From a bacterium (GTDB taxonomy: Bacteria > Patescibacteriota > Minisyncoccia > Minisyncoccales > CG1-02-41-26): DNA of 64,000 nucleotides. The stretch is taken from NCBI GenBank assembly GCA_021162885.1, contig JAGGXV010000024.1, positions 1,024-65,023 on the forward strand, read 5' to 3'. Made by a program: the position numbers and the translations under genes. The notes under the pieces were generated by a model that was not told where the DNA came from, searched no databases, and saw only the letters and a program-made list of their open reading frames with translations. This document shows, piece after piece, positions 1 through 64,000 of the stretch. How positions within the stretch are numbered: position 1 is the stretch's first letter; the number at the start of each line of letters is the position of its first letter.

Positions 1-12
1 CTTTGAAGTAAT

Positions 13-273
13 ATGAAATCTAAATTAATTATATTATTTTCAATCTTAATTGTTTTATTCGTTGCAATTGGAATCTTCTTTTGGTCAGAAAAAAAACGAG
101 GACCAATTTATCTTCCTGTTACTCCAGATTTAAAAAATTGTATTGTTGAAGAAATTGAAACTCCAGCTCCTTACCAAAAAGTTTGCTTAAATAAAAAATA
201 TCCTTTACCGTCTAAGGTTTATTTTCAAGATGGTTGGAAGGTAATTTGTTGTTCCAATTTAAATAACAAATAA
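13..273 (+). CDS. hypothetical small membrane-anchored protein (86 aa)
   Basis: Complete ORF with an N-terminal hydrophobic helix (LIILFSILIVLFVAIGIFFW) and a Cys-containing tail. No family recognised. Confidence 0.4.
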   Translation: MKSKLIILFSILIVLFVAIGIFFWSEKKRGPIYLPVTPDLKNCIVEEIETPAPYQKVCLNKKYPLPSKVYFQDGWKVICCSNLNNK

Positions 274-311
274 AAGGTCGAAGATTTTAAGTTTATTAGA
301 GCTTAAAGTAA

Positions 312-1169
312 ATGAGAAAAGTCAACTTTAAAAATTTAAGATTGGTTGTTATTATCATTATGGTTGCTTTCGTAGTGATGATAGTCTCATTTTGCATTTT
401 TAAGTCAAGTAGCACTCCTGTAGCTGCTTCTGGTAGATTTAATCTACCATTAACTTGGATTTTAACCAATTCGGGGACCTCAGTGGATACAAATAATGAT
501 GGGATTATAGATAGGGAACGCCTCCCTTTTGAGCAAGGCGACATCACTAGCGATGTAGACTCAAATACCTGGGATTTGGGCTACTATGATGTCGCCAATC
601 TTATCCCAGGAAATGTTAAATTAGATATAAGCTTTGGGAGGAATCAAACAGGTACTTTAGCTCCTGAAGGTACAGCAACTGCCGGTGATGTCTGCAACTC
701 AAAAACTTTTTACTCAGGTGGTAGTTGGACCCAAAAGACTGGAACGAGAGCTCCCAGTGACTGCGGCTACATACCCGATACTTGGTCAGGAGTTTGCATT
801 TACAAAACTGGCGATGTCTCTTGTCCTAGCGAATACCCAAACAAACATACAAGACAGGTCTGCACTGCCTGTACCTCGTGTACTGGTTCTTGTCAAGGAT
901 GTAATAGTTGTACCTCCCCCTCAGCTAAGATAAAAATGCAAGTTTATCACGACTCTCATGATTATTATTGTGTAGAAGATACTTGGATAAGTAATTATAT
1001 AAGTGGAGATACATACTTACAATGTGGTTTTACCGGTACTAACAGTGTTGCTGATATATGTAGATGCTGGTATTACCAAGGAAGCTCTTGCACTGGTTCT
1101 TGCAAAGGATGTGATTCCTGCACTGGTTCACTAACATCTTGCACTACCTATACCTATTGCTGTCAGTAA
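312..1169 (+). CDS. Cys/Thr/Ser-rich secreted or membrane-anchored protein, unknown function (285 aa)
   Basis: Complete ORF with an N-terminal signal-anchor (LRLVVIIIMVAFVVMIVSFCIF). Duplicated motif SCTGSC(Q/K)GC(N/D)SCT encoded at 861-917 and 1086-1166. C-terminus is TSCTTYTYCCQ. Confidence 0.55.
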   Translation: MRKVNFKNLRLVVIIIMVAFVVMIVSFCIFKSSSTPVAASGRFNLPLTWILTNSGTSVDTNNDGIIDRERLPFEQGDITSDVDSNTWDLGYYDVANLIPGNVKLDISFGRNQTGTLAPEGTATAGDVCNSKTFYSGGSWTQKTGTRAPSDCGYIPDTWSGVCIYKTGDVSCPSEYPNKHTRQVCTACTSCTGSCQGCNSCTSPSAKIKMQVYHDSHDYYCVEDTWISNYISGDTYLQCGFTGTNSVADICRCWYYQGSSCTGSCKGCDSCTGSLTSCTTYTYCCQ

Positions 1170-1189
1170 TAAGATCTTTGGATGTTGAA

Positions 1190-3511
1190 ATGAATAAAAA
1201 TATTTCTTCAGATCTTTTAGTTGTCAGTGGGGTTTTTGGTTTGATTTTGCCCTTGATTTTTTGGAGTTCCTGGCCTTCTCTTGGTAATGCTCTCCGAGAA
1301 TCTCTTTTAGCAGTGAGTGCTATAACAGCTGGGATAATTTTGGTAGTTTTAGGGCTAAAAGAAAAATCAGTGGTTTTAAGAAAACCAAACAAGGTAACCT
1401 GGGCCTTTTTAATTTTTGGTTTGATTTTGCTGATTTGTTTTCTTTTCAACAATACTTTATTCAATCCCATTAAAAATTTAGATATCTCTTCCCGGGGTAG
1501 TGAATTTGCTGTTTTTTTAACTTTGTTTTTGGGTTTTGTAATACTTCTTTTTTATCCTAAAGTAAAAATTAAAACTGCTCTCTTTTTAATTTACGCTGTT
1601 AGTTGGCTTTTAAGTTTAGGAGCATTATTAGCTCTCTGGGGAAAGGGGAAAATATTCTGGCAACTTTTTTTAGGAAATGGAAATTCAACCCCTGCTTTAA
1701 TGAACATCAACCAAGCCACAATTTTTGCTGGAATTTCAGTGATTTCTGGTTTGTTTTTGTTTTTCGGTCTCGGCCAAAATAAAAAAATTGTTATTCCTTG
1801 GAAGAAAATTTTAGTTTTAACAACTTGGTTCTTGCCTCTCTTTTTGATTTTAGTGGTTGGAGTAAGATTTGTTACCATACCTTTATTTTTTGGAGTTTTT
1901 GGAACATTTTTAACCAGGAGCATTGTTTCAAAAAAGAAAACATCGCTTTTAGCTGTTATTTTATTACTTTTTATTTTTATCCTGGCGATTGGGGGCCCCA
2001 AAATTCGTTTAGCCCTGAAATCTTTACCCGTTGAAGTAGCCCTTACTCAGAAGGCAAGTTTTGAAATAACTGAAAGATATTTTTCTCAAAGTCTCAAAAA
2101 CCTTGTTTTTGGCGAGGGAAGGGGAAGTTTTCCTTTCATCTACGAAAAATTCCGAACTCCAACTATTTCTCAAACTCCTTTTTGGAGTTTAACTTTTCCT
2201 TTAGGAGCTAGTGAATTCTGGACTTTTTTAATTGAAGCAGGAATTTTGGGAATGATGGGACTTTTTATTTTACTGGGAGCTGTTTTTTGGAGCTTTCTAA
2301 ATTTTATTAAAAAAAGGCCAACTGAAATAAAGCAAGAAAATTTATTTTTTCCCATTTTCTTTGGCCTTTTTTCTTTCTTTGTTTTACTCTTTTTCCTTTA
2401 CCCCTTTTCTTTGGGGCTTTGGATATTTTTCATTTTCTCTTTTGCTTTCCTGGCCGTGGCTTTATCTTCGGATAAAACAATTAAATGGAAAAGGACAACT
2501 TTTAGAAGTGCAATATTTTTAATTTCTCTAATTTTAGTGTTTTTAACTTCTCTTTATCCTTTGAAAGAAACGATAATGGAGGGTTTTGTTGCTAAGGCTC
2601 AAAGTGCCACTGACTTTACTCAAAAAGAAAATTATCTCAATTCGGCAGAGAAAGTTTTTTCTTCTCACCCCCGACCTTATCTTATCTCAGCCCAAACCTA
2701 TTCTCAGGTGGCTTTTCAGATTCTCAGTCAAAAAGAAAGTTTAAAAGATGAAAAAATCATTTCTTTTTTACAAGAGCTCTTAAGCAAAATTAGTCAAAAC
2801 GGAGAGAGGGCTGTCGATTTGGAAAAAAGAGATCCCCGAGCCCCCCTTTTAATGGCAGACATTTATCTTAATCTCGCTAAACTCGGGATAGATACAGAAA
2901 AAGCAGTGGAATTATCTGAACAATACGCTGATTTATCAATCCAAAGAGCTTCCCAGAGCGTTCTCCCAGTTTTTAAAAAAGCCCAGGCAAAATTTATTTT
3001 AGCTGATAAATTTAGAAGAGAGGGGAATAATGAAAAGAAAGAGGAAACAGTGAGGGAAGTTAATTTACTCTTGGGGGAGACACTAAATCGCTCTCCAGGG
3101 TTTTTGCCAGCCAGAGAAATGGAAGTAATTTTAGCTGATTTTCAAGAAAATTATTCGAAAGTAATTGAATTGGGTAATAATTTTTTAACCGACCAACCCC
3201 GAAATACAGAGATTCGTTATTTAGTAGCTAAGGCGTATTGGCAGCAAGAACAATGGGAGAAAGCTGAATCTCAGATCCAGATTGTTTTAAATCAAAATCG
3301 AGCTCACTTTGCCAGCTTAATTTTGGCTGGCAAATTAGCTGCCAGAGAAGAAGACTTTCCAAGAGCTATTGATTTTTTTGAAAGAGCTCGCGCTCAAGCC
3401 CCAGAGAACAAAGAACTCCCAGAAATTCTGGCTGCTTTAAGAAGAGGAGAAAATTCCTTCCTGTTCACTCCTCCTGCTACTACCACAGAATCTGCAATCA
3501 CCACAGAATAA
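1190..3511 (+). CDS. polytopic membrane protein, O-antigen ligase/polymerase-like, with C-terminal TPR-like repeats
   Basis: The ORF-track start at 1139 overlaps the upstream gene, so the in-frame ATG at 1190 (MNKNISSDLL) is more likely. More than 10 hydrophobic segments are followed by a soluble helical-repeat tail (AKAYWQQEQWEKAESQIQIVL, DFPRAIDFFERARAQAP). The family call is by architecture only. Confidence 0.5.
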   Translation: MNKNISSDLLVVSGVFGLILPLIFWSSWPSLGNALRESLLAVSAITAGIILVVLGLKEKSVVLRKPNKVTWAFLIFGLILLICFLFNNTLFNPIKNLDISSRGSEFAVFLTLFLGFVILLFYPKVKIKTALFLIYAVSWLLSLGALLALWGKGKIFWQLFLGNGNSTPALMNINQATIFAGISVISGLFLFFGLGQNKKIVIPWKKILVLTTWFLPLFLILVVGVRFVTIPLFFGVFGTFLTRSIVSKKKTSLLAVILLLFIFILAIGGPKIRLALKSLPVEVALTQKASFEITERYFSQSLKNLVFGEGRGSFPFIYEKFRTPTISQTPFWSLTFPLGASEFWTFLIEAGILGMMGLFILLGAVFWSFLNFIKKRPTEIKQENLFFPIFFGLFSFFVLLFFLYPFSLGLWIFFIFSFAFLAVALSSDKTIKWKRTTFRSAIFLISLILVFLTSLYPLKETIMEGFVAKAQSATDFTQKENYLNSAEKVFSSHPRPYLISAQTYSQVAFQILSQKESLKDEKIISFLQELLSKISQNGERAVDLEKRDPRAPLLMADIYLNLAKLGIDTEKAVELSEQYADLSIQRASQSVLPVFKKAQAKFILADKFRREGNNEKKEETVREVNLLLGETLNRSPGFLPAREMEVILADFQENYSKVIELGNNFLTDQPRNTEIRYLVAKAYWQQEQWEKAESQIQIVLNQNRAHFASLILAGKLAAREEDFPRAIDFFERARAQAPENKELPEILAALRRGENSFLFTPPATTTESAITTE

Positions 3512-3533
3512 AGAATTAAATTGAAAAATTAAG

Positions 3534-3562
3534 ATCATCCTCCTGGGATGGTTTTTGTTTTT
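3534..3562 (+). terminator. intrinsic terminator after the membrane/TPR gene
   Basis: Hairpin ATCATCC-tcctg-GGATGGT followed by TTTTGTTTTT. Confidence 0.6.
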
Positions 3563-3592
3563 AGAAATTTGTAGTATTATTAAAGAAAAGAA

Positions 3593-4915
3593 ATGTACAA
3601 AAAAACTACTTTAAAAAATGGCTTGCGGATTATTACGGTGCCGATGAAAAACACCCAAGCGGTGACTGTTTTAGTAGTGGTGGGGGCGGGTTCTAAATAC
3701 GAAACTAAGCAGGAGAACGGAATTTCCCACTTTCTTGAGCATATGTTTTTCAAAGGAACTAAAAAGCGACCAACTACTTTAAAAATTGCTGAAACTCTGG
3801 ATAGAATTGGGGGTGCCTACAATGCTTTCACCTCAAAAGAATTTACTGGCTTTTGGGCAAAAGTTGATTCCAAGCATTTAGATTTAGCCTTGGATTGGGT
3901 CAGCGATATTTTTTTAAACTCAAAATTAGAGACCAAAGAGATAAAAAAGGAAAAGGGTGTAATTATTGAGGAGATGAATATGTACTTAGATACCCCGATG
4001 AGATATATTGAGGAACTTTTCGAAAAACTGCTTTACGGAGACCAACCGGCCGGTTGGTTAACGATTGGAGAGAAAGAAAATATTTTAAGATTTAAAAGGG
4101 AACAATTTCTTAGGTATTTGAGAAATCATTATTCTGCTTTGAATACTATTGTTTGTGTTGCGGGCAATATAGAGAAATCAAAAATCTCCCGGTCATCTGC
4201 TAGCGCAACCAGCGGGGCAGACAAAAACCAAAAATCAAAAATACAATCTAAAATTCAAAAATATTTCAAAAATATTAAAAAAATACCACCCCGACCAAAG
4301 ATGAAGGTTATAGAAAAGCAAGATAAACCTCGTGTCCTCAGCTATTTTAAAAAAACCGATCAGACCCATCTTTGTTTGGGGGTAAGAGGATATAGCTTAA
4401 ACCATAACCAAAAATATCCTCAAGAAATTTTAGCCACAATTCTTGGTGGCAATATGAGTTCTCGACTTTTCATTTTAATTAGAGAAAAAAAAGGACTTGC
4501 TTATTATATTAAAACTTCCTCAGAATTTTATACTGATAGTGGTTATTTAGTTACTCAAGCTGGTATTCCCCATAAAAATGTGGGAGAAGTTATAAATTTA
4601 ATTTTAAAAGAATATAAAAATCTCCGAGAAAAAAAGATTTCCAAAAGTGAGCTCCAAAAGGCTAAAGATTATTTAAAAGGAAATTTAACTTTGACCTTAG
4701 AATCATCGGATGCCCAAGCCTCCTTTTATGCGGGGCAGGAACTTTTAACCGGGAAAATTTTGACACCCGAAGAAAAATTTGCCAAAATTGATAAAGTCAG
4801 CTTGAGCGATGTTCAAAAAGTGGCTAAAGATATCTTTCGACCCCAAAACTTAAATCTCGCTTTAATTGGTCCTCACAAGTCAAAGAAAAAATTTATTAAA
4901 TTACTAAAATTATGA
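3593..4915 (+). CDS. M16-family zinc metallopeptidase (pitrilysin-like)
   Basis: Inverted zinc motif HxxEH (HFLEH) near the N-terminus and a two-lobed M16 length. TGA stop overlaps the next start (ATGA). Confidence 0.85.
   Translation: MYKKTTLKNGLRIITVPMKNTQAVTVLVVVGAGSKYETKQENGISHFLEHMFFKGTKKRPTTLKIAETLDRIGGAYNAFTSKEFTGFWAKVDSKHLDLALDWVSDIFLNSKLETKEIKKEKGVIIEEMNMYLDTPMRYIEELFEKLLYGDQPAGWLTIGEKENILRFKREQFLRYLRNHYSALNTIVCVAGNIEKSKISRSSASATSGADKNQKSKIQSKIQKYFKNIKKIPPRPKMKVIEKQDKPRVLSYFKKTDQTHLCLGVRGYSLNHNQKYPQEILATILGGNMSSRLFILIREKKGLAYYIKTSSEFYTDSGYLVTQAGIPHKNVGEVINLILKEYKNLREKKISKSELQKAKDYLKGNLTLTLESSDAQASFYAGQELLTGKILTPEEKFAKIDKVSLSDVQKVAKDIFRPQNLNLALIGPHKSKKKFIKLLKL
4175..4263 (+). repeat. 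AAAAATC-type heptamer arrays flanking a GC-rich core, in-frame in the M16 peptidase
   Basis: AAATCAAAAATC ... tcccggtcatctgctagcgcaaccagcggggcagac ... AAAAACCAAAAATCAAAAATACAATCTAAAATTCAAAAAT. Encodes EKSKISRSSASATSGADKNQKSKIQSKIQK. Confidence 0.8.
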
Positions 4916-5973
4916 ACGGAGCTGAAAAAAATTTAGATATTAGCTGGTCAACAATTTTTAAGATTTGTCTGGCAGTCATTTTTCTCTATCTCTTGTATTT
5001 ACTGAGAGACATTATTATCTGGTTTGTCTTCGCTTTGATTATTGGGATTTTATTTAACTTTATTGTTGACTATTTAGAAAAAAAGAGAATTCCTCGAGTG
5101 GCAGGAACAGTAATTTTATACTTCGCGGTTTTTACTGCTTTAGGGTTTTTTATCTACAGGACCGCTCCGGTATTTCTCTCTGAAATTCAAAAATTCAATC
5201 AAAATCTTCCCTTCTATCTCCAAAAAATCTCTCCATTTTTTGAAAAATTAGGAGTTGAAGCTTTTAAAAGCACTGAGAATTTTACCAGAGCTATCCAAGA
5301 AAGTTTAGGGAAGGCGGGAGAGAACATTTTCAGCGCTCTCTTTGCTCTTTTTGGAGGACTGGGGGCAACAGTATTTATAATTTTTCTAGCTTTTTTTATT
5401 TCTTTGGAGAAAAACTTTGGTGAGAGAGTTCTTAAAGTTCTGGCTCCTGAAGGATATCAGGATTATCTTTTTAACCTTTGGCATAGATCAAAACAAAAAG
5501 TCAGTGGTTGGTTTATTTCAAGAGTGATTGGAGCTGTCTTTGTTGGAGGAATGAGTTATCTCATTTTAAGAATTTTAAATGTTGAATATGCTCTGAGTTT
5601 AAGTTTGATGGCTGGAATTTTAGATTTTATTCCAATTGTGGGACCACTTTGTGCAGGAATAATTATCGCTTTAATTGTTGCTTTAACCTCTTTGTTTCAA
5701 GCGGTTTTTGTTTTAGTCAGCTTTGGTATTGTGCAGCTCTTAGAAAACAATCTTATTTTTCCTCTAGCTTTTAAAAAGTTTACTGGCCTTCCTCCAGTTT
5801 TAGTTCTAACTGCTTTTGCAATCGGAGCTAAACTCTGGGGGGTTTTAGGAGCGATTTTGGCTATTCCGTTGGCTGGAGTGATTTTTGAAATTTTGAAAGA
5901 TTACCTAGCTAAAAGAAAGAAAGATTTCTCAGGAGATTTCTCGGAGAGACAGCCTCTAGACAATCAGGGTTGA
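4912..5973 (+). CDS. AI-2E family transporter (PerM/UPF0118-like permease)
   Basis: 353 aa with multiple TM helices. Sequence pattern is typical of the AI-2E/PerM family, including a Gly/Pro-rich C-terminal TM region (IPIVGP..., AIPLAGV). Confidence 0.75.
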   Translation: MNGAEKNLDISWSTIFKICLAVIFLYLLYLLRDIIIWFVFALIIGILFNFIVDYLEKKRIPRVAGTVILYFAVFTALGFFIYRTAPVFLSEIQKFNQNLPFYLQKISPFFEKLGVEAFKSTENFTRAIQESLGKAGENIFSALFALFGGLGATVFIIFLAFFISLEKNFGERVLKVLAPEGYQDYLFNLWHRSKQKVSGWFISRVIGAVFVGGMSYLILRILNVEYALSLSLMAGILDFIPIVGPLCAGIIIALIVALTSLFQAVFVLVSFGIVQLLENNLIFPLAFKKFTGLPPVLVLTAFAIGAKLWGVLGAILAIPLAGVIFEILKDYLAKRKKDFSGDFSERQPLDNQG

Positions 5974-6013
5974 AAAACCAGACCTGGTGGGCTGGAGAGC
6001 TCATTTTTTGAAA

Positions 6014-6721
6014 ATGGCATTTTTTTATATTGTTGCCACTCCAATTGGAAACTTAAAAGATATTACCTTGCGTGCTCTTCAAATTCTAAAGAGCGTTGAT
6101 TTAATTTTGGCAGAAGATACCAGGAGAACTCAAAAACTTTTAAACCATTTTAATATTAAAACCAAAACTCTATCTTATCACCAACATTCAAAACTCAAAA
6201 AAGTAAATTACATTTTAAAACTTTTGCAGCAAGGAAAAAACTTAGCTTTAGTTTCTGATGCTGGTACTCCAGGAATTTCTGACCCGGGAAATAAATTAGT
6301 TAAAACAGTGATTGAGTCGTTAAGTGATCAAGTAAAAATCCTCGCCGTCCCTGGTGCTTCGGCAGTTACGGCGGCAGCCAGTATTTCTGGCTTTCCAATG
6401 GATAAATTTTTATTTTTGGGCTTCCCCCCAGCCAAACGGAAAAGAAAAAAGTTTTTTGAAGAAGTCATCAATTCAAAATACCCGGTAATCTTTTATGAAT
6501 CACCACATCGTATTTTAAAAACTCTGAACGAGCTAAAACTGTCGTATTATCATTGCTATAGCAATCTTAATACGACACTTCAGGTTGTGGTTTGCCGAGA
6601 GTTGACTAAAAAATTTGAAATTGTCTATCGCGGTACCATCGAAGAAATAATTGACAAAATAAAAGCAGAAAACAAAGTCAAAGGCGAATTTGTTGTAATT
6701 GTGCATTCATCCAAAAATTAA
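6014..6721 (+). CDS. rsmI: 16S rRNA (cytidine1402-2'-O)-methyltransferase RsmI
   Basis: FYIVATPIGNLKDITLRAL, LAEDTRRT, VPGASAV and RELTKKFE motifs. ATG at 6014 is preferred to the GTG at 5987. Confidence 0.85.
   Translation: MAFFYIVATPIGNLKDITLRALQILKSVDLILAEDTRRTQKLLNHFNIKTKTLSYHQHSKLKKVNYILKLLQQGKNLALVSDAGTPGISDPGNKLVKTVIESLSDQVKILAVPGASAVTAAASISGFPMDKFLFLGFPPAKRKRKKFFEEVINSKYPVIFYESPHRILKTLNELKLSYYHCYSNLNTTLQVVVCRELTKKFEIVYRGTIEEIIDKIKAENKVKGEFVVIVHSSKN
6541..6576. repeat. 36-nt imperfect palindrome inserted in-frame in rsmI
   Basis: GTCGTATTAtcaTTGCTA|TAGCAAtctTAATACGAC (15/18 arm matches). Encodes SYYHCYSNLNTT just before the conserved RELTK motif. Confidence 0.8.
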
Positions 6722-8268
6722 TGACAAAGCAGAAGAAAAAATTTTTTATTTCTACCGCCATAGATTATGTTAACTCGTCTCCTCATGTAGGGCATGCTCT
6801 GGAGAAAATTCAAGCAGATGTTGTAGCCAGATATTATCGGTTTTTGGGTGAGGATGTTTTCTTTTTGACAGGAACAGATGAGAATTCCCTAAAAAATGTC
6901 AGGGCAGCCGAAAAAGAAGGGGTGAGCGTTAAAAAATTAGTTGATAGAAATTCTAAAAAATTTTATGAATTGAAAAAAATTCTCAACCTTTCTTTAGATG
7001 ATTTTATTCGAACCACCGAAGAAAGGCATATCAAAGGTGCTCAAAAACTTTGGCTGGCTTGTCAAAAAGATATTTACAAAAAGAAATATAAAGGGCTTTA
7101 TTGTGTAGGCTGTGAAGCATTTTTAAAAGAAAACGAATTAGTAGATGGTCTTTGCCCGGAACACAAAACAAAGCCCGAATTGATCGAAGAAGAAAATTAT
7201 TTTTTTAAACTCTCAAAGTATCAAAAAGAGTTAAAAAAAATAATTGAAAATGACGAAGTAAGAATCATTCCCCAAGCTCGAAAAAACGAAATTTTGAGTT
7301 TTATAAAACAGGGCTTGGAAGATATTTGTATTTCTCGCGCAGCCGAAAGGGCCCATAACTGGGGGATTGATGTGCCCGGTGATCCTTCACAAAAGATTTG
7401 GGTTTGGTTCGATGCCCTCAGCAACTATATTACAGCTTTAGGTTATACTGAAAATGCTGAGAAATTTCAAGAATTTTGGCAAGAAAATGAACAGAAACTT
7501 CATATTATCGGCAAGGGAGTTTTAAGATTTCATGCAATTTATTGGCCAGCTTTTCTTCTTTCAGCAAATTTAACTTTGCCAAAAACAATTTTTGTCCACG
7601 GTTACATAACTTCTGCCGGACAAAAAATGTCAAAGTCACTTGGAAATGTAGTTGACCCTTTTGAGTTGGTTGAAAAGTATGGCACAGATACTGTCCGTTA
7701 TTTTCTCTTGCGAGAAATTCCTCCAACCGAGGATGGAGATTTTACCTATGAGAAATTTGAAGGGCGATATAACTCGGACTTGGCTTCGGGTTTGGGGAAT
7801 TTGGTAGCCAGAGTTTTAACAATGGCAGAAAAACAAATTTTCAATTTTCAATTTTCAATTTTCAATAAATTTTCAAATCCCAATTTTCAAACATTTATAA
7901 ATAAAAGCAAAAAAAAGTGGCAAACTTCTTTGGATAACTTTAAGTTTAATGAGGCGTTGGCTGTCATTTGGCAATTGATTGGTTTTTGTGACCAGTATAT
8001 TGAAAAAGAAAGACCCTGGGAGAGTAAAAATCAAAAATCAAAAATCAAAAATCAAAAAGTTATTTATAACTTACTAGTTGCTTTAGCCAATATCGCCCAG
8101 ATGCTCCAACCCTTTTTACCCGAAACCTCAGAAAAGATATTTAAACAACTTGGGATTGAGAAGATGAAAGATGTAAGATACAAGATGGAAGATTTAAAAT
8201 TCAAAATCAAAAAACAAAAGCCCCTCTTCCCCCGTCTTTCTGGGGATTGTCCTCGAGCGGAAATTTAG
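6721..8268 (+). CDS. metG: methionyl-tRNA synthetase
   Basis: HIGH-type motif (SPHVGHAL), KMSKS (QKMSKSLGN) and a zinc knuckle (CVGC...CPEH). Confidence 0.95.
   Translation: MTKQKKKFFISTAIDYVNSSPHVGHALEKIQADVVARYYRFLGEDVFFLTGTDENSLKNVRAAEKEGVSVKKLVDRNSKKFYELKKILNLSLDDFIRTTEERHIKGAQKLWLACQKDIYKKKYKGLYCVGCEAFLKENELVDGLCPEHKTKPELIEEENYFFKLSKYQKELKKIIENDEVRIIPQARKNEILSFIKQGLEDICISRAAERAHNWGIDVPGDPSQKIWVWFDALSNYITALGYTENAEKFQEFWQENEQKLHIIGKGVLRFHAIYWPAFLLSANLTLPKTIFVHGYITSAGQKMSKSLGNVVDPFELVEKYGTDTVRYFLLREIPPTEDGDFTYEKFEGRYNSDLASGLGNLVARVLTMAEKQIFNFQFSIFNKFSNPNFQTFINKSKKKWQTSLDNFKFNEALAVIWQLIGFCDQYIEKERPWESKNQKSKIKNQKVIYNLLVALANIAQMLQPFLPETSEKIFKQLGIEKMKDVRYKMEDLKFKIKKQKPLFPRLSGDCPRAEI
7834..7892 (+). 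repeat. (CAATTTT)n heptamer array in metG
   Basis: CAAATTTT CAATTTT CAATTTT CAATTTT CAATAAATTTT CAAATCC CAATTTT CAAAC. Encodes QIFNFQFSIFNKFSNPNFQ. Confidence 0.9.
8026..8058 (+). repeat. (AAAAATC)4 heptamer array in metG
   Basis: Four exact AAAAATC units plus a partial unit. Encodes KNQKSKIKNQK. Confidence 0.9.
8161..8195 (+). repeat. (AAGATGN)5 heptamer array in metG
   Basis: AAGATGA AAGATGT AAGATAC AAGATGG AAGATTT. Encodes KMKDVRYKMEDL. Confidence 0.85.
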
Positions 8269-8272
8269 AAAT

Positions 8273-9037
8273 ATGTTAATAGACACTCATGCTCATTTGG
8301 ATTTTGAGGATTTTGACAAAGACCGGGAAGAAGTAATCCGGCGGGCTTTTGATGGTGGAATAAAAAAGATTATAAATATTGGAACAAATTTTGAACATTC
8401 GAAAAAATCAATTGCTTTGGCTGAAAAGTATGATAACATTTATGCTTCAGTAAGTTTGCATCCAATTGATGTTGAGAAAGAAAAATTTGATGAAAATGAA
8501 TGGTTGGAACTAGCAAGTCATCCAAAGGTAGTGGCGATTGGGGAAACTGGCTTTGATTTCTATCATCAATCGGATAGAAAGAAACAAAAAGAAATTTTTG
8601 AAAAATTAATTAAAATTGCTTGTAAAGTAGAAAAGCCTTTAATCTTGCATAGCCGAGAGGCTGACAAAGAAGTTCTTGAAGTGCTCAGTCACAATGAACT
8701 ACCACCAAAGCCAGGAGTGATTCACTGCTTTGGCCGAAATTATGAAGTAGCAAAAAAATTTTTGGACCTTGGTTTTTTGATTTCTTATACTGGCAATATC
8801 ACTTACAACAAAGAAAGAGCTATTTCTGTTTCTAAAGTGCCTTTAGATAAAATAATGGTTGAGACAGACTGTCCATTTATGACCCCAGCTCCTTTTCGAG
8901 GCCAGCGAAACGAACCTTTTTATGTAAAATACATCGCTCAAAAAATCGCTGAGATTAAAAATGAGAGTTTTGAGAAAGTGGCTGAAGTAACTACTAAAAA
9001 CGCCACCGAACTATTTAATTTGACTAATAAAGATTAA
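8273..9037 (+). CDS. tatD: TatD-family metal-dependent hydrolase/DNase
   Basis: N-terminal DTHAHLD, plus internal HP/HS.. and ETDCPF motifs typical of TatD. Confidence 0.9.
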   Translation: MLIDTHAHLDFEDFDKDREEVIRRAFDGGIKKIINIGTNFEHSKKSIALAEKYDNIYASVSLHPIDVEKEKFDENEWLELASHPKVVAIGETGFDFYHQSDRKKQKEIFEKLIKIACKVEKPLILHSREADKEVLEVLSHNELPPKPGVIHCFGRNYEVAKKFLDLGFLISYTGNITYNKERAISVSKVPLDKIMVETDCPFMTPAPFRGQRNEPFYVKYIAQKIAEIKNESFEKVAEVTTKNATELFNLTNKD

Positions 9038-9082
9038 ATTGGTATAATAAAAAATATTTTCATTAAAAAAGAGGAGGAAATA

Positions 9083-9259
9083 ATGAAAGAAGAAGTATTG
9101 CTAGGGACAGTTCTGGGAATTGTGTTTTTTGCTGGAATGATCTGGCTTAGCTTTAAAACTGGATTATTCCAGGGGTTTATCAAGGAAGTAAAAGGATGGA
9201 AGCAGGACTATCTGGAATGGAAGCTGAAAAGAGAGAAAAAAAGGAGAGCCAGGAAATAA
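9083..9259 (+). CDS. small membrane protein (58 aa), below the ORF-track cutoff
   Basis: Strong SD (GAGGAGGAAATAATG). One TM helix (LLGTVLGIVFFAGMIWL) and a Lys/Arg-rich tail. The stop lies in the loop of a terminator hairpin. Confidence 0.5.
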   Translation: MKEEVLLGTVLGIVFFAGMIWLSFKTGLFQGFIKEVKGWKQDYLEWKLKREKKRRARK

Positions 9260-9272
9260 TCTGGCTCTTTTT
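9246..9272 (+). terminator. intrinsic terminator
   Basis: GAGCCAG-gaaataat-CTGGCTC followed by TTTTT. Confidence 0.7.
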
Positions 9273-9274
9273 GC

Positions 9275-9303
9275 TTGAGAAAAAATAAGAAAAAGTGTAA
9301 AAT
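9275..9303 (+). promoter_or_regulatory. candidate sigma70-type promoter upstream of leuS
   Basis: TTGAGA, 17-nt spacer, TAAAAT. Confidence 0.3.
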
Positions 9304-9424
9304 AAACCTCATAGGAGGAAATTTGGTTGGCCTTTGGCAATCTAAAATTTAAGTTTTTTGCTTTGTAAACACTTTACTAGAAATTTCTCATATAAAGTAA
9401 AAAACTGTGGGATAAAAATCATAT

Positions 9425-11962
9425 ATGGAGTACAATCCACAAAAAATTGAGAAAAAATGGCAGAGAATCTGGGAGAGAGAAGAAATTTTTTTAGCCAAAG
9501 ATTTTTCAAAAAAACCCAAGAATTATATTTTGATTGAATTTCCTTATATTTCCGGAGAAGGCCTGCATGTAGGACATTGTCGGAGTTATACGGCTTTAGA
9601 TGTGGTTAGTCGAAAAAGAAGAATGGAAGGTTTCAATGTTCTATTTCCCATTGGTTGGGATGCTTTTGGCTTACCTACTGAAAATTTTGCGGTCCGAACG
9701 GGAATTCATCCCACAGTCATCACTAAGAAAAACATATCTAAGTTTAAAAAACAGCTCAAGAGGTTAGGCCTCTCTTTTGATTGGACTCGAGAAATTAATA
9801 CTTCTGACCCGGAATATTACAAATGGACTCAGTGGATATTTTTGCAACTTTTCAAGCATGGCTTAGCTTACAAAGCCAAAATCCCAATCAACTGGTGTCC
9901 TTCTTGCAAGATTGGCTTAGCAAATGAAGAAGTTATTGAGGGGAAATGCGAAAGGTGCGGAACGAAAGTTACCCGAAAAGAGAAAGAACAATGGATGTTA
10001 AGGATTACCAAATACGCTGAAAGATTACTCAGAGATTTAAATAAAGTCAATTACCCAGAAAGAGTAAAGATATTGCAGAAAGATTGGATAGGGAAAAGTT
10101 GCGGCGTGGAAATTAAATTTCCCCTTGCAACTTTTGGGCGAAACAAACGCGAAACTGAAAACGCAGAACTACGCGAAACCTTCATAAATGTTTTTACTAC
10201 CAGAATTGATACAATTTTTGGGGCTACTTATTTGGTGTTGGCGCCAGAACACCCCATAATTGGAAAGCTTAAAGCTCAAATTTCAAATCTCAAGAGTATT
10301 GAAGAGTATATAGAAAAAGCAACAAGGAAATTGGAAAGAGAAAGAATTTCCGAAACCAGAGAAAAAACTGGAATAAAGTTAGAGGGGGTGATGGCGGTTA
10401 ATCCAGCCACTGGGAAAGAGATTCCGATTTTTGTAGCCGATTATGTTTTAATGCACTATGGGACAGGAGCGATAATGGGAGTGCCCTGTCACGACGAAAG
10501 AGATTTTGAGTTCGCTCGCCAGCATAATCTTCCGATGATAAAAGTAATTGAACCCAAAAAGAAAGAGAAAGAATTAACTTTTGCTCTCTCTAATGGTAGG
10601 TATCAGCACCCTTATACTGGCGAAGGGATTTTAGTAAATTCTGAAAGATTTGACGGGATGAAATCTGAGGTAGCTAGAGAAAGAATTTTTCAATGGCTAA
10701 AGCGCAAAAGTTTGGTAAAAAAAGCGGTTCATTATAAATTAAGAGATTGGGTTTTCTCTCGTCAGAGGTATTGGGGAGAGCCAATCCCGCTTGTTTTCTG
10801 TGAAAAATGTGGTTGGGTGCCGGTGTCTGAGAAAGATTTACCTGTAAAGTTGCCGCGAGTCAAAAATTACAAACCAACTGAAACAGGAGAGTCGCCTTTA
10901 GCCAGCGTTAAAAGTTGGGTTAACACAAAATGTCCAAAATGCGGAGGACCGGCTCGGAGAGAAACAGATGTTATGCCCAATTGGGCAGGAAGTAATTGGT
11001 ATTACCTTGCATATACTATGTTTAAAAGTCAAAAGTCAAAAGTCAAAAGTCAAAAGTTTAAGTGGGATGAAAGAAGGATTAAATATTGGATGCCGGTTGA
11101 TTGGTACAATGGAGGTATGGAACATACTACTTTGCATCTTTTATATTCTCGTTTTATCTATAAATTTTTATGGGATATTGGAGCTGTCCCAAAATCTTTA
11201 GAACCCGAACCTTATAAAAAACGAACTTCTCACGGAATAATTTTAGCTGAAGGCGGGGTGAAAATGTCCAAGTCAAAAGGGAATGTAATCAATCCTGATG
11301 AGGTGGTAAAGCAATATGGGGCTGATACTTTAAGATGTTATGAAATGTTTATGGGTCCTTTTGAGCAAGCAATTGCCTGGGATATCAAAGGGGTAAGGGG
11401 GGCAAAGAGGTTTCTTCAAAAAGTCTGGGAACTTTTTGAAAAATCCCAAATCCCAAGCGCCAAATCTCAAACAAATCCCAAACCCCAAATCCCAAACCCC
11501 AAACTTAAAAAGATTTTACATAAAACCATCAAGAAAGTTTCAGAGGATATTGAGAATATGAAGTTTAATACAGCAATTAGTGCAATGATGGAGTTTTGTA
11601 ATGCTTGGCAGGAAAATCCAAAAGGATTAAGAAAAAAGGATTTAAAAGATTTTTTAAAAATTTTATCTCCTTTCGCACCCCATTTAACAGAAGAGCTTTG
11701 GCAAAAGCTAGGAAACAAAAAAAGCATCTTTTTAAAAAAATGGCCAAAATATGACCCAAAGCTGATTGAAGAAGAAAAAATAACTTTGGTAATTCAAATT
11801 AATGGTAAAGTCCGCGAGAAAATAGAAGTTGAATCAGGAACTTCAGAGAATAAAGCCAAAGAGCTTGCTCTCTCTCAACCAAAAATCCAAAAATGGCTCC
11901 TCAATAAAAAAATCAAAAAAACAATCTTTATCAAAGACAAACTAATCAACTTTGTGATATAA
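9425..11962 (+). CDS. leuS: leucyl-tRNA synthetase
   Basis: HIGH variant (GLHVGHCRSY), KMSKS (VKMSKSKGN), a CP1 editing-domain region and zinc-binding Cys pairs. Confidence 0.95.
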   Translation: MEYNPQKIEKKWQRIWEREEIFLAKDFSKKPKNYILIEFPYISGEGLHVGHCRSYTALDVVSRKRRMEGFNVLFPIGWDAFGLPTENFAVRTGIHPTVITKKNISKFKKQLKRLGLSFDWTREINTSDPEYYKWTQWIFLQLFKHGLAYKAKIPINWCPSCKIGLANEEVIEGKCERCGTKVTRKEKEQWMLRITKYAERLLRDLNKVNYPERVKILQKDWIGKSCGVEIKFPLATFGRNKRETENAELRETFINVFTTRIDTIFGATYLVLAPEHPIIGKLKAQISNLKSIEEYIEKATRKLERERISETREKTGIKLEGVMAVNPATGKEIPIFVADYVLMHYGTGAIMGVPCHDERDFEFARQHNLPMIKVIEPKKKEKELTFALSNGRYQHPYTGEGILVNSERFDGMKSEVARERIFQWLKRKSLVKKAVHYKLRDWVFSRQRYWGEPIPLVFCEKCGWVPVSEKDLPVKLPRVKNYKPTETGESPLASVKSWVNTKCPKCGGPARRETDVMPNWAGSNWYYLAYTMFKSQKSKVKSQKFKWDERRIKYWMPVDWYNGGMEHTTLHLLYSRFIYKFLWDIGAVPKSLEPEPYKKRTSHGIILAEGGVKMSKSKGNVINPDEVVKQYGADTLRCYEMFMGPFEQAIAWDIKGVRGAKRFLQKVWELFEKSQIPSAKSQTNPKPQIPNPKLKKILHKTIKKVSEDIENMKFNTAISAMMEFCNAWQENPKGLRKKDLKDFLKILSPFAPHLTEELWQKLGNKKSIFLKKWPKYDPKLIEEEKITLVIQINGKVREKIEVESGTSENKAKELALSQPKIQKWLLNKKIKKTIFIKDKLINFVI
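10138..10180 (+). repeat. (GCGAAAC)-type heptamer array in leuS
   Basis: GCGAAAC aaac GCGAAAC TGAAAAC GCAGAAC tac GCGAAAC. Encodes GRNKRETENAELRET. Confidence 0.75.
10271..10295 (+). repeat. AAAGCTC/AAATTTC/AAATCTC heptamer array in leuS
   Basis: Three 7-nt units read directly. Encodes KAQISNLKS. Confidence 0.7.
11024..11058 (+). repeat. (AAAAGTC)4 heptamer array in leuS
   Basis: Four exact units plus AAAAGTT. Encodes KSQKSKVKSQKF. Confidence 0.9.
11441..11505 (+). repeat. (AAATCCC/AAACCCC)n heptamer array in leuS
   Basis: AAATCCC AAATCCC AAGCGCC AAATCTC AAAC AAATCCC AAACCCC AAATCCC AAACCCC. Encodes KSQIPSAKSQTNPKPQIPNPK. Confidence 0.9.
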
Positions 11963-11980
11963 TTGAAAATCAAACATTCT

Positions 11981-13675
11981 ATGGAAAAAGTTTTATCAAA
12001 AAAAGTTGGTGAGAAAGTGATTCTTTTAGGAAATGAGGCGATTGTTAGGGGAGCTTTGGAATCAGGGGTTCAGTTTGTTTCTACTTATCCGGGTACTCCC
12101 GCTTCGGAAATTGGCAACACCTTCTATAAAATCTCAAATCTCAAATCTCAAATCTCAAATCTGAATTTATATTTTGAGTTTTCAACCAATGAGAAAGTTG
12201 CTTTGGAAGCTGGGGCTGGTGCTAGCTTTTCTGGTCAGAGAACGTTAGTTGCAATGAAGCATTTTGGACTAAATGTTGCTTCTGATTTTTTAATAACTTT
12301 AGTGTATTCTGGAGTCCGGACAGGAATGGTTATTGTGGTTGCTGATGACCCGGGTTGTTCAAGTTCGGCTCAATCAGAACAAGATTCAAGAGCTTACAGT
12401 TATTTAGCCCATATTCCCACTTTAACTCCCGCTACTCCTCAAGAGTGCAAAGATTTTACAAAATTTGCTTTCGAACTTTCAGAAAAATTTAAAATTCCAG
12501 TGATGGTTCGAGAAACAACCAGAGTGGCTTTGCAAAGTGGCATCGTTAAGTTAGGAAAGATTGTTCAGGGTAGAAGGAAAGGAAAATTTGTTAAAGATCC
12601 TCACCAGTTTGTGACAATGCCCCCAAGAGTTCTTGAGATGAAAAAAGAACTTTTAGAGAAGATTAGAAAGATAAAAAATGAAGTTTCCGAGAAAAGCCCT
12701 ACGAATTACGAATCTAAACGAATTACAAATAAAAAAATTGGAATTGTTACTTCCGGGGTGTCTTATTTGTATACAATGGAGGCACTGAAAGAATTTAATC
12801 TCAATTTACCGGTGTTGAAACTGGGATTTTTTTATCCTTTGCCAGAGAAAAAGATTAAAAAATTTATTAAATCTATAAAAAAAGTTTTAATAGTTGAAGA
12901 ACTTGAGCCTTATATAGAAAGGGAGGTTAAGAGATTCGCTAAAGACGCTAACCCAAAACTTCAAATTTTTGGTAAAAATCTATTACCAGAGATTGGAGAG
13001 TTAAGGCCAGAAATTGTTCTCCGAGCCATTGCTAAAATTACTAACAGAAAATTAAAAATTGAAAATTCAATAAAAATTAAAAATTTAAAATTGAAAATTC
13101 CTCGCCGAACTCCCCAGCTTTGTCCAGGTTGCCCTTATTGGTTGGTGTTTTCAGGAATAAAAACCGCTTTGAAAAAAATGAAATTGAGCGAAAAAGATGT
13201 TGTTTTCGGTGGTGAAATTGGTTGTTATATGTTAGCTGGTCTTTCGCCTCATAATATACAAGATTATCTTTTTTGTATGGGTTCTGATATGGGGATAGCC
13301 CACGGGATTAAAAAAGCGACTTTTAATAAACAAAAACTTATTGCTTTTGTCGGCGATTCTTCATTCTTCCATGCTGGCATTCCTGCTTTAATCAATGCAG
13401 TTCACAACAAATCAAATCCTTTGGTTATTATTATGGATAATCAGACAACGGCTATGACCGGCCACCAGCCTCACCCCGGCATTGAAAAAACCGGCATGGG
13501 GGAGGCCTCTCCCAAAATAAAAATTGAAGACATTGTTCGAGCTTGCGGAGTTAAAAACCTTAAAGTTATTGATCAAGGAAACCAAAAAGAATTTGTCAAA
13601 ACCGTCAAAGAATTTTTGCAAAATAAAACCGTTTCAGTAATCATCGCCCGAAGGCCTTGCATATTTGTTAAATAG
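11981..13675 (+). CDS. iorA: indolepyruvate:ferredoxin oxidoreductase, alpha subunit
   Basis: GNEAIVRGALESGV..STYPGTPASEI N-terminus and TPP-binding GDSSFFHAG...MDNQTTAMTGHQ. ATG at 11981 is preferred to the TTG at 11963. Confidence 0.85.
   Translation: MEKVLSKKVGEKVILLGNEAIVRGALESGVQFVSTYPGTPASEIGNTFYKISNLKSQISNLNLYFEFSTNEKVALEAGAGASFSGQRTLVAMKHFGLNVASDFLITLVYSGVRTGMVIVVADDPGCSSSAQSEQDSRAYSYLAHIPTLTPATPQECKDFTKFAFELSEKFKIPVMVRETTRVALQSGIVKLGKIVQGRRKGKFVKDPHQFVTMPPRVLEMKKELLEKIRKIKNEVSEKSPTNYESKRITNKKIGIVTSGVSYLYTMEALKEFNLNLPVLKLGFFYPLPEKKIKKFIKSIKKVLIVEELEPYIEREVKRFAKDANPKLQIFGKNLLPEIGELRPEIVLRAIAKITNRKLKIENSIKIKNLKLKIPRRTPQLCPGCPYWLVFSGIKTALKKMKLSEKDVVFGGEIGCYMLAGLSPHNIQDYLFCMGSDMGIAHGIKKATFNKQKLIAFVGDSSFFHAGIPALINAVHNKSNPLVIIMDNQTTAMTGHQPHPGIEKTGMGEASPKIKIEDIVRACGVKNLKVIDQGNQKEFVKTVKEFLQNKTVSVIIARRPCIFVK
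12129..12163 (+). repeat. (AAATCTC)4 heptamer array in iorA
   Basis: Four exact units plus AAATCTG. Encodes KISNLKSQISNLN. Confidence 0.9.
12701..12730 (+). repeat. (ACGAATT)-type array in iorA
   Basis: ACGAATT ACGAATC taa ACGAATT ACAAAT. Encodes TNYESKRITNK. Same word as the intergenic hairpin elements at 14255 and 28554. Confidence 0.8.
13047..13099 (+). repeat. (GAAAATT)n heptamer array in iorA
   Basis: GAAAATT AAAAATT GAAAATT CAATAAAAATT AAAAATT TAAAATT GAAAATT. Encodes KLKIENSIKIKNLKLKI. It is the complement of the CAATTTT family. Confidence 0.85.
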
Positions 13676-13681
13676 AATTCT

Positions 13682-14272
13682 ATGAAAAAAGATTTTAATA
13701 TAATTTTGGCTGGAGTTGGAGGACAGGGAATTATTACCTTGACTCGGATTTTGGCTGAGACAGCTTTAATTGAAAAAAAAGATGTTAAAACTTCAGAGCT
13801 CCATGGATTGAGTCAAAGAGGGGGATCTGTTGAAACCCATATTAGATTTGGCAGAGAAATTTACTCTCCCTTAATTAGACAGGGTGGAGCTGATTTGATA
13901 ATTTCTCTTGAGACTCAGGAAGCCTTGAAAGCTTTACATTATAGTTCAAAAAAAGAAACAATGTTTTTAGTCAATGATTTTATTAAACCGATTTTTGGCA
14001 CAAAAAATACCCTTCCCAGTAAACAAATTCAAAAGGAACTTGAAAAATTCTCAAAAGAAGTTGTTTTTGTTCCAGCTTCCAAAATTGTTAAAGAAAAATT
14101 AGGTAAAGAAGTTCTAGCTGGTGTTTTTCTTTTGGGATATGCTGCTTTCAAAAAATTAATTCCCTTAAAGCCAAATTCATTTTTAAAGGCAATTGAAAAA
14201 GTCGTGCCGAAGAGATATTTCCAACTAAATAAAAAAACCTTTACTTTAGCGAACCCTACTAATTACGAATAG
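13682..14272 (+). CDS. iorB: indolepyruvate:ferredoxin oxidoreductase, beta subunit
   Basis: GVGGQGI motif and length of the 2-oxoacid:ferredoxin oxidoreductase gamma-like domain. Directly follows iorA. Confidence 0.85.
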   Translation: MKKDFNIILAGVGGQGIITLTRILAETALIEKKDVKTSELHGLSQRGGSVETHIRFGREIYSPLIRQGGADLIISLETQEALKALHYSSKKETMFLVNDFIKPIFGTKNTLPSKQIQKELEKFSKEVVFVPASKIVKEKLGKEVLAGVFLLGYAAFKKLIPLKPNSFLKAIEKVVPKRYFQLNKKTFTLANPTNYE

Positions 14273-14330
14273 ACCACGAATTACAAATAAACATAAATAT
14301 TCGTAATTCGATAAAATTCGTAATTCGGGA
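14255..14330. repeat. ACGAATT/AATTCGT nested-hairpin element (copy 1), probable terminator
   Basis: Inner stem 14277-14289 / 14298-14310 (12 of 13 pairs). Outer stem AATTACGAAT 14261-14270 / ATTCGTAATT 14316-14325. The 29-mer ATATTCGTAATTCGATAAAATTCGTAATT (14297-14325) is identical to 28584-28612. Confidence 0.85.
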
Positions 14331-14338
14331 GGAGTTTT

Positions 14339-15055
14339 ATGAAAGTAGTAATTGCGGCTGCCGGTCAAGGGACCCGGATGCTTCATTTAACTCGCAATAA
14401 ATCAAAACATCTTATTAATGTTCAAAAAAAGCCATTCCTGGCTTACCTTTTAGATAATCTCAAAAAAGCCGGGTACAAAGAGATAATTTTGGTAGTTGGC
14501 TACAAAGAGAAGATGATGAGAGAATTTTTAAGAAAATATGATTATCAAGCTGAAGTCATCAATCAATTCGAGATTTTGGGAGAAGGAGAGTATGGAACTT
14601 TATGTCCTTTAAAATGTGTGGAGAATATTGTAGGGAAGGAAAATTTTTTATCTTTGTACGGCGACAATCTTTATTCAGTAAAGGACCTCCAAGCTTTTAA
14701 TATCGAGGATAATTATAATTATGTAGCTGGATTTTGCCATAAGCACCCAGAGAAATACGGGGTGCTTCAGATAGAAAATGGGTTCTTAAAAGAAATTGTA
14801 GAGAAGCCCAAGGAATATATTGGTAATCTAATAAATACTGGTTTGTATAAATTCACTCCTGAAATTTTCGACAAAATCCCCGAAGTTTCTATTTCTCCAC
14901 GAGGAGAATATGAGCTGACTGATGCTATAAACCTTTTAGCCCAAGAAAAAAAAGTTAAAGTAAAGAAAATTGAAGATTACTGGATCGATTTTGGTAATCC
15001 AGCTGATATTATAAAATTTTCTAAATTTTTGAAAACCTCTAAAAATTTTAAATGA
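14339..15055 (+). CDS. sugar-phosphate nucleotidyltransferase
   Basis: N-terminal AAAGQGTRM (GxGTR) motif and NTP_transferase fold length. SD GGGAGGAG lies upstream. Confidence 0.8.
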   Translation: MKVVIAAAGQGTRMLHLTRNKSKHLINVQKKPFLAYLLDNLKKAGYKEIILVVGYKEKMMREFLRKYDYQAEVINQFEILGEGEYGTLCPLKCVENIVGKENFLSLYGDNLYSVKDLQAFNIEDNYNYVAGFCHKHPEKYGVLQIENGFLKEIVEKPKEYIGNLINTGLYKFTPEIFDKIPEVSISPRGEYELTDAINLLAQEKKVKVKKIEDYWIDFGNPADIIKFSKFLKTSKNFK

Positions 15056-15672
15056 AAAAGAAAAAGCTAAATTTAGCAGTCCTGATAGGAAAAGGAGGAA
15101 GATTGGGGGCCCTTTATAAATGCTGCAAAAAAGACCCTTTAGTTGATTTGGCTTTGGTTGTTAGTCATAAAAAAGAATCTCCTGGCATTGGGAAAGCAAA
15201 AAAATGGGGTATTGAATCTTTTTATTTTCGCCTTTCTGACTGGCAAAGAAAAGGGAAAAGTAGAGAAGATTATAACAAAGAGTTAGCTGAAATTTTGAAA
15301 GAGAGAAAAATTGATTTGGTGGTGATGGCTGGCTGGGATTTGGTGATGGATAAAAACTTTTTGAGTCAATTTCCCAATAAAGTTATAAACATCCATCCTT
15401 CTTTGTGCCCGGCTTTTCCTGGTTTGAATGCTGAAAAGCAAGCTCTGGATTATGGGGCAAAAATTACAGGTTGCACGCTCCATTTTGTTGATGAAGGAGT
15501 GGATACCGGTCCGATAATTTTCCAAGAAGCAGTAAAAGTAACTCCTGATGATACAATTGAAAGTTTAAGAAAGAAAATTCACAAGAAAGAAGAAAAAATA
15601 TTGTGCAAAGCAATAAAATTATTTGCTAGAAATAGAATAAAAATTGAAGGAAGAAAAGTATGGATCAAATAA
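15052..15672 (+). CDS. purN: phosphoribosylglycinamide formyltransferase-like (formyl transferase domain)
   Basis: NIHPSLCPAFPG and HFVDEGVDTGPIIFQ motifs match PurN-type formyltransferases. Confidence 0.7.
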   Translation: MKKKKLNLAVLIGKGGRLGALYKCCKKDPLVDLALVVSHKKESPGIGKAKKWGIESFYFRLSDWQRKGKSREDYNKELAEILKERKIDLVVMAGWDLVMDKNFLSQFPNKVINIHPSLCPAFPGLNAEKQALDYGAKITGCTLHFVDEGVDTGPIIFQEAVKVTPDDTIESLRKKIHKKEEKILCKAIKLFARNRIKIEGRKVWIK

Positions 15673-16160
15673 TTTCCCAACAATTAAATGCTTTTGTTCT
15701 AAAATATTTTTGGCAGGATGTGTTTTTTATATTTTTTGCTGAATACCTTGCCTATTTTTTAGGGGCTGCCAGCTTTTTATTTCTCTTAGTAAATTTTAAA
15801 AAATATTGGCCGATGGTAGTAAAAGGTTTAGCAGCAGGTCTTTTGGCGCGATTTGGGATTGTTGAGGTGATTCGTTTTTTTTGGCACAGAACTCGCCCTT
15901 TTTTGGAAACTGGGATTAATTTGTTAGTAGCGAAGATAAACCAACCTGCCTTTCCTTCTGGCCACGCTGCCTTCTTTTTCGCTTTATCTTTTATAGTTTT
16001 TCTTTACAATAAAAAAGCCGGCCTTTTATTTTTTATCGGCAGTTTTTTAATTTGTCTTGGACGAGTTATAGTTGGCCTTCACTGGCCCACCGATATTTTA
16101 GGGGGAGCAGTAGTTGGCCTTTTTTCTGCCTGGTTGGTCCATAGAATTTTTAGGAAATAA
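15660..16160 (+). CDS. PAP2-family lipid phosphatase (undecaprenyl-diphosphatase-like)
   Basis: Membrane protein with PSGHAAFFFA and HWPTD motifs. Confidence 0.75.
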   Translation: MDQIISQQLNAFVLKYFWQDVFFIFFAEYLAYFLGAASFLFLLVNFKKYWPMVVKGLAAGLLARFGIVEVIRFFWHRTRPFLETGINLLVAKINQPAFPSGHAAFFFALSFIVFLYNKKAGLLFFIGSFLICLGRVIVGLHWPTDILGGAVVGLFSAWLVHRIFRK

Positions 16161-16174
16161 TGTTTAATTAAAAC

Positions 16175-16211
16175 AAAACTCCGCTACTGGAATTTTTGGT
16201 AGCGGAGTTTT
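16175..16211. terminator. bidirectional intrinsic terminator between convergent genes
   Basis: AAAACTCCGCTAC-tggaattttt-GTAGCGGAGTTTT, a perfect 13-bp stem with A/T runs on both sides. Confidence 0.85.
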
Positions 16212-16304
16212 GTATTAAAATCCAATTATTTTTCTCTGGGACAAAAATTGCGGTAAATTTGTAGAGTTTCATAGAAATTCAATTAATTACTTAATAAATT
16301 TCTG

Positions 16305-16712
16305 TCAATGCTTTTCTACTTTAACTACTCTTTCTTTAAGATCAATTGTTGGCGGATTTAAATTTTCTTTTAAGAATTCAAAAGTTTTTTTGCCATCGCC
16401 TTGGGCTCGGCAGCTGTAAAGGTAAAAAAACAAAGAGTTATATTCTGGATAAGTGTGGATAGCGGCATGGGATTCAGCGAGTAAAACACAGCAGGTATAA
16501 CCTTTAGGCTGAAATTTATAATCAGTTATCTTCAGAATTTTAAAATTATCCCTCTTTAAACCTTCCAAAAGGAGGGTTTTTAATTTTTCACCATTATCTA
16601 AAATCTTCTCTGGCAAGTCATACATCACACAAGAGATTTCATTGCCAATTGGGCTGGATTTAAAACTCATAAGTCGTAAATAATCTATTAAGTTTTTATT
16701 TGTTTTTAGCAT
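16305..16712 (-). CDS. speH: S-adenosylmethionine decarboxylase proenzyme (class 1, SpeH/SpeD)
   Basis: Self-processing motif LLAESHAAIHTYPE. The ORF-track start at 16760 would overlap the tRNA, so the ATG at 16712 (or 16670) is more plausible. Confidence 0.8.
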   Translation of the reverse strand: MLKTNKNLIDYLRLMSFKSSPIGNEISCVMYDLPEKILDNGEKLKTLLLEGLKRDNFKILKITDYKFQPKGYTCCVLLAESHAAIHTYPEYNSLFFYLYSCRAQGDGKKTFEFLKENLNPPTIDLKERVVKVEKH

Positions 16713-16718
16713 TAAAAG

Positions 16719-16803
16719 TGCCGCTGGTCGGATTCGAACCGACACGAGCTTTTGGCTCACATCGTTTTGAGCGATGAGTGTCTTCCAGTTCCACCACAGC
16801 GGC
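16719..16803 (-). tRNA. tRNA-Leu (anticodon CAA), type II with long variable arm
   Basis: Folded by hand. Acceptor GCCGCTG/CAGCGGC, D stem GTG/CAC, anticodon stem CATCG/CGATG with loop CTCAAAA. Variable arm GAGC-caaaa-GCTC, T arm GTCGG-TTCGAAT-CCGAC, discriminator A. CCA is not encoded. Confidence 0.9.
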
Positions 16804-16835
16804 TCTCAATTTTCATATTATACCACTGTTTCCGC

Positions 16836-18605
16836 TTAATTTAAACCTTTTTTCTCCTTTCTTTCTTCAGAACTCCAAGTGGCTTTAATAATTTTTTGAG
16901 GCCATTTTTGCTGAAGGTATTTTAAATTTTCACAATCAATTTTGTGCAGCGAAGCCCCTTCTCCTTTGGTGATAAAAGCTGAAATTTGATCTCCCGGTTT
17001 GGGATTGCAGCATTTACTCAATTTTACTGAAATTCCAGATTCGCCACCTACTAGAACCTGAGGCTCACGTTTTCTTTTAATCGGCAAAATTTTTTTAATA
17101 ACAGAAACTTTTTCTCGTAAAAAAGTTCTTTTTGGTTTTTCTGGAGAGATTCCATAGGCAGCTTCTAAAAAATTTTTAATTTTAGAGCGAGCCTTGGCTG
17201 TTTTGATAAATCTTAACCAGTCAGAAGAAGGAGTTTTATTTTTGTTCGTTAAAATTTCAACTCTTTGGCCAGTTTCTAAAACCTGATTTAAAGGAACCAA
17301 TTTACCGTTTACTTTTGCTCCTATGCAATGGTCGCCGATTTCGCTGTGAACAGCATAAGCAAAATCAACAGCCGTGGCACCTTTGGGCAAATCAAACACA
17401 TCTCCTTTAGGAGTGAGAATAAAAACCCGGTCTCGGAATAATTCAGATTTTAGATATTCTGAAATTTTTTCGGAATCTTTAAAATCTTCTCTCCATTTCC
17501 TTAATTTGTCCAGCCAATAAAATTGGTGTTTGTAAGTTTTCTTAGGGAGTTTTTCTTTGTATCCCAAATGGGCGGCTGCCCCATATTCTGCTTCTCGATG
17601 CATTTCCGGTGTTTTAATTTGAATTTCTACAATTTCGTTTTCGGGACAACGGACAGTTGTGTGCAAAGACCTATAACCATTTGGTTTAGGGGAGGAGATA
17701 TAATCTTTAATTCTTCCCGGCAGGGAAGGCCAAGTATTATGAATCCGACCTAAGGCTCGATAGCAATTTTCAATATCAGGGACAATTATTCTCAAAGCAA
17801 CTAAATCATAAATTTTCTCAATATTCATACCATGTCGCAAGAGTTTTTGATATAAAGAAAAGTAATGTTTGGCTCGGGCGTGAATATCCAAAATAGTAAT
17901 TTTTTCTTCGTCTAATATCTTTGTTAAATTAGGTTTTATTCTTTCAAGATATTTTTTTCTTTCAGTATATTTTTCTTTTACCGATTCTCGCAACCATTTA
18001 TATTCTTTTGGATATAGATAAGGAAAAGCCAAATCTTCAAGTTGGCCTTTCACTTCTCCCATCCCAATTCCATAAGCCAAGGGAGATAAAATTTCAAGGG
18101 CTTCTAAACTCTTTTTCTGGGCATAATCTTTCTGCTGATGAAATTCGGGAAAACTTTGCAGATTTCTCATCTCATCTAATCTACCTGCCAGCATAACAAA
18201 GATTGGTCGTAAATCGCCAGTTACAGCGAAAATCATTCTTCTTAAGTTAGCTGCTTGAATATTTAAAAGGATTTTCTGCCATTTCTTTATGGGTTTTGGC
18301 TTTGAAATTTTTCTTGAAGAAAAAAGGCTTCTCAGTTGGTTATTTTTTATTATTATTCTTAAAATTTCCCTTTGGATTTCTCTGTTCGCTTTTAGTGAAG
18401 ATAAAGAAGTTTTTGGAACGTGGTGCAATATTCCAGCAACAATCGTTTGTTCATCAATTCCCATTTCTTTCAAAATTAAACCAGTTCTCAAAGAATGCTG
18501 AAAGAGAGAATTATTTTTTGGGATTTCCTTGCTCACAATATGAAGAGCCGATTTAATCATCTCTGATCTCCCTAACTCTTCTTTAATTTTATTATCTAAA
18601 TTCAT
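16836..18605 (-). CDS. relA: RelA/SpoT-homologue (p)ppGpp synthetase with degenerate HD domain, TGS domain
   Basis: Synthetase motifs GYRSLHTTV and EIQIKTPEMHREAEYGAAAH. TGS region (VFILTPKGDVFDLPKGATAVDFAYAVHSEIG). The N-terminal HD-like region reads GILHHVPK instead of LLHD..ED. Confidence 0.9.
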   Translation of the reverse strand: MNLDNKIKEELGRSEMIKSALHIVSKEIPKNNSLFQHSLRTGLILKEMGIDEQTIVAGILHHVPKTSLSSLKANREIQREILRIIIKNNQLRSLFSSRKISKPKPIKKWQKILLNIQAANLRRMIFAVTGDLRPIFVMLAGRLDEMRNLQSFPEFHQQKDYAQKKSLEALEILSPLAYGIGMGEVKGQLEDLAFPYLYPKEYKWLRESVKEKYTERKKYLERIKPNLTKILDEEKITILDIHARAKHYFSLYQKLLRHGMNIEKIYDLVALRIIVPDIENCYRALGRIHNTWPSLPGRIKDYISSPKPNGYRSLHTTVRCPENEIVEIQIKTPEMHREAEYGAAAHLGYKEKLPKKTYKHQFYWLDKLRKWREDFKDSEKISEYLKSELFRDRVFILTPKGDVFDLPKGATAVDFAYAVHSEIGDHCIGAKVNGKLVPLNQVLETGQRVEILTNKNKTPSSDWLRFIKTAKARSKIKNFLEAAYGISPEKPKRTFLREKVSVIKKILPIKRKREPQVLVGGESGISVKLSKCCNPKPGDQISAFITKGEGASLHKIDCENLKYLQQKWPQKIIKATWSSEERKEKKGLN

Positions 18606-20737
18606 TGTTTTTTGAAATCACAATCTTTATTTGAGCATCTTATATTTTTACCCTCTTTAATTAAAAGAGCTCCGCACTTTGGACAGGTTTCACCGGTCGG
18701 TTTATTCCATAGAGCAAAGTCACATTCGGGCCATTGATTACAGCCATAAAATACCTTACCATTTTTGCTTCTCTTTTCGACTATCTCCCCCTTTTTACAT
18801 TTTGGACATTTAATTCCCAAAGTTGGTTTAGGAAGAGGTTGGGTATATTTGCATTTTGGAAAACGCGAACAGGCATAGAATTTCCCGAATTTCCCCCATC
18901 TGATAACCAGAGGAGAATTACATTTCGGGCAAACTTTTTCAGTTTTTTCTATCAAATCCTTTTTTGAAATTTCTTGATACTTTTTTCTCAAATTTTCTTC
19001 AAAAGGTTGATAAAAATCATTTAAAGTTTTAACCCAGTTTTCTTTTCCTGAAGCAATCCTATCTAAATTCTCTTCCATGCTAGCGGTAAATTTAATATCG
19101 ACTATTTTTGGAAAATGTTTTACCAAGAGGTCGTTTACCAAAACTCCAATTTCAGTTGGCTGAAATTTTTTTCTCTCATTTTTCCTAACATAATTTCTCT
19201 TTTGAATGGTATCCAAAATTGGAGCATAGGTTGAAGGCCGACCAATTCCTTCTTTTTCCAATGTTTTAATTAAAGTTGCCTCAGAGTATCTGGGAGGTGG
19301 TTGAGTAAAGTGTTGAGAAGGAATAAGTTCTTTCAGATCTAAAATTTCATTGACTTCTAAGGATGGTAATTCTACATCTTCATATTTGATAGGGTAGACC
19401 TTCAGAAATCCATCAAACTTCAAAATAGAGCCATCAGCCTGAAAGCTATAAATTTTGTCTTTTTCTTTTTGACTTTTCACTTTAGCTTTGATTTCCACTT
19501 TAGTGGAGTCAAATCGACCTTGAGCCATCTGACAAGCTATAAATCTTCGCCAAATTAGATCATATAGCCGATAATGTTCACCATCTAATTTTGTCTGAAG
19601 CTTTAGATCTTCGGGAGTTCTGTTTGGATAAGTCGGTCTTATTGCCTCATGAGCTTCTTGAACTCTTCCTTTGGCTTTGTAGGTTCTGGGGAGACCCGGC
19701 CAATAATCCTTACCATAATTTTCCAGGATAAACTTTTTGGCTGCCCCAAGACTCATTTTTGATAGGTTTAAAGAATCAGTGCGGTGATAGGTAATAAATC
19801 CTCGCTCATAAAGATTTTGAGCAATGAGCATTGTTTTTTTGGCAGAGAATCTTAATTTCTGCCAGGCCGTTTGTTGTAAGGTTGAGGTAGTAAATGGAGG
19901 TAGGGGATTACGCCTTACTTCTTTCTTTTCGATATTTATTACCTTGTATTCGGCCCCTTCTAAATCTTCAATAATTTTATCAGCTTCCTCTTTATTCTTA
20001 ATACCCAATTTTGGAATAACCTCACCGTCTTTTTTGTAAAGAGTAGCAATAATTATTTTTGAATTTTGATTTGGTTTTTGATTATCAAAAAGAGCTTTGT
20101 TCTCGTCTCCAACCTCGCTTCTTTTAGAAGCTCGGTTTTTGATTTTAAGTAGCTCTGCTGCGATTGTCCAATATTCCTGGGGTCGGAAATTTTCAATTTC
20201 TCTTTCTCTTTCCACTACCAATCTTACTGCTACCGATTGAACCCTTCCTGCTGACAATCCCCGAGAGACTTTTTTCCATAAAAATGGAGAAAGTTTATAA
20301 CCAACTAACCTATCCAAAATCCTTCTCGCTTGTTGAGCATTTACCAAATCCATATCAATTTTTCTGGGATTTTTCAGGGCATCTTCAATGGCTCTTTTGG
20401 TAATTTCATGAAAAACAATTCTTTGGTAGGGTTTGCTTCCGTTCAAGTTCAAGACCTTAGTTAAATGCCAAGCAATTGCTTCTCCTTCTCTATCCTCATC
20501 TACTCCCAAAATAACAATTTCTGCTTTAGGTAAGTATTTTTTAAGTTCTTCAACTCTTTTTCTGGCTTTGGGCGGGATAATGTATTTTGGTTTAAAATTG
20601 TTTTCAATATCAACTCCTAATTCTTTGGCTGGCAAATCACGAATATGACCATAGGAAGATTCTACTTTGTACTCTTTGCCTAGAAATTGTTGAATTGTCC
20701 TAGATTTTACAGGGCTTTCTACGATAACCAAGTTCAT
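18602..20737 (-). CDS. topA: DNA topoisomerase I
   Basis: Toprim N-terminus (LVIVESPVKSRTI), catalytic Tyr region (GFITYHRTDS) and C-terminal Cys4 zinc ribbons (CPKC..C..C). ATG at 20737 is preferred to the TTG at 20746. Confidence 0.95.
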   Translation of the reverse strand: MNLVIVESPVKSRTIQQFLGKEYKVESSYGHIRDLPAKELGVDIENNFKPKYIIPPKARKRVEELKKYLPKAEIVILGVDEDREGEAIAWHLTKVLNLNGSKPYQRIVFHEITKRAIEDALKNPRKIDMDLVNAQQARRILDRLVGYKLSPFLWKKVSRGLSAGRVQSVAVRLVVEREREIENFRPQEYWTIAAELLKIKNRASKRSEVGDENKALFDNQKPNQNSKIIIATLYKKDGEVIPKLGIKNKEEADKIIEDLEGAEYKVINIEKKEVRRNPLPPFTTSTLQQTAWQKLRFSAKKTMLIAQNLYERGFITYHRTDSLNLSKMSLGAAKKFILENYGKDYWPGLPRTYKAKGRVQEAHEAIRPTYPNRTPEDLKLQTKLDGEHYRLYDLIWRRFIACQMAQGRFDSTKVEIKAKVKSQKEKDKIYSFQADGSILKFDGFLKVYPIKYEDVELPSLEVNEILDLKELIPSQHFTQPPPRYSEATLIKTLEKEGIGRPSTYAPILDTIQKRNYVRKNERKKFQPTEIGVLVNDLLVKHFPKIVDIKFTASMEENLDRIASGKENWVKTLNDFYQPFEENLRKKYQEISKKDLIEKTEKVCPKCNSPLVIRWGKFGKFYACSRFPKCKYTQPLPKPTLGIKCPKCKKGEIVEKRSKNGKVFYGCNQWPECDFALWNKPTGETCPKCGALLIKEGKNIRCSNKDCDFKKQ
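19452..19480 (-). repeat. AAAAGTC-type heptamer array in topA (coding strand)
   Basis: The coding strand reads AAAAGTC AAAAAGA AAAAGAC AAAAT. Encodes KVKSQKEKDKI. Confidence 0.65.
20056..20091 (-). repeat. AAAAATC-type array plus 17-nt palindrome in topA
   Basis: The plus strand reads TTTTTGA ATTTTGA tttgg TTTTTGAT T ATCAAAAA. Encodes FDNQKPNQNSKII. Confidence 0.75.
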
Positions 20738-20826
20738 AATTTTCAATTTACAATTTTCAATTTTTAATCAATTATCAATTTTCCAATTTTCAAATGTTTG
20801 ATAATTGGTAATTGAAAATTGAGAAT
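20738..20826. repeat. CAATTTT/AAAATTG inverted heptamer arrays forming a long imperfect palindrome
   Basis: Left arm is AATTTTC AATTTAC AATTTTC AATTTTT ... CAATTTTC CAATTTTCAAA. Right arm is TTTGATAATTGGTAATTGAAAATTG. Lies between the dprA stop and the topA start. Confidence 0.8.
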
Positions 20827-21704
20827 TAGCCCGATAGGGCATAAGTGTTTCCTCCTAAATTTTTCACTTTACCTTCAATTTCCATTAAACTCAAGTTGGC
20901 TGAAACTATTTGAGGAGAGAGTTTCGTTTTTTCAATAATCTTGTCAATGTGTAAACTCCCCTCCTTTAAAACTTTTAAAATTAAATTTTCTTCTAAACTT
21001 CCCCCTTTTAATTTTTTTCTTTCAGCTTTTGGTAAATTCAATTCCTCCAAAATATCATTAGCGTTTTCAACCAATTTTGCCCCCTTTTTAATTAATGAAT
21101 GAGGACCCTGCGAATTTTTAGAATGAACTGGTCCAGGCACAGCAAATATTTTCCTTCTTTGCTCTTTTGCCCAATTAGCAGTAATTAAAGCCCCTGAGCC
21201 AAATTTTGCTTCAACCACCAAAACTCCCAAACTTATCCCCGAAATTATCCGATTTCTTTCAGGGAAATTCCATTTTATTCCTGGAGTTCCAGGAGGATAT
21301 TCAGAAATTAAACAACCACCATTCTTTAAAATCTTTTTTGCTAATTTTAAATTTTCTTGAGGATAAATACTTCTCTCATCAATTCCGGTTCCCAAAACAG
21401 CGATTGTCCTGCCGCCACTTTCAAGAGCTCCTTTATGGGCCATTGTATCAATTCCTCTAGCCATCCCACTAACCACAGTTATCCCAGTTTCAGCTAAATC
21501 TTGGGCAATGGAAAAAGCAAGTTCTTTGCCATAATCTGAACATTTCCGAGTGCCAACGATACTGAAGCAAGGCTCATTTTTTGCCAATTCTCCTCTAATA
21601 TAAAGAATCTTCGGAGGGTCAGGAATTTTCTTCAAAAGATCTGGATAGTTTTTATCTCCGATTTTTAGTGTTCTTATTGATTCTTGAGAAGATAATCCTT
21701 TCAT
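20826..21704 (-). CDS. dprA: DNA processing protein DprA (Smf)
   Basis: GMARGIDTMAH motif, a Rossmann-like DprA core and a C-terminal wHTH-like tail. Confidence 0.9.
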   Translation of the reverse strand: MKGLSSQESIRTLKIGDKNYPDLLKKIPDPPKILYIRGELAKNEPCFSIVGTRKCSDYGKELAFSIAQDLAETGITVVSGMARGIDTMAHKGALESGGRTIAVLGTGIDERSIYPQENLKLAKKILKNGGCLISEYPPGTPGIKWNFPERNRIISGISLGVLVVEAKFGSGALITANWAKEQRRKIFAVPGPVHSKNSQGPHSLIKKGAKLVENANDILEELNLPKAERKKLKGGSLEENLILKVLKEGSLHIDKIIEKTKLSPQIVSANLSLMEIEGKVKNLGGNTYALSG

Positions 21705-23746
21705 TTACTTAATTTACCACAACTTCTCATTTTTTCTATTGCTCTGGATAACATTTGACAGTATAAATTTAATCCAACTTTGTTAATATTTCCCGATTGT
21801 TCTTTACCTAAAATATTGCCAGCCCCTCGGATTTCAAGGTCTCGCAAAGCAATTTTGTAACCAGAGCCAAGCTCTTGAGCTTCTTTTAAGGCCTTCAGCC
21901 GTTTTTTTGCTAAACCTTTTAATTTTCCTTTAGGGTATAGAAAATAAGCATAACTTTGGGTATAGCTTCTGCCAATTCTTCCCCGAATTTGATAGCTCTG
22001 AGCTAAACCTAATTTTGTCGCATCATCAACGATTAAAGTATTTACTTTCGGCAAATCTAAGCCATTTTCAATAATTGTTGTGGATAAGAGCAAATTAAAT
22101 TTCTCTTTTTGAAATTCAGCCATTATTTTTACCATTTCTTTCTCTCTTAATCTTCCATGCAAAATCCTAATTTTAGCACCGGTTTTCAAATCTTCTAAAT
22201 TTTTTTTAAAAGCAAAGATTGTCTCGATTCGGTTATGCAAAAAATAAATCTGTCCCTTTCTTTTAAGCTCAAATTCTATCGCTTTTTTAATAATATCTTT
22301 TTTAAAGGGCAAGACAAAGGTCTTTATTGTTTTTCTTCCTTCTGGGGGAGTTTGAATTAAACTAATATTTTTTAAAGAACTTAAAGCCATATACAGAGTT
22401 CTGGGAATAGGAGTGGCTGATAAAGAGAGAAGATCAATTTCAGGTTTTAATTTTCTCAATTTTTCTTTTTGTCTGACCCCAAATTTTTGTTCATCGTCAA
22501 TTATTAAAAGCCCTAAATTTCGGAAAACCACATCTTTTGAGAGAAGTCGATGAGTGCCAATTAAAATATCAATTTTCCCTTCCCTTAATTCTCTAAGAAT
22601 TTTCCTCTGAACATTTTTTGGTTGCAATCTCGAAAGAATCTCAACTCGGAAGGGAAGTTTTTTCAATCTTTCCTGAAAAACTTTTAAATGTTGGTTGGCT
22701 AAAATGGTGGTTGGACAAATCATGGCCACCTGCTTGCCATTTTCGGCAACTTGACTGGCTGCTCGCAAAGCAATCTCTGTTTTACCAAAGCCAACATCAC
22801 CACACAAAAGCCGGTCCATTGGCTTAGGAGTTTCTAAGTCTCTGGCGATATCTTTCAGGGTTTCAATCTGGTCAGGGGTTAGTGGATATTCAAAAGTAGC
22901 ATCCAAAGTTTGAGAAATCTCTTTTTGGCTATAAGGGGTTCGCCAAGCCCCCTCTCTTTTAGCAAAAATAGTCAAAAGTTCTCGGGCAAACTTTTCTGCC
23001 TCTTCCTTTATTCTTCTTTTTGTTCTCTGCCAAAAAGAACTCCCCAATCTTGAAATTTTGGGTTCTCTAAAGCCGATATACCTGGTTAATTTTCTTTCCA
23101 AACCTAAAGGGACATAAAGTTTGTCGCCTTGAGCATATTCTAAAACATAGTATTTTCTCTCTTCTTTCCTCAAATTAACACGATCGCGCCGAAATGAGGA
23201 CAGAGAGATTTTCCTCAAAGTAGCGCGATCGCACTGAAATGAGGAAAAACCGACGAACTTGCCAACCCCGTGGTCTAAATGAACCAAATAGTCTCCGGGT
23301 TTTAATCCTCGCAAGTCAGAAAATATTTTCTGGGATTTTAATTTCTTTTTTAAAAGTTCTTTTTGTTTTTTCTCATCTTTAATTTCAATATTTAATTTTT
23401 CAATGCTTTCAATCTTACTTCCTAAAAACTCAAATCTTATTGCAAACCTTAAATTTACTGGGAAAACATCAACTATCCCCCCTCTTTGCGAAAATTCTCC
23501 AGGTTCAGTAACTTTAAATACTTTTTCATATCCCATCTCGTCCAGTTTTCTTAAAAACTCTGAAAAATTTATTTTCTGGTCTTTTTCTAAAAATAAAGTA
23601 TTTTCTTGCCAAAATGTTTGGGTTTTCTTGGCTTTTAAAATTTTTGCCAAATTTTTCTCAAACCAAACGAACCCCTTTTCCAAAAAATAGGGGGTGATAC
23701 TGACAATCAAAACATTATTTAACACTCTCTCATTTGACAAACCCAT
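21701..23746 (-). CDS. mfd: transcription-repair coupling factor, short form (681 aa)
   Basis: CarD/TRCF RNAP-interaction domain (GDYLVHLDHGVGKF...YVLEYAQGDKLYVP). Helicase motif I (GDVGFGKTE) and motif II (IIDDEQKFG). Much shorter than the roughly 1150-aa E. coli Mfd, so the UvrB-homology and C-terminal modules look reduced. Confidence 0.9.
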   Translation of the reverse strand: MGLSNERVLNNVLIVSITPYFLEKGFVWFEKNLAKILKAKKTQTFWQENTLFLEKDQKINFSEFLRKLDEMGYEKVFKVTEPGEFSQRGGIVDVFPVNLRFAIRFEFLGSKIESIEKLNIEIKDEKKQKELLKKKLKSQKIFSDLRGLKPGDYLVHLDHGVGKFVGFSSFQCDRATLRKISLSSFRRDRVNLRKEERKYYVLEYAQGDKLYVPLGLERKLTRYIGFREPKISRLGSSFWQRTKRRIKEEAEKFARELLTIFAKREGAWRTPYSQKEISQTLDATFEYPLTPDQIETLKDIARDLETPKPMDRLLCGDVGFGKTEIALRAASQVAENGKQVAMICPTTILANQHLKVFQERLKKLPFRVEILSRLQPKNVQRKILRELREGKIDILIGTHRLLSKDVVFRNLGLLIIDDEQKFGVRQKEKLRKLKPEIDLLSLSATPIPRTLYMALSSLKNISLIQTPPEGRKTIKTFVLPFKKDIIKKAIEFELKRKGQIYFLHNRIETIFAFKKNLEDLKTGAKIRILHGRLREKEMVKIMAEFQKEKFNLLLSTTIIENGLDLPKVNTLIVDDATKLGLAQSYQIRGRIGRSYTQSYAYFLYPKGKLKGLAKKRLKALKEAQELGSGYKIALRDLEIRGAGNILGKEQSGNINKVGLNLYCQMLSRAIEKMRSCGKLSK
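23168..23245. repeat. two 33-nt palindromic units inserted in-frame in the mfd RID domain
   Basis: CCTCAaattaacaCGATCGcgccgaaaTGAGGA (23168-23200) and CCTCAaagtagcgCGATCGcactgaaaTGAGGA (23213-23245). Encode SSFQCDRATLRKISLSSFRRDRVNLRK. Confidence 0.85.
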
Positions 23747-23821
23747 TCCAGTATTTTATATTATATAATCTATTAAAGATTGTCAAAATATCGTTCTCTA
23801 AAAAATTAGGAGGGAAGAGAA

Positions 23822-24099
23822 ATGAAAGATTCTACAATCCAGATCATAGGCGAAGAAAATTTTCTGAAGATTTGCAGAAAGTTCTCTTTAGCTGAAAAAG
23901 AAATTGAAATATTGAAGAAAATTCTTAAAAATGGGATGAACTTCCAGCTCCTCCGAGAACAGAAGAAGAGGATATTCAGAAATTACGGAGTGGGGCTGAA
24001 GAATTGGTAAAGATATCCCCAGAAAGAAGAGACAAATTTTTGCCAGCTCTGTTTGAGGTTAGTCGACTTTTTGCTTTATTGGGACGAAGACGTCATTAA
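23822..24099 (+). pseudogene. small ORF interrupted by a frame change at an A5 run (62-aa ORF continuing in the -1 frame to 24099)
   Basis: SD AGGAGGG. Frame A ends at 24010. The frame entered by a 1-nt shift at cttAAAAAtgg (about 23932) stays open through WDELPAPPRTEEEDIQKLRSGAEELVKISPERRDKFLPALFEVSRLFALLGRRRH. Confidence 0.3.
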
Positions 24100-24127
24100 A
24101 TAAAAATCAAATCAGGAGGTGAGAGAA

Positions 24128-24625
24128 ATGTCAGTAAAAGTAAAAGGGAAAAAAGTTTTAAGTCCTGAGGAAGTAAAAAGACAGATTTTTGAGGAAGGAA
24201 GATCGGATTTTGAGGAAGTGATCATCATCGAAGGGTCTTTAGATCTCAATGGTTTAATCTTCGACTATCCTGAGCTGAACCTTACTAATGTCACTATCCA
24301 AGGAAGTTTAGGTTTCAATGAAGCGACTATTAAAGGAAATTTGTGGCTCATTGGAGCAACTATCAATGGTGATCTGGATCTTGGCAGAGGGATTGTCAAT
24401 GGTGTTCTGAATCTTGATAACGCAACCATTAGGGGGAACCTCTATCTTCCCGAAGCAACCCTTAAGGATGTTCTTAGTCTCGAAGGAACCATTATTGAGG
24501 GAGATCTGGATCTTTCTACTGATAAGGGGCCTACCCGAATTTATGTAGATTACAGGAATGCGGAATTAGTGCACTTTGCAGCTCCGACTGTTTCTTTAAT
24601 AGTTAAAAGGAGACAAAGGGAGTAA
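24128..24625 (+). CDS. beta-helix repeat protein (pentapeptide-repeat-like, 10-11-aa periodicity), unknown function
   Basis: SD AGGAGGTGA lies 7 nt before the ATG at 24128 (MSVKVKG). Repeats: ATIKGNLWLI GATINGDLDL GRGIVNGVLNL DNATIRGNLYL PEATLKDVLSL EGTIIEGDLDL. Confidence 0.55.
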   Translation: MSVKVKGKKVLSPEEVKRQIFEEGRSDFEEVIIIEGSLDLNGLIFDYPELNLTNVTIQGSLGFNEATIKGNLWLIGATINGDLDLGRGIVNGVLNLDNATIRGNLYLPEATLKDVLSLEGTIIEGDLDLSTDKGPTRIYVDYRNAELVHFAAPTVSLIVKRRQRE

Positions 24626-24640
24626 TCTTTTTCCTCAGAG

Positions 24641-24687
24641 CCGGGGTGATGATGTTTCTTAAAATCATTGCACCCCGCTTTTTATTT
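24641..24687 (+). terminator. intrinsic terminator, copy A of a duplicated terminator
   Basis: CCGGGGTGATGAT-gtttcttaaa-ATCATTGCACCCCG followed by CTTTTTATTT. The first 28 nt are identical to 25868-25895. Confidence 0.8.
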
Positions 24688-24871
24688 GTAACAAAAATGG
24701 AGCGATCGCTTCAAAAGTGTTACAAAATTTCCCTTCTTTTCATCAACAAACTTTTTCCATTATTCCTTACGGTCGTGAACTTTATTGGAATTTATTTTAC
24801 CTTCTTATTTGTTAAATTTGGTCATTGATTTTCCTATTCCTTAAATGAAGATAATTTTCAAAAATAAAACA

Positions 24872-24900
24872 TTGACATATTTAATTAATTATAGTATGAT
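24872..24900 (+). promoter_or_regulatory. sigma70-type promoter for the 180-aa gene
   Basis: TTGACA (24872-24877), 17-nt spacer, TATGAT (24895-24900). Confidence 0.6.
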
Positions 24901-24965
24901 CAAAAATTGATCATCGAGGACTTTAAAAAAACCGCAATTTATTGCGGACATAAAGGAGATTAAGA

Positions 24966-25508
24966 ATGTATGAAGTAAAAGCTGTTTTGAAATCAAGACA
25001 AAAATTAGTAGGAAAGGGGAAAGATTGCAGAAATAATTACACGGTAAAAGTTGATCTTGGAAAGTTAAGTAATCTTTTAGAGAAAGAAGGATTGATGAGT
25101 AAAGATTTAGGAGAGATGGTTATTAGCTTGAAAGATTATTCTTCCTTAAAAATATTTCCTATTAGCGGTACCTATTTTCCTCATCTAAGAAGGATTGATA
25201 TCTATCTCTTTAAAGATCGAGGTTGGTATAGAATTCTAAAATTTTTAGGGCATCCAATGACACTAAACAGAAAAGAAATAACTAGGACATTAGCTCACGA
25301 GATATACCACGCGATTAGAGATTTGAAGATTGAGAAAAAATTTAAGAGTGAATTATGGAGTATGGCAATTTTAGGGATAATTGATGCATTTTCGAATTTA
25401 ATCTATCCAATTTCTCCCTTAGAGATTTTAGCTCGGAGATTTGGAAAATGTAAAGCCAGAAATCCAGAATGGTTACGATGTATAGAAATTAAAAAAATCA
25501 AAAATTAG
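24966..25508 (+). CDS. hypothetical protein with HExxH motif (possible small metallopeptidase)
   Basis: SD AAGGAGA. Motif LAHEIYHAIRD. No family recognised. Confidence 0.5.
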   Translation: MYEVKAVLKSRQKLVGKGKDCRNNYTVKVDLGKLSNLLEKEGLMSKDLGEMVISLKDYSSLKIFPISGTYFPHLRRIDIYLFKDRGWYRILKFLGHPMTLNRKEITRTLAHEIYHAIRDLKIEKKFKSELWSMAILGIIDAFSNLIYPISPLEILARRFGKCKARNPEWLRCIEIKKIKN

Positions 25509-25520
25509 GAGGTGAGGAAA

Positions 25521-25859
25521 ATGGCGATAAAAGTAGAGCATCGGCCAGATCGTTTGCTTCAGGAGAATATTGAGAAAGGATGTCCTCCAGGTCTAGAAAA
25601 GACATTTGTGGGTAAGGTAATGTTTCCTATCCATAAGGCGCTAGTTGAATTCCTCAACACACGAGTGATTAATCGACGGTTTGAAAATAAAGAAGAGCTT
25701 CAAAAAATACTCGATAGTTGGCCAGAATTTGCTAAAGGCAAGGGACTTTATGTGACAAAGGAATTCGCAGCCCTTCAGATTACTCCACGTAACACTATTG
25801 CTTGTCCAGATAAAGGTTTAGGTGGGCCACTTGAGATAGGAATTGTTCGTTCTCTTTAA
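25521..25859 (+). CDS. hypothetical protein (112 aa)
   Basis: SD AGGAGGTGA lies before the ATG at 25521 (MAIKVEH). Followed by terminator copy B. No family recognised. Confidence 0.45.
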   Translation: MAIKVEHRPDRLLQENIEKGCPPGLEKTFVGKVMFPIHKALVEFLNTRVINRRFENKEELQKILDSWPEFAKGKGLYVTKEFAALQITPRNTIACPDKGLGGPLEIGIVRSL

Positions 25860-25867
25860 ATACAAAC

Positions 25868-25914
25868 CCGGGGTGATGATGTTTCTTAAAATCATCGCCT
25901 CGGTTTTTTTATTT
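25868..25914 (+). terminator. intrinsic terminator, copy B
   Basis: CCGGGGTGATGAT-gtttcttaaa-ATCATCGCCTCGG (13 bp including two G-U pairs) followed by TTTTTTTATTT. Confidence 0.85.
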
Positions 25915-26004
25915 ATTACAAGATTCATATTTGTCATTTGCCAAATCTCCCTTAAATAACCAGCGATCGTAAGTGATTTAAAAAAAGAGCCGAGGGTAAA
26001 AAGC

Positions 26005-26577
26005 TTATTTATTAAATTTGTTCATCACTTTCTCTATTTCTTTGACTAAAACCATCTTCAAAGCTTGGCAGGTTCTTTTGATGATTTTTTTGATAATTTT
26101 TTCTTCTTCTTTTGTAAATTTCTGGAGCACATATTTTTCCGTTTCCCTAATTCCTAATTCTTTATTCCTAATTCCTACACGTATTCTTGCAAAATCCTTT
26201 GTTCCCAACTCTTTAATTATTGATTCCACACCTTTGTGGCCGGCTGAACCCCGATTTTTTGCAATTCTGATTTTCCCCAGCGGCAAGTCAATATCATCGT
26301 GAACTATCACTATGTTCCCCGGAGACGTAATTTTATAAAAGTGGGTAAGGGATTTTACAGCTTTGCCAGAGTTGTTCATAAAGGTTTGGGGTTTTGCTAA
26401 GAGAATTTTTTTACCAGAAATTTTTCCTTGAGAAATTAAAGAATTGAATTTTTTGGCTAATTCAAAATTTGGAAAATTATTTTCCCTTTGGAACCCATCT
26501 AAAACCCGAAAGCCAATATTATGGCGAGTCCTCAAATACTTGGTTCCGGGATTGCCAAGGCCGACGATTAAAATCAT
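26005..26577 (-). CDS. pth: peptidyl-tRNA hydrolase
   Basis: MILIVGLGNPG...TRHNIGF N-terminus and HDD..P.G motifs. Confidence 0.95.
   Translation of the reverse strand: MILIVGLGNPGTKYLRTRHNIGFRVLDGFQRENNFPNFELAKKFNSLISQGKISGKKILLAKPQTFMNNSGKAVKSLTHFYKITSPGNIVIVHDDIDLPLGKIRIAKNRGSAGHKGVESIIKELGTKDFARIRVGIRNKELGIRETEKYVLQKFTKEEEKIIKKIIKRTCQALKMVLVKEIEKVMNKFNK
26148..26175 (-). repeat. (TAATTCC)n heptamer array in pth
   Basis: The plus strand reads TAATTCC TAATTCT TTATTCC TAATTCC. Encodes GIRNKELGIRE on the minus strand. Confidence 0.85.
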
Positions 26578-26684
26578 AGATTTTGAGAAACTTTAAATTC
26601 CAATATCAAGATCTTAAAACATTTTGAATTTATATTATTATATCACACTTGCAGAATTAGAAAATTTTATTATAATAAATAGAT

Positions 26685-27236
26685 ATGAAGCAAATTTTAC
26701 TTTTCTTTTGGGAAACAGCAAAAATTGTCATTTTGGCTTTGGTGATAGTTATTCCTATCAGGTATTTTGTTTTTCAGCCCTTTATTGTTAAAGGGTTTTC
26801 AATGGAGCCCAATTTCCACGATGGTGATTATCTAATTGTTGACGAATTCAGTTATCATTTCCGAACTCCTCAAAGGGGAGAAGTGATTGTTTTTCGCTAC
26901 CCTAAAGATCCTTCCCAAAGATTTATCAAAAGAATCATTGGCTTGCCCGGCGAAGAGGTGAAAATAGAAGGGGGCACCATAACGATTATTGATAAATTCG
27001 GTCAGGAGCAGATTTTAGATGAATCAGATTATCTTTTTTTAGATCAAGGGAGTTTTGAGGGAGATGAGAAAATAAAATTGGGAGAAGACGAATATTTTAT
27101 CTTGGGAGATAACCGAGCTCACTCATTTGATTCCAGAAGATGGGGACCTTTGCCAAGGGAATATATTGTCGGAAGGGTTCTTTTAAGGGCCTGGCCCCCA
27201 AAAGCTATGGCTATGATTTCTACCCCTTCCTATTAA
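26685..27236 (+). CDS. lepB: signal peptidase I
   Basis: Catalytic Ser box (GFSMEPNF), Lys box (KRIIGLPGE) and GDNRAHSFDSRRWG. Confidence 0.9.
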   Translation: MKQILLFFWETAKIVILALVIVIPIRYFVFQPFIVKGFSMEPNFHDGDYLIVDEFSYHFRTPQRGEVIVFRYPKDPSQRFIKRIIGLPGEEVKIEGGTITIIDKFGQEQILDESDYLFLDQGSFEGDEKIKLGEDEYFILGDNRAHSFDSRRWGPLPREYIVGRVLLRAWPPKAMAMISTPSY

Positions 27237-27244
27237 TTAAAACT

Positions 27245-28549
27245 ATGTCCAAATTTCAATCGCCAACTGGCATGGGCGATCTTTTTGAGGAAGACCTCAA
27301 GTATTTTCAGAAGATTGAAAGGGTTTGTCAAGAGATGGCTGATTTTTATGGCTTTCAAAGAATTGAAACCCCAATTTTAGAGGAAACCGGACTTTTTGTG
27401 AAGGGGACAGGAGTGACCACTGATGTCGTTCAAAAGCAAATGTTTAGTTTTCGAACTCGTGGAGGTGACCAGTTAACTTTAAGGCCAGAAGGAACACCAG
27501 CCATTGTTAGAGCCTACATCCAACATGGTATGCAGAGTTTGCCCAAGCCAGTTAAACTCTGGTATTTTGGCCCCTTTTTCAGATACGAGAGGCCTCAAGC
27601 GGGAAGATATCGCCAGTTTTACTCCTTTGGTTTTGAATCGTTGGGAGGAGGAGCTCCGGTAATTGATGCTCAAATTATTCAAATCTTTTACAACATCTTA
27701 AAAACCCTTGGAATTCGCAATTTAATCGTTGAGATAAATTCTATTGGCGATTCCCAGTGCCGACCCTATTTTAAAAAAAGTTTAGTCAGTTATTTGAGAT
27801 CTCATCGAGCTTCTTTATGTTCTGACTGCAAAAGAAGATTAAGAGAAAATCCCTTGAGGATCTTAGATTGTAAGCAAGAAAAATGCCAAAGAGTGGTTAG
27901 AGGTGCCCCTCAAATTCTTGACCACCTTTGTAAAGATTGTCATGACCATTTTAAAAATGTTCTGGAGTTTTTAGAGGAACTTGAATTGCCCTACAGTTTA
28001 AATCCATATTTAGTTCGAGGTTTGGACTATTATACCAGAACTGTTTTTGAGTTTTTTAAGGACTCCAATCCATCCACCACTCCCGCCTCTCCGGTACCAA
28101 AACAACACTCAAAAGATGCTCTTGTTGGCGGTGGGAGATATGATGGTCTGATAAAATTATTGGGAGGCAAAGAAACGCCAGCTTGTGGAGGGGCTTGTGG
28201 TGTTGAGAGAGTTGTTAATTTAATCAAGTCAAAGCAAAAAGGAATAGGCAAAGGTCTCGAAGCTAAAATCTTTTTGGCTCAGGTTGGTCAACTTCCCAAA
28301 AGAAAGGCCCTGAAACTTTTTGAAGAATTTAGAAGAGCCAGGATCAAACTAGCAGCTTCCTTTGATAAAGATTCTCTTTCTACCCAACTAAAGATAGCTG
28401 ATAAATTGAAAATACCTTACACTTTAATCCTGGGTCAAAAAGAAGCCCTGAGAGAAGAGATAATTATTCGGGAGATGGCTAGTGGCAAGCAAAAAATAGT
28501 GCCAATAAAAAGAATAGTTAGAGAGATGAAAAAGAAAATAAAAAAATAA
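27245..28549 (+). CDS. hisS: histidyl-tRNA synthetase
   Basis: Class II motifs (LRPEGTPAIVR, FRYERPQAGRYRQF, GGGRYD). ATG at 27245 (MSKFQSPTGM) is preferred to the ORF-track start at 27140, which overlaps lepB. Confidence 0.95.
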   Translation: MSKFQSPTGMGDLFEEDLKYFQKIERVCQEMADFYGFQRIETPILEETGLFVKGTGVTTDVVQKQMFSFRTRGGDQLTLRPEGTPAIVRAYIQHGMQSLPKPVKLWYFGPFFRYERPQAGRYRQFYSFGFESLGGGAPVIDAQIIQIFYNILKTLGIRNLIVEINSIGDSQCRPYFKKSLVSYLRSHRASLCSDCKRRLRENPLRILDCKQEKCQRVVRGAPQILDHLCKDCHDHFKNVLEFLEELELPYSLNPYLVRGLDYYTRTVFEFFKDSNPSTTPASPVPKQHSKDALVGGGRYDGLIKLLGGKETPACGGACGVERVVNLIKSKQKGIGKGLEAKIFLAQVGQLPKRKALKLFEEFRRARIKLAASFDKDSLSTQLKIADKLKIPYTLILGQKEALREEIIIREMASGKQKIVPIKRIVREMKKKIKK

Positions 28550-28553
28550 TCCT

Positions 28554-28612
28554 CACGAATTACGAATGAAACCCGAATTACGAATATTCGTAATTCGATA
28601 AAATTCGTAATT
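28554..28612. repeat. ACGAATT/AATTCGT hairpin element (copy 2)
   Basis: Perfect 24-nt palindrome CGAATTACGAAT|ATTCGTAATTCG (28574-28597). Outer arms ACGAATTACGAAT (28555-28567) and ATTCGTAATT (28603-28612). Shares an identical 29-mer with 14297-14325. Confidence 0.9.
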
Positions 28613-28625
28613 GGTAGGAACGAGT

Positions 28626-28952
28626 GTGAACGAGTGTTTATTTTGTAAAATTGTCAAAAAAGAACAACCAGCAAAGATAGTTTATGAAGATGATAAGTTT
28701 GTGGCCTTTAAGGATATTAAACCAAAAGCTCCGATTCATTTTTTAATTGTCCCCAAAAAACATATAGCATCAATTGAATCTGAGAAATCAGAGGAGGTGG
28801 CTAAAGAGTTAATTTCAGTAGCCAAGAAAATTGCTAAAGAAAAAGGAATTGCTGGCTACAAATTAGTTTTCAATGTTGGTCGAGAAGGAGGTCAGTTTGT
28901 AGACCATCTGCACTTACATTTTTTAGCTGGAAAACCAGTCCAGCTTCCATAA
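28626..28952 (+). CDS. HIT-family (histidine triad) nucleotide hydrolase
   Basis: CLFCKI N-terminus and HLHLHF triad. GTG at 28626 is preferred because the TTG at 28611 lies inside the repeat element. Confidence 0.85.
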   Translation: MNECLFCKIVKKEQPAKIVYEDDKFVAFKDIKPKAPIHFLIVPKKHIASIESEKSEEVAKELISVAKKIAKEKGIAGYKLVFNVGREGGQFVDHLHLHFLAGKPVQLP

Positions 28953-28962
28953 AATTAAAATA

Positions 28963-29017
28963 ATTTTGCATTTCGCTCTGTCATTTTGCATTTTGAATTT
29001 TTCATTTTGCATTTGAC
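28963..29017. repeat. (CATTTTG)-type heptamer array, intergenic
   Basis: ATTTTGC ATTTCGC tctgtc ATTTTGC ATTTTGA ATTTTTC ATTTTGC ATTTGAC, followed by GAGCGAAGCGAAG, which can pair with TTCGCTC. Confidence 0.8.
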
Positions 29018-29035
29018 TGAGCGAAGCGAAGTAAT

Positions 29036-29251
29036 ATGCCTTTAAGAGTTAATCGCCAAGGTAGAGAATCAGCCCAAAGTTTAATTCGCCGCTTTACCCA
29101 GAAAATTAAAAAAAGCGGGATTTTGCTTGAAGCCAGAAAAAGACAATTTAGGCAAAGAGCCAAAAGTAAGCAATTGAAAAAGAAATCGGCCTTGAGAAGA
29201 GAAAAAAAGCGTCAGGAATATGAAAAACTTAAAAAATTAGGTAAAATATAG
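29036..29251 (+). CDS. rpsU: 30S ribosomal protein S21
   Basis: 71 aa, highly basic, with a typical S21 sequence (RESAQSLIRRFTQKIKKSGIL..ARKRQF). Confidence 0.9.
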   Translation: MPLRVNRQGRESAQSLIRRFTQKIKKSGILLEARKRQFRQRAKSKQLKKKSALRREKKRQEYEKLKKLGKI

Positions 29252-29301
29252 TATGGAAAATCCTGAGCTTGCTTTATGGTTTGTTCCGGGCGAAAAGGCG
29301 C

Positions 29302-29811
29302 ATGCAAATAGAAATTAATAATCTAACAACAAACGAGATTGATGAAGGTTTTATTAGAAAGATTGCTGAAAAAGTTCTGAAAGAGGAGAAAAAGGAAGGA
29401 TTGCTTTCGATTGCTTTTATTGGTTCTGGCAGAATGCGCAAAATAAATAAAAAATACCGGAAGAAAAACAGGGTGACCGATGTTCTGGCTTTTCCTGAAA
29501 AACGTTTACCCTTTGAGAAATTTTTTCAAGAACTTCAAAAAATCCAAGGTCTTGGAGAAGTTGTGATTTGTTTGAGGGAAGTCAAGAAAAATGTCAAAAG
29601 ATTTAAATCAAGTTTTGAAAAAGAATTAGCTCGGGTACTAATTCACGGAATTTTACATCTTTTGGGATATACTCATGAAAAATCGGAGAAAGCAGCAAAA
29701 AAGATGAAAGAAAAAGAAGAATACTACCTCAAAAAAATGTCTAATAATAAATTTCTAATATCGAATAAAAACTCAAATGCCAAATGCCAAATGCCAAATG
29801 CCAAAATTTGA
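29302..29811 (+). CDS. ybeY: rRNA maturation endoribonuclease YbeY with repeat-encoded C-terminal extension
   Basis: HGILHLLGYTH zinc motif. ATG at 29302 (MQIEINNLT) is preferred. Confidence 0.85.
   Translation: MQIEINNLTTNEIDEGFIRKIAEKVLKEEKKEGLLSIAFIGSGRMRKINKKYRKKNRVTDVLAFPEKRLPFEKFFQELQKIQGLGEVVICLREVKKNVKRFKSSFEKELARVLIHGILHLLGYTHEKSEKAAKKMKEKEEYYLKKMSNNKFLISNKNSNAKCQMPNAKI
29775..29802 (+). repeat. (AAATGCC)4 heptamer array at the 3' end of ybeY
   Basis: Four exact units encoding NAKCQMPNAK immediately before the stop. Confidence 0.9.
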
Positions 29812-29836
29812 TATTAGCAATTAGGATTTAGAAATT

Positions 29837-31048
29837 ATGGCAAAATCTGTTATCCTCAATGCGTTAGATATTGGCACATCCTCAGTTAAAATGATGGTTG
29901 GCCAAAAAGATTTTGCTACTGGAGATGTTACTTTGTTAGGTCAAGCTCAAGCTCCTTGTTTTGGGGTGAGGAAAGGAGAAGTTGTCAATCCTCAACAGGT
30001 AGCTGAAGCTATTGTCAAAGTGAAAGAACATCTCCAGAAATCAGGAGTTGGCAAAATTAAAAAAGTTCTGGTCAATATTGGAGGTCCCCATCTTTATTCT
30101 TTGACCAGTCAAGGTTTGGTTTCGGTTTCAAGAGCAGACCAAAAAATTTCTCAGGAAGATATTCAAAGAGTTCTTCAGGCTTCCCAAGCCCTTAACTTGC
30201 CTTCCAATAAAGAGATTTTAGATGTTTTTGCAAAAGAATTTGTGGTGGATGGAGAGGAAGGAATTGAAGACCCTTTAGGTCTTGAGGGTATAAGATTGGA
30301 AGCAAAGGTTCTTTTGAGTTGTGTTTTCTCTCCAGTTTTGGAGAGTTTAGACGAGGCGATTGAGGAAGCGGGTCTTGAAATAGAAGAAAATGGTATAATT
30401 CCTTCGCCTTTGGCTTCTTCACGAGCTTGTTTGACTGCCCAACAAAAGGAATTGGGAGTAGGAGTAGTTGATATTGGAGCGGGCAGCACTAGTGTTGCTT
30501 TTTTTGAAGAGAGAAAACTTTTAAATTTCGCCGTTTTTCCTTTAGGTTCAGCCAACATTACTAATGATATTGCCATCGGGTTGCGAACAGAAATTTCAAC
30601 AGCTGAACGAATAAAAAAAGAGTTTGCTACTCTTAACACCACAAAAAAGAAGAAAAAATTAACTAAAATAGAAATTCCCGAAAAGAATTTGGCTTTTTCT
30701 GCCAAATTTTTAAAAGATATTGTAGAAGCTCGAGTTTCAGAAATATTTTCCGAGGTTCAAAGAGAATTAAAGAAAATCTCTAAACAAAAACTTTTGCCAG
30801 CAGGTATTATTCTAACTGGTGGAGGAACTCAATTGCCGGGAATTGTTGAATTTGCCAAACGGAAATTAAAACTTCCTTGCCATTTAGGTTTTCCCAAAAA
30901 TATTCAAGGAGTTGAAGATTTGACTTTTTCAACTTGTGCTGGCCTTTTGCTAACCGGTTTTGATTTAAAAGAACAAAGAGGAGAAAGGCCAATTGGTAGT
31001 GAAGTTGGCTCGAAACTGAAAAAAATTTTTAAGATGTTTCTGCCTTAA
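29837..31048 (+). CDS. ftsA: cell division protein FtsA
   Basis: Actin-like ATPase motifs (LDIGTSSVK, VDIGAGSTSV, LTGGGTQLPG). Confidence 0.9.
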   Translation: MAKSVILNALDIGTSSVKMMVGQKDFATGDVTLLGQAQAPCFGVRKGEVVNPQQVAEAIVKVKEHLQKSGVGKIKKVLVNIGGPHLYSLTSQGLVSVSRADQKISQEDIQRVLQASQALNLPSNKEILDVFAKEFVVDGEEGIEDPLGLEGIRLEAKVLLSCVFSPVLESLDEAIEEAGLEIEENGIIPSPLASSRACLTAQQKELGVGVVDIGAGSTSVAFFEERKLLNFAVFPLGSANITNDIAIGLRTEISTAERIKKEFATLNTTKKKKKLTKIEIPEKNLAFSAKFLKDIVEARVSEIFSEVQRELKKISKQKLLPAGIILTGGGTQLPGIVEFAKRKLKLPCHLGFPKNIQGVEDLTFSTCAGLLLTGFDLKEQRGERPIGSEVGSKLKKIFKMFLP

Positions 31049-31067
31049 ACTATCTTGAACTATAACT

Positions 31068-31991
31068 ATGCCAACACCAAAAATTAAGGTTATTGGTATT
31101 GGGGGAGCAGGTTGTAATACCATCTCTCGCTTAAACTCTCTTGGTCTGAAAGGAATTGATTTGATTGCGGTTAACACTGATGCTCAAGCTCTCAAACAAA
31201 GTAGTTCTCCCCAAAAAGTTTTAATCGGCCAAACAACCACCGGGGGTTTAGGGACAGGTATGGATTATCGTTTGGGAGAGAGGGCAGCCCAAGAGAGTAA
31301 AGAAAAACTTAAAGAGATTTTAAAAGGAGCTAAAATGGTCTTTCTAACTTGTGGACTGGGTGGGGGTACCGGTTCAAGCGGCATTTCAATTTTAGCCGAG
31401 CTTGCAAAAAATTTTGGGATTTTAACCGTAGCAGTGGTAACCAAACCCTTTTCTTTTGAGGGAGGTTTTCGCCAGAAAATTGCCAACTGGGGGCTTGGTA
31501 ATCTTGAGAAAAAAGTTGATAGTTTGCTTTGCATCTCCAACGATAGAATTTTGAAAGTCATTGGAAAAACCACTTCTGTTAGCCAGGCCTTTCTGAAAAT
31601 AGATGAGATTTTGAGTCAGGCGGTTCAAGGAATTTCCAATTTGATTTCCGCTCCTGGCATCATCAGTGTTGACTTTGCCGATTTGGAAGAGATCCTAAAA
31701 GATTCAGGCCGGGCTTTATTTGGCGTTGGCCGAGCCAAAGGAGAAAATAGAGCAATGGCTGCAGCAAGTTCGGCCTTGCAATCTCCCTTGTTAGATTCGC
31801 CAATTAAAAAAGCCAAAGGTATTTTGTTTGATGTTGGTGGTAAGGATTTGGCTTTATTTGAAATAAACTCGGTTGCTAACTTTATTAAAAAAATCGCTGA
31901 TAAAAAAACCAAGATAATTTTTGGAGTTTCTGAAGATAGAACCTTAGAAAAAGGAGAGATAAAAGTTACTGTTATCGCCGCGGGCCTATAA
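31068..31991 (+). CDS. ftsZ: cell division GTPase FtsZ (core only, 307 aa)
   Basis: GIGGAGCN, NTDAQAL and tubulin signature GGGTGSSG. Ends at ..KVTVIAAGL with no linker or C-terminal peptide. Confidence 0.95.
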   Translation: MPTPKIKVIGIGGAGCNTISRLNSLGLKGIDLIAVNTDAQALKQSSSPQKVLIGQTTTGGLGTGMDYRLGERAAQESKEKLKEILKGAKMVFLTCGLGGGTGSSGISILAELAKNFGILTVAVVTKPFSFEGGFRQKIANWGLGNLEKKVDSLLCISNDRILKVIGKTTSVSQAFLKIDEILSQAVQGISNLISAPGIISVDFADLEEILKDSGRALFGVGRAKGENRAMAAASSALQSPLLDSPIKKAKGILFDVGGKDLALFEINSVANFIKKIADKKTKIIFGVSEDRTLEKGEIKVTVIAAGL

Positions 31992-31997
31992 TATAAA

Positions 31998-32267
31998 ATG
32001 TTAAAGGTTTTGGGTATTTTAGATATCATTGCGGCCCTCCTTTTGTTGGCAGCTTTATCTCCCGACACTCCAAAGGGACTGGTCATTGTGGTGGCCAGTT
32101 TAATTTGTTTAAAAGGTTTTATTTTCATCTTCGACCCAGTCAGTATTTTTGATGTTGGAGTTGGCATTTTGCTCTTTTTGAGTTTATTTATCATTCTGCC
32201 TTTTTTACTTCTTTTTATTGTGGCTGGCGTTTTAATAGTTAAGGGAGTTTTGAGTTTAGCCGCTTAA
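31998..32267 (+). CDS. small integral membrane protein (89 aa, about 3 TM)
   Basis: Entirely hydrophobic ORF starting 7 nt after ftsZ. Confidence 0.5.
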   Translation: MLKVLGILDIIAALLLLAALSPDTPKGLVIVVASLICLKGFIFIFDPVSIFDVGVGILLFLSLFIILPFLLLFIVAGVLIVKGVLSLAA

Positions 32268-32275
32268 CTTATAAT

Positions 32276-33478
32276 ATGACCTCCTCTAAAATTCTCCTTT
32301 ATCTTTTGCTCTCTTTTATCGGAGGGATTTTTGTTTCTTCTTTTTTTGATGTTCCCGAACTCATAATTTATGAGCTTTTTGGATTGGGTACTTTCTACAG
32401 CATTTTGTTTTTTAAACAAAAAACCATCCTTGTTTTTGGGATTTGCTTAATAATTTTAGCTTCTGGCATTTTAAGAACCGAATCTGCAAAACTTCCAGAG
32501 TCCGGCTCACTGGGAATTTCTTACCAAACCGGGGAAACAAAAATTTCAGCAGTTCAAGAAAAATTTTCTGATTTTAAACAAAAATTGAGGGAGGTTATTT
32601 ATCGAAATTTATCACCGCCCCAATCTTCGATTTTGGCAGCCATTATTTTGGGGGATAAAACAAGAATTCCCAGAGAATGGAAAGAAAAACTAAACATTGC
32701 GGGTGTTCGTCATATTACTGCCATCTCTGGAATGCATATTGTTATTTTGTCTGGGATTTTGATTTGGCTGGGAATAGCTTTAGGGCTTTATCGAGGCCAG
32801 GCCTTTTGGTTTAGCTTAATCTTGCTTTGGCTTTTCATTTTGCTTGTGGGATTTCAACCCTCAGCTATAAGAGCGGGTATTATGGGTTCTCTTTTTCTTT
32901 TTTGCCAAAAAATTGGCAGGCAAAGAGCAGCTTTAAATACTTTAGTTTTGGCAGCTGCAATTATGCTACTTTTTAATCCTTTGCTTTTGAGGGAGAGTGT
33001 TGGTTTTCAGCTTTCTTTTTTGGCTGTCTTTGGGATAATCTATTTAATGCCATTTTTCAAAAATTTATTGGACAAAACAAAAATTTTGAAGACCTTAAAT
33101 TTATCTGGGCTTTTGGGAATGACCTTTTCTGCTCAAATTTTTGCCTTGCCAATTTTAATTTATAATTTTGGCTATATCTCAATAGTCACTCCAATTACCA
33201 ATATTTTAATCGTTCCTCTCTTACCTTATATTATGGGGATGGGATTGTTTTTTGTTTTGCTGGGAGCAATCGCTCAGCCCATTGGTTGGATTTTATCTCT
33301 GCCAATTTGGTTGTTCGTCGCTTATCTAACGGGCATAGTTGATTTCTTTTCGAAAATTTCCTGGGCTTCTCAAACTTTAAAAATCTCTTGGCTATGGTTA
33401 GTTCCGATTTATTTAGGGTTGGGATATTTTGTCTGGCGTTTAACCCAAAAAGAGAAATTGAAATTTTTAAGTTATTAG
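32276..33478 (+). CDS. comEC: ComEC/Rec2-family DNA uptake channel (competence domain only)
   Basis: Polytopic membrane protein with the competence-domain signature region (GVRHITAISGMHIV). At 400 aa it has no room for a metallo-beta-lactamase domain. Confidence 0.8.
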   Translation: MTSSKILLYLLLSFIGGIFVSSFFDVPELIIYELFGLGTFYSILFFKQKTILVFGICLIILASGILRTESAKLPESGSLGISYQTGETKISAVQEKFSDFKQKLREVIYRNLSPPQSSILAAIILGDKTRIPREWKEKLNIAGVRHITAISGMHIVILSGILIWLGIALGLYRGQAFWFSLILLWLFILLVGFQPSAIRAGIMGSLFLFCQKIGRQRAALNTLVLAAAIMLLFNPLLLRESVGFQLSFLAVFGIIYLMPFFKNLLDKTKILKTLNLSGLLGMTFSAQIFALPILIYNFGYISIVTPITNILIVPLLPYIMGMGLFFVLLGAIAQPIGWILSLPIWLFVAYLTGIVDFFSKISWASQTLKISWLWLVPIYLGLGYFVWRLTQKEKLKFLSY

Positions 33479-33497
33479 CTATAATATTAATATTAGT

Positions 33498-34211
33498 ATG
33501 TTATCAATTATTATTCCAACTCTAAATGAGGAAAATTATTTACCTCGATTATTAGAATCTTTAAGGAGACAGAGTTTTCGAGATTTTGAAGTAATTGTTG
33601 CTGATGCTGGGTCAAAAGATACAACAAGAGAAATTGCGAAAGCTTTCGGCTGTAAAGTTGTTAAAGGAGGATTGCCAGCCAAAGGGAGAAACCAGGGGGC
33701 AAAAGAGGCAAAGGGAGATTTGCTTTTGTTTCTGGATGCTGATGTAATTTTGCCAGAAGATTTTTTAACCAAGGCCATTGGAGAATTTAAAAAAAGAGAT
33801 TTAGATATTGCCAGTTTCCCCTTAATTCCAATTTCTGAGAAAAGAAATTCTCTTTCACAAATTTTGTTCGACTTCTTTTACAATTATCCCTTAAAAATTT
33901 TTGAGAAAAAATGGCCTCACGGAGCGATGGGGATATTGGTGAAAAAAAGTTTGCATCAAAATTTAAAAGGATTTGACGAAGAAATAAAATTTGCCGAGGA
34001 TCACGATTATATTAAAAGAGCTTCGGAATTGCGAAAATTTGGAGTGATAAAATCAACTAAAATTTTTGTCTCTTTGAGGAGATTTAAAAAAGAGGGTTGG
34101 GTAAAAGTCGGATTTAAATATGCTTTCGCTGAAATTTATAGGAAATTGAAAGGTCCCATAAGAAAAGAAATTTTTCAATATAAATTTAATCATTATGATG
34201 AAGAAAATTAA
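33498..34211 (+). CDS. family 2 glycosyltransferase
   Basis: LSIIIPTLNEE...VADAGSKD...FLDAD (DxD) motifs. Confidence 0.85.
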   Translation: MLSIIIPTLNEENYLPRLLESLRRQSFRDFEVIVADAGSKDTTREIAKAFGCKVVKGGLPAKGRNQGAKEAKGDLLLFLDADVILPEDFLTKAIGEFKKRDLDIASFPLIPISEKRNSLSQILFDFFYNYPLKIFEKKWPHGAMGILVKKSLHQNLKGFDEEIKFAEDHDYIKRASELRKFGVIKSTKIFVSLRRFKKEGWVKVGFKYAFAEIYRKLKGPIRKEIFQYKFNHYDEEN

Positions 34212-35526
34212 AAGAACTTTATTAATTCTGATTTTGGTGGTGTTTTGTGGGGGAGGAATTTTTGGAAGTTTTTATGGAAAAGACATTTGGCAGGAATTAA
34301 AATATATTGGTATTGAAATAAACAATTATTTAAAAATTTTTCCGGAAATAGAACTTCCGGTTAAAAATGAGATTTCTCAATCACAGCCTCACGCTGATTC
34401 CGAACAAAAACAAGTTCAGCCTCCAGAGTATGTTCCTCAAACCTCTCAAGAGGAAGCAGTAATCAGGGTGGTTCGAGAGGTTTCACCGGCTGTGGTCAGT
34501 ATTATTATTACTAAAGATTTACCGGTTTATGAAGAATATTACGAAAATCCTTTTGAAGAATTTTTTGGGGAAGGAATTCCCTTTGAGTTTAAAGTTCCAA
34601 AATATCGTCAAAAAGGGACCGAGAAGCAAGAAATTGGTGGGGGAACCGGCTTTATTATCTCAGCCGATGGTATGATTTTAACCAACAAACATGTGGTCTC
34701 TGATACCCAAGCCGATTACACTGTTCTCACCAATGATGGGAAAAAATATCCGGCCAAAGTTTTAGCCCGCGACCCTTTTCAAGATTTAGCTATTCTCAAA
34801 ATTGAAAAAGAAAAACTAATTGACAAAGAGGGAGAATTTCTCCAGAAACCTTTTACCGTAGTCCATCTTGGTGATTCGGAAAACCTGCAGATTGGCCAAA
34901 CAGTCATTGCCATTGGCAATGCTTTGGGAGAATTCCGCAACACTGTTTCGGTTGGGGTAATTTCTGGACTTGGTAGGACCATTACGGCCTCTGGTGGAGG
35001 AATAGTGGAAACTTTAGAAGATGTTATTCAGACAGATGCCGCTATTAATCGAGGGAATTCCGGAGGTCCTCTTTTGAATTTGAAAGGAGAGGTTATCGGA
35101 GTCAATGTGGCAATGGCTCAAGCTGCCCAAAACATTGGTTTTGCCATTCCTATAAATAAAGCCAAAAAAGACATTGAGCAGGTTAAGACAATTGGTAAAA
35201 TTGTCTACCCTTTTTTGGGAGTAAGATATGTTTTGATAACCAAAGAACTTCAAAAAGAGAGAAATCTTAAAGTTGATTATGGTGCATTAATAGTAGGCGG
35301 AGAAACTCCTCAAGAGCCGGCTATTGTTCCCGGTTCTCAAGCCGAAAAAGCAGGTTTACGGGAAGGCGACATCATTTTGGAGGTTGATGGAGAAAAGATT
35401 ACTTTGCAAAATTCTTTAGCTAAAATTATCCGAGCCTACAATCCCGGAGATAAATTGGTTTTGAAAATTTTAAGAGGCGATAAAGAAATAACAATTGAAG
35501 CAACTCTCGGCGAAAAAACCAGCTAA
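34195..35526 (+). CDS. htrA: HtrA/DegP-type serine protease with PDZ domain
   Basis: Catalytic triad context TNKHVV, DLAILKI and GNSGGPLLN. C-terminal PDZ (GLREGDIILEVDG). Confidence 0.9.
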   Translation: MMKKIKRTLLILILVVFCGGGIFGSFYGKDIWQELKYIGIEINNYLKIFPEIELPVKNEISQSQPHADSEQKQVQPPEYVPQTSQEEAVIRVVREVSPAVVSIIITKDLPVYEEYYENPFEEFFGEGIPFEFKVPKYRQKGTEKQEIGGGTGFIISADGMILTNKHVVSDTQADYTVLTNDGKKYPAKVLARDPFQDLAILKIEKEKLIDKEGEFLQKPFTVVHLGDSENLQIGQTVIAIGNALGEFRNTVSVGVISGLGRTITASGGGIVETLEDVIQTDAAINRGNSGGPLLNLKGEVIGVNVAMAQAAQNIGFAIPINKAKKDIEQVKTIGKIVYPFLGVRYVLITKELQKERNLKVDYGALIVGGETPQEPAIVPGSQAEKAGLREGDIILEVDGEKITLQNSLAKIIRAYNPGDKLVLKILRGDKEITIEATLGEKTS

Positions 35527-35559
35527 TCTAAGATAAACGAGATAAGCTCTTTGTGAGAA

Positions 35560-35587
35560 TTGACATCGGTCTAAAATTTTCTATTAT
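35560..35587 (+). promoter_or_regulatory. sigma70-type promoter upstream of clpB
   Basis: TTGACA (35560-35565), 16-nt spacer, TATTAT (35582-35587). Followed by the reiterated words TGTATAAA TGTATATAA GTATATAG. Confidence 0.55.
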
Positions 35588-35620
35588 ATAATGTATAAAT
35601 GTATATAAGTATATAGTGTT

Positions 35621-38356
35621 ATGTCACCATTTGTTCAAGGTGGGGATTTTACCCACAAATCACAAGAGGCAATAATGAAGGCTCAATCGATTGCCAGAGA
35701 TTATGGGCATCGACAAATAGATGCTTTGCATTTGCTTTTGGCTCTCTTACAGCAAGAAGAGAGTATAGTTTTAACTTTGCTGGAAAAACTTCAGATTGAC
35801 ATTGAGGATTTAAAAAGAAAAACTAAAAATCAGATTAAGCTAATTCCTCCAGTTGCCAGGCAAGAAACCCTAGGCCAGTTTTACCTAACTCAAGATATGG
35901 CTCAGGTTTTAGACAAAGCTCGGGAAGAGGCAATGAGAATGGGTGACGAATTTATTTCCATTGAACATCTGTTTTTAGGGCTTTTAACAGCAAACACTTC
36001 AGCCCGAGAAATTTTGCAAAGAACCAATTCTTTAAGAAGAGAACCAGTTGCGCTTGAGCCAGAGAATTTTCTTCGTCTCTTGGCTGAAATTCGGGGTGAA
36101 GAAAAAATTACCGATCCCAATCCTGAGTCAAAATATGAAGTGGTTAAAAAATATACCAGGAACCTGACAGCCTTAGCCAGGGAAAGAAAATTGGATCCGG
36201 TCATCGGTCGGGAGAAAGAGATTAAAAGAGTGATGCAGGTTTTGTCAAGGCGAACCAAAAACAACCCAGTTCTCATTGGAGAGGCCGGAGTTGGTAAAAC
36301 TGCCATTTGCGAAGGTCTAGCCAAAAAAATCGCCTCTGACAATGTTCCTGAAAGTTTGAAAGGCAAAGAGATAATTGCTTTAGATTTGGGGGCTTTGGTG
36401 GCTGGCACCAAATACCGGGGAGAGTTTGAATCGAGAATTAAAGCTCTGTTACGAGAGATTCAAAAAGCCAAAGAGCGTTATATTTTGTTTATTGACGAAC
36501 TTCATACTTTGGTTGGAGCAGGAGCGGCTGAAGGAGCCATCGATGCTTCCAATCTTTTAAAACCAGCTTTAGCCCGAGGCGAACTTCGAGCTATCGGAGC
36601 TACCACCTTGAAAGAATATCAAAAATATATTGAGAAGGACCCCGCCCTGGAAAGAAGATTCCAACCAATTTATGTTGCTGAACCATCGGTTGAGGATACC
36701 ATAGCCATTTTACGAGGTCTCAAAGAAAAATATGAACTTCATCATGGAGTGCGCATTAAAGATTCCGCCCTCAAAGCAGCAGCCGAACTCAGTAATCGCT
36801 ATATTCCAGATAGGTTTTTGCCTGACAAAGCGGTTGATTTAATGGATGAAGCAGCTTCTGGTTTGAAATTGGAGATTGAATCTGCTCCGGCCGAGTTAGA
36901 TCAACTTGACCAAGAGATTCGAAAACTTGAGATTGAAAAACAAGCAATAATCGCAGACTACAATCCTCCCATTACCCAAAAAGAGAAAGAAGAATATAGA
37001 GGTAATCAAAAAAAGATGCGGGTTCTTCAAAGGAAGCTGGCTGATTTGAAAGAAAAAGCTCAAAATTTGCGAGCCAAATGGTTATCAGAAAAAGAACTAA
37101 TTACCAAAATTAAAAATCTCAAAAAAGAAATTGACAGGATCAGCGATGAAATTGAATTGGCTCAAAGAAGGGCTGACCTTCAGAAGATGGCGGAATTGAA
37201 ATATGGCAAGATTCCTCAATTGAAAAAGACCTTAGCAACTGAGGAAAGAAAATTGCGCCATCTCCAAAAAAAGAGTCACTTACTCAAACAAGAAGTGACC
37301 GAAGAGGATGTGGCTGAGGTAGTTTCTCGTTGGACTGGCATACCGGTGACGCGACTGATAGAAGAAGAAGCTATCAAATTGGAAAAAATGGAAGAAAGAT
37401 TAAAAAAGCGAGTGGTTGGCCAAGAAGAGGGCATTAAAGCTTTAGCCAATGCTATCCGGCGAGGTAGAAGTGGCATTTCTGAAGAAAACCGACCTATAGG
37501 AGTATTTCTCTTTTTGGGTCCTACCGGAGTTGGCAAGACCGAGACCGCCAGAGCCTTAGCTGACTTTTTATTCAATGACGAAAAAGCTCTAATCAGATTG
37601 GATATGTCAGAATATATGGAGCGTCACAGCATTTCCAAAATTATCGGCTCCCCACCTGGTTATGTTGGTTATGATGAAGGAGGTCAGTTAACCGAGAAAA
37701 TCCGGAGAAGACCGTATAGTGTTATTCTACTTGATGAGATTGAAAAAGCTCACCCCGAAGTTTTTAATATTTTGCTTCAGATTTTTGAAGATGGTAGAGT
37801 GACTGATGCCAAAGGGAGGGTGGTCTCTTTTAAAAATTCAGTTATTATTATGACCAGCAACGTTGGTTCAGCCTACATTTCCCAGATGCGGCCTTTGGGT
37901 TTTGAAGGTAGCCAAGATAAAATTCCCGCCCGGGAATCTCTAAAGAGGAAAATTCAAGAATCTCTAAAAGAATCTTTCTTGCCAGAATTTTTGAATAGAA
38001 TAGATGAGATTATTATTTTTAACTATCTTGGCAAAAAAGAGCTTAAGAAGATTGTGGCTCTTGAACTTCAAAAACTTAAAGATAGATTAGAAAGAGCCAA
38101 ACAAATTAAGATCAGATTCTCTCCAAAATTGCAAGAGGTTTTAGCCCAAAAAGGTTTTGACCCAAATTTGGGCGCTCGTCCTCTACGGAGAGTTATCCAA
38201 AGATTAATCTTAAACCCCTTGTCTTTGAAAATTATTACCGCCGAACTCCAGGAAGGGGATAGAGTTTTGGCTGATTTTGACAAAGGAGAGGTGATTTTTC
38301 AGGTTGTCAGCGCTCGTACTCGGCGCAAAAGAGAGAAAGTTTCCTCAACTCATTAA
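35621..38356 (+). CDS. clpB: ATP-dependent chaperone/disaggregase ClpB
   Basis: Clp_N repeats, two AAA+ modules (GEAGVGKTA; GPTGVGKTE) and a long coiled-coil middle domain. Confidence 0.95.
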
Positions 38357-38375
38357 TAATCATTGATTGATACCG

Positions 38376-39116
38376 ATGAAAAAAGCTGCTTTAAAAGTTA
38401 TTGGCATTTTAATTTTGGGAGCAATTGGGGGAATTATCTCCCAAATTTTTTTAGTGCCTTATTTAATGCAAATTCCCATTTTTGGCGAATCTGAAATTTT
38501 TAAAAATTTAAAAAGAGAGATAATTATTAATCCTACAAGAGAAATAGTTATTAAAGAAAGTGGAGCCCTGGAAAAAGTGGTTGAGCAAGTAGCCCCGGCT
38601 GTTTTGAATTTAAGTTTTGGATCTCCAGTTCCAGAAAGACAAGATAATGCTTGCGGTTTTTCTTTAACTTCCGATGGCCAAGTTTTAACCAGAGCAAGTT
38701 TTTTGGCTACTCTTACTCCAAAAAAAAGCGGGAATTTTATTCTAGTTGACGGTCAAGAGACTAATTTCCAAGTTTTGAAAAAAGATTTGAAGCTTGATTT
38801 AGCATTAATAAAAATCGAAAAAAGCAATTTAAAAACCATTCCTTTTTTTGACTTTGAAAAACTGAAAGTGGGCACTTCAGTTTTTTTAATTGGTACTGGG
38901 GAAGTAGTGAATCAGGGAATTGTTAGAACCTTAGCCAAAGACAATCTCCATTTGGGGACAGTTCTTATTGGAACTAATATTATAGAAAAAGAGAATTTTT
39001 CTGGCTGTCCTTTGTTCACTTTGGAAGGTAAATTTTTAGGACTAGTGAAAACCAATAAAGTAGGGGAGGTCTTTGCTATTCCGGTAACCAAAATCCGCTC
39101 CTTCACCGGTCTCTAA
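38376..39116 (+). CDS. membrane-anchored trypsin-fold (HtrA-like) protein lacking the catalytic His
   Basis: Aligns by eye to the protease domain of the HtrA at 34195. GQVLTRASFL replaces GMILTNKHVV (His to Ser), while LDLALIKI (Asp) and FSGCPLF (Ser) are retained. No PDZ domain. Confidence 0.55.
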   Translation: MKKAALKVIGILILGAIGGIISQIFLVPYLMQIPIFGESEIFKNLKREIIINPTREIVIKESGALEKVVEQVAPAVLNLSFGSPVPERQDNACGFSLTSDGQVLTRASFLATLTPKKSGNFILVDGQETNFQVLKKDLKLDLALIKIEKSNLKTIPFFDFEKLKVGTSVFLIGTGEVVNQGIVRTLAKDNLHLGTVLIGTNIIEKENFSGCPLFTLEGKFLGLVKTNKVGEVFAIPVTKIRSFTGL

Positions 39117-39255
39117 CCAAAAAGAAGGGTTGGGTTTGTTGTCTTATTTATTTTCAGATAAATTCAGTTACCGTCTTGCTTATTTCAACAAAACCCGGCT
39201 TTCCTTTGTCAAAAGAGAAAAGAGTACCTAAGAATGCCTTATATAAAATGCCATC

Positions 39256-39360
39256 TTCTGCTAACACAAATTCAGTTAAGCAAATTCAGTTAGCCAAATT
39301 CTGCTAAAACAAATGCTACTAGAACAAATTCTACTGATTCTACTGACACAAAAACAAACC
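39256..39360. repeat. degenerate 13-16-nt tandem repeat array in a 314-bp non-coding gap
   Basis: CAAATTCAGTTAAG CAAATTCAGTTAGC CAAATTCTGCTAAAA CAAATGCTACTAGAA CAAATTCTACTGATTCTACTGACA CAAAAACAAACC. An extra copy, AAATTCAGTTA, sits at 39159-39170. Confidence 0.8.
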
Positions 39361-39367
39361 CATCACT

Positions 39368-39426
39368 CTTTTCTTTATTAACATACGGCCGTATGATTCT
39401 AAAGAAAAGTTTTTGTTTTCTTTTTT
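39368..39426 (+). terminator. 42-nt palindromic element (TACGGCCGTA core) with T-run; plus-strand terminator
   Basis: CTTTTCTTTATTAACATACGG|CCGTATGATTCTAAAGAAAAG (18/21 arm matches) followed by TTTTTGTTTTCTTTTTT. Confidence 0.7.
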
Positions 39427-39430
39427 AGAT

Positions 39431-40207
39431 TTATTGTTTAATCAATTGAAAAAGCCAAAGATTCTTGATTAGTTGATGGGCTTTATTGCCCGCCCATCTC
39501 TCTGGCAGAAGTTCTTTCGGTAATTGAGGGTCCTTGCTTAGAATTTGGAGATATCTCATTTGTAGAAAACCCCTTTCTTTCTTATTGTGAGTTCTTTTCC
39601 AATCTGAAATAAACTTTTGATATTTTTTATTTAACTCATTGAGTTTCCAAATTTTTTCAGCCAATTCTCGAGAAGTGTCTCTGCCAATTTTATTGGTTTG
39701 AGAAAAAATTACATAGGGTTCTAATTGGTAATTAAAAATTATTTTTTCTAAAACTGGTAAGTAATTTATTGGAGAAATCCAAACACTTTGTTGAAGTTGG
39801 CCGAAACCTAGCTTTTTTAATTTCTCTCTTAAAATATCTCGTTTTCTGTGCAGTTTCTCGGGAATATCAAATATGACCAGATACCAGTTTTTATCCCATT
39901 TCTTTTGAGGTGAAAGGATTGGCAAAATACTTTTTAATTTCTTTTTGCCTGCCTTAGTCAGTTTTAATTCGTTTTTGAGCCAACCATGACTTTTTGCTCG
40001 ATAAAGAGCTCTCTGGATTTCTTTTTTATGTATACCCAAAGCAGTATTAGAGAGTACCTTTTGAACATTGGACATACTGTAACCACCGGGAGGAATAGTT
40101 AAGAGTTCTCCTAATATCTCCAGGTTAAATAACACGTAATCGATAATTGTGGTGAGAACCCCAGAAGTTGCTTTTGAAATTTTTTCTTTCGTTTTTGTTT
40201 TGCTCAT
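39431..40207 (-). CDS. PaaX-like (Cas2-fold-like) putative transcriptional regulator
   Basis: Motif WYLVIFDIPEKLHRKRDILREKLKKLGFGQLQQSVWISP is typical of the PaaX-family C-terminal region. ATG at 40207 is preferred to the TTG at 40231. Confidence 0.55.
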   Translation of the reverse strand: MSKTKTKEKISKATSGVLTTIIDYVLFNLEILGELLTIPPGGYSMSNVQKVLSNTALGIHKKEIQRALYRAKSHGWLKNELKLTKAGKKKLKSILPILSPQKKWDKNWYLVIFDIPEKLHRKRDILREKLKKLGFGQLQQSVWISPINYLPVLEKIIFNYQLEPYVIFSQTNKIGRDTSRELAEKIWKLNELNKKYQKFISDWKRTHNKKERGFLQMRYLQILSKDPQLPKELLPERWAGNKAHQLIKNLWLFQLIKQ

Positions 40208-40222
40208 AAGAGAATAAGTCTT

Positions 40223-40254
40223 CTTTATCAAGCTACGGCCGTGTATTAATAAAG
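40223..40254. repeat. second copy of the TACGGCCGT palindromic element
   Basis: CTTTATCAAGCTACGG|CCGTGTATTAATAAAG. Shares TTCTTTATyAAsmTACGGCCGT with 39369-39392. Confidence 0.75.
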
Positions 40255-40284
40255 GAGATTTTATAGAAAATTGCTTTTTGTTTT

Positions 40285-43200
40285 TTATTTACCAATGGCA
40301 AAAAGAGTGGCAGAAGTTGGTGCATACAAAGTGCTATCTTCAGCCAGGGCAAAGGGGAAAATAAAGTAGTTGGGATAACCTCCCCCATAGTATTGCCAAA
40401 TTTCATTACCTCCAGAATTCAGACCGATTATTCTTGTGGCAGAATTTCCAGAATTTCCAAAAAGATTTTCATCCGAATCAATTAATCGCAAAGTAGTAGC
40501 CAAAGATGAGGTTGAGCTGAGAAGTTGCCCTGTTTTATAGAAAGAGTAAAGGTAATGGTTTGATTCACAATTCATACCGCCTTCAAAAATTGTTTTTAAG
40601 TATAAATTATTTTGACCAATTAAGACGAATGTTTTGCCAGTGCCAAGGTTTTGCTGCCATTTAATTTCCCCGCCACTTAAAGTGGTGGTGGCAGGATTGA
40701 TTGAATCGGGGTCAATTGCATATAACCTGTCAGCACAGTAGGAACACCAGCTGGTTTGGATATGATGAGCGCCTTTAAGTAGAAAATAGATTGTTCCATC
40801 ATTGCTAGTCAAAGAGAAGATTGAGTTTGGATAATTTCCCTGGCAGTTTGGGTGAAGGTTAAATTCTTTTTGCCATTTTAAATTTCCCTGAGAACTAAAA
40901 GCAAAAAGGGTTTTATCAAAACTAATATAGATTGTTCCATCTTGACTGATAACTGGCGAAGAAGCTGGGTCGGTGGTATTTTCTTGAGTCAAAGCAAAAG
41001 CCCAAATTACATTTCCATTATCTGAATTGATGGCGATTAAAAAAGGTTGAGTGTTGGTGCCAATTTGCTGAGGAGCAGCATAATATAGAGTATTATTTGA
41101 AATTGCCAAATTAACATTATGATAAATAGTGCTATTTGAGCTGAAAGAAGTGTTAATTGTTTTTTGCCATTTTAGTTCTCCAGCTGGAGAGAGGGCTAAA
41201 ATTTTGTTGCCGAGAGTTATTATATAAACTGTGCCATCTTTACCAATCATAGGTGGTTGGAGAACTCGCCCACTGGCGGTGGAGTAGTGCCATTTTAAGA
41301 TTCCATTTTCTGTTAAAGCTACGAGTCCATCAGTGGTCCCAATATAAATTGTTCCGTTTTGGTCGATAGCAGTTCCTGTCCAAAATTGAGATACTCCTGC
41401 CTCAGTAGCATTAAACTGCCATTTAATAGTAGAAGTAGTAGGGCCTTGATAAGGACTTCGGAAAGTGCGCTGGGAATTGTAGCCAAACATTTGCCATTGA
41501 GGAATCTCTGGAGCAATGAATAGGGGAGTAGTTGTTGAGAGTTCTGACCAATTAAGTCCATCAAAAGCTCGGATACCAAAGTAATAAGTTGAATCGTAAT
41601 AGAGGTCTTGGAGAGTCAAATTAGTGGTGGTTGTCGTGGCTGAGGCAGTGGTTGAGGTAGATAAAGTGTTGGTAGTGATTGGTTGAACTTTTGAATAATA
41701 TATAATGTAAGAAATACTTGAGCTGGGAGTGTCGGGGTCAGAAGAAGTTGACCAGGTTAAAATAACTTGGTTGTCAGAGCTGGTGGCAATTTGGAAATTT
41801 TCAACTTTGCCAGGTGATTGGAGATTGCCAGTTTCGCCTTTTGAATTGGTTGGAGTCGGAAAGTCAATTTCAAAATCAGTTGAGTTGTTATCTGAGTCAA
41901 TGTATTTTTCATTTTGATTTTTCTTTCTTCGGAATGATTTTTCTTCAATATCGCTTTTTTTGAAAGAAAATGGCGTGCCTTCATAAACTTTAGTGCTGGT
42001 TGAGCCATCTTTTTTCCAACTGAAAAGGTCAATTTTGCAACTTTTGGTAGTGGTGCTGACTGAAGGGTTACACTTAAAAATTCCAATAGCTCCACCTTTA
42101 TCGGCAAGTTGCCCTTGTTTATAAGGGTGGCCAGATTTAGTTAAAAGTGTCCAATCGGCTTGTGGATACCCACTTTCAGTAGAAGTAGGATAATTAGAAA
42201 CGCCGATAAGATAATGTTTGTTTGCTTCAATCACAGTACTTGTTGGAAACTCCCAGCAAATTTTAGGATCATTCCACTGGTTGTTTTGAGAATAAGCACA
42301 TAAATACCAGCCGTTGGTTGAGTCAGGTTCTGAGACAGGATTGTAAAGTTCGACAAATTCTTCCTTTTGAATTTGGACTTCTGAAATTATTACACTTTGA
42401 GCAACTTTCGGTTCTTGTTTTTCAACAACCTGAATGGCAGTAGAAGTGCTACTGGTTGCTCCTTTATCGTCGCTAACAACGAGGGTAATTTGGAACTGGC
42501 TTGAAGTTGAAAAAGAGTGAGTGGTTGTTGCTTGAATGGTTGTTGCTGAATTACCATCGCCAAAGTCCCAAGTAAAAGAGATAATTTGACCATCGGGGTC
42601 GGTGGAAGAAGCAGCATTAAACAATATTTCCTGATTAACCTGAGGATTTTGAGGGAAGTAGGTGAAAGTAGCAACTGGGAGTTGGTTTTCTTCAGGGAAA
42701 CTGTTTGCCTGGCCAGGAGTGGGGGGAGCTGGTTTCCAATTGGTCGGTTCATTGGAAGTTGCGGTAGGGTCAATTTTTTGTAAAGAATTTCCGTCTCCAT
42801 TTGCTCCCCAGTTGGAAGAATAAGCGAGTTGGTCGCAAACAAGGTCTTTATTTTTAAGGGATAAACTTTCTCCAGTGTTATTAAGAGAAAAAGAGCTGTC
42901 AAAAAGGGTTCCAGAGTAGTTGGGATAATCTTTTAAAAATTCATCGCTATCATTAGCAATAACTGCATATTCAGCGGCTGAGAGGGAACTGGTTCCTTGA
43001 ACCAAGTTTAAATTATGATTGGTTTCTGCTTCGCAAAATTTCCAATCAGTTAAGTCAACCTCCGTGTCAGTAGCATTAAAAATTTCTATCCATTCTCGAC
43101 CTTCATCATTTCCCTCCAGATTATACATAATTTCGTTGATTAGAATTGGGAAACATTTTGGAGAGGGTTGTTCAGTCGGTTGTTCTGAAGAAGGAGGAGT

Positions 43201-45225
43201 TGCGCCTCCTCCACCAGAGACAGTTTCTCCTGAACTGTTCTCTGCTTTCGGGGTGCCATCAACATATATGCTTGTTTGCCACCCCAAATTAGTTTTTCTT
43301 TCCATTGTCTTTTTGGAAGAGTTGCTACCGGCTGGCCAATAGGGATTTGCCTCAACTTTATCTTGGAGATTGCAATTTTCATCAAAAAGATACAATGCTT
43401 CATTAGTGTTGCTTAAAGAGCCGGTATAAATGAGGTCGGCTGGAATGCCTGGCACTGAATTATCGTCAGTCCTTTCCAAAAGCAAAAAACCTCCGGGAGA
43501 TAAGATGACGCTCTGATCTTCGTCCAGAAACTTTATTTTTATTTGTTTATCTTTGTCCAAAATTTGCCAGCCAGTTAAATCAATTGAACTCCCTGAAATA
43601 TTTTTTAACTCAATCCATTCATCATTGGCAGAATTAGTTGTTCCCATCCAGGTAATTTCATTAAAAACGATGCTATTTCTTATTGGAGATTGAGTTCCAA
43701 GAGCCGAACAGAAAACAATCTCTTTTTGAGAAATTTTTTCTTCTTTGTCTATTCTTTTTTCCTCCTCACTATCTATTTTCTCTTTTTCGTCTATCTCTTC
43801 TTTCTTTTCTTTCTCTTCTGTTTCTTTGGATTCAAATTCCTGAGATTGCTGAGATTTGGATTCTTCTTGAGATACCTTTTCCCTTGGCAAGAATTCTTCT
43901 GCTTGAGCTAAAAGTATTTCTACCCTTTCTGAAATTTCATCAAATCTTTCAATCAGCTTCTCCAAAGTGGATTTGGTTTTTTTCTCCGGAATTTCTTCTA
44001 AAACTATTTTCTCTTTTAGTTCTTCTCCAATTTCTTCTAGAGACAATGCTTCCTCGGTTAATTTTTCGAGGTCTGTCGTTACAAGGTCAGACCTCCTAAT
44101 ATCATCTTCCAGGCCAATAATTTGGGCTTCTGGTTTTACCCCGCCAAAATACTTTCCCAGCTTTTCTATTAAATTTCTTGCGGTTTCTTTAAGTTCTTCC
44201 CCTATTCCTTGGAAGAAATCCTTGCTGGTTTCCCAAGCATCTTTGGTTCGTCTTTTAACTTTTGGAGGGGCAAATTTCTCTTGCATCCTGGCTAATTCTT
44301 TTTCAACTATCTCTATAATTCTTTTTGCCTTGACTAAAATAGACGGCTTTTCTAGATATTCAGGGGGTACCTCAATTTCCGGCACCGGCTTGTCAAAATC
44401 TACTTCCACGGTTGGCGGTTCTTTTGTCTCATCCCAACTGAAAACTCTATTTTCATTTCTTTTCACAAACCCTTTCACCCTTACTATAAACGGTTCTAAC
44501 TTCCCATCATTATCTCTTTGCTTTTCATTTTCTATCCAGCGATCCCAAGGCCATGGAAGTGATTTAGGGTTATCTATTCCTCTTGCAAATGCATTTGGGT
44601 CGGTACCCATAGGTGGTTCAATAGGATCTTTTGAATAAAACTCAGCAGCGATTTTCCCATGAGTCTTATCTTCTGTTGGATGATAAACAATGATATACTG
44701 AATATTTAATTTTTGAGGAGCTCCTTTATAAGAATCAAATAAATAATTCGCTTCGCCAGCTCCTACTTTAATATCGTTCTGGACAAACCAATTTACCGCA
44801 TAGTTAGTAGCTTCTTGAACAGTTACTTGTTCAATTATTTCTATAACACTCCCTATGTCTTGAGCGTAAATTATCCTTACTAACTTTAAAGAAACCTTTA
44901 AAAATTTTATTGAGAGTTGCTTTGGAACTTCCTTGAACCAATAATCTAATTGTTCTTTTAAAACTGCTTGCTTAACCAAGACTACAGCTCCAGTTTCTCG
45001 AGCAACGTTAGGCCTATTCAAAAGAGCATCATTAAATAAATTAAAATTTGCTTCGGTTAAAGGTTTTTTTCTAATGAGGTCTAATAAATTTTCAGTTTCT
45101 TTTTCTTTAAGAGGCCAATATGCATCTTGAGTTTCTTGAGCAGAAACTTGAGTTGGAACAATACAAAATAATATCAAACTAATTGATATTAAAATTAGAG
45201 GAATTTTTCTAAACATATTATTCAA
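40285..45225 (-). CDS. giant secreted multidomain surface protein (1646 aa): unknown N-domain, acidic coiled region, 3x LTD, PKD, FN3, PQQ-like beta-propeller
   Basis: Signal peptide (..CIVPTQVSAQE). LTD signatures NEITWMGTTNSANDEWIELKN, INEIMYNLEGNDEGREWIEIFN and ISEVQIQKEEFVELYN. PKD signature (FTWDFGDGNS). FN3 signature (VENFQIATSSDNQVILTWS). Repeated PQQ-like blades (GTIYIG..DG.L.AL...G..KW). Confidence 0.85.
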   Translation of the reverse strand: MNNMFRKIPLILISISLILFCIVPTQVSAQETQDAYWPLKEKETENLLDLIRKKPLTEANFNLFNDALLNRPNVARETGAVVLVKQAVLKEQLDYWFKEVPKQLSIKFLKVSLKLVRIIYAQDIGSVIEIIEQVTVQEATNYAVNWFVQNDIKVGAGEANYLFDSYKGAPQKLNIQYIIVYHPTEDKTHGKIAAEFYSKDPIEPPMGTDPNAFARGIDNPKSLPWPWDRWIENEKQRDNDGKLEPFIVRVKGFVKRNENRVFSWDETKEPPTVEVDFDKPVPEIEVPPEYLEKPSILVKAKRIIEIVEKELARMQEKFAPPKVKRRTKDAWETSKDFFQGIGEELKETARNLIEKLGKYFGGVKPEAQIIGLEDDIRRSDLVTTDLEKLTEEALSLEEIGEELKEKIVLEEIPEKKTKSTLEKLIERFDEISERVEILLAQAEEFLPREKVSQEESKSQQSQEFESKETEEKEKKEEIDEKEKIDSEEEKRIDKEEKISQKEIVFCSALGTQSPIRNSIVFNEITWMGTTNSANDEWIELKNISGSSIDLTGWQILDKDKQIKIKFLDEDQSVILSPGGFLLLERTDDNSVPGIPADLIYTGSLSNTNEALYLFDENCNLQDKVEANPYWPAGSNSSKKTMERKTNLGWQTSIYVDGTPKAENSSGETVSGGGGATPPSSEQPTEQPSPKCFPILINEIMYNLEGNDEGREWIEIFNATDTEVDLTDWKFCEAETNHNLNLVQGTSSLSAAEYAVIANDSDEFLKDYPNYSGTLFDSSFSLNNTGESLSLKNKDLVCDQLAYSSNWGANGDGNSLQKIDPTATSNEPTNWKPAPPTPGQANSFPEENQLPVATFTYFPQNPQVNQEILFNAASSTDPDGQIISFTWDFGDGNSATTIQATTTHSFSTSSQFQITLVVSDDKGATSSTSTAIQVVEKQEPKVAQSVIISEVQIQKEEFVELYNPVSEPDSTNGWYLCAYSQNNQWNDPKICWEFPTSTVIEANKHYLIGVSNYPTSTESGYPQADWTLLTKSGHPYKQGQLADKGGAIGIFKCNPSVSTTTKSCKIDLFSWKKDGSTSTKVYEGTPFSFKKSDIEEKSFRRKKNQNEKYIDSDNNSTDFEIDFPTPTNSKGETGNLQSPGKVENFQIATSSDNQVILTWSTSSDPDTPSSSISYIIYYSKVQPITTNTLSTSTTASATTTTTNLTLQDLYYDSTYYFGIRAFDGLNWSELSTTTPLFIAPEIPQWQMFGYNSQRTFRSPYQGPTTSTIKWQFNATEAGVSQFWTGTAIDQNGTIYIGTTDGLVALTENGILKWHYSTASGRVLQPPMIGKDGTVYIITLGNKILALSPAGELKWQKTINTSFSSNSTIYHNVNLAISNNTLYYAAPQQIGTNTQPFLIAINSDNGNVIWAFALTQENTTDPASSPVISQDGTIYISFDKTLFAFSSQGNLKWQKEFNLHPNCQGNYPNSIFSLTSNDGTIYFLLKGAHHIQTSWCSYCADRLYAIDPDSINPATTTLSGGEIKWQQNLGTGKTFVLIGQNNLYLKTIFEGGMNCESNHYLYSFYKTGQLLSSTSSLATTLRLIDSDENLFGNSGNSATRIIGLNSGGNEIWQYYGGGYPNYFIFPFALAEDSTLYAPTSATLFAIGK

Positions 45226-45877
45226 TTACTACATTTCTAAGAAACTCCTCCCATCTCGAAGAACATTTTTCTTTATATTCCAGGGGAAAACCCAAGCCAA
45301 GACTAATTAATTTATAATCTCCGAATGGAATATTTATATTCATCCCTCCCCCCATCATCGAACTCTCTTGAAAAATTATCTCAAGAGCATCGTAATCGTT
45401 AATGTTTACAAGTGTAAAATCTTCAGCTAAGACATAATCCTCTTTAAGTAATCTAGTGGCTTCTTCGGGATTCTCTTGAAGTATTTTTATGTTCTCTATT
45501 AATTCCTGGTGTGTTTTTTTTGCAGTCTGGGCAGTAATACTTATTATACATCCCGTTTTTAAGACATTACCTGTGGTAGTTTCGAAATCTGGAGAATAAA
45601 GATTGACCCAATATTCCGGCTCTGGAATATCGCTTCCTTCAAATTCTATTCGCCAGCCCTCTGGCACTTTAGCGGTTAAGCCAACTTTTTCCACAACAAT
45701 ATATTTTCCATCTTCCCTTTCTTCGATTTTGTAATCCTCTTTACTGAACAGAGTAGGAGCTTCTTCGGGGTGGCCAATAGATAGGTCTGGCTTTTCTGGT
45801 TGCCAGGTCCACAGCCAATAAAAAAATCCTCCAGTCGTCACCACAAGAATAATTAAAAAAATCCAAATTTTCTTCAT
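45218..45877 (-). CDS. membrane-anchored hypothetical protein (219 aa), first gene of the giant-protein operon
   Basis: N-terminal TM segment (IWIFLIILVVTTGGFFYWLW). The stop overlaps the downstream start by 8 nt. Confidence 0.6.
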   Translation of the reverse strand: MKKIWIFLIILVVTTGGFFYWLWTWQPEKPDLSIGHPEEAPTLFSKEDYKIEEREDGKYIVVEKVGLTAKVPEGWRIEFEGSDIPEPEYWVNLYSPDFETTTGNVLKTGCIISITAQTAKKTHQELIENIKILQENPEEATRLLKEDYVLAEDFTLVNINDYDALEIIFQESSMMGGGMNINIPFGDYKLISLGLGFPLEYKEKCSSRWEEFLRNVVIE

Positions 45878-45890
45878 AATAAACTAAAAA

Positions 45891-45916
45891 TTAACCGTTC
45901 GAGATTAACCCTTCGA
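45891..45916 (-). promoter_or_regulatory. direct repeats TCGAAsGGTTAA x2 (14-nt period) upstream of the 219-aa gene
   Basis: The plus strand reads TTAACCGTTCGA ga TTAACCCTTCGA, 14-39 nt from the start codon at 45877. Confidence 0.5.
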
Positions 45917-46009
45917 CTTTTTAAAATTTTATATAATTATTCCATTTTCTAAAACAAATTTCTCAATGTCAACAAAACTTATCCACACCCCAAACAAACC
46001 TAATCTAAA

Positions 46010-46048
46010 CCCGAATAAATCGTGACGGTCGTCAGTGATTTATTCGGG
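46010..46048. promoter_or_regulatory. 39-nt composite hairpin in the divergent control region
   Basis: CCCGAATAAATC g TGACG gt CGTCA gt GATTTATTCGGG. The outer stem is a perfect 12 bp. Confidence 0.7.
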
Positions 46049-46099
46049 TTAAGACGGGTTAAGATAAGAGTTGATGTTGAAAATATTTTTTGGTATGAT
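46046..46099 (+). promoter_or_regulatory. GGGTTAAGA x2 direct repeats abutting a sigma70-type promoter
   Basis: GGGTTAAGA (46046-46054) and GGGTTAAGA (46056-64). Then TTGATG (46071-76), a 17-nt spacer and TATGAT (46094-99) with an upstream TGG. Confidence 0.5.
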
Positions 46100-46140
46100 A
46101 TATTTTATTAAACTAATTATTAAACTAAATTAAATTATTT

Positions 46141-46686
46141 GTGGACAAAGAGTATTTGGTAAGAGTTTGTTTAGCAGTTTATCGGGTGACCGAGATTTTT
46201 CCGGGCAAGGAACCATTAAAGTTTGATATTAGAGAAAAAGCTAATCAGATTTTGGCTGATTTGCTTTTGTTTAAAAACCAGAAAAATCCTGAAATGGTGG
46301 AGAAAAAGCGAATTTTAGGAAATATCGAGGTTTTAAACGGATATTTTGAGATAGCAAAAGCCCAGAGATGGGTTGATGAAAGGAATTTTTTTGTTTTGAG
46401 AAGGGAATATGATAAGATAAAGAAAGAAATATCTTCTATTAAAAAGAAGAAAAACCCAGATTCTTCTGATGTTGCTTTGAATGATTTAACTAATGAGAGA
46501 TATAAAAAAATTTTAGAAATTCTACGTCAGAAAGAGAGAGTCCAAGTTTGGGAATTCAAAAAAATTTTCCCACAAGTGAGCAAAAGAACCTTAAGGAGGA
46601 ATCTCGATTATCTTATAAGACAAGGACTAGTGCAAAGGGTAGGCGATAGAAATGACACCTATTATAAATTAGGTAGGACAGGGTAG
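46141..46686 (+). CDS. four-helix-bundle N-domain fused to a DeoR-like winged-helix DNA-binding domain
   Basis: GTG start. C-terminal wHTH pattern (ILEILRQKERVQVWEFKKIFPQVSKRTLRRNLDYLIRQGLVQRVG). Confidence 0.55.
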   Translation: MDKEYLVRVCLAVYRVTEIFPGKEPLKFDIREKANQILADLLLFKNQKNPEMVEKKRILGNIEVLNGYFEIAKAQRWVDERNFFVLRREYDKIKKEISSIKKKKNPDSSDVALNDLTNERYKKILEILRQKERVQVWEFKKIFPQVSKRTLRRNLDYLIRQGLVQRVGDRNDTYYKLGRTG

Positions 46687-46738
46687 GACATAAATGTCCT
46701 ACCTAATGTCCTACCGTAGGACATATAATGTCCTACCC
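46672..46738. promoter_or_regulatory. array of six GTAGGACAT half-sites (three overlapping palindromes) with embedded TATAAT
   Basis: GGTAGGACA gGGTAGGACAT aa ATGTCCTACC ta ATGTCCTACC GTAGGACAT ata ATGTCCTACCC. TATAAT lies at 46724-46729. Confidence 0.8.
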
Positions 46739-46753
46739 TAGAAATCATTTTCT

Positions 46754-47275
46754 ATGGGAAATTTAAAGGAAAAGTTTGCCAAAATTTACGACAAATATGT
46801 AGATAAAATCTACCGTTTTGTCTTTTTGAAAGTGGAATCTCAAGAAATAGCTGAGGATTTGACCAGTATAGTTTTTACTAAGGGCTGGAAGAAGTTTAAA
46901 AAAGGGGAGGACATTAAAAATATCTCCGCCTACCTTTACCAAATTGCCAGGGCAGAAATTGCCAATTATCATCGAGAAAGAGCTAAATTTCCGACTATCT
47001 CTACTGAAGCTACCCAAATTCCTATTGTTGATCCTAAACCGAATTCAGAACAAACTCAGGAGTTTCAGTCAGATCTTGTAACTATCAAGAATTGTTTGGC
47101 TAAGCTAAACAATAACTATCAAGATGTTTTGGTTTGGAGATATATTGACGGTTATTCAAATAAAGAGATTGCTGAGATGCTCGGAAAATCAAAAGGAGCG
47201 GTGAGAGTGATGATTCATCGAGCCTTAAAGGAATTAAAAGAATTGTGTAACGAAATTCGTTTTTCCGGGTCATAA
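46754..47275 (+). CDS. ECF-type RNA polymerase sigma factor
   Basis: Region 2 (YDKYVDKIYRFVFLKV..AEDLTSIVF) and region 4 HTH (NKEIAEMLGKSKGAVRVMIHRALKELK). Length 173 aa. Confidence 0.9.
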   Translation: MGNLKEKFAKIYDKYVDKIYRFVFLKVESQEIAEDLTSIVFTKGWKKFKKGEDIKNISAYLYQIARAEIANYHRERAKFPTISTEATQIPIVDPKPNSEQTQEFQSDLVTIKNCLAKLNNNYQDVLVWRYIDGYSNKEIAEMLGKSKGAVRVMIHRALKELKELCNEIRFSGS

Positions 47276-47299
47276 ATAAAAAGAGAGAATTTAATTGTT

Positions 47300-48007
47300 A
47301 TGGACGAACGCCAACTTATCAAAAAGATAAAAACACTGAAACAGATTAAACCCAACAAAGATTGGGTTTCTTTTACTAAAAGAGAAATTTTTGGGGAGAA
47401 AGGAGAGATTAAAGAGAGTCCTAACTTAAGAACAACTCTGGGTTGGTTATTTACCCCTGTTCAGAGGCCAGCTTTAGTTGTTAGGACTTTGATTGCTGGA
47501 GTTTTAATTTTGGCAGGGGTTTTCGTTTATCTCTACTTAGGAGCTTTGACTTCCCAAATTGTCCAGTTGCCTTTTATTGCTGAGAAACGGGCCGAGGTTG
47601 AAGCGATGAAGACCTCTTTAGCTGAGATTCAAGTTAGTTTAGTCGAAATAAAATCATCTTTGAATAACTTGAAAAACACCAGAAACCTCAGCCAGGCTTT
47701 ATCAGTAACGGAGGTGATTAGAGCTACTGCTAACCGGGGAGAGGAAACGGTCAAACAGATTAAAGCAGGATCTCCTCCAAAAAAAGTTTTAGCCACCTTA
47801 ACTGAAGTGGAAAACACTCTTAAAGAATTAAAAGAATCAAGTTATCATATTCAAAAAGAGATGATTGAAAATTTACTGGCAGATTTAAAAAAGAGAGATT
47901 TGACTGAGGAAGACCAGGAGCGTTTAGGGAAAGCTCAAGAATATTATAATGAAGGAAGATATACTGAGGCAATGATTTTAATTCAGAGAATAGGAAATAA
48001 TAATTAG
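47300..48007 (+). CDS. single-pass membrane protein, putative anti-sigma factor
   Basis: Directly follows the sigma gene. Short cytoplasmic N-terminus, one TM segment (LIAGVLILAGVFVYLYL) and a helical extracytoplasmic domain. Confidence 0.55.
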   Translation: MDERQLIKKIKTLKQIKPNKDWVSFTKREIFGEKGEIKESPNLRTTLGWLFTPVQRPALVVRTLIAGVLILAGVFVYLYLGALTSQIVQLPFIAEKRAEVEAMKTSLAEIQVSLVEIKSSLNNLKNTRNLSQALSVTEVIRATANRGEETVKQIKAGSPPKKVLATLTEVENTLKELKESSYHIQKEMIENLLADLKKRDLTEEDQERLGKAQEYYNEGRYTEAMILIQRIGNNN

Positions 48008-48166
48008 AAAATTGAAAGTCGCGAGGTCTCGTAACCATTACGTAAGGTCGCGAGACATAAATTCGTACCCGAAAGGGCAGATGCGTAAATTCGTATATCG
48101 CTTTCGGGGCAAAGGTCGGCGCGACATAGAAGTTAAAAGTAAGTTTAAGAAAGAAGAAAGAAAAAA
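48008..48166 (+). promoter_or_regulatory. GC-rich structured leader upstream of the 1151-aa gene
   Basis: Imperfect palindrome GTCTCGtaACCaTTAC|GTAAgGTcgCGAGAC. CCC-GAAA-GGG hairpin. Long-range CCGAAAG...CTTTCGG pairing. Confidence 0.5.
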
Positions 48167-51100
48167 ATGAATAAAATAACCAAAAAGATTGTAGCTTTCG
48201 CTACTGCCGTCACTTTGGTGGCTTGGTTAGTGCCAGTAGTTCCAGCTTCAGCTGTCACCGCCGAAGAATTAAGAGCTCAAATTGAGGCCTTGCAACAGCA
48301 ATTGCTTGAATTGCAAGCTCAGTTGGCAGGTCTAGAAGGTGGTGGGGAAGCAGTAGCTGGTTGTCTTTGCACTTTCACCAGAAATCTCTATCCCGGAATG
48401 ACTGGAGATGATGTGAAGTGTTTGCAGCAATATCTTAACGGAGCTGGCTACAAGTTAGCTGAGTCAGGCGCTGGCTCGCCGGGAAATGAGACCATTTATT
48501 TTGGTCCTTTGACCAGAGCGGCTGTTAAGGCCTGGCAAGATGCTAATGGAGTAGAGTATGGTGATTACTGGGGTTATTTTGGTCCCAAATCCCAAGCCAA
48601 ATATAATGAGATTTGTGCGGTAGGCGAACAAGAAGAGGAGGAGGAAGAAGAAGAGGAAGAAGAAGAGGAGGAGGAAGTCAGTGAAGGCCTAACAGTAGCT
48701 TTGGCTGATGACAATCCAGCTTCAGCAACTATTGTAGCTGACTCAACTGGAAGCTCTGACAGCGCTCAGGCCTTAATTCCTTTCTTGAAAGTTAAACTCA
48801 CCAATGGTGATGCTTCTGAAGTTAAGGTGACTCAGATTAATTTCAAAAGAGGAGGAATTTCAGCTGACGCTGATATTTCCCAAGCTTATCTTTACGAGGA
48901 TGGGACCTTATTGGCTGATTACAGTTCTTTCTCGAGCGCTGTTTTGACCTTCTCAAATTCAGCTGGGCTTTTCACTATTCCTGCTGGCGAATCAAAAACA
49001 GTTACTTTGAAGGCTGATTTAGCTAACGATACCGAGTCTGGTAAAACCATCCGCTTTAGCATTGAATCGGCTGATGATATTGTCTCTGATGCTTCAGCAG
49101 TAAATGGCACTTTCCCGTTGACCGGTAATTATATGTCAACCGCTCGAGCTAGTGATGTTGGTCAATTAACAGTGGCTACTACCACAGCGGCTGGAACGGC
49201 TGTTGATCCTCAAGAGGGTCTTGAGATATATAACCTCAATCTAACCGCCGCTGACCAGAAATTAGAAGTTCGCAAGATAAAATTCACCAATATCGGTTCA
49301 ACTGATGCTGATGATTTGAAGAACTTCAAACTTTACGATGGTGGAACTCAAATAGGAGATACCATTGAAAATATGGAATCCGACAAGACCGTAACCTTTG
49401 ATTTAACTGCTGATCCTTTGGTGATTGACAAAGGAGTGACCAAGAATCTTCACCTTAAAGCAGATATTGTTGGCGGGACAAACAGAACCTTCCAATTCAG
49501 TATTCAGGAAATGACCGATATTTTGGTCTATGATACTGGATATGGAATCTATGTTAAGCCGAACAAGGCAGATTCTTGGACGGTCTTTAAGATGGCTGCT
49601 TCCACCATCAACGCTGGTAAGTTGACGATAACCAGAGCTTCTGATTCACCTTCTGGAAATGTGGCTTTAGGCGCTACCAATGTGACTATTGCCAAGTTTG
49701 ATGTCAAAGCCACTGGCGAGGATGTGAAGATTAGCTCATTGAATGTAGCTGTCTATGGTACCAACATGGCTAATAATGGAGGCGATGGTTTATACCAAGG
49801 TAAAGTTTATTTTGATGGTTCCCAAAAGGGTCAAACCACCAACTTGACATCTGACACCACTGATGGCGCTAACGCCAGAACCCAATTTACTTTCGGCAAT
49901 ACCTTTATTGTTCCAGCTGATGGAGAAACTCATACTTTAGAGATTAAAGCTGACATTAAAGATGAAGAAGGAGATGCTCATAATGGTGATGAATCTTTCA
50001 CCGTCAAAATAAGAGACATTGATGCTACGGGTAGAACTTCTCTCCAGAGCGTTAGTGTGGGTAGTGCAATTGGGTACACTTTAAACATTACCTCTGGTAC
50101 TCTCAGTTATGTTAAAAATGAAGCCTATCCCAACTGGACAGCTGCTCGGCCGACAGGAATTCCTGGAGCAACCGAAGTTTTGGTTGGTTCGTTTGTGGTA
50201 ACCGCTGGGGCATCAGAAGGGGCTGATATCACTTCCATTAAAGTGAGATACAGCACCACCACCAATACTATCTTGCAAAATCTCAAGCTCTACAAGGGAG
50301 ATAAAGACACTGGAACTCAGATTGGTTCAACCTTAGGTACTTTCAGTGCTGATAATGGCGGTACTTCTCAGACCTACACTTTCTATCCCTCACCCTACAT
50401 AAGTTTAGCAGCTGCTGAGCAATTTGTTTTGAATGTCTATGCTGACATTTTAACTAGTGCAACAGCTGGTGCTAATGGCCACATAACTTTGGATGAGGTT
50501 AATGGTGTTGGTAAGGTGACCGCAAGTTCAGTTAACTACCAACAGGATGTAACTGGTCAAACTATTTTTGTTGGCAGTGCGGGCACGCTTGGTCTAAGTG
50601 AGGATCCTTCTTCTCCATTGAGCGATATAATCGTGGCTGGAACCGCTGAGGAAACTTTTGCTGTCTTTAGATACTCAGCCAGTACTTCAGCTGAAAACAT
50701 AAAGATTACCAGCATTATTGCCACAACGACTTTGTCCAATACTGGAACGAGTAGTGTTAATACTATCAAGTTGGTAGGAGATGGACTTGATGCCTCAGTC
50801 GCTGCTTTGGATGAAGATGGTGTAGCTACCTTCAATTTGACCAGTAATCCTTGGGTTATTCCTGCCGGCGCGGAGAAGAAACTGACGATTAAAGCAAATG
50901 TTGCTCCTTATCCTTTAGCTTCCTCTACTGGAACAGTAAGATTTGGAATAGCAACAACTACTTACCAAGGAGAGGTTAGTGGAACTGCCACCAATACAGC
51001 AGCAGCAGCCAACTGGAAGCAAGCTAGTGCTACAATGAAGATTTACCGGACTCGACCGACTGTTGCCTTTATCGGTCCTACAAGCGGTGCCTTGACTGAC

Positions 51101-51622
51101 GGTACTAAAACTTTGTTAGAGTTTAGTATAACTGCCGATGCCGCTAAAGATGTTAATCTATACGGCATTAATCTTCAGGTTGTCTTGACTGATAATGCTA
51201 CAGCCACTGATCTTGAGATAAGTGACATTGCCTTGTATGATAAAAGCGATATGACTACTCCATTAAATAATGAAGTAGCTACCAGCAGTAGTAGTGGAGC
51301 TTATGGTGCTACCACTACCGTGGCTGATTCTGATTTTGGTGTAGGTGATGAGGCTAATTCAGCTTCTGGTAATATTTTGCTGTTGAAGAGTAGCGGTCCT
51401 GCTTCCAGTACTTTAGATGTAATTCCAGCTGGAGAAACTGTCACTTACGTGGTTCAAGCAACAGTTGCTCACTCTGCTCAATATGACTCTATCATTGCTC
51501 GTTTGGCTGATTACAGCGCAACCTTGAAGAATGCTATTACTTGGGGTGATCAGTGGGTAACAAACATTGATTCTACTTACGTAAAGACTCTACCCACTAA
51601 CTACAGTTCGTTGAGTAGATAG
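48167..51622 (+). CDS. peptidoglycan-anchored repetitive surface protein (S-layer-like), 1151 aa
   Basis: Signal peptide (..VVPASAVTA). Coiled coil EELRAQIEALQQQLLELQAQLAGL. PG_binding_1-like domain (GDDVKCLQQYL...[22 protein letters not shown]). A run of about 15 Glu residues. Then reiterated beta-sandwich-like units ending in ..K.(L/V).(L/I)KA(D/N)(I/L/V). Confidence 0.85.
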   Translation: MNKITKKIVAFATAVTLVAWLVPVVPASAVTAEELRAQIEALQQQLLELQAQLAGLEGGGEAVAGCLCTFTRNLYPGMTGDDVKCLQQYLNGAGYKLAESGAGSPGNETIYFGPLTRAAVKAWQDANGVEYGDYWGYFGPKSQAKYNEICAVGEQEEEEEEEEEEEEEEEVSEGLTVALADDNPASATIVADSTGSSDSAQALIPFLKVKLTNGDASEVKVTQINFKRGGISADADISQAYLYEDGTLLADYSSFSSAVLTFSNSAGLFTIPAGESKTVTLKADLANDTESGKTIRFSIESADDIVSDASAVNGTFPLTGNYMSTARASDVGQLTVATTTAAGTAVDPQEGLEIYNLNLTAADQKLEVRKIKFTNIGSTDADDLKNFKLYDGGTQIGDTIENMESDKTVTFDLTADPLVIDKGVTKNLHLKADIVGGTNRTFQFSIQEMTDILVYDTGYGIYVKPNKADSWTVFKMAASTINAGKLTITRASDSPSGNVALGATNVTIAKFDVKATGEDVKISSLNVAVYGTNMANNGGDGLYQGKVYFDGSQKGQTTNLTSDTTDGANARTQFTFGNTFIVPADGETHTLEIKADIKDEEGDAHNGDESFTVKIRDIDATGRTSLQSVSVGSAIGYTLNITSGTLSYVKNEAYPNWTAARPTGIPGATEVLVGSFVVTAGASEGADITSIKVRYSTTTNTILQNLKLYKGDKDTGTQIGSTLGTFSADNGGTSQTYTFYPSPYISLAAAEQFVLNVYADILTSATAGANGHITLDEVNGVGKVTASSVNYQQDVTGQTIFVGSAGTLGLSEDPSSPLSDIIVAGTAEETFAVFRYSASTSAENIKITSIIATTTLSNTGTSSVNTIKLVGDGLDASVAALDEDGVATFNLTSNPWVIPAGAEKKLTIKANVAPYPLASSTGTVRFGIATTTYQGEVSGTATNTAAAANWKQASATMKIYRTRPTVAFIGPTSGALTDGTKTLLEFSITADAAKDVNLYGINLQVVLTDNATATDLEISDIALYDKSDMTTPLNNEVATSSSSGAYGATTTVADSDFGVGDEANSASGNILLLKSSGPASSTLDVIPAGETVTYVVQATVAHSAQYDSIIARLADYSATLKNAITWGDQWVTNIDSTYVKTLPTNYSSLSR

Positions 51623-51676
51623 TCCTGAAACGGACCCTCACGCTTCTCCTTGCAAGCGGCGCGAGGGATTAAAAGC

Positions 51677-51706
51677 AAAAGGCGCCTCACTTGAGGCGCC
51701 TTTTGT
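51677..51706 (+). terminator. strong intrinsic terminator after the 1151-aa gene
   Basis: AAAAGGCGCCTCA-c-TTGAGGCGCCTTTTGT. Confidence 0.9.
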
Positions 51707-51752
51707 ATTATGCTCCCCGAAAGCGTAATTCAAAGTTATCCACAGGTTCTAC

Positions 51753-51783
51753 TTGACATACTCCTTTGAAAATATGTTACAAT
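51753..51783 (+). promoter_or_regulatory. promoter with extended -10 for the 1847-aa gene
   Basis: TTGACA (51753-58), a 19-nt spacer, then TGtTACAAT (51775-83). Confidence 0.5.
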
Positions 51784-51823
51784 GATAAAATGTGGAAAAG
51801 TCGCCATAAGTTTTTTAAGTTTT

Positions 51824-51850
51824 AAAACCTTCTTTTAAAGGGAAGGTTTT
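51824..51850 (+). promoter_or_regulatory. perfect 9-bp hairpin sequestering the purine tract just before the 1847-aa start codon
   Basis: AAAACCTTC-ttttaaagg-GAAGGTTTT, then aatttttt ATG (51859). Confidence 0.6.
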
Positions 51851-51858
51851 AATTTTTT

Positions 51859-54800
51859 ATGTTTCAAAAAAAGTTCTCGCTTTCAAAAAAGGTTGCTATT
51901 TTCTTTATTTTAATCTTTGTTTTGGGAATTGGGATTTACTTTTCAGCAAGTAAAGTAAAAGCGGCCAGTCCTGGAGATGTGATAATTAACGAGGTAATGT
52001 GGTCTGGCACTTCTTCAAGCACAGCTGATGAATGGATTGAATTGAGAAATACTTCAACAACCACCGCGATTGATATTGCCAATTGGACTTTAGAAAATGT
52101 AATTCCCGGCGCTACCCTTACGGTGACTACCACTAACAATCTTTGTTCAACTACCACTATTTCTGCTGGGGGTTATTTTTTGATTTCAAATTTCGCAAGT
52201 TCCTCTTCGGCTATCAATGTTTATGGTCAATGTGTAACTTCAACCATTAATTTAATTGACGATTATGCTGCCAACGGAGATTTAATTTTAAAAGATGATT
52301 CTGGTACAGTGATTGACCAAACGCCCTCTACAACCACTTGTCCAAATTGGCCAGGAGGCGCTACAGGTACTCAAGCCGTAGCCACCTCTTCAATGGCAAG
52401 GGACTGGAACTACGGAACAGGCACTTCAACCGCAAGCTGGCATACCTCAATTATTGCTACTGGTTGGGATAGTGGAATTCCAGACAAAGGAACTCCCGGT
52501 ACTTACAACGGCTATCCGGTTTCAGGCACAATTAGCCAATTAAATGCCACCACCAGTGGAACTTTCTATATTATCTTGCAAGAGCATGCTTCCTCTACCA
52601 GTAATCTTGCCAGTTATCAGCAAGCGGCTACCGGCACTTATCAAATGCATCTTTTGGCTTCAAGTGAAGGCAGCAGCAACCAAAAATACGACTTTTTGGC
52701 TTTCCGAGATATTAATGGAAACGGCTCTTATGATGCAAATTATGAGGTAGTCAGATTGCTAAATAATAGTAATAATGGCTACACTTTAGATAGCGATGGT
52801 TTAAGTAATATAGATTTCAAAACTGCCCTAACTCCAATAATTTCCAATGTTACCAGCCCCACTCATATTGGAGACACCATCACAATTTCCGGTTCTTATT
52901 TTGGTCAAAGCGCCACAACTTCTGAAGGTAAGGTTTATTTCCCAGGTGGAGCGAATTTAGAAGGCCAAATTTCCTCTTGGTCCTCAACAAGCATTCAAGT
53001 TATTGTTCCTCAATCGAGCCAGACCGGCCAAATCAGAGTGGTATTGGGTGGTTGGGCTCAAGCGACCACTTCTTTGACTGTCAAACCAAAAATTACTTCA
53101 GCAGTAGCCACCCCAAAATCCCTGAAATTGAATTTTGATAGTTTCCTTGATGGAACCACAGCCAGTAATTTAGCAAATTATACTTTGTATTCTCCAGCTT
53201 CAACTCAAATTGATTTAACTGATGCCTGGACAGAGTTCCGAGGCAATGAGGTTTATATTAAAGGAATTTCTTTGACCTTGGGCGATTATTTCCGAATTAA
53301 TCCAAGTTCTAATATCAAAGGAGCCAGCGGAACCGCCCTTGATTCAAATTATTACGCTACCGGAACAGTGGTGGCTGCTCCTTCAATAAGTTACATTTAC
53401 AAAAAAGGGCAATCTACTACTACCAATTATGGTAATGTCGGGGATACGGTAGTGATTGTTGGCACAAATTTCGGTTCAGCCACAGGCACTGTCTATTTTT
53501 CACCCGGCCCTCCGAGCAGTGGTCAACCCCAAGAACCCGTCTCTTCAACTTCTACTTTATGGACAGCAACTTCAATTGAAGCACCAGTGCCTGCCGGCGC
53601 TAAGACCGGTCCGGTTTTCATCGTTACCGCTCAGGGAGTTGAAAGCGAATTTTCCCGCAGCGCTTTCTTTAATGTTTTGACCAATCTTAATTATAGAATT
53701 TTAAACCCGGACGGAAACTCAATTTCAACTACAACCGCCAGAATTGTTATTTGTTCTATGGGAGGCCCGGTTTTGCATTATGTTGGCGATGGGAACACAA
53801 ACAGTTCAACTACTTACAATTCAGCAACCAAGGTCTATACTGTTCACAATGTTCCTTCCGAAGGATTTAATTGGGTTTTTGATAGTTCTGGCATTTATGT
53901 GGTTGCCAAGGGCCAACCAATAAATTCCGATGCTACGACGACCTTCACTTTGGCCACCTCAACCACAAAAATTTCAGGCAACATCAGCAATGCTAGAGCA
54001 AACAGCACCATTGTTGTTTGGGCAGACCCGGTTGAAGGGACGGGAGAAAATATGGAATGGCGAGAGCCGGTTTTTGTCAAAACAAACGCTTCAGGAGCTG
54101 GTTCTTACAATATAGGGCTTTCAGCAACCGGAACTTACAATGTGGGAGTTGAAGACCCAGGATTTAGCGGGGGTTCTGCTTCCAACCAGAAAATTTCACC
54201 AGCCAACCAGGAAGTTTCAGCAACAACAACCAGTGGAGTAAGTAATGTTAATTTTGCTTTCTTAACCGCCACCAGAAGGATTAGAGGAAAAATCAGCAAA
54301 GCGGCAGGTCAAGGTTTTGATATTGGTCCGGGAGTTGAGGCATTTCATGTTTACGCTTACCAGCCAAAAGAAAACGGCTTGCACGCTTCGGCAATGCCGA
54401 GTTCTTCTGGCTATTTTGATCTTTATGTTAGACCGGGCATTTATATTGTAGGTGTTGGCGGGCCTGATGTACCTTCAGCAGTTGAGAAAAAAATTGAGGT
54501 TCTATCATCAGACAGCGATTTTGCCACCTCAGATTCAGCAGTTGATATAACTTTGGTTATTGAAGCACCCGATGAATATATTGAAGGTCAGGTTACCGAT
54601 TCAAGCGGCAATGGAATTTCTGGCGCTTCAATTTTCGCTTGGTCGTCCTCGGGACCTGGGGGCGGTCAGGCCTTTACCAATAGCGCCGGCTATTACAAAC
54701 TTTATGTTTCACCAGGCACTTACACTTTAGACGGTTTTGCTCCTAATTTTGGAAAGTTAAGTCAAAGAAGCGGGATTACGGTTTCTGACGGCTGCGCAAA

Positions 54801-57402
54801 TTCTGGCACCTGTCCAACAGTTGATTTTGGCGTTTCCTCGGAATTGGCAACCATTTCTGGCTATGTAAAAAAGAACAACGCTTCTTCTTCTGATATGGAG
54901 GTTTGGATAACTTATGGAGAGACCGGTTATGGAATTAACAGAACAAAAACTGATAGCAATGGAAATTACACTTTAAGAGTTCCTTATGGCTCTGGGTATT
55001 ATTTACATGTTGCTCAACCGGGAGCAGGTGAGATTTACAAGGTCAGCTTGCCAACTTTTTCAAGCACAGCAACTTCAACAACTAAAAATGTTTCGGTAAA
55101 TACCGCAACTATTTATGTTCAGATTTCGCCAAAGTCAGCTTTCTCTAAGGCTTTTGTTGAAGTTTACGGAGTTTCTGGTAAAGGATTTTCCGATCAAGAT
55201 ATTGCTACCAGCGGGGCCTCCTTTCGCAAATACGCAATTGAAGTGCCAAAACCAACTTCCGGCACTTACACCTACAATGTCCGAGGTGGAGTTCTTGGCT
55301 ACGGTCCTCTGACAGCCACCACAACCAGTGTCACTTCAGGTACTGTTTCAAAAACGATATCTTATGACATAACGAGCAATGTTGGGGCAATTTCAGGCAG
55401 CGTTACCCTTTCTGGTACAGGAACTACAACTGACGCTTATGTCTGGGCAGCGAATTCTTCAGGTCATGCCGGAGCCCAGGTTGATTCTTCTGGCAATTTC
55501 TCTTTTAAGGTAAAGGCGGGCACTTACGATGTCGGTATTGACAAACCCGGCTACATTGGCAGTCTGACAACAAGCGTTGTGGTTACAGCCGGAGCTACGA
55601 CTACAGTCAATGATTTAACATTGACGCGGGCTGGTTCTTCAATTTCGGGAACGGTTTACAAATCAGGAACAGAGGAAGCAAACGCTTGGGTCTGGGCGAC
55701 AAACGGGTCTGGCGGCTGGGTTGGCGCTGAAGCCGATGGAGATGGCAACTTTACTTTAGAGGTCACCAGCGGTAACTGGACAATCGAGGCCGCTTCAGAA
55801 GGTTACGAAAGCGTGCCGGTTAATGTTGCTGCTGGAACAACTGGACTCTCTATTAACTTAACAAACGCTATTTCCGGCTACAGCGCAGAGGCACCAACTG
55901 TTGCCCCAATTGTGCCAAAAACCGGAGGAGTTATCCAGGGTTCTGACGTAAAAATTGAAGCTCCAGAAGGAGCTCTTGACGCTCAAGATACCAATACCGG
56001 TAGAGTAAGTATTGAAAAGACAACCAGCGTTCCCAGAAGTAATGATGCCAAACCTCTTGGCAATATGGCTTACGAAATCAGTGTTTCCAATGCTTCTGGC
56101 ACCCCAATTACCGTTTTAAATGATTCTATTACCATCTCTTTGACTTATTCAGCCAGCGACTTGTCTTCGGCTGGCATAACTCAAACAGAAGCCCTTGACT
56201 TGAGTTTGGGTTATTTCGACTCTACCTTAAACAAATGGGTAACTATTCCAACTAACGTCGCCACCACTACTGGTGGAGGAGTGATTTTCACCGGGACAAC
56301 TGAGCACTTGTCAGATTTTGCTCCTCTTAAATCTTCAGGAGCCAATCCTCCTTCAACCCCAACCGGTCTTACCGCCACTGCCGGAGACAGCCAGGTGACT
56401 TTAAGTTGGAATAGTGTTTCGGGAGCCAGTTATTACGATATTTACCGAAAAAGCGATTCCACTTATCCTTTTTATGCTTCAACCACTGACACTTCTTATA
56501 CTGATACTGGTTTGACCAATGGCACAACCTATTATTATAAAGTTTCCGCTCTAAACAGCGATGGCGACGAATCAGCAGCAACTGAGGCGGTTTCAGCCAC
56601 TCCTCAGGCCTCTGGCGGAGGAGCAGTTGTCTCTGGTGGTGGAGTAACTGGAGATACCACTGCTCCTTCAATTTCTGATATCAGCTCTAAAGTTGGCACA
56701 AGTACTGCCACCATCACTTGGCAGACATCTGAAGCCTCTTTAACTTGGATAATTTATGGCACTTCAACCGATTATGGTCTTGAGGAGAAAACCACAACCT
56801 ATTTAACTTCCCATTCAGTAACCTTAACTGACTTGACTCCAGAAACCACTTATCACTATCAGGTGAAATCGGAAGATTCAGCTGGCAATGTTGGAGAATA
56901 CACCGACAAAACTTTCACCACTTTGGCTTTGGGAGAGGTGTCAGAAGTAGTAGGGGAAGGGGGAGAAGAAATTGAAATACCAACCGTAACCTTTGAAAAA
57001 CCAATCGCTGAGATGACCATTGAAGAAATCAAAGAAAAAATTGCTGAAATTCAAGAGGCCATTGCTACTTTGCAAGCTCTCTTGGCTCAAATTGAAGAGA
57101 AAATTTTTGAAGGAATTCCAGCTGGCTTTAGTTTTGAAACCAACCTCAAATATGGAATGGTCTCCGATGATGTCAAGTATTTGCAAATTGTCTTGAATTC
57201 TGACCCAGAAACCAGATTGGCCGAGACCGGAATTGGCTCTCCAGGAAACGAAACCAACTACTTCGGACCGCTAACTCGAGCAGCCGTGATCAAATTCCAA
57301 GAAAAATACTCAGAGGATGTCTTAGCCCCTTGGGGATTGACCGAAGGTACTGGCTTTGTCGGGAGAACAACCCGAGCGAAATTGAATGAACTATTAAAAT
57401 AA
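51859..57402 (+). CDS. giant peptidoglycan-anchored surface protein (1847 aa): LTD, IPT/TIG-like, multiple CarboxypepD_reg-like domains, 2x FN3, coiled coil, PG-binding
   Basis: Signal-anchor and LTD signature ([24 protein letters not shown]). At least four units of the type ISG.V...G....A.V.A.......DS.GN(Y/F).L.V..G.Y. FN3 signature ([27 protein letters not shown]; [13 protein letters not shown]). C-terminal coiled coil plus [22 protein letters not shown]. Confidence 0.85.
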
Positions 57403-57520
57403 AGTAGAGATAAAAAGTAGAGATAAATTGGGACAGGTTGAGATAAAGCCGTCTCTAGGCGGGGGCGGTTTTCTATTTAAGATAAATGGAGATAAGTTGA
57501 TAAAAGTTGAGATAAATTGT
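57403..57520. repeat. reiterated (G)AGATAAA words around a terminator
   Basis: GTAGAGATAAAAA GTAGAGATAAATT ..GTTGAGATAAAGC .. TTTAAGATAAATG GAGATAAGTT GATAAAAGTTGAGATAAATT. Confidence 0.7.
57449..57476 (+). terminator. intrinsic terminator after the 1847-aa gene
   Basis: CCGTCTC-taggcg-GGGGCGG (7 bp including two G-U pairs) followed by TTTTCTATTT. Confidence 0.55.
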
Positions 57521-57531
57521 AAAATGAGAAA

Positions 57532-57627
57532 ATGAATTTGAATAATTTAGAGATTTATAAATTAGCAAAGGAGATTTTCAAGTTATATCTGGTATGCACT
57601 GGAAATCAAAAACAAAAATTATTTTAA
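57532..57627 (+). pseudogene. possible remnant of a four-helix-bundle (23S rRNA IVS-type) protein gene
   Basis: A 31-codon ORF, MNLNNLEIYKLAKEIFKLYL.., resembles the N-terminus of that family. It is truncated by a stop and overlaps the next gene's start. Confidence 0.25.
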
Positions 57628-59294
57628 TAGGAGTATTTTTATTATTTATCTCTCCATTGATAGTATCTGCTGATACTCAAGGTCAAGTTAAAACTTTTTT
57701 TGTTGATTCGTCTTATGATGCTCAACAAAGGGAACAAATTTCAGCTACTTTAGAAAAAGTTTCTCAGAATGCCTATTTTTATTTAGAAGATGAATGGTCG
57801 GAGAACTTAACCGAAAGTGAAAAAGAAAAAGTAGATAAAAATTTAATTACTCTCAGTCAAGAGTTTGACCAAAAAATTTATCCAGAATTAACTTCAACTT
57901 ATGGCTCTGAATGGAAACCGGGGATTGACAATGACAACCATATCACAATCCTTTTCCATCAAATGAAAAAAAACGTCGGTGGCTATTTTAACAACGGTGA
58001 TGAGTATCCAAAAGTTCAAAACGCAATCTCAAACGAAAGAGAGATGATTTATGTTAACACTGATTATCTAAAATACGGAACCAGCAAAAGTTATGTTGCT
58101 CACGAATTCACCCATTTAATTACTTTTAACCAAAAAGAAAGATTGCGGGGAGTTTCAGAAGAGATTTGGTTAAATGAAGCCAGGGCCGAATATGCTCCCA
58201 CCTTGCTGGGCTACGATGTAGAGTATCAAGGAAGCAATCTTCAACAGAGAGTCAAACAATTTATTGCCTCTCCTTCTGATTCTTTAACCGAGTGGCAAAA
58301 TCAGAAAGCAGATTATGGCATTATTAATGTATTTTTCCAATATCTGGTTGATCATTATGGAGTTGACATTTTAGTTGACTCTTTGAAATCCTCTCAAGTA
58401 GGTATTCCCTCGTTAAATTATGCCCTGAAAAAAGCGGGAGTTGAAGAGGATTTCTCTCAAATTTTCACCGACTGGACAATAGCTATATTCCTTAATGATT
58501 GTAATGTTGGCGCAGAGTACTGCTACAAAAATGAAAATCTAAAAAACCTCAGAATTACTCCTTCTTTAATTTTTTTGCCCTCAACCCAAAGGACCGAGGT
58601 TTCTTTAAACTATTTTGTTAAACAATGGGCTGGCAATTGGTACCGGATTATGGGAGGAGAAGGGGATTTAAAATTAAAATTTGACGGAGAAGACAAGGTT
58701 CACTTTGATGTTCCTTATGTTCTTTGCCAGAATCTCCACAGTTGCTCGGTTAATTTTTTGAATCTAAATGAGAAACAAGAGGGAGAAATTCTTCTTGAGG
58801 ATTTTGGCAGCAACTGGACCAGTTTAACCTTAATTCCCTCAATTCAATCAAAAACTTCGGGATTTGACGGTAGGGAGCCCTCATACTCTTTTTCCCTTTC
58901 AGTTTCAATGGAAATGAAAACCGAAAAAGAAAAACTGATTGAAGAACTTAAAGCTCAAATTGCAGTTTTGCAAGCGCAAATTGCTGAGCTTCAAGCAAAA
59001 ATTGCTGCAATTTTAAGAGAAAAAATAGGGATGTGTACTTTTTCTGCCAATCTCTATTATGGAATGAGGGGCAATGGAGTTCGCTGTTTGCAAGAGTTTT
59101 TGAAGGCCCAGGGAAAAGAAATTTATCCTCAAGGTTTAGTCACTGGCTTTTTTGGTCCCTTAACCAGGGCCGCCGTGATGCGCTTTCAAGAAAAATACGC
59201 TTCCGAAATTTTATTTCCTTTGGGTCTTAAAAAAGGCACCGGCTTTGTCGGTCCCTCCACCAGAAACAAAATTAATCGAATGTTAAATCTATGA
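57594..59294 (+). CDS. secreted HExxH (gluzincin-like) metalloprotease with C-terminal coiled coil and PG-binding domain
   Basis: Signal peptide (..PLIVSADTQ). HEFTH at nt 58101-58115 with a downstream NEARAEY Glu. C-terminal LIEELKAQIAVLQAQIAELQAKIAAIL plus GNGVRCLQEFL...[14 protein letters not shown]. Confidence 0.7.
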   Translation: MHWKSKTKIILIGVFLLFISPLIVSADTQGQVKTFFVDSSYDAQQREQISATLEKVSQNAYFYLEDEWSENLTESEKEKVDKNLITLSQEFDQKIYPELTSTYGSEWKPGIDNDNHITILFHQMKKNVGGYFNNGDEYPKVQNAISNEREMIYVNTDYLKYGTSKSYVAHEFTHLITFNQKERLRGVSEEIWLNEARAEYAPTLLGYDVEYQGSNLQQRVKQFIASPSDSLTEWQNQKADYGIINVFFQYLVDHYGVDILVDSLKSSQVGIPSLNYALKKAGVEEDFSQIFTDWTIAIFLNDCNVGAEYCYKNENLKNLRITPSLIFLPSTQRTEVSLNYFVKQWAGNWYRIMGGEGDLKLKFDGEDKVHFDVPYVLCQNLHSCSVNFLNLNEKQEGEILLEDFGSNWTSLTLIPSIQSKTSGFDGREPSYSFSLSVSMEMKTEKEKLIEELKAQIAVLQAQIAELQAKIAAILREKIGMCTFSANLYYGMRGNGVRCLQEFLKAQGKEIYPQGLVTGFFGPLTRAAVMRFQEKYASEILFPLGLKKGTGFVGPSTRNKINRMLNL

Positions 59295-59989
59295 AAAACA
59301 TTAAAGCAGTAATATTGGCCGGAGGATTGGGAACACGGCTTTATCCCATAACCTATGAGATTCCCAAGCCTCTTTTGCCAATAAGAAAAAAGCCGATTAT
59401 AAACTACTTAGTTGACCTTTTTCTTGAACAAGGAATAAAAGAAATAGCTATTTTAATCAACAAAGGTTTTGAAGAAGATTTTAATTGGTGGAAAAAAAGA
59501 TATTACCCTAAAAAGAAGATTAGGTTTTTCAAAGAGAAAAAACCATTGGGTACTTTAGGTGGCCTTTATTATTTAAAGAAATGGATTTCAAAAAGCGATT
59601 TCTTTTTAACCAATGGCGATGAATTAAAAAAAATCGATTTAAGAAAAATGAGAAATTTTCATCAAAAAAAGGAAATGTTGGCAACTATTGCTTTAGTTAA
59701 AGTTAAAGATCCTCAAGATTATGGTGTTGTTTTATGCAAAAATGGAATAGTTCAAGAATTTTTGGAAAAACCAGGAGATCCACCGACTAAATATATTAAT
59801 TCTGGTTTATATATCTTTTCGCCAGGAATTTTCAAATACCATCCTGGCCCTAAATTTTCTATGATAGAAACAAATCTTTTTCCAAAATTAGCCAAAGCGC
59901 ATAAATTAGCCGGATTTAAATTCCGAGGCAAGTGGACTGACTGTGGCACCTGGGGAAGGTACGAGCATGCTTTAAAACACTGGAAATAA
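59291..59989 (+). CDS. sugar-phosphate nucleotidyltransferase
   Basis: AVILAGGLGTRLYPIT..PKPLLPI motif. Confidence 0.8.
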   Translation: MKNIKAVILAGGLGTRLYPITYEIPKPLLPIRKKPIINYLVDLFLEQGIKEIAILINKGFEEDFNWWKKRYYPKKKIRFFKEKKPLGTLGGLYYLKKWISKSDFFLTNGDELKKIDLRKMRNFHQKKEMLATIALVKVKDPQDYGVVLCKNGIVQEFLEKPGDPPTKYINSGLYIFSPGIFKYHPGPKFSMIETNLFPKLAKAHKLAGFKFRGKWTDCGTWGRYEHALKHWK

Positions 59990-59991
59990 AT

Positions 59992-60939
59992 ATGGCAAAA
60001 ATTTTAGTAACAGGTGGTTGCGGCTTCATAGGAAGCCATCTTGTTGACAAGTTAATAGGTAAGGGCCACCAAGTGGTGGTCGTTGATAATTTATCTACTG
60101 GGAAAAAAGAGAATCTCAATCCCAAAGCCAAATTTTACCGGATTGACATTCAAGACCCAAAAATTTCTCAAATTTTTAAAAAAGAAAAGCCAGAAACAAT
60201 TTTTCATTTTGCCGCTCAAATTGATGTCAGAAAATCAGTTGAAAACCCAATTGGAAGCGCTAGAGTCGATATTTTAGGTTCTTTGAATCTTTTAGAAAAT
60301 TCAAAAAAACAGGGGGTAAAAAAAATTATCTTTGCTTCTTCAGGAGGAGCAATCTATGGCGAGACAGACATAATTCCAACTCCAGAGAATCATCCCGAAA
60401 AACCTCAATCTCCCTATGGCGTAGAAAAACTCGCTATTGAAAAATACCTCAATTTTTATAAAAAAATCCATGGTTTGGATTATGTTACTTTGCGCTTCGC
60501 AAATATTTACGGTCCCCGCCAGAATTCAAAAGGGGAAGGGGGGGTGGTTGCAATTTTTACTGACAAACTTTTACATAACCAAACCCCAACAATCTACGGC
60601 TCTGGCAACCAAACCAGAGACTTTTTATTTGTTGAAGATACGGTAGATGCGGCTTTGAAATCTTTAGCTTACGGAGGTCTCTCTTCTGTAAACTCTCTTC
60701 CAATTTACAATGTTGGCACAGGAATTGAAACTTCCGTTAACGAGCTTTACAAATTATTGACTGAAGAAACCGGCAAAGACATCAAACCAAAATACGCCCC
60801 AGCCAAAAAAGGCGAACAACTGAGAAGCTGTTTAGACTCTTCCAAAATAAAAAAATCCCTCAACTGGCAGCCGAAATATAGTTTAGTAGAAGGGTTAAGA
60901 GAAACGATAAGTTGGTTTAGAAAAAATCAAAATTCGTAA
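59992..60939 (+). CDS. NAD-dependent sugar epimerase (GalE-like)
   Basis: ILVTGGCGFIGSHL Rossmann motif and a YxxxK catalytic pair (SPYGVEKLAIEKY). Confidence 0.85.
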   Translation: MAKILVTGGCGFIGSHLVDKLIGKGHQVVVVDNLSTGKKENLNPKAKFYRIDIQDPKISQIFKKEKPETIFHFAAQIDVRKSVENPIGSARVDILGSLNLLENSKKQGVKKIIFASSGGAIYGETDIIPTPENHPEKPQSPYGVEKLAIEKYLNFYKKIHGLDYVTLRFANIYGPRQNSKGEGGVVAIFTDKLLHNQTPTIYGSGNQTRDFLFVEDTVDAALKSLAYGGLSSVNSLPIYNVGTGIETSVNELYKLLTEETGKDIKPKYAPAKKGEQLRSCLDSSKIKKSLNWQPKYSLVEGLRETISWFRKNQNS

Positions 60940-60973
60940 ATTCATATTAATTCGTAAATTTGTTGGTTTAACT

Positions 60974-62449
60974 ATGAAAGTTAGAGATATTGTTAGAAAT
61001 ATCTTTCTGAATCCAAAATCTTTTTTTCTCGAAAATTTAGGAGTTAAACAAACTATTGCCAAAAATACCTTTTGGTTAGCGGTGGCTGAGGTGATAAATA
61101 AGATTTTAAGATTTATTTTTATTATATACGTAGTTCGGATCTTGGGTGCCACTGAGTATGGGAAATTTACATTTGGCTTGGCTTTTGTGGGGTTATTTGG
61201 AATTTTTTCTGATTTAGGAGTTTCCCAGATTGTTACCCGAGAAATTGCTAAAGATAGCTCAAAAGAAAAAGAATTACCAGCAATTTTCTCGCTGAAATTG
61301 TTATTAACTCTTATAACTCTTTTTTTGATTTTAATTGGTTCTTTTTTTATTACTCAAACTCCCCAGATCCAAAAAATTATTTTAATTTTAGCTTTCCTTA
61401 CAGCTGTCCAAGGATTCTCATCAATCATCTTCGCCTTTTTTAACGCTAAACAGAGAATGGAATATCAGTCTTTCGCAAAGATTTTTGAGGTGATTTTATT
61501 AGTTATTTTAGGATTTTTTGTTATTTTCCATTTTCCTTCTGCTGAGAATCTAAGCTATGTTTATTTAACTTCGGCGTTTTTAACTTTAGTTTTTGTTTCT
61601 CTCTTTTTTCACTTCAAGATTTTACCAATTAGATTTTCTTTTAATTTTTCAATTTGGAAAACATATCTTTTGTTATCTTGGCCTCTGGCTTTAAGTGGAG
61701 TGATAGGTTCGATTTTGGGCAATACCGATTCAACAATGATGGGGTATTTTGGTCAGATTACCCAGACTGGCTGGTACAATGCTGCTCAAAGGATTGTAGC
61801 AACTTCTGTTATTCCGGCTAATTTGATTGCTGTTAGCTTTTTCCCGGCCCTGAGTAAATTTTTTAGTGAGGCAAAAGAAAAACTTCAAACTACGTGGAAT
61901 TATTACGCCCAAACTGTAATTCTTTTCATTTTACCTTTAATAGTTGGAGGTATAGTTTTGGCTCCGAAAATTATTAATTTTGTTTATGGAGCAAATTTTC
62001 AACCAGCAATTTTAGCCTTTCGAATTCTAATAATATGTGGGGGGGTAGCAATTTTAAGTGGCCCTTTAAACCAAGTTTTACTTGTTAGTAATCAACAAAA
62101 AAAAGTTTTTTTTATTGGCGTTTTTGGGGCCTTGGTTAATGTTTCCTTGAATTTTATTTTGATTCCTAAGTACTCTCTTTACGGGGCGGCTTTGACTAGT
62201 TTAGTAGCTGGATTTTTGATACTTTTTTTATTGTTTAAACTTACTTCGAAACTTACTCCGGTAGAACCGATTAATTCAAAATTGATTTCCAGTTTTCTTA
62301 TTACCGGTATTTCTGTGATTCCAATGTATTTCGCAATTTCCCAACCGAGAGTTTATAATCTCAATGTCATTTTCTCAATTTTAATTGGTGCGGCGATTTA
62401 TTCTGTCACTTTTCTTATATTAAAAACTGTGTTAAAGTATTCCATATGA
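60974..62449 (+). CDS. polysaccharide flippase (MOP/Wzx family)
   Basis: 491 aa with about 12-14 TM helices. N-terminal pattern is typical of polysaccharide biosynthesis/flippase proteins. Confidence 0.75.
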   Translation: MKVRDIVRNIFLNPKSFFLENLGVKQTIAKNTFWLAVAEVINKILRFIFIIYVVRILGATEYGKFTFGLAFVGLFGIFSDLGVSQIVTREIAKDSSKEKELPAIFSLKLLLTLITLFLILIGSFFITQTPQIQKIILILAFLTAVQGFSSIIFAFFNAKQRMEYQSFAKIFEVILLVILGFFVIFHFPSAENLSYVYLTSAFLTLVFVSLFFHFKILPIRFSFNFSIWKTYLLLSWPLALSGVIGSILGNTDSTMMGYFGQITQTGWYNAAQRIVATSVIPANLIAVSFFPALSKFFSEAKEKLQTTWNYYAQTVILFILPLIVGGIVLAPKIINFVYGANFQPAILAFRILIICGGVAILSGPLNQVLLVSNQQKKVFFIGVFGALVNVSLNFILIPKYSLYGAALTSLVAGFLILFLLFKLTSKLTPVEPINSKLISSFLITGISVIPMYFAISQPRVYNLNVIFSILIGAAIYSVTFLILKTVLKYSI

Positions 62450-62524
62450 AAAAAGCCCTTATTACATTGGGAAAGATCTCAAAAAAACTATAGAATGGTA
62501 TTTAAGTAATCAAACTAACTAAAT

Positions 62525-63310
62525 ATGGAAATAAAAAATATTCCTACAGTTATATTATGCGGAGGTAAAGGAATGCGTTTGCTTGAGGAAACTGAATTTA
62601 AGCCAAAACCAATGGTAGAAATAGGCGGAAAACCAATTTTGTGGCATATTATGAAAATATACGCTCATTATGGACATCGTGATTTTATTCTAACTCTCGG
62701 GTATAAAGGTGAGTATATCAAAGATTATTTCTTAAAACAGAAATATTACGAGGCAGATTTTCTTTTGAACACTTCAGAAAAAAATGTAAACTTTTTAACA
62801 AACGGCGCTTTAGAAAAAGAAAATTTTAACATTATTTTTGCTGACACCGGATTAGAAACCCCTCATGGGGAGCGGTTATTGAAAGTTAAAAATTACATAA
62901 AAACTGATTTATTTATGGTTACTTATGGCGATGGTGTTGCCGATATTGACATATCAAAACTAGTTGATTTCCATAAATCCCATGGAAAAATAGGAACAGT
63001 TACCGGTGTTCGTCCAATATCAAGATGGGGATTTATCAATACCGATGAGCAAAACCGCATTACTCAATTCAGTCAAAAACCAAGACTTTATGATTATGTT
63101 AACGGTGGCTTTATGGTTTTTAAAAAAGAATTTTTAAATTATCTAAAGCCGGGAGATATGATAGAGGATGGCTTAGCAAGATTAATTCCTGAAAGACAAT
63201 TAACTTTATACAAACATGAAGGTTTTTGGTACGGTATGGACACTTATAGGGACTTTTTGTTTTTAAACCGACTTTGGGAAAAAGACCCCAAGTGGAAAAT
63301 ATGGGAATAA
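62525..63310 (+). CDS. rfbF: glucose-1-phosphate cytidylyltransferase
   Basis: VILCGGKGMRL...KPKPMVEIGGKPILWHIMKIYAHYG matches RfbF closely. Confidence 0.9.
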   Translation: MEIKNIPTVILCGGKGMRLLEETEFKPKPMVEIGGKPILWHIMKIYAHYGHRDFILTLGYKGEYIKDYFLKQKYYEADFLLNTSEKNVNFLTNGALEKENFNIIFADTGLETPHGERLLKVKNYIKTDLFMVTYGDGVADIDISKLVDFHKSHGKIGTVTGVRPISRWGFINTDEQNRITQFSQKPRLYDYVNGGFMVFKKEFLNYLKPGDMIEDGLARLIPERQLTLYKHEGFWYGMDTYRDFLFLNRLWEKDPKWKIWE

Positions 63311-64000
63311 TGAAAAACCAACATCAAACATCCAACATCAAGTATCAAACAGTTCTTGTAACCGGGGGTGCTGGATTTATTGGAAGCCACCTTACCGACA
63401 AATTAGTGGAACAAGGCTATGATGTTGCAGTGATTGACAATTTATCTTCTGGTGAAGAAGAAAACTTAAACCCCAAAGCCAAATTTTACAAGATTGATGT
63501 TCGGGATAAAAAAATCCTTCAAATTTTAAAAAAAGAAAAAATAGAATCCGTTTTTCATTTAGCAGCAAGACCACTTGTTGAAAAAGTTTACAACAATCCT
63601 TTCGAGGCGTTTGAAATCAATATAATGGGAACAGTCAATATCCTTGAGTCCTGCCGGCTAAAAGGAGATTTAAAGTCAATTGTTGTTGTTTCTTCCGATA
63701 AAGCCTACGGTAAAAATAAAAATCTGCCTTACAAAGAAACAACTCCTTTAGGCGGCGATCATCCTTATGAAGTCTCAAAAGCAGCTGCTGATTTAATAGC
63801 TCAATCTTATTTTAAAACCTATAACTTACCAGTTGCTGTCGCTAGATTTAGCAATACTTTTGGACCTCGCGACTATAATTTCGGCCGAATTATTCCAGGG
63901 ATTTTTGAAGCGATTATAAAAAACAAAGAGCTTTTAATCAGAAGCGATGGGAAAATGATTAGAGAATATACTTTTGTGGAAGATATTGTTGATGGCTGTA
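63310..64000 (+). CDS. NAD-dependent epimerase/dehydratase family protein (partial, runs off the window)
   Basis: The ATG overlaps the rfbF stop (TAATG). VLVTGGAGFIGSHL and YxxxK (HPYEVSKAAADL). Paralogous to the 59992 gene. Not in the ORF track because no stop lies within the window. Confidence 0.8.
   Translation, partial: MKNQHQTSNIKYQTVLVTGGAGFIGSHLTDKLVEQGYDVAVIDNLSSGEEENLNPKAKFYKIDVRDKKILQILKKEKIESVFHLAARPLVEKVYNNPFEAFEINIMGTVNILESCRLKGDLKSIVVVSSDKAYGKNKNLPYKETTPLGGDHPYEVSKAAADLIAQSYFKTYNLPVAVARFSNTFGPRDYNFGRIIPGIFEAIIKNKELLIRSDGKMIREYTFVEDIVDGC
63320..63350 (+). repeat. (AACATCN)n heptamer array at the 5' end of the last gene
   Basis: AACATCA AACATCC AACATCA AGTATCA AAC. Encodes NQHQTSNIKYQ ahead of the Rossmann fold. 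Confidence 0.85.

Follow-up and report, generated by a model that had tools for sequence, protein, structure and literature searches.

Heptanucleotide microsatellites are unusually dense in a Patescibacteria clade and recur inside housekeeping genes

Several low-complexity peptide patches of ordinary housekeeping proteins in the Patescibacteria contig JAGGXV010000024.1 are encoded by short, A-rich DNA repeats with a unit of seven nucleotides, and the question raised by this locus is whether such repeats are products of a mutational process or are kept for a function. The window, which is the whole stretch of 64,000 nucleotides analysed, contains five perfect arrays of period 7 with at least three copies, against none in 50 dinucleotide shuffles, and the same exact test finds no perfect array at periods 5, 6 and 8-15. 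When imperfect arrays are allowed (at least 16 matches in 21 comparisons), 15 arrays of period 7 are found where block shuffles give 0.97, and periods 5, 6 and 8-11 stay at background level. The arrays noticed in the initial annotation are therefore real, and TRF lists many rows with period 7 at the coordinates given there. Twelve of the 16 arrays listed there are solid, namely five perfect ones of 31-34 nt and seven good imperfect ones with lag-7 identities of 0.67-0.81, and four are weak (leuS 10138-10180, iorA 12701-12730, topA 19452-19480 and 20056-20091). The leuS candidate has a lag-7 identity of 0.42 (rank p 0.08) and consists of spaced GCGAAAC words that are not in tandem, and the iorA candidate, listed as (ACGAATT)n, is a half copy of a palindromic element that occurs dispersed, with a spacing of 17-18 nt. 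The arrays are the following.

4175..4263, + strand: interrupted (AAAAATC)n in the M16 peptidase gene
7835..7902, + strand: (CAATTTT)n in metG, perfect over 7836-7866, encoding IFNFQFSIFNKFSNPNFQ
8026..8058, + strand: perfect (AAAAATC)4.7 in metG, encoding KNQKSKIKNQK
8161..8211, + strand: imperfect (AAGATGN)n near the 3' end of metG
10264..10293, + strand: decayed (AAATCTC/AAAGCTC)n in leuS, perfect in L002
11024..11057, + strand: perfect (AAAAGTC)4.9 in leuS, encoding KSQKSKVKSQK
11441..11504, + strand: (AAATCCC/AAACCCC)n in leuS, in the linker before the anticodon-binding domain
12129..12162, + strand: perfect (AAATCTC)4.9 in the POR/IOR alpha-like gene (iorA)
13047..13099, + strand: imperfect (GAAAATT/AAAAATT)n in the POR/IOR alpha-like gene
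19452..19480, - strand: weak, decayed AAAAGTC-like periodicity in topA, lag-7 identity 0.64
20056..20091, - strand: weak AAAAATC-like periodicity in topA, lag-7 identity 0.59
26146..26177, - strand: imperfect (GGAATTA)n on the sense strand of pth, unit not stop-free
29774..29805, + strand: perfect (CAAATGC)4.6 in ybeY, in the C-terminal tail of YbeY past the end of the Pfam domain
63320..63351, + strand: imperfect (AACATCA)n just downstream of a gene ending at 63310

The host proteins, as identified with Pfam, are an M16 peptidase, MetRS, LeuRS, a POR/IOR alpha-like protein, TopA, Pth and YbeY. Translation confirms that the repetition resides in the DNA, in frame within the genes, and that the arrays are translated in all three phases, which give peptides with a period of seven residues such as KNQKSKIKNQK, KSQKSKVKSQK, KISNLKSQISNL and NAKCQMPNAKI. 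Every unit of the perfect coding arrays, in the window and in its relatives, is free of stop codons in the three sense phases; on the antisense strand most of these units do contain stops. The arrays share their orientation because stop codons must be avoided in all three phases. Units with a stop codon occur only as imperfect arrays. AAGATGN, for example, contains TGA, and the in-frame stop is gone because the seventh base varies.

Relative to coding density, the arrays do not prefer genes. Eleven of the 15 are in coding sequence and four between genes, and because the window is 92.5% coding, array density per base is about four times higher between genes (binomial p 0.02). The distribution along the single 64,000-nt window scanned is also uneven: a stricter cut (at least 17 of 21 matches) leaves 14 arrays, 13 of them in the first 30 kb, which corresponds to 43 per 100 kb against 2.9 in the rest. 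This 15-fold difference between the two halves counts against slippage.

In the five syntenic relatives compared, arrays occupy the same protein sites, and period 7 is the only enriched period. L002, L003 and L008 have 40-61 arrays per 100 kb and L006 and L007 have 13-18, while 900 kb of wider Patescibacteria loci have 5-8 per 100 kb, with 7 as the dominant non-triplet period; heptanucleotide microsatellites are unusually dense in this clade. At least two lineages have arrays at each of eight protein sites, and seven of these sites have at least two different units, so the unit families of the initial annotation are not fixed element families. The arrays are internally homogeneous and differ in unit between lineages, often at unchanged length, which points to turnover in place at permissive hot spots and counts for slippage, as does the period-specific excess in the window and its relatives. 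Most arrays are found where the protein varies by indels, and they are specific to a lineage or vary between lineages, but not all are insertions, as length is conserved at LeuRS 10264-10293 and 11441-11504.

In LeuRS, the array at site 3 (11024..11057) is an addition of exactly 7 aa compared with L003, L006, L007 and Thermus thermophilus LeuRS; its unit is AAAAGTC in the window and in L008, (AAAACTC)n in L002 and (AAAAATC)5 in L032. Site 4 (11441..11504) has AAATCCC/AAACCCC in the window and L007, AAAACTC in L002 and AAAATCC plus AAAACCC in L006, and its length is the same over six close genomes except for L002, which is one residue shorter. The 10264-10293 segment keeps its length in 23 of 23 homologues, and its consensus LKSQIxNxK is the translation of (AAATCTC)n itself. 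In MetRS, the 7835-7902 site is a hot spot, with other units in L002 and L007 and (CAATTTT)n with a 75-nt insert in L008. The 8026-8058 array is identical in L002, despite a gene DNA identity of only 80%, is absent from L003 and L007, and has an AAATCCC-type array in its place in L008. Loops at MetRS site 2 have 8-16 aa, and the window has 5 aa more than its nearest array-free relatives; orthologues do not, as a rule, differ in length by multiples of 21 nt, which counts against slippage. The POR/IOR alpha-like segment at 13047-13099 encodes the same peptide in L003 and is shorter in L002, L006 and L007.

The M16 array is divided into a left part (4175-4186) and a right part (4223-4263) by a GC-rich, non-repeat insert of 36 nt (4187-4222), within a 57-nt (19-aa) insertion missing in five relatives. 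Since 57 is 36 plus 21, this insertion and LeuRS site 3 fit whole multiples of three units, which favours slippage. The same direction is indicated by near-seeds at array-free sites of outgroups: L007 MetRS has AGTAAAAAGCAAAAAG at the place of the window's AGT(AAAAATC)4.7, and L008 M16 has AATGAAAAATT at the place of the window's AATCAAAAAT... Topoisomerase counts against it, as the 20056-20091 repeat lies inside a 36-nt (12-aa) insertion missing in three relatives, and no seed is visible at the site in those three. So do the GC-rich inserts, unique in sequence, that are nested in four arrays with the same unit on both flanks (in L003 a 30-nt insert interrupts the POR/IOR alpha-like (AAATCTC)n array); comparison and folding of the nested inserts gave no common sequence and no significant fold.

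Array words recur between genes as inverted pairs, as first noticed, with AATTTTC/GAAAATT at 20738-20828 and ACGAATT at 14252-14335 and 28548-28620. All four intergenic hairpins form better folds than shuffled sequences do (z -2.9 to -5.2), and an Rfam search of the hairpins matched no family. These hairpins and the related coding half copy are the following.

12697..12735, + strand: half copy (5' arm) of the palindromic element, in frame in the POR/IOR alpha-like gene
14252..14335, + strand: palindromic element copy A, about 70 nt, with CGAATTACGAAT words
20737..20828, - strand: long imperfect hairpin between the stop of dprA and the start of topA, with (CAATTTT)n and (GAAAATT)n arms
28548..28620, + strand: palindromic element copy B, just after the hisS stop codon
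28963..29025, + strand: (ATTTTGC)n-like array inside a 12-nt inverted repeat, in a 720-nt intergenic region

Through its spread, the palindromic element has reached at least 2.5 copies. At the position of copy A, L002 and L003 have overlapping genes with no spacer.

An exact scan for (AAAAATC)4 matched at least 120 stretches from many phyla, and among the 80 matches listed 40 are inside long ORFs (14 of 15 in CPR, 26 of 65 in others). The 40 in-ORF arrays of other genomes among the matches listed are all of 30-38 nt, a range that lacks a lower tail because the scan required at least 28 nt. The matched loci contain 24 other heptamer arrays in 466 kb, with 7 again the commonest period. In other phyla, A-rich arrays start abruptly inside coding sequence of 60-67% GC, which is awkward for purely local seeding, and the array-bearing PepA of Phycisphaeraceae exceeds its nearest array-free homologue by 30 nt, not 21.

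The best reading, to which a probability of about 0.6 is given, is that these are slippage-type heptanucleotide microsatellites, presumably without a function of their own, filtered by selection. Short A-rich proto-repeats would expand in place by strand slippage when DNA is replicated or repaired, through a mutational bias that may be especially strong in this clade, and selection would decide which arrays persist. Within genes, an array would survive only if it changes the net length by a multiple of three, if its unit is stop-free in all three sense phases or the offending copies are mutated, if extra residues are tolerated by the loop, linker or tail where it lies and, probably, if its peptide is hydrophilic. 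Cycles of contraction and re-expansion would keep arrays homogeneous and let units drift between lineages, as in concerted evolution, and between genes slippage may also produce the inverted pairs that form hairpins. The stop-free units of perfect coding arrays and the higher intergenic density both count for slippage with selection.

Under an unlikely alternative, a dedicated or mobile process creates each array at once, without gradual local slippage. It could be a polymerase or primase that reiterates a 7-nt template, an element that duplicates 7 bp of its target and leaves footprints, or the repair of breaks with capture of foreign DNA, and coding and non-coding DNA alike would receive blocks of some 30-36 nt (4.5-5 units). 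The clustering of perfect arrays of the window and its relatives at 31-34 nt, which counts against slippage, is consistent with this, as are the 30-38 nt lengths elsewhere, the abrupt arrays in GC-rich genes, the seedless TopA insertion, the 30-nt PepA difference, the enclosed inserts and the preference of intergenic Xanthomonas and Nostoc arrays for about four units (PMC4692102). Slippage is nevertheless preferred, as two empty sites have near-seeds, many units occur and differ between lineages at one site, the 30-38 nt cluster comes from a scan with a 28-nt minimum, arrays of 21-25 nt exist too, the nested inserts lack a common sequence and a significant fold, and Pfam scans of about 33 window ORFs turned up no gene for a transposase, a reverse transcriptase or the like.

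Usefulness, with the DNA periodicity secondary, is a poor prospect. Peptides rich in K/N/Q/S could aid solubility, bind RNA or act as spacers, and the inverted arrays between genes could be regulatory or terminator hairpins; the dprA-topA hairpin, which is at the same place in the window, L003 and L008 and reaches the topA start codon, the MetRS array shared with L002, the conserved LeuRS motif, and the 3' arm of copy A, which takes in the GGAGG upstream of the next gene, speak for it. However, synonymous positions are also perfectly repeated, close relatives have different units and peptides at one site (hydrophobic FNFQFS, basic KNQKSK), sites are often empty in relatives, the topA hairpin is entirely missing in L002, hairpins lack an Rfam match, and compared with T. 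thermophilus LeuRS the arrays are at insertions or variable linkers. That arrays are contingency loci, in which gain or loss of one unit switches the host gene off or on as in phase variation, is close to refuted: a 7-nt change does shift the frame, and heptanucleotide phase-variable tracts are known in other bacteria, e.g. Haemophilus influenzae (PMC2651432, PMC8262952), but the hosts here are single-copy housekeeping genes, the arrays are short (at most five perfect units) and placed mid-gene or at the 3' end, and no frameshifted allele is present in L001 or any relative. Housekeeping genes such as those for aminoacyl-tRNA synthetases, TopA, Pth and YbeY cannot be switched off. Metagenomes can mis-assemble low-complexity repeats, but an artefact of sequencing or assembly has a negligible probability, as every host ORF stays open, arrays of 31-34 nt are far below read length, relatives from different projects and assemblers have analogous arrays at the same sites, and six arrays are reproduced gap-free in L001, an independent assembly that is 99.9% identical and matches window positions 8991-12926 with 4 mismatches and no gap. 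This only near-identical strain, at 0.1% divergence, has no unit-number difference from the window, so the unit-number heterogeneity that had been anticipated does not appear in it and no slippage event is seen, which counts against slippage.

The arrays look like a dense, fast-turning-over case of known bacterial heptanucleotide microsatellites and not a new kind of element. According to PMC4679880 and PMC4692102, as they cite Mrazek et al. 2007, heptanucleotide repeats are the most abundant class of long simple sequence repeats in most prokaryotic genomes, and polymerase slippage has been proposed for them; together with the (AAAAATC)4 arrays of many phyla, this counts for slippage. Novelty was overstated in the initial annotation, given these published accounts and the at least 120 (AAAAATC)4 stretches, half of the 80 listed being in ORFs. 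The heptamer repeats of Xanthomonas also occur as inverted pairs, and about one third of those of Nostoc are intragenic (PMC4692102). Because intergenic arrays of Xanthomonas and Nostoc also favour about four units, the preferred length does not come from the reading frame alone.

The window is AT-rich (GC 0.34–0.38 across most of it) and has a coding share of 92.5%. Tandem Repeats Finder returns many period-7 rows, whose coordinates are those of the initial annotation. Counting perfect arrays with three or more copies gives five for period 7, each spanning 4.4–4.9 copies, against zero for periods 5, 6 and 8–15 and zero in 50 dinucleotide shuffles. When imperfect arrays are allowed (at least 16 matches in 21 lag comparisons, with block-wise shuffles as control), 15 period-7 arrays are found versus 0.97 in the shuffles, with periods 5, 6 and 8–11 at background, so the enrichment is real and specific to seven. 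The proposal that period-7 arrays are present in excess of shuffled controls is confirmed by these counts, and the description that came with it is largely accurate: five of the 16 arrays listed are perfect, seven are good imperfect arrays and four are weak or mis-described. The stretch 10138–10180 of leuS, taken for a (GCGAAAC)n tandem array, in fact has spaced GCGAAAC words, and the (ACGAATT)n array of iorA (12701–12730) is half of a palindromic element. In the two topA arrays the periodicity has decayed.

Pfam agrees with the host genes of the arrays, and translation gives 7-aa-periodic peptides as expected. Eleven of the 15 arrays are in frame within housekeeping genes. The other four are intergenic, against 7.5% expected from the coding density (p 0.02), so arrays are enriched between genes, in agreement with earlier simple sequence repeat (SSR) surveys. 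Raising the cut to 17 or more matches of 21 gives 14 arrays, 13 of which are within positions 1–30000, which corresponds to 43 arrays per 100 kb versus 2.9 in 30001–64000 (p 0.0004). The array-poor half includes core genes, among them ftsA, ftsZ and clpB. The window also encodes three giant predicted surface proteins:

40285–45225, minus strand, giant predicted surface protein of 1646 aa
48167–51622, plus strand, giant predicted surface protein of 1151 aa
51859–57402, plus strand, giant predicted surface protein of 1847 aa

Their domains are LTD, PKD, fn3, CarboxypepD_reg and PG-binding. The 48–57 kb stretch has a GC content of 0.43–0.44, above the rest of the window, and zero heptamer arrays. 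The GAG/GAA-rich triplet repeat at 48630–48677 (period 3, 12 or 15), about 155 codons past the start of the 1151-aa ORF, differs from the heptamers: it is an acidic low-complexity tract of the ordinary in-frame kind. Elsewhere, tRNA-Leu(CAA) (16718–16803, minus strand) lies partly over the 5’ end of ORF 16305–16760, a mechanical call for an AdoMet decarboxylase-like gene whose true start is probably further downstream.

The nearest LeuRS sequences are 80%, 78% and 75% identical and come from Patescibacteria-group MAGs, with Nealsonbacteria among the named matches. Five syntenic loci from relatives, of about 22 kb each, were compared, and period 7 is the sole enriched period in each of them. 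Perfect period-7 arrays per ~22 kb number 5 in L002, 2 in L003, 2 in L006, 0 in L007 and 7 in L008. With imperfect arrays included, the five relatives have 13–61 arrays per 100 kb and the first 30 kb of the window 43. A wider set of 80 more distant Patescibacteria loci (900 kb) has 5–8 period-7 arrays per 100 kb; period 7 is still its commonest non-triplet period among imperfect arrays, and its perfect arrays with three or more copies are more often of period 4 (23) than of period 7 (13). This density comparison indicates that the phenomenon is general in Patescibacteria and about 6–10 times stronger in the clade of the window.

Codon alignments of the M16 peptidase, MetRS, LeuRS, the POR/IOR alpha-like protein (the product of iorA) and TopA with their relatives bear out that the arrays are DNA-level repeats that vary between lineages. 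Insertions of 57 nt in M16 and of 36 nt in TopA are found in the window only. LeuRS site 3 (11024–11057), with (AAAAGTC)4.9, is exactly 7 aa longer than in three relatives and in Thermus thermophilus LeuRS, and the same site has (AAAAATC)5 in an unrelated Patescibacterium (L032). MetRS sites 1 and 2, LeuRS sites 1, 3 and 4 and IorA sites 1 and 3 are hot spots, which have arrays of differing units in several lineages. The initial annotation had proposed orthologue alignments as a test for lineage-specific insertion and unit-number variation. A third situation is that of LeuRS site 2 (10264–10293), which has equal length in 23 of 23 homologues and a consensus, LKSQIxNxK, that is the translation of (AAATCTC)n; in L002 its DNA array is perfect, and elsewhere it has decayed.

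At a given site the units differ between lineages yet are homogeneous within each array, often without length change, which argues for concerted evolution within arrays. Judged from the alignments, such unit turnover at fixed sites would be the signature of ongoing contraction and re-expansion, and it is at odds with inserted elements of a fixed family. Length changes follow a strict 21-nt quantisation at two sites but not generally, and it was dropped as a rule. The LeuRS arrays were placed by aligning the protein with T. thermophilus LeuRS (1H3N); an AlphaFold2 LeuRS model from a 23-sequence alignment (mean pLDDT 56, pTM 0.35) was too poor for surface-loop mapping of the arrays. In the LeuRS homologue P0008 (888 aa), a segment of ~23 aa, SNRGSP.YI.DSRQSRSSTKSGQ, is present twice at alignment columns ~880–980, which suggests a duplicated in-frame insertion in this relative.

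In the perfect CDS arrays of the window and its relatives, every unit is stop-free in all sense-strand phases, and most units would yield stops on the antisense strand, so the arrays are oriented with the gene. The stop-containing units AAGATGA, GAAAATT and GGAATTA are found in imperfect arrays only, with the offending copies altered. The stop-codon filter alone was rejected as the source of A-richness: stop-free heptamers have on average an A content of 0.285 and are not A-rich, so the filter leaves this composition unaccounted for. Tolerance of K/N/Q/S-rich loops, or a mutational preference, may be responsible for it.

Repeats are common to coding arrays and intergenic hairpins, as had been proposed, both in the arms of the dprA-topA hairpin and in a palindromic element that has an in-frame half copy. 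Each of the four intergenic structures has a better fold than its shuffled controls. The hairpin of the dprA-topA spacer and the copies of the palindromic element are:

20737–20828, long imperfect hairpin in the dprA-topA spacer, with arms (CAATTTT)n and (GAAAATT)n, ending at the topA start codon
14252–14335, full copy (copy A) of a ~70-nt palindromic element of CGAATTACGAAT words, folding z -4.7
28548–28620, second full copy (copy B) of this element, folding z -5.2
12697–12735, half copy of this element, in frame within the POR/IOR alpha-like gene

Equivalent dprA-topA hairpins are in the same place in L003 (21245–21390) and L008 (15837–15955), and in L002 (21470–21505), which is among the closest relatives with 80% LeuRS identity, the spacer has just 12 nt. 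The window has ten CGAATTACGAAT words versus 0.32 expected, which make up two complete hairpins and a half copy. Of the loci fetched, the near-identical strain L001 and L133, the only unrelated match, also have the word, and at the position of copy A the genes of L002 and L003 overlap; because of this near-absence and these overlaps, the element is considered to behave like a palindromic repeat of the small, dispersed type. As an element it is, among these loci, specific to this genome. The GGAGG that closely precedes the ATG at 14339 is part of the 3’ arm of copy A. The intergenic region 28550–29268 (720 nt), unusually long here, has copy B, a (GAACGAGTGT)2 repeat and an (ATTTTGC)n array, and has no Rfam match. 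Among Rfam covariance models run against the window, none matched a hairpin and the sole match is tRNA-Leu (16719–16803).

A scan for exact (AAAAATC)4 across 185,579 species genomes gave at least 120 stretches, which are distributed among Flavobacteria, cyanobacteria, Akkermansiaceae, Planctomycetes, Acidobacteria, Saccharibacteria, Patescibacteria and others, with further heptamer arrays near the matches in the same loci. Among the 80 matches listed, 14 of 15 in CPR and 26 of 65 in other bacteria are inside long ORFs, so in-frame heptamer arrays are not peculiar to this genome. The suggestion that the phenomenon was undescribed therefore does not stand, since heptanucleotide SSRs are known and in-frame (AAAAATC)4 arrays exist in many other genomes. 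Five loci (L079, L012, L023, L075 and L019) have (AAAAATC)4.6 arrays of 32–34 nt that are abrupt inside long ORFs with a local GC of 52–67%; the genomes are of Verrucomicrobiota, Phycisphaeraceae, Alcaligenaceae and Chloroflexota. An inverted pair, (AAAGTGA)4.4 and (TTTTCAC)4.4 with 30 nt between, is present in L012. In the PepA of this Phycisphaeraceae locus, used for a seed-versus-block comparison, the 89%-identical homologue has the array, and the next one (63% identical) is 30 nt shorter but too diverged for a call.

A sequencing or assembly origin of the arrays is effectively excluded. L001, which comes from a different assembly, matches window positions 8991–12926 with four mismatches and zero gaps, so the arrays are not assembly artefacts, and the unit numbers are identical, which means that they are stable at 0.1% divergence in this one near-identical strain. 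Between species, units and lengths change over at fixed sites. Closer strains were sought with the MetRS protein against metagenome contigs, where the best match is only 71% identical; the loci from this search were used again for the clade-wide array census. Phase variation is effectively excluded too. On/off alleles differing by single units are absent from the window, L001 and the five relatives, in which all ORFs are intact. Contingency loci have a 5’ or promoter tract in a dispensable surface or modification gene, whereas the hosts here are aminoacyl-tRNA synthetases, TopA, Pth, YbeY and the M16 peptidase, and the CDS arrays of the window are mid-gene or at the 3’ end.

The best-supported reading is that of heptanucleotide microsatellite dynamics in place, filtered by selection, in which repeated contraction and re-expansion within arrays would lead to homogeneous units and concerted evolution, and selection would then act as a filter. 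The minority reading is a one-step block-writing or break-repair process, for which several observations that fit in-place dynamics less well leave room: perfect arrays concentrate at 31–34 nt; (AAAAATC)n arrays within ORFs elsewhere are 30–38 nt in 40 of 40 cases among the matches listed, with 28–86 nt outside long ORFs; A-rich arrays are abrupt within genes of 60–67% GC; the TopA insertion has no seed; and length differences are in general not multiples of 21 nt. In addition, unique GC-rich inserts of 30–75 nt lie within four arrays, with the same unit on both flanks:

window 4187–4222
L003 13701–13730, in iorA
L008 ~9895–9933, in iorA
L008 ~4761–4835, in MetRS

These inserts are missing in relatives. 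They were considered as hairpin elements or as a repeated family and rejected as such, since they have no similarity among themselves or to the rest of the loci and their folding (z -1.9 to +0.1) is not significant. Against one-step writing, near-seeds are present at two orthologous sites that are empty of arrays, AAAAAGCAAAAAG in the MetRS of L007 and AATGAAAAATT in the M16 of L008. It seems improbable that the arrays are the footprint of an undescribed, widespread one-step process that writes ~32-nt A-rich heptamer blocks (4.5–5 units), sometimes with a captured unique GC-rich segment, and that is especially active in this CPR clade while acting also in GC-rich genes of unrelated phyla. Such a process, if true, would mean that bacteria have a general source of in-frame protein insertions that had gone unrecognised.

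If in-place dynamics under selection is the right reading, this clade would be a natural example of non-triplet microsatellites that shape proteins under extreme coding density, where only three-unit-compatible, stop-free arrays at permissive loops survive. Lineage-specific low-complexity segments would thereby be added to aminoacyl-tRNA synthetases, TopA, Pth and YbeY, which would account for part of the odd insertions of CPR proteins. Array segments would then be mutational noise under concerted evolution, a caution for annotation and phylogenetics, and could be used as strain-typing markers. The preferred length of ~32 nt, the A-rich units in GC-rich genes and the GC-rich inserts nested in arrays are relevant to why seven is the favoured unit length in bacteria.

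The characteristic units of the cyanobacterial STRR repeats are CCCCAGT, TTGGTCA and CAACAGT, which have zero tandem pairs in the window. Like STRR and the Nostoc GGGGA(T/C)T repeats, the window arrays are tandem heptamers dispersed across the genome, but they have other units and are in another phylum: STRR hosts are heterocystous cyanobacteria, while the best LeuRS relatives here are Patescibacteria/Nealsonbacteria-type MAGs. The window units are A-rich and without G-runs, so the G-quadruplex rationale is not applicable. Small dispersed repeats of Nostoc are reportedly embedded in tandem heptamers, and short inserts are likewise nested within heptameric repeats here, although these are unique, 30–75 nt long, and neither form a repeated family nor have significant secondary structure. 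About a third of the Nostoc GGGGA(T/C)T repeats are intragenic (PMC4692102). The units of STRR, Nostoc, Xanthomonas and Beggiatoa are not found in tandem in the window.

Xanthomonas GGGAATC arrays prefer about four units, are sometimes convergent inverted pairs able to form hairpins, and differ in length and sequence among close species; they have one dominant unit and are 7–11% intragenic (PMC4692102). The window arrays share with them the preference for about four units, the inverted pairs or hairpins and the variation between close species, and differ in lacking a single dominant unit and in being mostly within genes. The TTTTGAT heptads of the Vibrio cholerae ctxAB promoter are a regulatory array bound by transcription factors (bioRxiv 10.1101/2021.05.14.444153). 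AAAAATC, present in metG, M16 and weakly in topA, is up to rotation their reverse complement, but it is within coding sequence instead of a promoter. TAACTGA direct repeats of marine Beggiatoaceae, cyanobacteria and Bacteroidetes are also short heptamer sets (2–6 copies) at many loci with a scattered phylogeny; unlike the window arrays they have a single unit, which contains stop codons in forward orientation, and are mainly just upstream of start codons (PMC4679880). The CGAATTACGAAT element resembles REPIN or MITE-like repeats (PMC3116915), since 14252–14335 and 28548–28620 are dispersed, near-identical, hairpin-forming copies of ~70 nt, with 2.5 copies in 64 kb that are missing from the orthologous positions of relatives. 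It differs in its in-frame half copy inside a gene and in that no RAYT or other transposase is among the window ORFs scanned (64 kb of genome).

According to the accounts of Mrazek et al. 2007 in PMC4679880 and PMC4692102, heptanucleotides make up the largest class of long SSRs in most prokaryotic genomes, slippage tied to the polymerase footprint is the proposed cause, and units with a length multiple of three are the likeliest in coding regions; CPR genomes, as far as these accounts go, were not included in the earlier surveys. A full-text literature search gave no paper pairing CPR or Patescibacteria with SSR or heptanucleotide terms. The window arrays are head-to-tail 7-nt units in at least three copies, with many units per genome and a period-7-specific excess over composition-matched expectation, in relatives too, and slippage is proposed for both. 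Unlike the surveyed SSRs, 11 of 15 of these non-triplet arrays are in frame in genes, at 92.5% coding and a density ~6–10 times that of wider relatives. The window arrays thus add a new case from CPR bacteria, dense and well resolved, to the heptanucleotide SSRs already known, and their instructive features are the hot spots, the concerted evolution and the stop-free filter.
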